In this document: piece by piece, positions 1 to 24,204 of the stretch
How the letters are laid out: each line of letters begins with the position of its first letter
Position numbering within the stretch: position 1 is the stretch's first letter
Made by a program: the position numbers and the translations under genes
Source of the DNA: Candidatus Fervidifonticultor quintus
GTDB taxonomy: Bacteria > Sysuimicrobiota > Sysuimicrobiia > Sysuimicrobiales > Humicultoraceae
Length of the DNA: 24,204 nt
Reading direction: 5' to 3'
NCBI GenBank assembly: GCA_031459535.1
Contig: JAVKIJ010000047.1
Coordinates: 1 to 24,204 of the forward strand
Notes under the pieces: model-generated
The model's input: the letters and a program-made list of their open reading frames with translations, nothing else
Told to the model about the DNA's origin: nothing
Databases searched by the model: none

Positions 1-1
1 T

Positions 2-460
2 CAAGAAGTGCAGGAGATCTACGAGATCCGCATTCCGCTGGAGGCGACGGCCTTGCGCCTGGCCCTCCCGCGCCTCACGCAGCAAGATCTGGAGCGGGCG
101 GAAGCGATTCTGGAGGCGATCGACCGGGAGACCGAGGTGGCCAAGTGGAGCGGTCTCAACCGGGAGTTCCACACGATCCTGTACACACCGGCCGACCGTC
201 CCCGTCTGCTGGCCCTGATCAACACCCTGCGCACGAACGTCGAACGCTACCAGCGCATCTACATCTCGCTCATGCAGCACAAGGTGAACTCCCAACGGGA
301 GCATCGACAGATCCTCGAGGCGTGCAGGCGGCGCGACGTTGGGACGGCCGTGCAGGCGCTCGAGAGCCACTTGGGTCAGGCGGCCCAGGAGCTGGTCGCC
401 TACCTGCGTGATGGGCGTGATAGACGGCTCCGTACTGAGGCCAAACCCGCCTCCCGCTGA
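2..460 (+). CDS. GntR-family transcriptional regulator, FCD ligand-binding domain (5'-truncated by the window edge)
   Basis: Frame is open from base 2 to TGA at 458-460. 'EIYEIRIPLEATALRLA...NREFHTILY...N(T)LR...SQREHRQILEAC...LESHL' is the typical FCD pattern with conserved N/H/H/H residues. The HTH domain would lie upstream of the window. Confidence 0.9.
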   Translation, partial: QEVQEIYEIRIPLEATALRLALPRLTQQDLERAEAILEAIDRETEVAKWSGLNREFHTILYTPADRPRLLALINTLRTNVERYQRIYISLMQHKVNSQREHRQILEACRRRDVGTAVQALESHLGQAAQELVAYLRDGRDRRLRTEAKPASR

Positions 461-505
461 GCCGCGGCGGAAGGCCCAACCTGGGGGGCGATGCTGGAGC
501 GAGAG

Positions 506-1483
506 ATGAGCCGCTTCAAGGTCGTGGTCACCGACTATGTCTTCCCGTCGCTTGATATCGAGCGCGCGGTGCTCGGGGCAGTGGGCGCCGAGCTGGTACC
601 GATGCAGGTGGCCTCAGACGAGCCCCTGCTGGAGGCCGTGGGCGACGCCGATGCCCTGCTGGTGTGCTACGCGCCGGTTACCAGGCGCGTCATCGAACGG
701 GCAGGACGGTGCCGCATCATCGCCCGCTACGGCATCGGCGTCGACAATGTGGACATCGAGGCCGCCTCGGCGAGGGGCATCGTCGTGACCAATGTGCCCG
801 ACTACTGCGTCGAGGAAGTCAGCGACCATGCCCTGGCCCTGCTGCTGGCCTGCGCGCGTCGGGTAGCCTTTCTCGACCGCCGGGTGCGGGCAGGCCGGTG
901 GAGCGCCAAGGACGCCGTGCCTGCCTACCGCTTGCGGGGGCAGGTCCTGGGGCTCGTCGGCTTCGGAAAGATCCCGAGGGACCTGGCCGGCAAGGCCAGG
1001 GCCCTCGGGCTGACGGTCATCGCCTTCGACCCGTACGTGGACGCAGCCAGCATGGTCGCCCACGGGGTGGAGAAGGTCGAGTTCGCCGGCCTGTTGGCCC
1101 GCGCAGACTACGTCTCGATCCATTCCCCCCTCAATCCACAGACCCGGGGTCTGATTGGGGAGGCCGAACTGCGGGCTATGAAGCCAACGGCCTACCTGAT
1201 CAACACGGCCCGCGGTCCCATTGTGAACGAGGCGGCTCTCACAAGAGCCCTGCGGGAACGATGGATCGCCGGTGCCGCGCTCGACGTCCTGGACACGGAA
1301 CCCCCTGCCTCCGACCATCCGTTGCTGGCCCTGGACAACGTGATCCTCACCCCGCACGTCGCATTCTATTCCGAAGAGTCGCTCCAGGAGCTGCAGCGGA
1401 AGGCGTCCGAAGAGGTGGCGAGGGTGCTGGCGGGCCAGCTTCCCAGATATCCCGTTAATACACCCCGGCCGGCAACACCATGA
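506..1483 (+). CDS. D-isomer-specific 2-hydroxyacid dehydrogenase (SerA/CtBP-like subgroup)
   Basis: Motifs RYGIGVDNVD, TNVPDYC, GFGKIP (Rossmann fold), INTARG (Arg), DVLDTEP (Glu), TPHVA (His). GGAG at 496-499 favours ATG 506; ATG 491 is an alternative start. Confidence 0.9.
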   Translation: MSRFKVVVTDYVFPSLDIERAVLGAVGAELVPMQVASDEPLLEAVGDADALLVCYAPVTRRVIERAGRCRIIARYGIGVDNVDIEAASARGIVVTNVPDYCVEEVSDHALALLLACARRVAFLDRRVRAGRWSAKDAVPAYRLRGQVLGLVGFGKIPRDLAGKARALGLTVIAFDPYVDAASMVAHGVEKVEFAGLLARADYVSIHSPLNPQTRGLIGEAELRAMKPTAYLINTARGPIVNEAALTRALRERWIAGAALDVLDTEPPASDHPLLALDNVILTPHVAFYSEESLQELQRKASEEVARVLAGQLPRYPVNTPRPATP

Positions 1484-1502
1484 CAGCGCAAGGAGGGATG
1501 CG

Positions 1503-2732
1503 ATGAGCACGCCGTATTTCACCGATAAGTGGTTCACCAGCCTCCACAACTACGCCGACGAAGTACGGGCGCAGCTCAAGTTCGCCAAGCAGATCCAGTT
1601 CCACGACGTCACGCTGCGGGACGGCGAGCAGCAGGCCGGCGTGGTGTTCACCAAAGACGACAAGATCCGCATCGCCGAGAAACTGGCCGAGGTTGGCGTG
1701 CACCGCATCGAGGCCGGCATGGCCACCGTCTCCAAGGCCGACGAAGAGGCCATTAAGGAGATCGTCCGGCGGAAGCTCGGCCCGAAGATCTTCGCGTTCT
1801 CCCGCTGCATGAAGTCGGACATCCAGCGGGCGGTGGACTGCGGCGTGGAAGGCGTGGTCGTGGAGATACCCAGCAGCGAGCACATCATCGAGCTGGGGTA
1901 CGAGTGGCCCATGCAGAAGGCGATCGACCTCTCCGTGGAGGCGACCCGGTTTGCCAAGGAGCAGGGGCTGTACGTGGTGTTCTTCACTATCGACGCGACT
2001 CGAGCCGACCCCGCGTGGTTCCTGAACCTGATCGAGCACGTGGCGACCCACGGGCACATGGACGCGCTGGTGCTCGTTGATACGTTCGGCGGCGCGTCTC
2101 CGCACGCCATTACCCACTTCACCAGGATGGTCCAGGCGAAGATCCAGAAGCCCCTGGAGGCCCACTTCCACGACGACTTCGGGATGGCCGTGGCCAACAC
2201 GATCATGGCCCTCTCTCTGGGCGTCGAGGTCGCCCATGTCACGGTGTCGTCTCTGGGCGAACGGGCCGGGAACTGCGCGCTGGAGGACCTGGCGCTGGCG
2301 TTGCTCACCTTGTACGGCATCGACACCGGGTTGCGATACGACAAGCTCTATGACCTGTCCAAGCTGGTGCGCCAGTTGGCCAACTTCCCGCTGCCGCCGA
2401 ACCGGCCCATCGTGGGCGACATGCTCTACAAAGTCGAGTCGGGCATCATCGCCACCTGGCTCGCGCGCCTCAAGGAGAAGCGCCCCGTGGAACTGTTTCC
2501 GTTTCACTGGGCGCTCGTCGGGCAGGAGCCGGCCGAGATCGTGCTGGGCAAGGGCAGCGGACGCGATTCCATGCTCTACTACCTGGCGGCCCTCGGCTTT
2601 CGCGTTGACCCGTCCGATCCACGGGTGGACAGGCTCCTGGTCCAAGTCAAGGAGCTGTCGCTGGCCAAGAAGAGCCTGTTGAGCGTAGAGGAGTTCCGGG
2701 TCCTGGCCAACGCCGCGTTCGCCGCGGCCTAG
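1503..2732 (+). CDS. DRE-TIM metallolyase, LeuA/homocitrate-synthase-like, without the Leu regulatory domain; catalytic residues diverged
   Basis: DVTLRDGEQQAG, IEAG, DTFG, HFHDDFGMAVAN (metal HxH), GERAGN, GKGSG. 409 aa. Strong SD AAGGAGGG just upstream. Confidence 0.85.
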   Translation: MSTPYFTDKWFTSLHNYADEVRAQLKFAKQIQFHDVTLRDGEQQAGVVFTKDDKIRIAEKLAEVGVHRIEAGMATVSKADEEAIKEIVRRKLGPKIFAFSRCMKSDIQRAVDCGVEGVVVEIPSSEHIIELGYEWPMQKAIDLSVEATRFAKEQGLYVVFFTIDATRADPAWFLNLIEHVATHGHMDALVLVDTFGGASPHAITHFTRMVQAKIQKPLEAHFHDDFGMAVANTIMALSLGVEVAHVTVSSLGERAGNCALEDLALALLTLYGIDTGLRYDKLYDLSKLVRQLANFPLPPNRPIVGDMLYKVESGIIATWLARLKEKRPVELFPFHWALVGQEPAEIVLGKGSGRDSMLYYLAALGFRVDPSDPRVDRLLVQVKELSLAKKSLLSVEEFRVLANAAFAAA

Positions 2733-2755
2733 CCCGGACCGCGCCGAACCCCGGG

Positions 2756-3826
2756 GTGCCGACCATGCCTGCACACCCATCGAGGGAGGTAGGAGCGAGG
2801 GCAGCCAGCCACATCGGCCTGGTCGTCGATGTACACAGCCACTTCTTCCCCCGCGAGTTTCTCCGCGCCGTTCGGGATCACGGGCCGCCGTATCACGCTT
2901 CCGTGGAACGGCAGGGGGCAGTGGACGTGCTCACCATGCCCGGCCATCCACCGGTGCCGCTCGACCCACAGTTCGTGGACGTGGAGGCCAGGCTGGAGAG
3001 GCTGGAGACCATGGGGATTACCGTGCAGGTACTCTCCCTCTCGCCGCCCATGGTGTACTGGGCGCCGCCCAGAGTCGGCGCGGACCTGGCACGGGCGTTC
3101 AACGACGGCATCGCCGAGATCTCCCGCTCGTACCCCGAGCGATTCGTCGGCGCTGCCACGCTTCCGTTGCAGGACGTACGGGCCGCGGTGGCAGAGGCGG
3201 AGCGGGCTGTCCGGGACCTGGGGATGCGCGGGCTCTATGTGGGGACCAGCGTCAACGGCCAGTATCTCGACGAACCTCAGTTCCGGCCTATCTGGGAGCT
3301 GGCGACCGCCCTGGACGTACCCGTGTTCACCCACCCTCAGACGCACGTGGGTGCAGACGTCCTCGGCCGGTTCCACCTGTTCAACAGCATCGGGTTCCCG
3401 GTCGAGACCGCCACCATGGCTGCCCGGCTCATCTACTCCGGGCTGTTCGAGGCCCATCCGAATCTGCGCGTGGTTCTCGCCCATGGTGGCGGCGTGTTTC
3501 CGCTGCTGCTGGGGCGCCTCGACCACGCCCACCGCCAGCGTGCCGAGTGCCGCAGGACTATTCCGCGGCCCCCTTCGGCGTACGTGCGGCACTTCTACTA
3601 CGACACGGTCACGCATGGCGACCAGGTGCTGCGGTTTCTGGTGGAGACCGTGGGGGCGTCACGGGTGGTCCTGGGAAGCGACGCACCCTATGACATGGCC
3701 GAGGCCGATCCCGTGGGGAGAGTCCGACGGTTGGGAGGGGACGACGCGGTCACGGAGGCGATCCTGGGAGCGACCGCTGGACACCTGCTGGGCATGCGCG
3801 CACACGGAGGTGTACGCCGCACCTAG
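2756..3826 (+). CDS. Amidohydrolase_2-family protein, ACMSD-like (decarboxylase/hydratase type)
   Basis: VVDVHSH (HxH), QVLSLSPP, FNDGIAE, ATLPLQD, FTHP, AHGGG, LGRLD, FYYDT, GSDAPY. The start codon is uncertain (GTG 2756, ATG 2765 or further downstream). Confidence 0.88.
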   Translation: MPTMPAHPSREVGARAASHIGLVVDVHSHFFPREFLRAVRDHGPPYHASVERQGAVDVLTMPGHPPVPLDPQFVDVEARLERLETMGITVQVLSLSPPMVYWAPPRVGADLARAFNDGIAEISRSYPERFVGAATLPLQDVRAAVAEAERAVRDLGMRGLYVGTSVNGQYLDEPQFRPIWELATALDVPVFTHPQTHVGADVLGRFHLFNSIGFPVETATMAARLIYSGLFEAHPNLRVVLAHGGGVFPLLLGRLDHAHRQRAECRRTIPRPPSAYVRHFYYDTVTHGDQVLRFLVETVGASRVVLGSDAPYDMAEADPVGRVRRLGGDDAVTEAILGATAGHLLGMRAHGGVRRT

Positions 3827-3869
3827 CGTGTCCTTCTTGAAGTGGCATATCGTCGGAAGGAGGCGACCG

Positions 3870-5129
3870 ATGGCACGACACGAGTTCTTGCAGGGATACC
3901 ACGAATACCAGCCTCGCCGGGTGTTCAGCACCACGGCGACCGACTGGCAGGCGCGCGTGGACTTTGCCAGGATGCGGGCCGACAGGCTGCAGCGCGCCAG
4001 GGAGCAGATGGACCGGTTCGACCTGAGCGGCCTGGTGCTCTTCGCCGGCGAGAACGTGCGCTACGTCACCGGCGTCTTCCAGGGCAACTGGAAGAACAAC
4101 ATCTTCATCCGGTACTGCGTGCTCCCCCGCGGAGGTCGCCCGGTGCTCTTCGAGACCGTGGGATCGGACATGGTGTGCGCCCAAATCGACGCGCCCTGGC
4201 TCGAAGCCGAGGTCCGGCCCGCCATGACCTGGAAGTGGGCCGAGGGCGCGGAGCCCGAGATGGCCGGTCGCATGGCACAGAGCGTGTTCGACGTCCTCAA
4301 GCAGAACGGCGTCCACACCGGACGCATCGGTATCGACGTGATGGACATGATGGCCTATCAGGCGCTCACCGGGCTGGGGCTCAACATCGTCAACGCCTGG
4401 CCGGCCATGTCCGCTGCCCGGGTGATCAAGACCCCGGACGAGCTGGAGTGCTTGAAGATCTCTGCGGCCCATGGTGACGCCGCCATGTGGATGGCCATGC
4501 ACGAGTGGGCCAAGCCGGGGGTGCGCGAGTCTGAGGTGTGCGCCAGGGTCAATGAGTACCTGTATCGCAGCGGGTTCGACTTCGTCTACGACATCATCGT
4601 CGCCAGTGGAGGGAACACGAGCCCCTATCGGCGCTGGCACACCGACAAGGTGATCCGTCAGGGCGACCTCATGATCGTGGACATCAACGCCATCGGGCCA
4701 GGGGGGTACTTCATCGATTTCGTCCGGTGCTGGAAGGTCGCCGCCAAACCCACGGCCAAGGAGAAGGACCTCTACAAGCGGTGCTACGACTCTCTCTATG
4801 CCGGCATCGACGCCATGAAGCCCGGTGCCACCACGGCCGACGTGGCGGCCAAGTTCCCCGAGTACGACGACGACAAGTACGGAAGCGTCAGCCTCCAGCA
4901 GTTCGCCCACAGTATCGGCCTGTCGCTGTACGAGGGCATGTGGGTCTCGCGGGCGTATTCGTTCAAGCACCCCGCCGAGATCAAACAGAACATGTACTTC
5001 GCCATTGAGACGTTCAGCGGCTTCCCCGGGCTGGAGCAGACGGTCAGGCTCGAGGAGAACATCTGCATCACCGACAAGGGCGCGGAGCGGTTCACGCTGT
5101 GCGAGCATCCCGACTACTGGTGGGAGTAG
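3870..5129 (+). CDS. M24 (pita-bread fold) family protein with creatinase-type N-domain, probably non-peptidase/DddP-like; copy 1
   Basis: SD AAGGAGG at 3857-3863 before ATG 3870. Motifs ENVRYVTG, ARVIKTPDELE, KPGVRESEV; metal ligands in VDIN..GYFIDFVR, AHSIGL, AIETF, VRLEEN. Ends with tandem TAG TAG. Confidence 0.88.
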   Translation: MARHEFLQGYHEYQPRRVFSTTATDWQARVDFARMRADRLQRAREQMDRFDLSGLVLFAGENVRYVTGVFQGNWKNNIFIRYCVLPRGGRPVLFETVGSDMVCAQIDAPWLEAEVRPAMTWKWAEGAEPEMAGRMAQSVFDVLKQNGVHTGRIGIDVMDMMAYQALTGLGLNIVNAWPAMSAARVIKTPDELECLKISAAHGDAAMWMAMHEWAKPGVRESEVCARVNEYLYRSGFDFVYDIIVASGGNTSPYRRWHTDKVIRQGDLMIVDINAIGPGGYFIDFVRCWKVAAKPTAKEKDLYKRCYDSLYAGIDAMKPGATTADVAAKFPEYDDDKYGSVSLQQFAHSIGLSLYEGMWVSRAYSFKHPAEIKQNMYFAIETFSGFPGLEQTVRLEENICITDKGAERFTLCEHPDYWWE

Positions 5130-5153
5130 TAGGACCGGGAGGAGTGGGCTGAG

Positions 5154-5606
5154 ATGAGGCTGCCGGATCGGGCTGCCGGGCTGGTCTTCGGGCTGTTCGG
5201 GCTGTTCGTTGCGGCCAGCGCGGTCAGGCTTGGTCTGGGCAAGTGGCTGAGTCCTGGCCCGGGGTTCTTCCCCTTCGGGGTCGGGCTCGCCACCTTGGTG
5301 CTGGGCGTAGCCCTCGCCCTGCCCGCGGCCAGGGGTGGGGCTGGCAGGGGTACCGCAGCCCGTTCCGGAGCAGGCGCGGTCAAGACAGCCGGGGCCATCG
5401 CGGTGCTTGCAGCCTACGCCCTGCTCCTGGAACGGCTCGGCTTTGCGCCAACCACCTTCCTGTTCATTGTGGCGTGGGTGGGCGGCTTGGAGCGCACCCG
5501 CTGGAAGGGGACCGTTTCCCTGGCCGCGGCGGTCACGGCAGCGATGTACGCGATCTTCGTGAGGTGGCTGCAGGTGCCGTTGCCGTCCGGCGTGCTGGGG
5601 AGGTAG
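5154..5606 (+). CDS. tctB: Tripartite tricarboxylate transporter small membrane subunit TctB
   Basis: 150 aa, about 4 hydrophobic segments, PGPGFFP motif, LLERLGF, C-terminal 'F..WLQVPLPSG'; lies directly upstream of tctA. Confidence 0.9.
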   Translation: MRLPDRAAGLVFGLFGLFVAASAVRLGLGKWLSPGPGFFPFGVGLATLVLGVALALPAARGGAGRGTAARSGAGAVKTAGAIAVLAAYALLLERLGFAPTTFLFIVAWVGGLERTRWKGTVSLAAAVTAAMYAIFVRWLQVPLPSGVLGR

Positions 5607-5636
5607 CGGGGCGGAGCGAGGCGACGGGGCCGACGG

Positions 5637-6722
5637 ATGATCGAGGGTCTCGCGAGCGGCTTTCTGGTGGCTCTTCGGCCGGCGAATCTCTTCTTCGCCG
5701 TCGTTGGGGTCGTGCTCGGGACCATCGTGGGCGTCCTGCCCGGCATCGGCCCCCCCACCACGGTGGCGCTGCTGCTGCCGCTCACGTACGGTGTGGACCT
5801 GACCGGCGCCATCATCATGCTGGCGGGCATCTTCTACGGCGCCATGTACGGAGGCTCCACGACGTCCATCCTGGTCAACCTGCCCGGCGAGGCTGCCTCA
5901 GTGGTCACCACCTTCGACGGCTACCAGATGGCCAAGCAGGGCCGGGGCGGAGCCGCGCTGGCCATCGCCGCCGTGGGGTCGTTCGTGGCCGGAACGGTGG
6001 GTGTCGTGGGGCTGACCTTCCTGAGCCCGCCTCTGGCAGAGGTGGCGCTGCGCTTCGGTCCACCCGAGTACCTGGGCCTCACCTTGCTGGGGCTCACCCT
6101 GGTGGCCTACCTCGCCGCCGGTTCCATGCTGAGAGGCCTCCTGATGGCCGGGGGAGCGCTGCTGCCCATGCTGGCCCTGGGGATTCCGGCTACCGCCGTC
6201 TCCGCCATGTTCATGGCGGCGCTCAACCTGAAGGGCATCAGGGTCGGGCCGCTGATCAACCACGATCATCCCGGCCTCCTGTATCTGATCTACGGCCTGC
6301 TCATTGTGTCCAACATCATCATGTACGTGTCTGCCCTACTGCTCATCAGACCCGCGGCGCGGATCTTCTCGCTCCCCAGGGAGTTGCTCATGCCCATCAT
6401 CTCCGTGGTGTGCGTGGTGGGGGCGTACGAGGTCGGCCTGTCCATGTTCGACGTGGGCATCATGTACCTCGTCGGCATCGTGGGGTATGTGCTGCTCCGC
6501 CTGGGCTTTCCGCTCGCGCCGGCCGTCCTCGGCGCGATCCTAGGGCCCATCGTCGATGAGAACCTCCGTCGCACCCTGATGGTCTATGAGGGCCGGAGTG
6601 TGCTGGAGCTGGTCGGCCGTCCCCTTGGACTACTCATCATGGTCATTGTGGTGCTCACACTGTGGGAGGGGGTGACGCGCGCCAGGCGGGCGCCGGCCCT
6701 GCGCAAGGCGCTGGCAGGCTAG
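5637..6722 (+). CDS. tctA: TctA permease with a large in-frame internal deletion (361 aa); possibly a pseudogene or chimera
   Basis: The N-half has GVLPGIGP, YGAMYGGSTTSILVNLPGE, DGYQMAKQG and FGPPEY. The C-half has GALLPMLALGIP, GIRVGP, PLAPAVLGAILGPIVDENLRR. The central TctA motifs are absent. Confidence 0.85.
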   Translation: MIEGLASGFLVALRPANLFFAVVGVVLGTIVGVLPGIGPPTTVALLLPLTYGVDLTGAIIMLAGIFYGAMYGGSTTSILVNLPGEAASVVTTFDGYQMAKQGRGGAALAIAAVGSFVAGTVGVVGLTFLSPPLAEVALRFGPPEYLGLTLLGLTLVAYLAAGSMLRGLLMAGGALLPMLALGIPATAVSAMFMAALNLKGIRVGPLINHDHPGLLYLIYGLLIVSNIIMYVSALLLIRPAARIFSLPRELLMPIISVVCVVGAYEVGLSMFDVGIMYLVGIVGYVLLRLGFPLAPAVLGAILGPIVDENLRRTLMVYEGRSVLELVGRPLGLLIMVIVVLTLWEGVTRARRAPALRKALAG

Positions 6723-6783
6723 CCCGCGGGGGCGCGACCTGTGGATACGACGCGGTGAGCATGCCGGAGAGGTGGTGGAGCCC

Positions 6784-7119
6784 ATGCGGTTCTTCAGCTT
6801 CGACGAGCTGGAGGCGGAATACGTGACGCCAAAGTACTCGAAGGCGTTCGGGCCACTGGTCACCGGTGGCAGCATCGAGGTCGGGAGGCTCCGCTTCGGG
6901 GCCGGGGAGGGCGCGGTGCCGCACGCCCACCCCCAGGAGCAAATCATGGTGGTCCTCAGAGGCCGCCTGAGGGCCACGGTGGCCGATGAAACCCGCGAAC
7001 TGGGACCCGGCGAGGGATTCCTCGCGTCCCCCAACGTCCTGCATCAGGTGACGGCTCTTGAGGACACCGAGGTGCTGAGCTGCAAGGCCCTCGTGGACGG
7101 ACGCGGTCACCGCATCTGA
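6784..7119 (+). CDS. Cupin-domain protein (Cupin_2 type, metal-binding)
   Basis: PHAHPQEQ (HxHxxE) and 'GPGEGFLASPNVLH' (second cupin motif). Alternative GTG starts at 6772 and 6775. Confidence 0.85.
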   Translation: MRFFSFDELEAEYVTPKYSKAFGPLVTGGSIEVGRLRFGAGEGAVPHAHPQEQIMVVLRGRLRATVADETRELGPGEGFLASPNVLHQVTALEDTEVLSCKALVDGRGHRI

Positions 7120-7123
7120 CCCC

Positions 7124-7978
7124 ATGGAATTCTGGGTCGTCCAGGCGCTGAACGGGCTCTCCTTCGGGGCGCTGCTGTTCCTGCTGGCCAGCGGCCTCTC
7201 GCTGATCTTCGGGCTCATGCGCATCGTCAACATCTCCCACGGCTCCTATTACCTGCTCGGGGCCTATGTAGGGCTCTCGGTGATGAAGGCGACCGGCAGG
7301 TTCCTGCTCGCGTGCCTGGCGGGTGCCGCGGCCGTGGCGGTGGTCGGCATAGTGATGCAGCGCGTCTTCCTGGCGCGCATGTACCGGGAGGAGCAACGGC
7401 AGGTGCTGCTCACCATGGGGTTCGCCTTTGTGTTTGCCGACGCCGCCCTGTGGTTGTGGGGCGGGGATCCCCAGCGGCTCCCCACCCCGGCCGTGCTGTC
7501 GGGGTACCTGCCCCTGGGCCCGGCGACGTTCCCCATCTACCGCCTGGCGGTCGTCGCGACCGGGGCCGTGGTGGCCGTCGTCCTCTGGTTCTTCCAGGAG
7601 CGCACGCGCCTGGGCGCGGTGGTGCGCGCGGCGGTTGACGACGAAGAGATGGCACGGGGACTGGGGATCCACGTCCGTCGCGTGCTCACCGCCGTGTTCG
7701 CCGCGGGTGCCGCGCTGGCCGCGTTCGGCGGGGTCATGGGCGGGCCGTTCCTGGGCGTCTACCCCGGGGCGGACTCAGAGGTCCTGCCCCTGGCATTCGC
7801 CGTGGTGATCATCGGAGGGCTGGGCAGCCTCCAGGGCGCCCTGGTGGGCAGCCTGCTGGTCGGTCTGGTGGACAACTTCGGCAAAGCCCTGTTCCCGGAA
7901 CTCTCTTACTTCACGCTCTTTGTCCCCATGGCCGTGGTCCTCGCCATACGGCCCACCGGGCTGTTCGGACGACGATAG
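7124..7978 (+). CDS. livH: Branched-chain amino acid (HAAT)-type ABC transporter permease, LivH-like
   Basis: QALNGLSFG..LFLLASGLSLIFGLMRIVNISHG, RTRLGAVVRA...A..LGI, VVIIGGLGSL, RPTGLFG. The symbol marks family only, not substrate. Confidence 0.92.
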   Translation: MEFWVVQALNGLSFGALLFLLASGLSLIFGLMRIVNISHGSYYLLGAYVGLSVMKATGRFLLACLAGAAAVAVVGIVMQRVFLARMYREEQRQVLLTMGFAFVFADAALWLWGGDPQRLPTPAVLSGYLPLGPATFPIYRLAVVATGAVVAVVLWFFQERTRLGAVVRAAVDDEEMARGLGIHVRRVLTAVFAAGAALAAFGGVMGGPFLGVYPGADSEVLPLAFAVVIIGGLGSLQGALVGSLLVGLVDNFGKALFPELSYFTLFVPMAVVLAIRPTGLFGRR

Positions 7979-7993
7979 GGGGGTGGCGGCCGC

Positions 7994-9019
7994 ATGACGG
8001 ATCGGGCTCGAATGCGGTTCGTCATCGCCCTCGGGATCGTCCTGCTGGTCGCCCCCCGGGTCCTGCCCGTCTACTACACGCACCTGCTGATCCTGACCTT
8101 CATCTACGGCATGATGGCCATGAGCCTGGACCTCTTGATGGGCTACACTGGCCTGACCTCGTTCGGACACGCGGCCTACTTCGGCGCCTCTGCCTACGCG
8201 GTGGGGATCCTCTCGGTGCGCTATCACGCCCATTTCTCCGCGGCCATGCTCGGCGGCGTGCTGGTGGCCCTGATCATGGCGGTGGCATTCGGGCTGCTGG
8301 CGATTCGGGCCACCGGCGTCTACTTCCTCATCATCACCCTGGCCCTGGGCATGGGCACCTGGGGTCTGGCCTACCGCTGGGCCTCCATGACGGGCGGGGA
8401 CAACGGCCTGCCGGGCATCCCGCGGCCGGAGCTGGGGTTGCCGTGGTCCATGAGCGATCCGCGCAACCTGTACTACTTCGTGCTGGTGTTCTTCGTCCTG
8501 ACCGGCGTGTTGCTCTACCGGCTGGTGCGCTCGCCTTTCGGACTGAGCCTGAGGGGCATCCGGGCGAGCGAGGGACGGATGCTGGTGCTGGGCTACAACA
8601 CCTGGATCCACAAGTACAAGGCGTTTCTGTTCGCCGGGGCCTTCTCGGGCCTGGCCGGGGCCCTCTTCGCGCTCTACAACGGTTTTGTGGGCCCGGCGGA
8701 TCTGCACCTGACCGCGTCTGCCGAGGGCGTCTTGATGGTGCTCCTGGGAGGCCCGGGGACACTCCTCGGTCCGGTGGTGGGAGCGGGGCTGGTCGTCTTC
8801 CTTCGCAACCTGGTCAGTGCGTACACCCAGCGGTGGCTGCTCATCCTCGGCACCGTGTATGTGCTGACCGTGATGTTCGCTCCCCGGGGCGTGGCAGGGG
8901 CGGTACGAGACGTGTGGGCCCGGGCGGGGGAGCGAGGCGCAGCTCGCGGAGGTGGCACGCCCTCGCCCTCGGGAGCCCGGACGCTGGGGTTCTCGGACAA
9001 CTCGAGGAGAAACGGGTGA
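7994..9019 (+). CDS. livM: HAAT-type ABC transporter permease, LivM-like
   Basis: SLDLLMGYTGLTSFGHAAYFG, GVYFLIITLA, TGGDNG, SPFGLSLRGIR, LGGPGTLLGPVVGA, APRG. ATG 8012 is an alternative start. Confidence 0.92.
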   Translation: MTDRARMRFVIALGIVLLVAPRVLPVYYTHLLILTFIYGMMAMSLDLLMGYTGLTSFGHAAYFGASAYAVGILSVRYHAHFSAAMLGGVLVALIMAVAFGLLAIRATGVYFLIITLALGMGTWGLAYRWASMTGGDNGLPGIPRPELGLPWSMSDPRNLYYFVLVFFVLTGVLLYRLVRSPFGLSLRGIRASEGRMLVLGYNTWIHKYKAFLFAGAFSGLAGALFALYNGFVGPADLHLTASAEGVLMVLLGGPGTLLGPVVGAGLVVFLRNLVSAYTQRWLLILGTVYVLTVMFAPRGVAGAVRDVWARAGERGAARGGGTPSPSGARTLGFSDNSRRNG

Positions 9020-9780
9020 GCGGCGCGGCCGGACGTGGGGACCCGGTTTGCCTGGAGCTGGCGGAGCTCTCCCGGCACTTCGGCGGTCTGCGCGCCGTGG
9101 ACAGCGTGAACCTCACCGTGGCTGCGGGCGAGCGCCGCGCCATCATCGGGCCCAATGGAGCGGGGAAGACAACCCTGTTCAACCTCATCAGCGGCGAGCT
9201 GACGCCCACCTCCGGGCGGATCCTCCTCTTCGGACAGGACGTGACGCGTCTGCCCCCCTACCGGCGAGCGGCGCTGGGGCTGGGGCGGACCTATCAGATC
9301 ATGAACCTCTTTCCAGGCCTGACGGTGCTCGAGAACGTCCTGCTTGCCGTCCAGGGGCTTCGCGCCATGAAGAACTCGGTGCACCGTGCGGTTGACGCCT
9401 ATCCCGAGCTGTTTGCCATGGCCCAGAACCTGCTGGAGCGCGTCGAGATGTGGGAGAAGCGCCACCTCTCCATTGGCAGCCTCTCATACGGCGAGCAGCG
9501 GCAGGTCGAGCTGCTCCTGGCGCTGGCCGGCCACCCGAGGCTGCTCCTCCTGGACGAACCAACGGCAGGGTTGGCTCCCGCCGAGGCGCGCCTGGTCACG
9601 CAGTTCGTACGGGCGTTGGATCCGGCGACGACGGTGTTGCTGATCGAACACGACATGGACGTGGCCTTTGAGGTTGCCGACCGTGTCACCGTGTTGCACT
9701 TCGGACAGGTGCTGGCGGACGGGCCGAAGGAAGAGATTCGCCGCGACCCGGAAGTGCAGCGGATCTATCTGGGGACATGA
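9016..9780 (+). CDS. livG: HAAT-type ABC transporter ATP-binding protein, LivG-like
   Basis: The GTG at 9016 overlaps the livM stop (GTGA) and follows SD GAGGAG at 9004-9009. Walker A GPNGAGKTT, LSYGEQR signature, LLLDEP, IEHDM, YLG end. Confidence 0.92.
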   Translation: MSGAAGRGDPVCLELAELSRHFGGLRAVDSVNLTVAAGERRAIIGPNGAGKTTLFNLISGELTPTSGRILLFGQDVTRLPPYRRAALGLGRTYQIMNLFPGLTVLENVLLAVQGLRAMKNSVHRAVDAYPELFAMAQNLLERVEMWEKRHLSIGSLSYGEQRQVELLLALAGHPRLLLLDEPTAGLAPAEARLVTQFVRALDPATTVLLIEHDMDVAFEVADRVTVLHFGQVLADGPKEEIRRDPEVQRIYLGT

Positions 9781-9790
9781 GGCGCCAGGC

Positions 9791-10486
9791 ATGCTGACCG
9801 TTGAGGACATCCACACCTACTACGGCGACAGCTACGTGCTCCAGGGCGTCTCCCTCCGCGTCCCCGGAGGGCGGGCCGTGGCGGTGCTCGGGCGCAACGG
9901 CATGGGGAAGACGACGCTCATCCGGTCCATCGTAGGGTTCACGCCTCCCCGTCGAGGCCGCGTGGTGTTCAAGGACCGTGACATCACCCGGTGGCCGGTG
10001 CACGAGATCGCACGGCTGGGCGTGGGGCTGGTGCCTCAGGGCCGCCGGATCTTCCCGTCGTTGAGCGTCCTGGAGAACCTGATCATCGCCCACCGGCGTC
10101 GCAACGGCGGCGGATGGACCCCCGAGAGGGTCTTCGAGGCGTTTCCGCGGTTGCGGGAGCGTGCCCATCACAAGGGTAACAAGCTCAGCGGCGGAGAGCA
10201 GCAGATGCTGGCCATCGCTCGGGCGCTGATGACGAACCCCGACCTGCTCCTGATGGATGAGCCATCGGAGGGGCTGGCGCCGCTGCTCGTCCTCGACCTC
10301 GGCAACATCCTCCAGGATCTGCGGCGTCAGGGGCTGTCCATTCTCCTGGTGGAGCAGAACCTGCCGCTGGCCTTGCGCCTGGCCGACTATGTCTATGTCC
10401 TGAGCAAGGGGCGCGTGGTCTTCGAGGGGACGGCCGACGCCCTGGGTGCGGCCGAGGAGGTCAAGAGGCGATACCTGGGCGTCTGA
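9791..10486 (+). CDS. livF: HAAT-type ABC transporter ATP-binding protein, LivF-like
   Basis: GRNGMGKTT, VPQGRRIF, FPRLRER, LSGGEQQMLAIARAL, LMDEPSEGLAP, VEQN, YLGV end. Confidence 0.93.
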   Translation: MLTVEDIHTYYGDSYVLQGVSLRVPGGRAVAVLGRNGMGKTTLIRSIVGFTPPRRGRVVFKDRDITRWPVHEIARLGVGLVPQGRRIFPSLSVLENLIIAHRRRNGGGWTPERVFEAFPRLRERAHHKGNKLSGGEQQMLAIARALMTNPDLLLMDEPSEGLAPLLVLDLGNILQDLRRQGLSILLVEQNLPLALRLADYVYVLSKGRVVFEGTADALGAAEEVKRRYLGV

Positions 10487-10491
10487 ATTCC

Positions 10492-10574
10492 GCGGCCCCC
10501 TTCACGGGGCCGCCGGAGGGAGGCCGTAGTGGTCGAGGGTCGAGGGGTTACGGTTGGACCCGGCGGCAGCCGGG
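10492..10574 (+). other. Two GC-rich intergenic stem-loops upstream of the binding-protein gene
   Basis: GCGGCCCC (10492-10499)/GGGGCCGC (10506-10513) and CCCGGC-GGCA-GCCGGG (10559-10574). Neither has a U-tract, so neither is a clear intrinsic terminator. Confidence 0.5.
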
Positions 10575-10600
10575 AGACGAACACAGAGGGGGGTCAACAG

Positions 10601-11860
10601 ATGAGGAAGAGGAGCGCTCGCACGGTGGCCACATGTCTCTTTGCGTTGATGTGTGCTGCGAGCCTGGTGGCGGCCTGGAGCCCGCAGGTAGCCTCGCAGG
10701 TGCGGGGTCCCATCCGCATCGGGTTCATCGCACCGACCACGGGGACCTTCGCCGCGAACGGCCGGGACATGCTGGACGCGTTCATGATGTTCTGGGAGGA
10801 ACGGAACTTCACGGTGGCCGGGCGCAGGGTGGAGATCACGCACGAAGACGACGTCGGCACCCCGGCCATCACCATCACCAAGGCCCGCAAGCTGGTGGAG
10901 CACGACAAGGTCCACATCCTGGTGGGGCCGCTGACGGCGAGCTCGGGATACGCCATCCGCGACTACATACATTCCCAGAAGATACCCAGCGTCTACCCCA
11001 TCGTCTCCGCGGACGACATCACCCAGCGCCAGCGCACGCCGTATATCATCCGCACGGGCTGGACCAGCAGTCAGCCCGCGCACCCATTCGGGGAGTGGGT
11101 CGTCCGGAACCTGCCGTATCGACGCGTGGCGACCATTGCCTACGACTTCGCCTTCGGGCACGAGTGGGTCGGCGGGTTCCAGCGCACCTTTGAAGAGAAC
11201 GGCGGGCGCGTGGTGCAGAAGCTGTGGCCGCCCATCGGCGCCCCCGACTACGGACCCTACCTGGCCCAGTTGCGCAGGGACATCGACGCGCTGTTCGCGG
11301 TGTTCTCCGGCGGCGACGCGCTGCGGTTCCTCGATCAGTACCGAGCCTTCGGGTTGAAGGCCAGGCTGCCCATGATCGGGGGCGGGACGCTGACCGACGA
11401 GCACATTCTGCCCCAGATGGGGGACGAGGCGCTGGACATTATCACCGCCCTCCACTACAGCGCCGTGCTCAACACCGCGGAGAACCGGGCCTTTGCACAG
11501 GCATACTCGAAGAAGTACAACCGCCCGCCGTCGTACTACTCGGAGAACACCTACACCGCCGGCCGGTTCATCTTCGAGGCGTTGCAGGCCATTCGGGGCG
11601 ATGTGGAGTCCACCGAGCGGTTTCTGGAGGCCCTGCGCCGGGCGGAGGCCACGGACGCCCCGCGCGGCCCGGTCAAGCTCGACGCCTTCCAGAACCCCAT
11701 CCAGAACGTCTACATCCGGAAGGTCGAGCGTCGGGGCGGGCTGCTCCAGAACACTGTGGTCTTCACATACCGGAGTGTGTCTCAGTTCTGGAAATATGCG
11801 CCGGAGGACTACTTGAAGCAGCCCGTGTACACCCGCGACTTCCCTCCGGTCAGGCCGTAG
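10601..11860 (+). CDS. ABC transporter substrate-binding protein (type I PBP, Liv-like; resembles the aromatic-acid-binding subgroup)
   Basis: SD GAGGGGGG before ATG 10601, basic then hydrophobic signal peptide, PIRIGFIAPTTG, 'GRRVEITHEDD', 'DFAFGHE', 'PRGPVKLD...PIQNVYIRKV'. Confidence 0.9.
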   Translation: MRKRSARTVATCLFALMCAASLVAAWSPQVASQVRGPIRIGFIAPTTGTFAANGRDMLDAFMMFWEERNFTVAGRRVEITHEDDVGTPAITITKARKLVEHDKVHILVGPLTASSGYAIRDYIHSQKIPSVYPIVSADDITQRQRTPYIIRTGWTSSQPAHPFGEWVVRNLPYRRVATIAYDFAFGHEWVGGFQRTFEENGGRVVQKLWPPIGAPDYGPYLAQLRRDIDALFAVFSGGDALRFLDQYRAFGLKARLPMIGGGTLTDEHILPQMGDEALDIITALHYSAVLNTAENRAFAQAYSKKYNRPPSYYSENTYTAGRFIFEALQAIRGDVESTERFLEALRRAEATDAPRGPVKLDAFQNPIQNVYIRKVERRGGLLQNTVVFTYRSVSQFWKYAPEDYLKQPVYTRDFPPVRP

Positions 11861-11885
11861 ACAGGATGTGAGGGAGACGCTGGCC

Positions 11886-12626
11886 ATGCCCCCAGGCGCC
11901 CAGGCGTTCGTCGACCGGACGGAGATGATCACCGCCCTGCGGGCGCAGCTCGTCGTGGACCCTCACCGCACGGCGGTCGTCCTGGTGGATGCCCACCGCG
12001 GGCACCTGGATCCCGCGGTGGCCACGATGCCGGTGGATCCCGACGACGCCCGGCGGGTTCGGGCCGGCCTCTCCGTTCTGGTCGAAGAGGGGCGGCGCGC
12101 GGGCCTGCCCATCATCCATGTGGTCATGACCCACCGCCGCCTCCCGTATCCCGGCGCCGAGAGCATGGGCAATCCGTTCTGGAAGGCAGTGGAAGCCGCC
12201 CGGCAGTCCCTGACCCCGGGCCGGCCCAGCACGATCTCCGGGCACAACCTCGAGGGATCTCCCCAGACCGAGATTCTGCCCGAGCTGGGGCCCGCACCCA
12301 CCGACTACGTCATCAGGACCAAGAAGCGGCTGTCGGCGTTCCACGGCACGGACCTCGAGTTCCTGCTGCGGACGTTGGGGATCTCCACCGTGGTGCTGGG
12401 CGGCATCAACACCAACACCTGCGTGCTCTGCACGGCGTTTGACGCGTTCAACCGGGACTTCCAGGTGATTGTAATCAGCGATTGCGTCGCCAGCATGTAC
12501 GGAGCGGACCTGCACGTCTTCGGGCTGCAGAACGTCAGCCGCTGCCTCGGATGGGTGCTGACCAACGCGGAGTTCCTCGGGCTGCTGGGTCGGAGTAAGG
12601 GGTCAACGCAGGAGGCGCCCCGATGA
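11886..12626 (+). CDS. Isochorismatase-family cysteine hydrolase (maleamate / N-carbamoyl amidase-like)
   Basis: Catalytic triad: Asp in TAVVLVDAH, Lys in KKRLSAF, Cys in GINTNTCV; also TAFDAFNRDF. GGGAG at 11872-11876 favours ATG 11886; GTG 11868 is an alternative. Confidence 0.9.
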   Translation: MPPGAQAFVDRTEMITALRAQLVVDPHRTAVVLVDAHRGHLDPAVATMPVDPDDARRVRAGLSVLVEEGRRAGLPIIHVVMTHRRLPYPGAESMGNPFWKAVEAARQSLTPGRPSTISGHNLEGSPQTEILPELGPAPTDYVIRTKKRLSAFHGTDLEFLLRTLGISTVVLGGINTNTCVLCTAFDAFNRDFQVIVISDCVASMYGADLHVFGLQNVSRCLGWVLTNAEFLGLLGRSKGSTQEAPR

Positions 12627-13657
12627 GGAGCATGGCCCTGGTGGCGTTTGGCGAACGTCTGGTTCCGATGGAGGTGGCCACGCCACAGCCCGGCCCGGGT
12701 GAGGTCCTGGTGCGGGTGCTGGCCTGCGGCCTGTGCCGGACGGACCTGAAGATCGTAGACGGCCGCATGTCGTTCTCGGGCGGCCAGCGACTCCCACACG
12801 TGCCGGGGCACGAAATTGGAGGAGAGATCGCCGCTGCCGGTCCGGGCAGTGCGGTGCCGATCGGCCAGCGGGTGGTGGTGTACAACTACTGGGGATGCGG
12901 GCGGTGTCCGCATTGCCTCGTGGGGGAGGAGCAGCTCTGCGACGACCTCCGCGGGTGGGCGGGATTCACCACGCCGGGCGGTCTTCAGGAGTATCTGGTC
13001 GTGCCAGCCACTCACGTGCTCCCGCTCCCGCCCGCTCTGACCGACGTGGAGGCCGCGGCCATGTCGTGCGCGCTGGGGACTGGCTACCGCGCGGTGATCG
13101 CCAGGGGCGCTGTCAGGGCAGGTGAGGTCGTCGTGGTGCTCGGGGCCGGTGGCGTGGGGCTCCACGCGCTCCAGTTTGCGCGGGCTGCGGGCGCTCGGAC
13201 CATCGCGGTGGACATCAGCGAGGCCAAGCTGCAGGCGGCTCGGCGCGTGGGCGCCGACGACACCGTCATGGCCCAGGACGCGGACAGAGTGGTTCGCGAG
13301 GCCACCGGGGGGCGAGGCGCCGACCTAGTCGTGGACTGCGTCGGCACCGACACCGCCACCGGGCATGCGCTGTCTCTGGCCCGCAAGGGTGGGCGCGTCG
13401 TCCAGGTGGGCTACACCACCGACGCGGCCCACTATCCCCTCCTGCCCACCGACCGGGTCGCGCTGTCGGAGGTGAGCGTGATCGGGTCCCGCTACGTCAC
13501 TCGTGCAGAACTCGCGCGCGCCATCGGCCTGGTGGCGCGCGGGGTGGTCCGGCCGGTGATCTCCGACGTGCTGGACCTCGCGCAGGCGAACGAGGCGCTG
13601 GACCGGGTGCGGGCAGACCAGGCGGTGGGGCGGATCGTGCTCAGGGTAGCGGGATGA
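12623..13657 (+). CDS. Zn-dependent alcohol dehydrogenase (MDR family), canonical zinc ligands
   Basis: CGLCRTD, PGHE, structural Zn CGRCPHC-x7-C, third ligand Cys in MSCALGT, GAGGVG, VDIS (suggests NAD). ATGA overlap with the upstream stop. Confidence 0.92.
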   Translation: MRSMALVAFGERLVPMEVATPQPGPGEVLVRVLACGLCRTDLKIVDGRMSFSGGQRLPHVPGHEIGGEIAAAGPGSAVPIGQRVVVYNYWGCGRCPHCLVGEEQLCDDLRGWAGFTTPGGLQEYLVVPATHVLPLPPALTDVEAAAMSCALGTGYRAVIARGAVRAGEVVVVLGAGGVGLHALQFARAAGARTIAVDISEAKLQAARRVGADDTVMAQDADRVVREATGGRGADLVVDCVGTDTATGHALSLARKGGRVVQVGYTTDAAHYPLLPTDRVALSEVSVIGSRYVTRAELARAIGLVARGVVRPVISDVLDLAQANEALDRVRADQAVGRIVLRVAG

Positions 13658-13661
13658 CCCT

Positions 13662-14921
13662 ATGAGCGGTGGGTGGGCCGCCGGGCCGTTTGGCGTCGAC
13701 TGGGAACACCGCGTCGACTTCGAGGCACTCCGGCGGGGGCGGCTGGAGCGCGCCCGGGCCGAGATGAGCGCTGCCGGCCTGGACGCTCTGCTGGTGTGGA
13801 AGGACGAGAACGTGCGGTACCTGACCAGCCTGCGGCCGCAGTTACTGGCCGGGAAGAGCGGACTGCTGAACGGAGCCATGCTCGTCGGGGACGAGGCGCC
13901 GATCCTCTTCGTCTCCGGCGGGGACCACGACCGCGTCCGGAGGGGCATGCCGTGGTTGGGCGAGGTGTGTGCCATCCCGATCCTCGAGGAAGAGGGCCTC
14001 GTCCGCCACTTCGCCGCGGCCATCCTGGAACCGATTCTGCGCTCGCGTCGCCTCACGCGCGCCCGCGTCGGGCTGGACCTGGCCAGCCAGACGCTGCATG
14101 CGGCGCTGCGCGCCCAGTGGCCCGAGATCCACTGGGCCGACGGTGATGGGGTCATGCAGCGATCCCGGATGATCAAGTTGCCCGAGGAAGTGGTACTGCT
14201 CGAAGAGGCAGCGGCCATCGCGGACGCCGTGACCCAGGCAGCCATCGACAGCGTCCGTCCCGGCGTGCGCGAGGTGGACGTGGCCGGCGAGGCGCTGCGG
14301 GCGCTCCACCGTCTGGGGGGCGAGTACGCCCACGCCGTCTCGCCCTTTGTGGCGTCCGGCGAGCGGATGTCTCCGCCGACGCGCCTGGCCACCGACAAGG
14401 TCATCAGGTACGGGGATGTCGTGTTCATTGACATCGGGGCCATGTTCAACGGCTACTTCGCCGACGTGGGGCGTACGGTCATCTGCGGGACGCCGTCGGC
14501 GGACCAGCGCCGGATCTTCCGGGCCGTGTACGAAGCCCACGTGGCCGGTGTGGCGGCCCTGCAACCGGGCGCGACCACCAGGCAGGTCGCCGATGCGGTC
14601 CGGCGTGCGGCCGCCGCACACGGGCTGGCGGAGCATTTCCTGACCCTGTTCATCGGGCACGGGATCGGCGTGGGGTCCAATGAGCCGCCCTACATCGGCG
14701 AACCCTTCCCCGGAGCCGCCGAGGTCGAACTGCGGCCGGGGATGGTGTTCGCCCTCGAGCCCCTGATCTGGCTCCCGGGCGTGCGCGGTGGCGGTGGCGT
14801 GCGCCTGGAGGACACGGTCCTCGTCACGGAACGCGGGCCCCATGTGTTGTCCCGGGCGCCGTACGACTCCCGCCTCCTTGGAGACGGCGTGAGCGCGACC
14901 CGGCCGACTGAGGGGAGGTGA
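13662..14921 (+). CDS. M24 (pita-bread fold) family protein with creatinase-type N-domain; copy 2
   Basis: ENVRYLT, RMIKLPEE, RPGVREVDV; metal ligands in IDIG..GYFADVGRT, GHGIG, ALEP, GVRLEDT. Confidence 0.9.
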   Translation: MSGGWAAGPFGVDWEHRVDFEALRRGRLERARAEMSAAGLDALLVWKDENVRYLTSLRPQLLAGKSGLLNGAMLVGDEAPILFVSGGDHDRVRRGMPWLGEVCAIPILEEEGLVRHFAAAILEPILRSRRLTRARVGLDLASQTLHAALRAQWPEIHWADGDGVMQRSRMIKLPEEVVLLEEAAAIADAVTQAAIDSVRPGVREVDVAGEALRALHRLGGEYAHAVSPFVASGERMSPPTRLATDKVIRYGDVVFIDIGAMFNGYFADVGRTVICGTPSADQRRIFRAVYEAHVAGVAALQPGATTRQVADAVRRAAAAHGLAEHFLTLFIGHGIGVGSNEPPYIGEPFPGAAEVELRPGMVFALEPLIWLPGVRGGGGVRLEDTVLVTERGPHVLSRAPYDSRLLGDGVSATRPTEGR

Positions 14922-14924
14922 GGG

Positions 14925-15899
14925 ATGCCACGGGTGTTCATCACGCAACCGGTCCCACAGAGTGCTGTGGCACGACTGCGGCAGGCCGCCGATGTGGACG
15001 TCTTCCCGGACAGCAGCCGGATTCTGCCGTACGACATGCTGCAGCGGGAGATCGCCTCGTGCGACGTCCTCTACTGCCTGCTGCACGACCGGGTCGATGC
15101 GCAGATCATCGGAGCGGGAAAGACGCTGAAGCTGATCGCCACCTCTGCCATCGTGCCCGCCAACGTGGATGTGGCCGCGGCCACGGCCCGGGGAATCCCC
15201 GTGACCGTGATCCCCAACATCATCGCCGAGACGACGGCTGACCTCCAGTGGGGACTGTTGCTGGCCGTCGCCCGGCGCATCGTCGAGGCTGACCAGGCGC
15301 TGCGGGGTGGGCTCTTCCCCGGCTCGCAGTCGCTGCACTTCCTGGGCGGCGACGTGCACGGTCAAACGGTGGGCACCATCGGGCTGGGGGCCATCGGCAC
15401 GGCCATGGCGCGCCGAGCGCAGGGCTTCGGCATGCGCGTCCTGTACACCAAGCGCCAACGGCTCCCAGTCGACCAGGAGCAGCGCCTGAGCGTCGAGTAC
15501 CGCGCCCTGGACGAGCTTCTGGCCGAGAGCGACTTCGTGGTGGTCAACGCGGCCTATCATCCTGGAACCCATCACCTGATCGGGGCACGGGAGCTCTCGC
15601 TGATGAAGCCGACCGCCTACCTAATCAACACGGCGCGGGGGCCGATCGTGGACGAACAGGCGCTGGTGGACGCGCTGGCGGGCGGGCGCATCGCGGGGGC
15701 TGGCCTCGACGTGTACGAGCACGAGCCGCGCGTCCATCCCGGCCTGCTGCCCTTACGAAACGTCGTGTTGACCCCGCACCTCGGCAGTGCGGCGCGTCAG
15801 ATGCGCGAACGGATGGCCTCGGTGGTCGCAGACAACATCCTGGCATTCCTCCGGGGCGACCGCCCGCCGAATCTGCACAATCCTGAGGTCTACGCCTGA
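14925..15899 (+). CDS. D-2-hydroxyacid dehydrogenase, glyoxylate/hydroxypyruvate reductase-like
   Basis: MPRVFITQP, ETTADL..GLLLAVARRIVEAD, GLGAIG, YTKR (possible NADP preference), INTARG, LDVYEHEP, TPHLGSA. SD GGAGG upstream. Confidence 0.92.
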   Translation: MPRVFITQPVPQSAVARLRQAADVDVFPDSSRILPYDMLQREIASCDVLYCLLHDRVDAQIIGAGKTLKLIATSAIVPANVDVAAATARGIPVTVIPNIIAETTADLQWGLLLAVARRIVEADQALRGGLFPGSQSLHFLGGDVHGQTVGTIGLGAIGTAMARRAQGFGMRVLYTKRQRLPVDQEQRLSVEYRALDELLAESDFVVVNAAYHPGTHHLIGARELSLMKPTAYLINTARGPIVDEQALVDALAGGRIAGAGLDVYEHEPRVHPGLLPLRNVVLTPHLGSAARQMRERMASVVADNILAFLRGDRPPNLHNPEVYA

Positions 15900-15911
15900 G
15901 GGGGGATCGGT

Positions 15912-16937
15912 ATCCACGCGCAGGTGCTGCACGAGTGGGGTGGGCCTCTGAGCTACAAGCAGGTTCCGACCCCATCACCCGGGCCGGGCGAGGCGCTGGT
16001 CAAGGTAGAAGCGTGCGCGGTGGGTCTCACTGTGCTCAACTACATCAGCGGCACCCTTGGCCGGTGGCCAGAGTACCTGCCCCGCATCCCGGGCCACGAG
16101 GCCGTGGGCACCGTGGTGGAGGTCGGGCCAGGCGTCCTGGCCCCGCGCGTGGGCGACCGCGTCATGGCCTACTTCTACCTGAGCTGCGGACAGTGCGACT
16201 TCTGCCAGCTGGCGCACGAGTCCTTGTGCCGTCACCTCCGGGGCAATGTGGGCGTGGCCACAGACGGCGGGTACGCCGAGTACCTGGCGCTCCCCGCGGC
16301 GAACTTCCTGCCGGTGCCTGAGGGGGTCGATCCCGTGCAGGCCGCGGCCATCCCCGATGCGATCGCAACGCCGTTCCACGTGTGCCGGCGCGCGGCCGTG
16401 GGGCCCGGCGACGTGGTGGTCGTTATCGGCGCGGGCGGTGGCGTGGGCCTTCACATGGTGCAGATGGCCCGGGTGTTTGGCGCCCGGGTGGTGGGGATTG
16501 ACATCGGCGATGCCAAGCTCGGGGCCGTCCGTGATGCCGGGGCCACGGCCGCCTACGACTTCCGCGAACCGGACCTCGTCCAGCGGATCCGATCCGCCGC
16601 ACCGTCCGGCCCTACCGTCGCCGTGGATCTGGTGGGTACTCCCCAGACGGCCGGGTTTGGCATAGACGTCCTGGAGCGCCGCGGCCGGCTCGTGCTGCTG
16701 ACCACCTTCCCGGGCGTGGCATTCGAGGTCTCGCCCCGCCGCATGGTCTTGGAGGAGATCAGCATCCTGGGATCGCGGTATGCCTCGCGCTGGGAGGTCA
16801 CCCAGGCCGCGCGCCTCGTGGCCGACGGTCGCGTTCGGCCCGTGGTCTCCACCGTGCTCCCCCTCGCGCGGGTCGAGGAGATCCACGGCCAGTTGCGCGC
16901 TGGGACGCTGATCGGCCGCGGCGCGGTGGTGATGTAG
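15912..16937 (+). CDS. MDR-family zinc-binding dehydrogenase with an atypical catalytic zinc site
   Basis: PGHE, CGQCDFC-x7-C, GAGGGVG and GSRYA are present, but CAVGLTV replaces the usual CGxCxTD. Start inferred at ATC 15912; the first canonical codon is GTG 15924. Confidence 0.85.
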   Translation: MHAQVLHEWGGPLSYKQVPTPSPGPGEALVKVEACAVGLTVLNYISGTLGRWPEYLPRIPGHEAVGTVVEVGPGVLAPRVGDRVMAYFYLSCGQCDFCQLAHESLCRHLRGNVGVATDGGYAEYLALPAANFLPVPEGVDPVQAAAIPDAIATPFHVCRRAAVGPGDVVVVIGAGGGVGLHMVQMARVFGARVVGIDIGDAKLGAVRDAGATAAYDFREPDLVQRIRSAAPSGPTVAVDLVGTPQTAGFGIDVLERRGRLVLLTTFPGVAFEVSPRRMVLEEISILGSRYASRWEVTQAARLVADGRVRPVVSTVLPLARVEEIHGQLRAGTLIGRGAVVM

Positions 16938-17816
16938 GTGACGGCGATGCCGCTGCGGTACCTCGTGCCGAGCACGGTCGGAGAAGCCACCCGCATGCTG
17001 GCAGAGCAGGGAAACGGCGCCCGTGTGATCGCCGGCGGCACCGACCTCGTGGTGAGGATGCGGGGTGGGCTGGTGCGCCCCACCGCCCTCGTGGACATCA
17101 CCCGCATTCCCGAGCTCTCGGTGATCGCCCGGCGCGACGGCACCCTGGTCATCGGGGCAGCGGTCACGCTCGCGGCGTTGACGGCATCTGCGGATGTGGC
17201 GCTCCTGGTGCCCGTCGTGGCCGAGGCAGCGGCCCAGATGGGCGCGGTGCAACTGCGCAACCTGGCGACCGCAGGCGGCAACCTGGCCAGTGCCGTGCCA
17301 TCGGCGGATCTGGCGCCGCCTCTCCTGGTGGCGGACGCCACCGCCCGCATCGCCGGCCCCTCTGGGGAGCGGACTCTACCCGTGGAGGCATTGTTCTTGG
17401 GACCGCACCGCAGTGCGCTGCGCCCGGATGAAGTGCTGACCCGCCTCGAGATCCCGATCGGGGCAGGGGAAGGGGGTGGGGCCTTCCTCAAGTTCGGCAA
17501 GCGGAACGCTCAGGTATTGGCCGTAGTGAACGCCGCCGCCTGGGTGCGGATCGTCGGTGGCCTCATCGACGACGCGCGGATCGCCCTGGGCGCGGTGGCG
17601 CCGACCCCGATCAGGGCCCGGGCGGCTGAGGCCCTGCTGCGGGGCCAGCCGCCCGCGCCCGATCTCCTCGACGATGCCGGTCGGGCTGCGGCGGCCGAGG
17701 CCCGACCGATCTCGGACATGCGCGCCTCCGCCGGCTTCCGGCTGGAGCTCTGCCGCGTGCTGGTGCGTAGGGCGTTGGAGCGAGCCGTCCGTCGGGCCGG
17801 GAGGCCGGGAGCGTGA
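16938..17816 (+). CDS. Molybdenum hydroxylase FAD-binding subunit (CoxM/NdhF-like)
   Basis: IAGGTDL, IGAAVT, QLRNLATAGGNL, PSADLAPPL, RIALGAVAPTP, PISDMRASAGFR. ATG 16947 is an alternative start. Confidence 0.92.
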   Translation: MTAMPLRYLVPSTVGEATRMLAEQGNGARVIAGGTDLVVRMRGGLVRPTALVDITRIPELSVIARRDGTLVIGAAVTLAALTASADVALLVPVVAEAAAQMGAVQLRNLATAGGNLASAVPSADLAPPLLVADATARIAGPSGERTLPVEALFLGPHRSALRPDEVLTRLEIPIGAGEGGGAFLKFGKRNAQVLAVVNAAAWVRIVGGLIDDARIALGAVAPTPIRARAAEALLRGQPPAPDLLDDAGRAAAAEARPISDMRASAGFRLELCRVLVRRALERAVRRAGRPGA

Positions 17817-17819
17817 CGC

Positions 17820-18314
17820 ATGGAACCTGACATGACCTATGAGGTGACGTTCCAGTTGAACGGCCGGCAGGTGACGGCGCAGGTGGAGGCCGATGAGAGC
17901 CTGGCGTGGGTCCTGCGCGAACGACTCGGCATGGTGGGGACCAAAGTAGGATGTGGGACCGGCGATTGCGGTGCCTGCACTGTGCTGCTCGACGGCCAGC
18001 CCATATGCAGCTGCCTGCTGCTGGCCGCCAAGGCGCAGGGGCGGGAGGTGACGACCATCGAAGGGGTCGGCGCGCCCGGCCGCCTGCATCCGGTGCAACA
18101 GGCCTTCGTGGAGCACGGGGCGCTGCAGTGCGGCTTCTGCGGCCCGGGGATGATCGTCTCGGCCGTCGCCCTCGTGGCCCGCACCCCGCACCCTACCGAA
18201 CGCGACATCCGCGAAGCCATCGCAGGGAACCTGTGCCGCTGCACCGGGTATGCGAAGATTGTCGAAGCGATTCTCGCCGCCTCTCGTGGCAGCCTCAGGG
18301 GGCCAACGCCATGA
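17820..18314 (+). CDS. Molybdenum hydroxylase 2x[2Fe-2S] subunit (CoxS/NdhS-like)
   Basis: GTKVGCGTGDCGACTV...SC and QCGFCGPGM...GNLCRCTGY. Confidence 0.95.
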   Translation: MEPDMTYEVTFQLNGRQVTAQVEADESLAWVLRERLGMVGTKVGCGTGDCGACTVLLDGQPICSCLLLAAKAQGREVTTIEGVGAPGRLHPVQQAFVEHGALQCGFCGPGMIVSAVALVARTPHPTERDIREAIAGNLCRCTGYAKIVEAILAASRGSLRGPTP

Positions 18315-19612
18315 GGACGATCACGCGTCCCGCGCCTCCCCCGCTGGTCGAAGAGGTCGCCGGGGGGGTCGTCGGCCGTCGCGTCAGTCGTCACGACGCG
18401 CTCCTGCAGGTGACCGGTCAGGTGCTCTACGGCGAGGACATGCGGGCCCCAGGGATGCTCTGGGCCAAGGCCGTACGGAGCCCGCACCCACACGCCCGCA
18501 TCCTCGAGATCGATCCCTCGGAGGCTCTGGCCGCCCCGGGCGTGCGGGGTGTCATTACGGCGCGGGATGTGCCCCGCAACCGGTACGGGTTCACGCACGA
18601 GGACCAGCCGGTCCTGGCCGACGACCGCGTCCGCCATGTGGGCGAGGCGGTGGCGGTGGTGGCGGCGGAGACGCTGCGCCTGGCGGAGGAAGCGGTGCAG
18701 AAGGTGCGTGTCCACTACGAGCGGCTCCCCGCCGTGCACGACCCCCTGGAAGCCAGACACCCCGAGGCGGTTCGGGTCCACGAAGGCGGCAACGTCGCCA
18801 CCCACATCAGGATCCGCGATGGCGACGTCGCGCAGGGGTTCCACGAGGCCGACATGCGCGTCGAGGAAGAGTTTGCGACCACGTTCGTCGAGCACTGCCA
18901 CCTCGAACCGCACGCCGGCCTGGCGGTTCCCAACCTGGATGGCAGCCTCACCATCTACTCGTCGGTACAGCGGCCGTTCCTGGTCGCGGCCGACACGGCC
19001 AAGGTCCTGGCGATGCCGCAGAACCGCATCCGCGTCATCCAGACCGGCGTGGGCGGAGGGTTCGGCGGCAAGAACGAGATGACCCTCGAACCCTGGATCG
19101 CCCTGCTGGCGCTGCGCACCGGCCGGCCTGTCAAGATGGTGTTCACCCGGGAAGAGGAGTTCCAGGCTACCACGGTGCGCCACCCGTACCGCATGCGCTA
19201 TCGCACCGGGGTGCGCCGTGACGGCACGCTGGTGGCCCGAGAGATCGAGATCGTCAGCGACTGTGGGGCGTACGTCTCGTGGGGCGCGTCCACGCTGGCC
19301 AAGGCGGCCATCCATGCGGCCGGCCCCTACGTCATCCCCCACGTGAAGATTGACGGCTATCTCGTCTACACCAACAATCCGGTCGGCGGCGCCATGCGGG
19401 GGTTCGGGGTGCCGCAGGTGGGCTTCGCCTCCGAGTGTCACACCGATGCCGTGGCCGCCGCCGTCGGGGTGGACCCGATCGCGTTTCGGCTCAAGAACGG
19501 CCTGCGTGACGGCGGGCGCCTGCCGACGGGCCAGGTGCTGGAGCGGGTGACGCTGGAATTGACACTCCGGCGCGCGGTCGAACTGGCCGGTTGGGAGAGG
19601 ACGGTGAGCTAG
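18311..19612 (+). CDS. Molybdenum hydroxylase large molybdopterin subunit, N-terminal part (NdhL-like)
   Basis: ATG 18311 overlaps the FeS-subunit stop (ATGA). VTGQVLYGED, RSPHPHARI, HCHLEP, GGGFGGK, RHP, GPY.IP, TNNPVGGAMRGFGVPQ. Ends at TAG 19610-19612; 433 aa. Confidence 0.92.
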   Translation: MRTITRPAPPPLVEEVAGGVVGRRVSRHDALLQVTGQVLYGEDMRAPGMLWAKAVRSPHPHARILEIDPSEALAAPGVRGVITARDVPRNRYGFTHEDQPVLADDRVRHVGEAVAVVAAETLRLAEEAVQKVRVHYERLPAVHDPLEARHPEAVRVHEGGNVATHIRIRDGDVAQGFHEADMRVEEEFATTFVEHCHLEPHAGLAVPNLDGSLTIYSSVQRPFLVAADTAKVLAMPQNRIRVIQTGVGGGFGGKNEMTLEPWIALLALRTGRPVKMVFTREEEFQATTVRHPYRMRYRTGVRRDGTLVAREIEIVSDCGAYVSWGASTLAKAAIHAAGPYVIPHVKIDGYLVYTNNPVGGAMRGFGVPQVGFASECHTDAVAAAVGVDPIAFRLKNGLRDGGRLPTGQVLERVTLELTLRRAVELAGWERTVS

Positions 19613-20604
19613 TGCACAAGCGTGGTCGCGGCGTCGCGTGGATGGCGTACCCCATCGGGTTCACGTCCTATGCCAACCCGAGCAGCGCCTTTGTGAAGGT
19701 GAACCAGGACGGCTCGGTCGTGGTTTGGACCGGAGCGGCCGACGTAGGCCAGGGGTCGACCACTGCCCTCGCGCAGATTGCCGCAGAGGCGCTGGGTGTG
19801 CCCCTGGACGCCGTCGTCATGGTCACCAGCGACACCCTGCAGACCCCCGCTGACCTGGGGTCGGTGGCCAGCCGCGTGACTTACATCGCAGGGAACGCCA
19901 TCGTGCAGGCGTGCCAGCAGGCCAAGCGGGTCCTGCTCGAAGTGGCCGCCGAGGAGATGGGGATTGGCCCCGAGGGACTGGACAGCCGGGACGGGTGGAT
20001 CTATGTGCGCGACCTGCCAGAGCGGCGGGTCCGGCTGGCGGACGTCGCCCGAAAGGCAGAGGCTGTCCGTGGCCGTCCCGCCATCGGCGCGGGATCGTAC
20101 AATCCTCCGACGACCTTTCTCGACCCGGAGACGGGTCACGGGAAGCCCTACAACACCTACGTCTACGCGGCGCAGACGGCCGAAGTGGAGGTGGACACCG
20201 AAACGGGCGAGGTGCGGGTGCTGCGCCTGACGGCGGCCCACGACTGCGGGCGAGCCGTCAATCCCCTGCTGGTCGAAGGACAGATCGAGGGCGGGCTGGC
20301 CATGGGGCTGGGCTACGCGCTCAGCGAGGAAATGGTGACCGTCGACGGGCGCGTGCTCAACACCACGTTCGCCGACTACCTGATCCCCACCGCGGCAGAC
20401 GTTCCCCCCATGACCGTGGCGATCGTGGAGCAGCCTGACCCGACGGGCCCGTTTGGAGCCAAGGGCGTCGGTGAGCCCACCCTGCTGCCGACCGCGCCGG
20501 CGATCGTCAACGCCATCTACGACGCCGTGGGGATTCGTCTCCGCGAGCTCCCCATAACGGCCGAGCGGGTGCTGGCGGCGCTGCGCGACAAGGAAAAGGG
20601 GTAG
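19612..20604 (+). CDS. Molybdenum hydroxylase medium molybdopterin subunit, C-terminal part (NdhM-like)
   Basis: GTG 19612 overlaps the upstream TAG (TAGTG) and follows SD GGAGAGG at 19594-19600. MHKRGRGV..., DVGQG, VASR, EVEVDTETG, HDCG.AVNP..VEGQIEGG, GAKGVGEP (catalytic Glu); 330 aa. Confidence 0.92.
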   Translation: MHKRGRGVAWMAYPIGFTSYANPSSAFVKVNQDGSVVVWTGAADVGQGSTTALAQIAAEALGVPLDAVVMVTSDTLQTPADLGSVASRVTYIAGNAIVQACQQAKRVLLEVAAEEMGIGPEGLDSRDGWIYVRDLPERRVRLADVARKAEAVRGRPAIGAGSYNPPTTFLDPETGHGKPYNTYVYAAQTAEVEVDTETGEVRVLRLTAAHDCGRAVNPLLVEGQIEGGLAMGLGYALSEEMVTVDGRVLNTTFADYLIPTAADVPPMTVAIVEQPDPTGPFGAKGVGEPTLLPTAPAIVNAIYDAVGIRLRELPITAERVLAALRDKEKG

Positions 20605-20618
20605 AGGAGGGGGCTGCG

Positions 20619-21974
20619 GTGGACCTGGGTATCGTGGGCGGCACGCTGGTCACGCCGTCTGCCGTCTTTCGGGGCGACCTGTACATCGCCCAGGGCCGCA
20701 TCGCCGCCATCAGCAGCGACCGCCTCCCCGCCGCCCGCACCATCGAGGCAGACGGCCTGCACGTGCTGCCGGGGGTGGTGGACAGCCACGTGCACTTCAT
20801 GGACCCCGGTGCGCCCGAGCGCGAAGACTTCACGACCGGCAGCGCCGCGGCTGCTGTGGGCGGCGTGACCACGGTCATCGAGCACACCCACGCACACCCC
20901 GTGGTGGACGCCGAAGCGCTGCGGGAAAAGGCGGCCTACCTGCGAGACCGATCCCTCGTGGACTTCGGGCTGGGCGCGCATGTCTGGCCCGACCGGCTCG
21001 ACGAGCTGGCCGGCGTCTGGGCGGCCGGGGCGCTGCTCCTAAAGGCCTTCACGTGCACGACCCACGGCATACCGGGCATCCTCCCGGGGGACCTGCTGCG
21101 GTTGTTCCGGCAGGTGGCCGCCATCGATGCCGTCTGCCTGGTGCACTGCGAGGATGAGTTCATCACCGCCGACGCTGAGCGGCGTCTCAAGGCAGCCGGC
21201 CGCACCGATCCGGGCATTCTCCCCGCCTGGCGCTCGCGCGAGGCCGAGCTGGTGGCGACCGCAACTGTGGTGCTCCTGGCGCGCCTGACCGGGGCGCGAG
21301 TGGTCGTGGCCCACGCCAGCCATCCGGCCGTCGTCGACCTGGTCACCCGCGAGGCCGGGTTGGGTGCCCGGGTCTGGGCCGAGAGCTGCCCGCAGTACTT
21401 CCACCTCAACGAGGACGAGGTGCTCTCGCACGGCTCATTCCGGAAGTTCACCCCACCGGCCCGGGCGCGCTCGCCCGAGGACGCGGCCCAGATGTGGCAG
21501 CGGCTGCGGCAGGGGGGCATCGCATACGTCGCCACCGACCACGCGCCGGCGACCAGGGCCCAGAAGCAGGAGGGCGACATCTGGCAGGTGCACTTCGGGC
21601 TCCCGGGAGTGGAGACGACGCTTCCCTTGATGCTCAATGCGGTGCACGACGGGCACCTGACGCTGCAGCGCCTGGTCGAGGTGCTCGCCGAGATGCCCGC
21701 GCGGCTCTACGGGGTCTACCCCCGGAAGGGGACCCTGCAGATCGGTGCCGACGCCGACCTGACGATCGTTGACCTCTCGGGGGAACGCGTGCTGCGCGAC
21801 GAAGATGTGGTGTCCAAAGCCGGCTGGACCCCCTACGCCGGCCGTCGCCTGCACGGTCAGGTGGTGATGACCCTGGTGCGCGGGCGAGTGGTCGCCCAGG
21901 GGGGCAAGCCTGTCACTGAGCCCGGCTGGGGGAGATGGATACACGGACGTCACTACCCTGAGTCACCACCCTAA
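20619..21974 (+). CDS. Cyclic amidohydrolase (allantoinase / dihydroorotase / hydantoinase family)
   Basis: PGVVDSHVH, GSAAAAVGGVTT, Lys in LLKAF (candidate carbamylation site), VHCED, AHAS, ESCPQY, ATDHAP, KGTLQIGADAD. SD GAGGAGG upstream of the GTG. Confidence 0.9.
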   Translation: MDLGIVGGTLVTPSAVFRGDLYIAQGRIAAISSDRLPAARTIEADGLHVLPGVVDSHVHFMDPGAPEREDFTTGSAAAAVGGVTTVIEHTHAHPVVDAEALREKAAYLRDRSLVDFGLGAHVWPDRLDELAGVWAAGALLLKAFTCTTHGIPGILPGDLLRLFRQVAAIDAVCLVHCEDEFITADAERRLKAAGRTDPGILPAWRSREAELVATATVVLLARLTGARVVVAHASHPAVVDLVTREAGLGARVWAESCPQYFHLNEDEVLSHGSFRKFTPPARARSPEDAAQMWQRLRQGGIAYVATDHAPATRAQKQEGDIWQVHFGLPGVETTLPLMLNAVHDGHLTLQRLVEVLAEMPARLYGVYPRKGTLQIGADADLTIVDLSGERVLRDEDVVSKAGWTPYAGRRLHGQVVMTLVRGRVVAQGGKPVTEPGWGRWIHGRHYPESPP

Positions 21975-21989
21975 AAGGAGGGACTGGGC

Positions 21990-23237
21990 ATGAAGAAGCT
22001 GCTGGTGCTACTCCTCGTGCTAGGCCTGTTCGGTTCTATTGGCCCCGGCTCCACGCTGGCGGCGGCCAACCCCGACAGGATCAAGGTCGGTATCCTGTTG
22101 CCGCTCACCGGCCCGTTCGCGGCGGTCGCCGAGACCCAGAAGAACGGCGCCCTCCTGGCGATTGATGTCGTCAACAGCCGGGGCGGTCTCGCCATGCCCT
22201 GGGGCAAGGTCCAGGTGGAAGGCGTCGTCGCCGACGATGAAGCCAAACTCGACGTCGGCGTGCGGCGCTATCGCTACCTGGTCGGGGAAGGTGTGAAGGG
22301 CGTGGGCGGCCAGACCTGGGCGCCGCTCGCCTATGCGATCAACGCCCTGGTTCAGAAGGAACCCTTGCCATACTTCCCGACCTGTGTCATGGCCAAGGAG
22401 GCCTTCTTGAAGGGCAAGCTGGCCGATTCGACGTTCGCCGTGGCATTCAGCCCGTGGACTGTGGGCTACATGAGCGGCTCGGCGGCGATCAAGGTCCTCG
22501 GAAAGAAGCGTATCTTCTTCCTGGCGCGCGCCGATAGCTGGGGCTGGGACATCCGAGACGGCGTCTATGCTGCCGCCAAGGAGTTCGGGGCCCAGACCGT
22601 CGGGTACGATGAGGTACCCCTGGGCACCAGCGACTTCACCACGGTCCTCCAGAAGGTCCGCGCCGCCAAGCCCGATGTGTTCATCTCGGCCCAGTTTGGC
22701 GCCGATGCCGTGGCGCTGCTCAAGCAGGTCCATCAGATGGGGCTCGGGGCTGAGATGACCATCTTCAACGCGTTCATCACCAACGTGGTTGCCAAGGGCA
22801 TCCCTGCCGCGGCCCTGGAGGGTGTCTACGCCATGCACTACTTCTACTACGACCTCAGCGACCTGGGCTACACCGGCGTCGCGAAGAGTGCCAAGGCGTT
22901 CACCGACCTCTATACGGCCAAGTACCGCACGCCGCCCGACGCGTACGCCACCATCGCCTACACCGCGTTCTCGGAGATGTTCAGGGGGTTTGAGGGCGCC
23001 AAGTCCTTCGACCCCAAGGGCGTGGCGGCCGCGCTGATGGCGAACAACGGCCAGTTCACGACGGTCAAGGGGCCGGCCAGGTGGCGCCGGGACCACTCTG
23101 CGGTCTACCAGTTTGCCGCGTTCCTGGTCAGGGGAAAGGGCCCCGGAGAGCAGAAGCACGAGTGGGACCTGTTCAAGGTCTTGGGCTACCAGGGCGGCGA
23201 GGCGGTGCTCCCGCCGCTGAGGGACCTCGGCTACTAG
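21990..23237 (+). CDS. Second Liv-like ABC substrate-binding protein (type I PBP)
   Basis: SD AAGGAGG, signal peptide MKKLLVLLLVLG...TLAAA, IKVGILLPLTG, DDEAK, DSWG, PLGTSDFTTVLQKVRAAKPDV. Confidence 0.9.
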   Translation: MKKLLVLLLVLGLFGSIGPGSTLAAANPDRIKVGILLPLTGPFAAVAETQKNGALLAIDVVNSRGGLAMPWGKVQVEGVVADDEAKLDVGVRRYRYLVGEGVKGVGGQTWAPLAYAINALVQKEPLPYFPTCVMAKEAFLKGKLADSTFAVAFSPWTVGYMSGSAAIKVLGKKRIFFLARADSWGWDIRDGVYAAAKEFGAQTVGYDEVPLGTSDFTTVLQKVRAAKPDVFISAQFGADAVALLKQVHQMGLGAEMTIFNAFITNVVAKGIPAAALEGVYAMHYFYYDLSDLGYTGVAKSAKAFTDLYTAKYRTPPDAYATIAYTAFSEMFRGFEGAKSFDPKGVAAALMANNGQFTTVKGPARWRRDHSAVYQFAAFLVRGKGPGEQKHEWDLFKVLGYQGGEAVLPPLRDLGY

Positions 23238-23256
23238 GCGAGGCAGACGGGATGAT

Positions 23257-23290
23257 GCCCCGGCGGCGTCCGGCAGGGCGCTGCCGGGGC
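23257..23290 (+). other. Strong stem-loop directly downstream of the binding-protein gene (mRNA stabiliser or partial terminator)
   Basis: GCCCCGGCGGCGTCC-GGCA-GGGCGCTGCCGGGGC: 15-bp stem with two G.U pairs and a GGCA loop; no U-tract follows. Confidence 0.6.
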
Positions 23291-23312
23291 CGATCCTCCA
23301 CGAGGGCCGGCC

Positions 23313-24089
23313 GTGAGCCCACAAGCGGGTGCGGAACTCCTCAGGACGGTCAACCTGACCAAGCGCTTCGGGGAACTGGTGGCCGTCGACCACGTGAACT
23401 ACGTGCTGCGTGAGAACGAGGTCGCGGGCATCGTCGGGCCCAACGGGGCCGGCAAGACCACGTTCTTCAACCTCCTAACGGGCTACTACCCCCCAGACGA
23501 GGGCACGATCCTGTACCGGGGAGAGGACATCACGCGCGCGACGCCCCAGAAGCGCATCGAGATGGGCATAATGCGTACCTTCCAGCTCACCTCGACCTTC
23601 GACACCCTCACGGCAATCGACAACCTGGTCCTGGCCTATTTCGGGGTGCACAAGAAGCCCTCGCTGCTCTCGTTGCTGCTGACGACCTGTGCGCGGCACC
23701 GCCACGAGCCCAAGATCGCCGAGGCCCTGGAGATCTTCGACCTGGAGGAGGCGCGCGACCGGCAGGTCAGGCACCTCAGTCTGGGGGAGAAACGACGGTT
23801 GGAGATTGCCATGGCCATCCTGGCCGAACCCCGGGTGCTGTTGCTGGACGAACCGCTGGCGGGGCTCAGCGAGCTGGAGATCAAGAGCGTGCTGGGCGTC
23901 CTGCGCCAGCACATCGGCCGGCAGACGATCCTGATCGTGGAGCACAAGATCTCCCAGGTGGAGGACTTCCTGGAGCGGCTCACCGTCATGCACGAAGGCA
24001 GGATCATCGCCGACGGCGGGTACGCGGAAGCCCTGCAGGATCCCGAGGTGCGGCGCAGCTACTGGCAGATCACCACCTCTGCCGGGTGA
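23313..24089 (+). CDS. livG: HAAT-type ABC transporter ATP-binding protein, LivG-like (second system)
   Basis: GPNGAGKTT, RTFQ, LSLGEKRRLEIA, LLLDEP, VEHK. Confidence 0.9.
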   Translation: MSPQAGAELLRTVNLTKRFGELVAVDHVNYVLRENEVAGIVGPNGAGKTTFFNLLTGYYPPDEGTILYRGEDITRATPQKRIEMGIMRTFQLTSTFDTLTAIDNLVLAYFGVHKKPSLLSLLLTTCARHRHEPKIAEALEIFDLEEARDRQVRHLSLGEKRRLEIAMAILAEPRVLLLDEPLAGLSELEIKSVLGVLRQHIGRQTILIVEHKISQVEDFLERLTVMHEGRIIADGGYAEALQDPEVRRSYWQITTSAG

Positions 24090-24103
24090 GGCGCAACTCT
24101 TTG

Positions 24104-24204
24104 ATGGAGCCTAGCGCGGTGGACAACGCTGACATCCTGGTCGTAAGAGATCTGAACGTGGCGTACGGTGAGTCGAAGCTGGTCTTCGACGCCCATCTGA
24201 GCGT
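24104..24204 (+). CDS. Start of a LivF-like ABC ATP-binding protein (3'-truncated by the window edge)
   Basis: Not in the ORF track. Translation from ATG 24104 gives MEPSAVDNADILVVRDLNVAYGESKLVFDAHLS, the typical 'L.V.DLNVAYG' LivF N-terminus. GTG 24119 is an alternative start. Confidence 0.7.
   Translation, partial: MEPSAVDNADILVVRDLNVAYGESKLVFDAHLS

Follow-up and report, generated by a model that had tools for sequence, protein, structure and literature searches.

Genes at the locus

The window, that is, the whole stretch of 24,204 bases analyzed here, is an entire contig of a metagenome-assembled genome (G000:C81) and is cut at both ends. As an earlier note on this DNA had described, the genes are co-oriented and tightly spaced: 26 genes lie on the + strand, neighbours among the 25 that are complete or cut only at the 5' end are separated by -4 to 114 nt, and 97.5% of the window is coding. 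Of the + strand frames, 25 were scanned as genes and each of them matched Pfam, unlike the 16 longest minus-strand ORFs, which gave no match, and no terminator-like site was found on the + strand in positions 1-20000. All of the gene classes listed in that note were recovered on the + strand by Pfam, NCBIfam and inspection of the translations, as follows.

g01, 2..460, +: GntR-family regulator, FCD effector domain only (PF07729, 3.2e-27); HTH lost at contig start
g02, 491..1483, +: D-2-hydroxyacid dehydrogenase a (2HADHa), PGDH/glyoxylate-reductase-like (PF02826, PF00389); NCBIfam equivalog cut-offs unmet
g03, 1503..2732, +: HMGL-like DRE-TIM protein, IPMS/homocitrate/citramalate-synthase branch, 409 aa (PF00682, 6e-62)
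g04, 2756..3826, +: Amidohydro_2/ACMSD-like metal decarboxylase or hydrolase (PF04909, 1e-34)
g05, 3870..5129, +: M24a, DddP-like di-metal M24 protein with Creatinase_N domain (PF00557, PF01321)
g06, 5154..5606, +: TctB-family small membrane protein, part of Tct remnant (PF07331, 1e-23)
g07, 5637..6722, +: TctA with in-frame internal deletion of ~140 residues (PF01970 matched in two stretches)
g08, 6772..7119, +: small single-domain cupin, 115 aa (PF07883, 3e-12); metal motif His/His/Glu...His
g09, 7124..7978, +: ABC permease, LivH/UrtB type, importer 1 (PF02653); G030 copy 79% identical
g10, 7994..9019, +: ABC permease, LivM/UrtC type, importer 1 (PF02653); G030 copy 72% identical
g11, 9016..9780, +: ABC ATPase, LivG/UrtD type, importer 1 (PF00005, PF12399); GTG start overlapping g10 stop
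g12, 9791..10486, +: ABC ATPase, LivF/UrtE type, importer 1 (PF00005; TIGR03410 242 bits, cut-off unmet)
g13, 10601..11860, +: SBP1, Peripla_BP_6 binding protein, importer 1 (PF13458, 6e-71)
g14, 11868..12626, +: isochorismatase-like cysteine amidase (PF00857, 2e-36)
g15, 12623..13657, +: Zn-dependent alcohol/polyol dehydrogenase a (PF08240, PF00107)
g16, 13662..14921, +: M24b, prolidase-like di-metal M24 protein with Creatinase_N domain (PF00557, 5e-53)
g17, 14925..15899, +: D-2-hydroxyacid dehydrogenase b, glyoxylate-reductase-like (PF02826; NF009714 331 bits, cut-off 455 unmet)
g18, 15924..16937, +: Zn-dependent alcohol dehydrogenase b (PF08240, PF00107); Zn motifs in translation
g19, 16938..17816, +: Mo hydroxylase FAD subunit, NdhF-like (PF00941, PF03450)
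g20, 17820..18314, +: Mo hydroxylase 2x[2Fe-2S] subunit, NdhS-like (PF01799, PF00111)
g21, 18311..19612, +: Mo hydroxylase large Mo-binding subunit, N-terminal half, NdhL-like, 433 aa (PF01315, PF02738)
g22, 19612..20604, +: Mo hydroxylase medium Mo-binding subunit, C-terminal half, NdhM-like, 330 aa (PF20256)
g23, 20619..21974, +: cyclic amidohydrolase, hydantoinase/allantoinase/dihydroorotase/dihydropyrimidinase family (PF01979); NCBIfam equivalog cut-offs unmet
g24, 21990..23237, +: SBP2, Peripla_BP_6 binding protein, importer 2 (PF13458, 2.5e-57)
g25, 23313..24089, +: ABC ATPase, LivG type, importer 2 (PF00005)
g26, 24104..24204, +: start of LivF-type ATPase, importer 2, cut by contig end

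No gene of the window reached an NCBIfam equivalog cut-off; thus every reaction discussed below is a family-level guess. The ORF at 2829-5129 (766 aa) was rejected as a gene, being a high-GC run-on over g04 (in another frame) and g05; a ribosome-binding site, GGAAGGAGG, lies ahead of the latter. By synteny, the contig continues on G000:C42, which contributes an S15 hydrolase, an FAH-family protein and CstA, and has at its end the last permease of importer 2 (80% identity).

The window was previously thought to encode three importers. Residues 14-171 and 172-343 of g07 align to residues 13-170 and 311-480 of a 501-aa TctA, of which 171-310 are skipped, suggesting that this TctA is probably non-functional. 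Since TctC is also missing from the window, we count two ABC importers and a Tct remnant. Neither the g06 nor the g07 type was found in any of the 79 related loci.

Core modules A and B

M24a, 2HADHa and the IPMS-like enzyme (g03) make up module A, which the ACMSD-like decarboxylase and the cupin often join. No gene of the system is more conserved than M24a, which shows 66-93% identity across 79 loci in several phyla. Its commonest neighbour in the 43 loci of at least 15 kb is the g02 type (29 loci), while the HMGL (g03) type, M24b and the ACMSD-like gene adjoin it in 23, 14 and 12 of these loci, respectively. A homolog with 73% identity to M24a is named from Thermaerobacter composti; as this genus is aerobic, anaerobes are not the only carriers of the system.

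The metal ligands of M24a (D271, D283, H347, E380 and E395) align to those of prolidase 1pv9. The best structural match of its AF2 model (pLDDT 86.6) was the DMSP lyase DddP with a TM of 0.82, as opposed to 0.66-0.74 for prolidases, placing the fold nearer to a non-peptidase. M24b shares 30% identity and all five aligned ligands with M24a, and its top PDB matches are prolidases (6e-43). The IPMS-like protein possesses no regulatory domain, scored 307 bits against TIGR02090 (cut-off of 485 unmet), and matched IPMS 3rmj best in the PDB (9e-44); enzymes of this family are Claisen condensers with no obvious catabolic role. The top PDB match of g04 was human ACMSD (4ign, 8e-52). Copies of the cupin, 75-88% identical, were found beside M24a or HMGL in seven loci (L028-L031, L037, L039 and L047).

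Module B comprises the hydantoinase-like amidohydrolase, the cysteine amidase, M24b, both Zn-ADHs and the Liv-type importer 1, together with 2-hydroxyacid dehydrogenase b. The best PDB match of g23 was L-hydantoinase 1gkr (3e-81), and its translation contains the HxH, Lys, His, His and Asp motifs. The cysteine amidase weakly matched RutB, biuret hydrolase and N-carbamoylsarcosine-amidase-like proteins; its Asp/Lys/Cys motif is intact, and g15 bears both the CxxCxxCx7C structural-Zn and the Cys...His-Glu catalytic motifs. Altogether, the catalytic motifs are intact in M24a and M24b (by alignment) and in g04, g14, g15, g18 and g23 (by translation). Because g15 and g18 are classical Zn-ADHs rather than ene-reductases, no ring-dearomatisation enzyme is evident. 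The N-terminus of SBP1 is signal-peptide-like, and its G030 copy is 76% identical.

A molybdenum hydroxylase with a split large subunit

The Mo hydroxylase is encoded by four genes (F, S, L and M), the large subunit being split, and constitutes, with an importer of its own, a third module (C). The likeness to Eubacterium barkeri NdhFSLM proposed in the earlier note turned out to be much stronger than the sequence alone could tell: among solved structures, both halves matched nicotinate dehydrogenase (3HRD) best. The N-terminal half matched 3hrd_A (425 aa) with 8e-97 and 328 bits (runner-up, 200), while g22, of which the GTG start has one base in common with the g21 stop, matched 3hrd_B from end to end with 3.6e-90 and 306 bits (runner-up, 211). 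The split point, the subunit sizes and the catalytic Glu of the GVGEP motif, aligned with 3hrd_B, are the same as in the E. barkeri enzyme. The L/M split is preserved in every ortholog seen, namely 3 in 40 relatives and 7 in 50 other genomes, one genome being common to the two sets.

SBP2, for which no close solved structure was found, has copies with 73-85% identity that neighbour split Mo hydroxylases in G007, G030, L110, L111, L148, L174 and L187, and those of g25 (67-78% identical) lie beside SBP2 in G007, G030 and L110. The g26 frame resembles the N-terminus of the gene 3' of the ATPase in G030. Split Mo hydroxylases also occur in unrelated contexts (L133 and L160). A paralogous theme, a split Mo hydroxylase with an M24 protein, an HMGL-like protein and Zn-ADHs, was seen in L140, L141, L145 and L146; in L146, the sole fully annotated one, these genes lie beside those for an IlvD/EDD dehydratase and a DHDPS-type aldolase, a pair typical of sugar-acid routes.

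For the FAD and FeS subunits, models of the Sulfolobus-type glyceraldehyde dehydrogenase were best or near-best, below the cut-off. The Mo enzyme might then be an aldehyde oxidoreductase. The hydrolases would free a hydroxylated carbon skeleton from a compound resembling an amide or peptide (proline-containing, N-acylated or a cyclic dipeptide), and the Mo enzyme, the four dehydrogenases and the DRE-TIM enzyme would jointly oxidise that skeleton. The paralogous theme, with the sugar-acid-type genes of L146, the prolidases closest to M24b, the S15 X-Pro-dipeptidyl-peptidase-type hydrolase in both G030 and G000:C42, the amidase in G030 and the assignment of g15 and g18 as true alcohol dehydrogenases are all consistent with such a route. 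Nicotinate dehydrogenase, however, scores more than 95 bits above any aldehyde oxidoreductase (328 versus 192 for D. gigas AOR and 112 for PaoC), the structure nearest to M24a is that of a non-peptidase, and heterocycle routes usually feature an ACMSD-type decarboxylase along with a cysteine amidase and an enzyme of the hydantoinase type. We thus regard a non-heterocyclic substrate as quite unlikely.

Recurrence of the modules and the proposed pathway

The genes co-occur in other genomes. A 72.7-kb contig of another family (G030:C3) carries 22 of the 25 window genes at 31377-61089 in a different order, with a 229-aa GntR+FCD gene, 60% identical to g01, ahead of the same genes. What its fully visible flanks contribute is limited to a C_GCAxxG protein and two hydrolytic enzymes, one an amidase-signature amidase and the other of the S15 type; the flanks also carry genes for IclR, TctCBA, a PfkB kinase and phosphate transport on the upstream side and for a methyltransferase on the downstream side. 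The window might represent a known pathway with the missing genes off the contig, such as E. barkeri nicotinate fermentation, aerobic nic/pic, ureide/pyrimidine catabolism or creatinine degradation, given the two cut ends, the NDH-like Mo enzyme and the isochorismatase-like, Amidohydro_2 and cyclic amidohydrolase families, which are known from the nic, pic, rut and hydantoin routes. This is highly improbable in our view. Neither an oxygenase, a maleate isomerase, a uricase, a B12 mutase nor an Fe-S flavoprotein reductase was seen in the G030 flanks; the continuation G000:C42 brings just the three proteins named above, M24a and the IPMS-like enzyme have no counterpart in the candidate routes despite being the most conserved parts, and equivalog models fit none of the genes. 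None of the characterised pathways compared matched the enzyme make-up of the gene set, and a literature search found no paper on it.

On independent contigs from other phyla, parts of the modules are joined in new combinations. A is found with B in 20 of the 79 loci, with C in L032, L062, L065 and L070 and on the metagenome contigs L125, L128 and L134, while C occurs with the SBP2 importer in L110, L111, L148, L174 and L187, and B with C in L113. There are also compact loci: 2HADHa-HMGL-M24a-ZnADH-SBP2-ABC-MoFSLM (L065), MoFSLM-M24a-2HADHa-HMGL-ZnADH (L128) and GntR-ZnADH-M24a-MoFSLM (L070). Of the 50 M24a-carrying genomes, 7 yielded a Mo hydroxylase ortholog and the other 43 no match at E<=1e-115; a MoL/MoM ortholog (>=55% identity) lies no more than 10 kb from M24a in 4 of the 79 loci, leaving 75 without. 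Instead of the single 26-gene pathway originally envisaged, we see three modules, of which C is a minority add-on. As the Mo hydroxylase is accessory, the conserved core can do without Mo hydroxylation, and its substrate is not necessarily a heteroaromatic ring.

Such a distribution could also arise if the modules served different substrates and were adjacent only through the accretion of catabolic islands, for example, one compound for the Mo hydroxylase and SBP2, another for M24a, 2HADHa and the IPMS-like enzyme, and a cyclic ureide or imide for the hydantoinase and cysteine amidase. The modules are indeed far more often alone than combined: A stands without B or C in 56 of the 79 loci (3 of these with the SBP2 importer), and 64 of the 80 MoM-anchored contigs carry no other module, although only 27 of all 80 reach a length of 10 kb. 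In G007, 72 kb of one contig separate the Mo hydroxylase and SBP2-ABC from M24a, and the Tct remnant is plainly an unrelated insertion. On the other hand, A+B, A+C and B+C all recur on independent contigs in varied gene orders with tight spacing, and in L113 the importer-1 operon of module B encloses the Mo genes. Among the 40 relatives, the Mo enzyme is confined to genomes carrying M24a (3/3), and five same-genus genomes have neither. We consider a mosaic unlikely.

On balance, we lean toward the window being a horizontally mobile catabolic island of three cooperating modules, in which the Mo hydroxylase acts first on an N-heteroaromatic carboxylate. The SBP2 importer would bring in this compound, and the NdhFSLM-type enzyme would add an oxo or hydroxy group beside the ring nitrogen with oxygen from water, not O2. 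The product would pass into the more widespread core of modules A and B, where the NAD(P) dehydrogenases may interconvert ring hydroxyls and carbonyls, and M24a, M24b and the cyclic amidohydrolase may cut C-N bonds by hydrolysis or elimination. The cysteine amidase would deamidate the resulting amide, the ACMSD-like enzyme would take off a carboxyl, and the 2-hydroxyacid dehydrogenases and the IPMS-like enzyme would process the final 2-hydroxy/2-oxo acid. We infer this order of steps, as well as each reaction. Counting against the scheme are the many core-bearing genomes that lack the Mo hydroxylase, the Mo hydroxylases that occur apart from the core, the missing dearomatising enzyme and the Claisen-type family of the IPMS-like enzyme. 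Within the island reading, a pyridine carboxylate such as nicotinate is a possible, if doubtful, substrate.

The proposal that the genes work without oxygenases holds insofar as searches of the window, the minus-strand ORFs and the G030 flanks turned up no oxygenase family of Pfam. The cupin g08, with its metal site, could be O2-dependent, which leaves the claim unproven; "without oxygenases" thus means no recognisable oxygenase only. Likewise, of the N-heterocycle catabolism proposed earlier, an undescribed conserved gene set with an NDH-like Mo enzyme stands, while the heteroaromatic substrate class is inferred and the core occurs elsewhere without Mo hydroxylation. Altogether, the gene set probably degrades a nitrogen-containing acid without oxygenases in the above sense, and we regard it as an undescribed variant of Mo-hydroxylase-initiated catabolism.

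Gene content of the window and its 3' continuation

The window constitutes an entire contig (C81; 24,204 bases) of the source genome G000, a 3.1-Mb metagenome-assembled genome of 138 contigs that is 88.9% complete, and its GC content is 0.682 versus 0.687 for the genome. Pfam, NCBIfam, and the translations placed 26 genes on the plus strand throughout, with intergenic gaps of −4 to 114 nt and a coding proportion of 97.5%. No terminator-like site was found on the plus strand between positions 1 and 20000. We dismissed hidden genes on the minus strand, as none of its 16 longest ORFs matched any Pfam family. The 766-aa ORF at 2829-5129 is a high-GC run-on spanning the ACMSD-like gene (2756-3826, in a different frame) and the gene of the first of the two M24-fold proteins, M24a (3870-5129).

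The gene classes listed in the earlier note were all recovered, and no gene of the window reached an NCBIfam equivalog cut-off. Two entries of that list were revised, since the Mo hydroxylase counted as a single enzyme is encoded by four genes, and the three importers amount to one ABC importer, a second one truncated at the contig end, and a Tct remnant. The Tct pair (TctB and TctA; 5154-6722) sits between M24a and the cupin gene in the source genome only. Because TctA bears an internal in-frame deletion of approximately 140 residues, TctC (PF03401) had no Pfam match in the window, and Tct genes occurred in none of 79 related loci, we regard this importer as a remnant; neither the full-length TctA nor the TctC of a tripartite TctCBA system is present in the window.

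The cyclic amidohydrolase (g23) was closest to L-hydantoinase among PDB entries, and scored 253-303 bits against the dihydroorotase, allantoinase, dihydropyrimidinase, and ErtD models, every one of these scores being below the cut-off. In the comparison with hydantoinase/carbamoylase and dihydropyrimidinase routes, the cysteine amidase (g14) showed weak similarity to RutB, biuret hydrolase, and N-carbamoylsarcosine-amidase-like proteins. The nearest relatives of the Amidohydro_2 protein and the DRE-TIM protein were ACMSD and the catalytic domains of IPMS and homocitrate synthase, respectively. Both MDR proteins are classical Zn-dependent alcohol dehydrogenases (Zn-ADHs) by motif; as the two retain the classical catalytic and structural Zn motifs, their candidacy as ring ene-reductases analogous to Hnr was dropped.

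By synteny with G030, a relative of a different family, the window continues at its 3' end into positions 1-5182 of another contig of the source genome (C42; locus L190, 5.2 kb). C42 holds the final permease gene of importer 2, which is truncated by the end of that contig and is 80% identical to its G030 counterpart. It meets a convergent gene for an S15/CocE-type hydrolase, also 80% identical to a gene of the G030 cluster, and C42 further carries an FAH-family protein and a cut CstA gene. A circular element was ruled out, since the contig ends do not overlap and the 3' end runs on, by synteny, into C42 to meet the convergent gene.

The earlier note had reported no flavin monooxygenase or maleate isomerase. 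This absence held: leaving the small, functionally unassigned cupin g08 aside, Pfam recognized no flavin monooxygenase, ring-cleaving dioxygenase, or maleate isomerase in the 26 genes of the window, in its 16 longest minus-strand ORFs, or in the flanks of the G030 cluster, and the genes in these flanks were unrelated and included no oxygenase. The note had also allowed that the gene set might map one-to-one onto a characterized pathway whose missing genes lie outside the window. We consider such a known route, with its remaining genes off the contig, highly improbable in view of the G030 flanks and C42.

The split Mo hydroxylase

The four genes of the Mo hydroxylase, each with the expected Pfam domains, are as follows.

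Subunits of the Mo hydroxylase
16938-17816, plus strand: FAD subunit (F)
17820-18314, plus strand: 2Fe-2S subunit (S)
18311-19612, plus strand: Mo-binding subunit (L)
19612-20604, plus strand: Mo-binding subunit (M)

The order F-S-L-M, with separate genes for the FAD, the 2Fe-2S, and the two Mo-binding subunits, is that of NdhFSLM, and the best solved match of both Mo-binding halves was the nicotinate dehydrogenase of Eubacterium barkeri (3HRD). Residues 20-431 of L (433 aa) aligned with residues 7-424 of 3hrd_A (8e-97; 328 bits, the runner-up scoring 200 bits), while M (330 aa) aligned end to end with 3hrd_B (1-329 with 1-330; 3.6e-90; 306 bits, the runner-up scoring 211 bits). The sizes of the halves, 433 and 330 aa compared with 425 and 330 aa in 3HRD, indicate the same split point. 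The split is kept in the orthologs, of which the frames are 457-574 aa in three relatives and 408-574 aa in seven other genomes, whereas the frames of unsplit paralogs are mostly about 800-900 aa. Thus, the Mo-binding subunit is split as in nicotinate dehydrogenase, and a frameshift is ruled out as the origin. The GVGEP motif of M aligned with that of 3hrd_B, the catalytic Glu being Glu289 by hand count, and the Glu column was invariant in all five orthologs compared. On the other hand, M and NdhM had the same residue in 53 of the initial 103 columns of their alignment (hand count), so that nicotinate cannot be assumed to be the common substrate, and the substrates may differ. The binding protein of importer 2 (SBP2) gave no ligand hint, as no close solved structure was found; its best match among solved binding proteins scored 64 bits.

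Paralogs of the Mo large subunit are abundant in this lineage, where the source genome gave seven matches and single genomes among 40 relatives as many as 20, and nearly all of them are unsplit. Locus L160 (9218-15721) holds another split Mo hydroxylase, with NuoE-like, NuoF/GltD-like fusion, and formate-dehydrogenase-like genes after it; these may represent a different set of electron-transfer partners.

For selenium, selD was above the cut-off in four of five genomes (the source genome, G007, G030, and G078), and in all four the SelD gene has an in-frame TGA. The SelD gene of the source genome (G000:C46:26773-27696) contains one such codon, by which its product is probably a selenocysteine-containing protein; we therefore regard the organism as using selenium. 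The Mo-hydroxylase maturation marker YqeB (TIGR03309) was above the cut-off in G078 alone among the five genomes, and was found neither in the three Armatimonadota genomes searched nor in the source genome.

M24a and the modular organization of the cluster

DddP has the M24 fold without being a peptidase; its substrate is a small carboxylate. The AlphaFold model of M24a (pLDDT 86.6) resembled the DddP DMSP lyases (4rzy, 4s01, and 4b28) with TM scores of 0.82-0.83 over approximately 400 columns, the N-terminal domain included, compared with 0.66-0.74 for prolidases and about 0.67-0.70 for ectoine hydrolase and creatinase. DddP was also the best full-length NCBIfam match of M24a, yet its 98 bits lie below the cut-off of 600; the sequence identity is only about 20%, and the genomic context of M24a is unrelated to DMSP. 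The residues D271, D283, H347, E380, and E395 of M24a aligned with the di-metal ligand columns of 1pv9. With all five ligands kept, as in DddP, M24a is not of the creatinase type. The second M24-fold protein, M24b, likewise aligned at all five positions (Asp, Asp, His, Glu, and Glu). Neither protein scored as a member of the prolidase equivalog PepQ, of which the cut-off is 630 bits (80 bits for M24a and 161 bits for M24b). M24a is nearest to DddP in fold, while M24b, with prolidases as its best PDB matches, is prolidase-like.

We found 1,322 homologs of M24a at E≤1e-60 in several phyla. Among the best 120 of these 1,322, all of the named ones bear the generic name "Xaa-Pro peptidase / aminopeptidase P family," and a search of the ESM Atlas with M24a gave nothing beyond generic M24 clusters. 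One named homolog, 73% identical, is from the cultured species Thermaerobacter composti.

Orthologs of the Mo hydroxylase (at least 80% identity) occurred in three of 40 relatives (G007, G023, and G030), and were absent from the five same-genus genomes and from the two unpublished genomes among the 40, G013 and G022. M24a orthologs were found in seven of the 40, including all three Mo-carrying ones, and in none of the five same-genus genomes. In G030, 22 of 25 genes lie within C3:31377-61089 in a changed order, TctB, TctA, and the cupin being the three missing ones. Three extra genes are placed amid the shared ones at C3:49158-55377, namely those for an amidase-signature amidase (467 aa), an S15-type hydrolase (574 aa), and a C_GCAxxG_C_C protein (268 aa). 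On a single contig of G007, 72 kb separate M24a from the Mo hydroxylase with its importer.

A scan anchored on M24a, with one genome per species, yielded 185 relatives, of which 79 loci were kept. Their M24a proteins are 66-93% identical across distant phyla, which are, judged by record titles, Armatimonadota, Bacillota, Actinomycetota, Dormibacterota, Spirochaetota, Planctomycetota, a betaproteobacterium, and Nitrospinota. Two of the loci come from the relatives already named (L027 from the genome of G023, which belongs to the same family as the source, and L032 from the G030 contig). Neighbors were counted in the 43 loci of at least 15 kb.

Neighbors of M24a in 43 loci (identity at least 40%, query coverage at least 60%, best query per region)
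D-2-hydroxyacid dehydrogenase 2HADHa: 29/43
IPMS-like: 23/43
M24b: 14/43
ACMSD-like: 12/43
LivH: 11/43
Isochorismatase-like: 8/43
ZnADHa: 8/43
Cyclic amidohydrolase: 7/43
Mo L: 2/43
Tct: 0/43

Whole-genome searches, covering 50 of the 78 remaining loci, detected an ortholog of Mo L in 7 of 50 M24a genomes. The reciprocal metagenome scan, anchored on the M subunit, returned at least 355 relatives, from which 80 loci were kept (55-84% identical; 27 of at least 10 kb): M24a was present in three, module B (defined below) in one, the SBP2 importer in five, and the Mo genes alone in 64. The contigs that combine the Mo genes with other parts of the cluster include the following.

Gene orders on contigs carrying the split Mo hydroxylase
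L065: 2HADHa-HMGL-M24a-ZnADH-SBP2-ABC-MoFSLM
L128: MoFSLM-M24a-2HADHa-HMGL-ZnADH
L070: GntR-ZnADH-M24a-MoFSLM
L113: LivHM-SBP1-MoFSLM-SBP1-LivGF-ZnADHa-x-cycAH-M24b

From the co-occurrence counts and the gene orders that differ between contigs, we divide the cluster into three modules: M24a with 2HADHa and the IPMS-like protein (A); the cyclic amidohydrolase, cysteine amidase, M24b, Zn-ADHs, and importer 1 (B); and the Mo hydroxylase with importer 2 (C). The core is the commoner part, to which the Mo hydroxylase has been added. The proposal of the earlier note, a catabolic pathway for an N-heterocycle without oxygenases, is partly supported. Its genes co-occur elsewhere (22 of 25 in G030, and module pairs on independent contigs), and no oxygenase is recognized by Pfam; its picture of a single pathway gave way to three modules with the Mo enzyme as an add-on. 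An assembly of mutually independent modules is an unlikely explanation, as all pairwise combinations of modules recur independently, which argues for one metabolic system over chance.

On L070 (4177-8780), from a Bacillota MAG, genes for a sodium:solute symporter, a PEP_hydrolase-like protein (PF09370), and a UPF0261 protein come before the block listed above; the PEP_hydrolase-like and UPF0261 proteins are a pair of no known function. On four metagenome contigs (L140, L141, L145, and L146), a split Mo hydroxylase (57-58% identical) lies beside a paralogous theme of GntR, HMGL-like (37-38% identical, with an HCS_D2 domain), M24 (32-34%), and Zn-ADH genes. L146, the only fully annotated one of the four, additionally has genes for an MFS transporter, a thioesterase, a DHDPS-type aldolase, and an IlvD/EDD dehydratase. 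That the paralogous theme adjoins sugar-acid genes on this one contig, together with the prolidase-like M24b and the S15 hydrolase, speaks for a route acting on no heterocycle at all, in which the Mo enzyme would oxidize aldehydes and the hydrolases would act on proline-type amides. We judge this route somewhat less probable still than the assembly of independent modules.

Comparison with known routes and a proposed mechanism

The nicotinate fermentation of E. barkeri proceeds through 6-hydroxynicotinate reductase, a B12-dependent 2-methyleneglutarate mutase, and dimethylmalate lyase in its later steps. Neither the window nor the annotated G030 region contained the Pfam families of B12-binding or mutase proteins, ICL/PEP-mutase, or Fe-S flavoprotein reductases; unlike the E. 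barkeri cluster, the window has M24, IPMS-like, ACMSD-like, cysteine amidase, and Zn-ADH genes in their place. The likeness to NdhFSLM, whose four-subunit composition is described in a review (PMC10331938), lies in the gene order, the split point, and the aligned catalytic Glu. Both may also follow one logic, in which hydroxylation with oxygen from water comes before the hydrolysis of C-N bonds and O2 is not needed.

The nearest route in enzyme classes is the nicotinate pathway hxn of Aspergillus nidulans. It starts with a Mo hydroxylase, continues with a polyol-type NAD dehydrogenase (its substrate being a hydroxylated piperidinone), a cyclic imide hydrolase, and an amidase, and leads to an alpha-hydroxy acid (PMC9304392). 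The window has Zn-ADHs, the cyclic amidohydrolase, the cysteine amidase, and 2-hydroxyacid dehydrogenases. However, two flavin monooxygenases and an OYE ene-reductase are required in hxn and missing from the window; the imidase and amidase of hxn belong to families different from those in the window, and M24, IPMS-like, and ACMSD-like enzymes do not appear among its members. The oxygen-independent reductive urate (2,8-dioxopurine) pathway of E. coli and gut anaerobes resembles what is proposed for the window, in that an XDH-family Mo enzyme acts first and amidohydrolases then hydrolyze the ring and the ureido groups step by step (PMC12507026; bioRxiv 10.1101/2025.04.24.650524). Its enzymes include YgeX, YgfK, and SsnA (PMC12507026). 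We rejected it as a match on enzyme families: Pfam found no PLP-dependent lyase such as YgeX in the window, and the Mo enzyme of the urate pathway acts as a reductase. The dipicolinate dip cluster was likewise rejected, being monooxygenase-based and Mo-independent (PMC11472048).

In the pic (picolinate) and nic (aerobic nicotinate) clusters of Alcaligenes and Pseudomonas, a Mo hydroxylase occurs together with the Amidohydro_2 decarboxylase PicC and the isochorismatase-like amidases PicF and NicF. The same three classes are combined in the window. In contrast to it, pic and nic rely on four further enzymes: a monooxygenase, a dioxygenase that cleaves the ring, a deformylase, and maleate isomerase. 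Pfam found none of these in the window or the annotated G030 region, and the split NDH type is not known for the Mo enzymes of pic and nic. No published description of the present gene set was found in a full-text literature search that excluded subscription journals and supplements.

We infer a mechanism that would probably comprise six steps. A heteroaromatic acid would be taken up by importer 2 and hydroxylated with water by the NDH-like enzyme. The hydroxyl or oxo groups would be adjusted by the NAD(P) dehydrogenases, and C-N bonds cut by M24a, M24b, and the cyclic amidohydrolase. The cysteine amidase would then release ammonia, the ACMSD-like enzyme would remove a carboxyl group, and the resulting 2-hydroxy or 2-oxo acid could be processed by the 2-hydroxyacid dehydrogenases and the IPMS-like enzyme. 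The upper part would parallel E. barkeri, and the lower part the polyol dehydrogenase, cyclic imidase, amidase, and alpha-hydroxy acid of hxn (PMC9304392). The weak points of the route are that no dearomatizing reductase is evident, that a catabolic role of the IPMS-like enzyme is not obvious, and that the core is mostly found without the Mo enzyme.

Altogether, the cluster is a conserved, undescribed, modular variant of Mo-hydroxylase-initiated and apparently oxygenase-free catabolism. More tentatively, it may belong to a widespread modular family of this kind, in which the DddP-like, non-peptidase M24a would be the key enzyme for C-N cleavage or ring opening of a hydroxylated N-heterocycle, coupled to the IPMS-like enzyme and 2-hydroxyacid dehydrogenase, with the NDH-type Mo enzyme and its importer as a plug-in for heteroaromatic acids such as nicotinate. 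If so, pyridine rings could be opened in a further way that needs no dioxygenase and is not homologous to the one through enamidase, and the M24 fold would have a new function.

To our knowledge, oxygen-independent breakdown of N-heterocycles is understood in genetic detail for very few substrates, e.g., nicotinate in E. barkeri and, recently, urate. Here, the rare NDH-type split Mo hydroxylase is tied to enzymes without an assigned role, M24a among them. The two binding proteins, the single regulator, and the homolog from Thermaerobacter composti offer a practical entry point. Were the modules unrelated, what is left would be a catabolic island, though a well-documented one. With a functional link, on the other hand, the cluster would represent a new, environmentally common route for nitrogen-rich organic acids, and many existing annotations ("Xaa-Pro peptidase") would be corrected.
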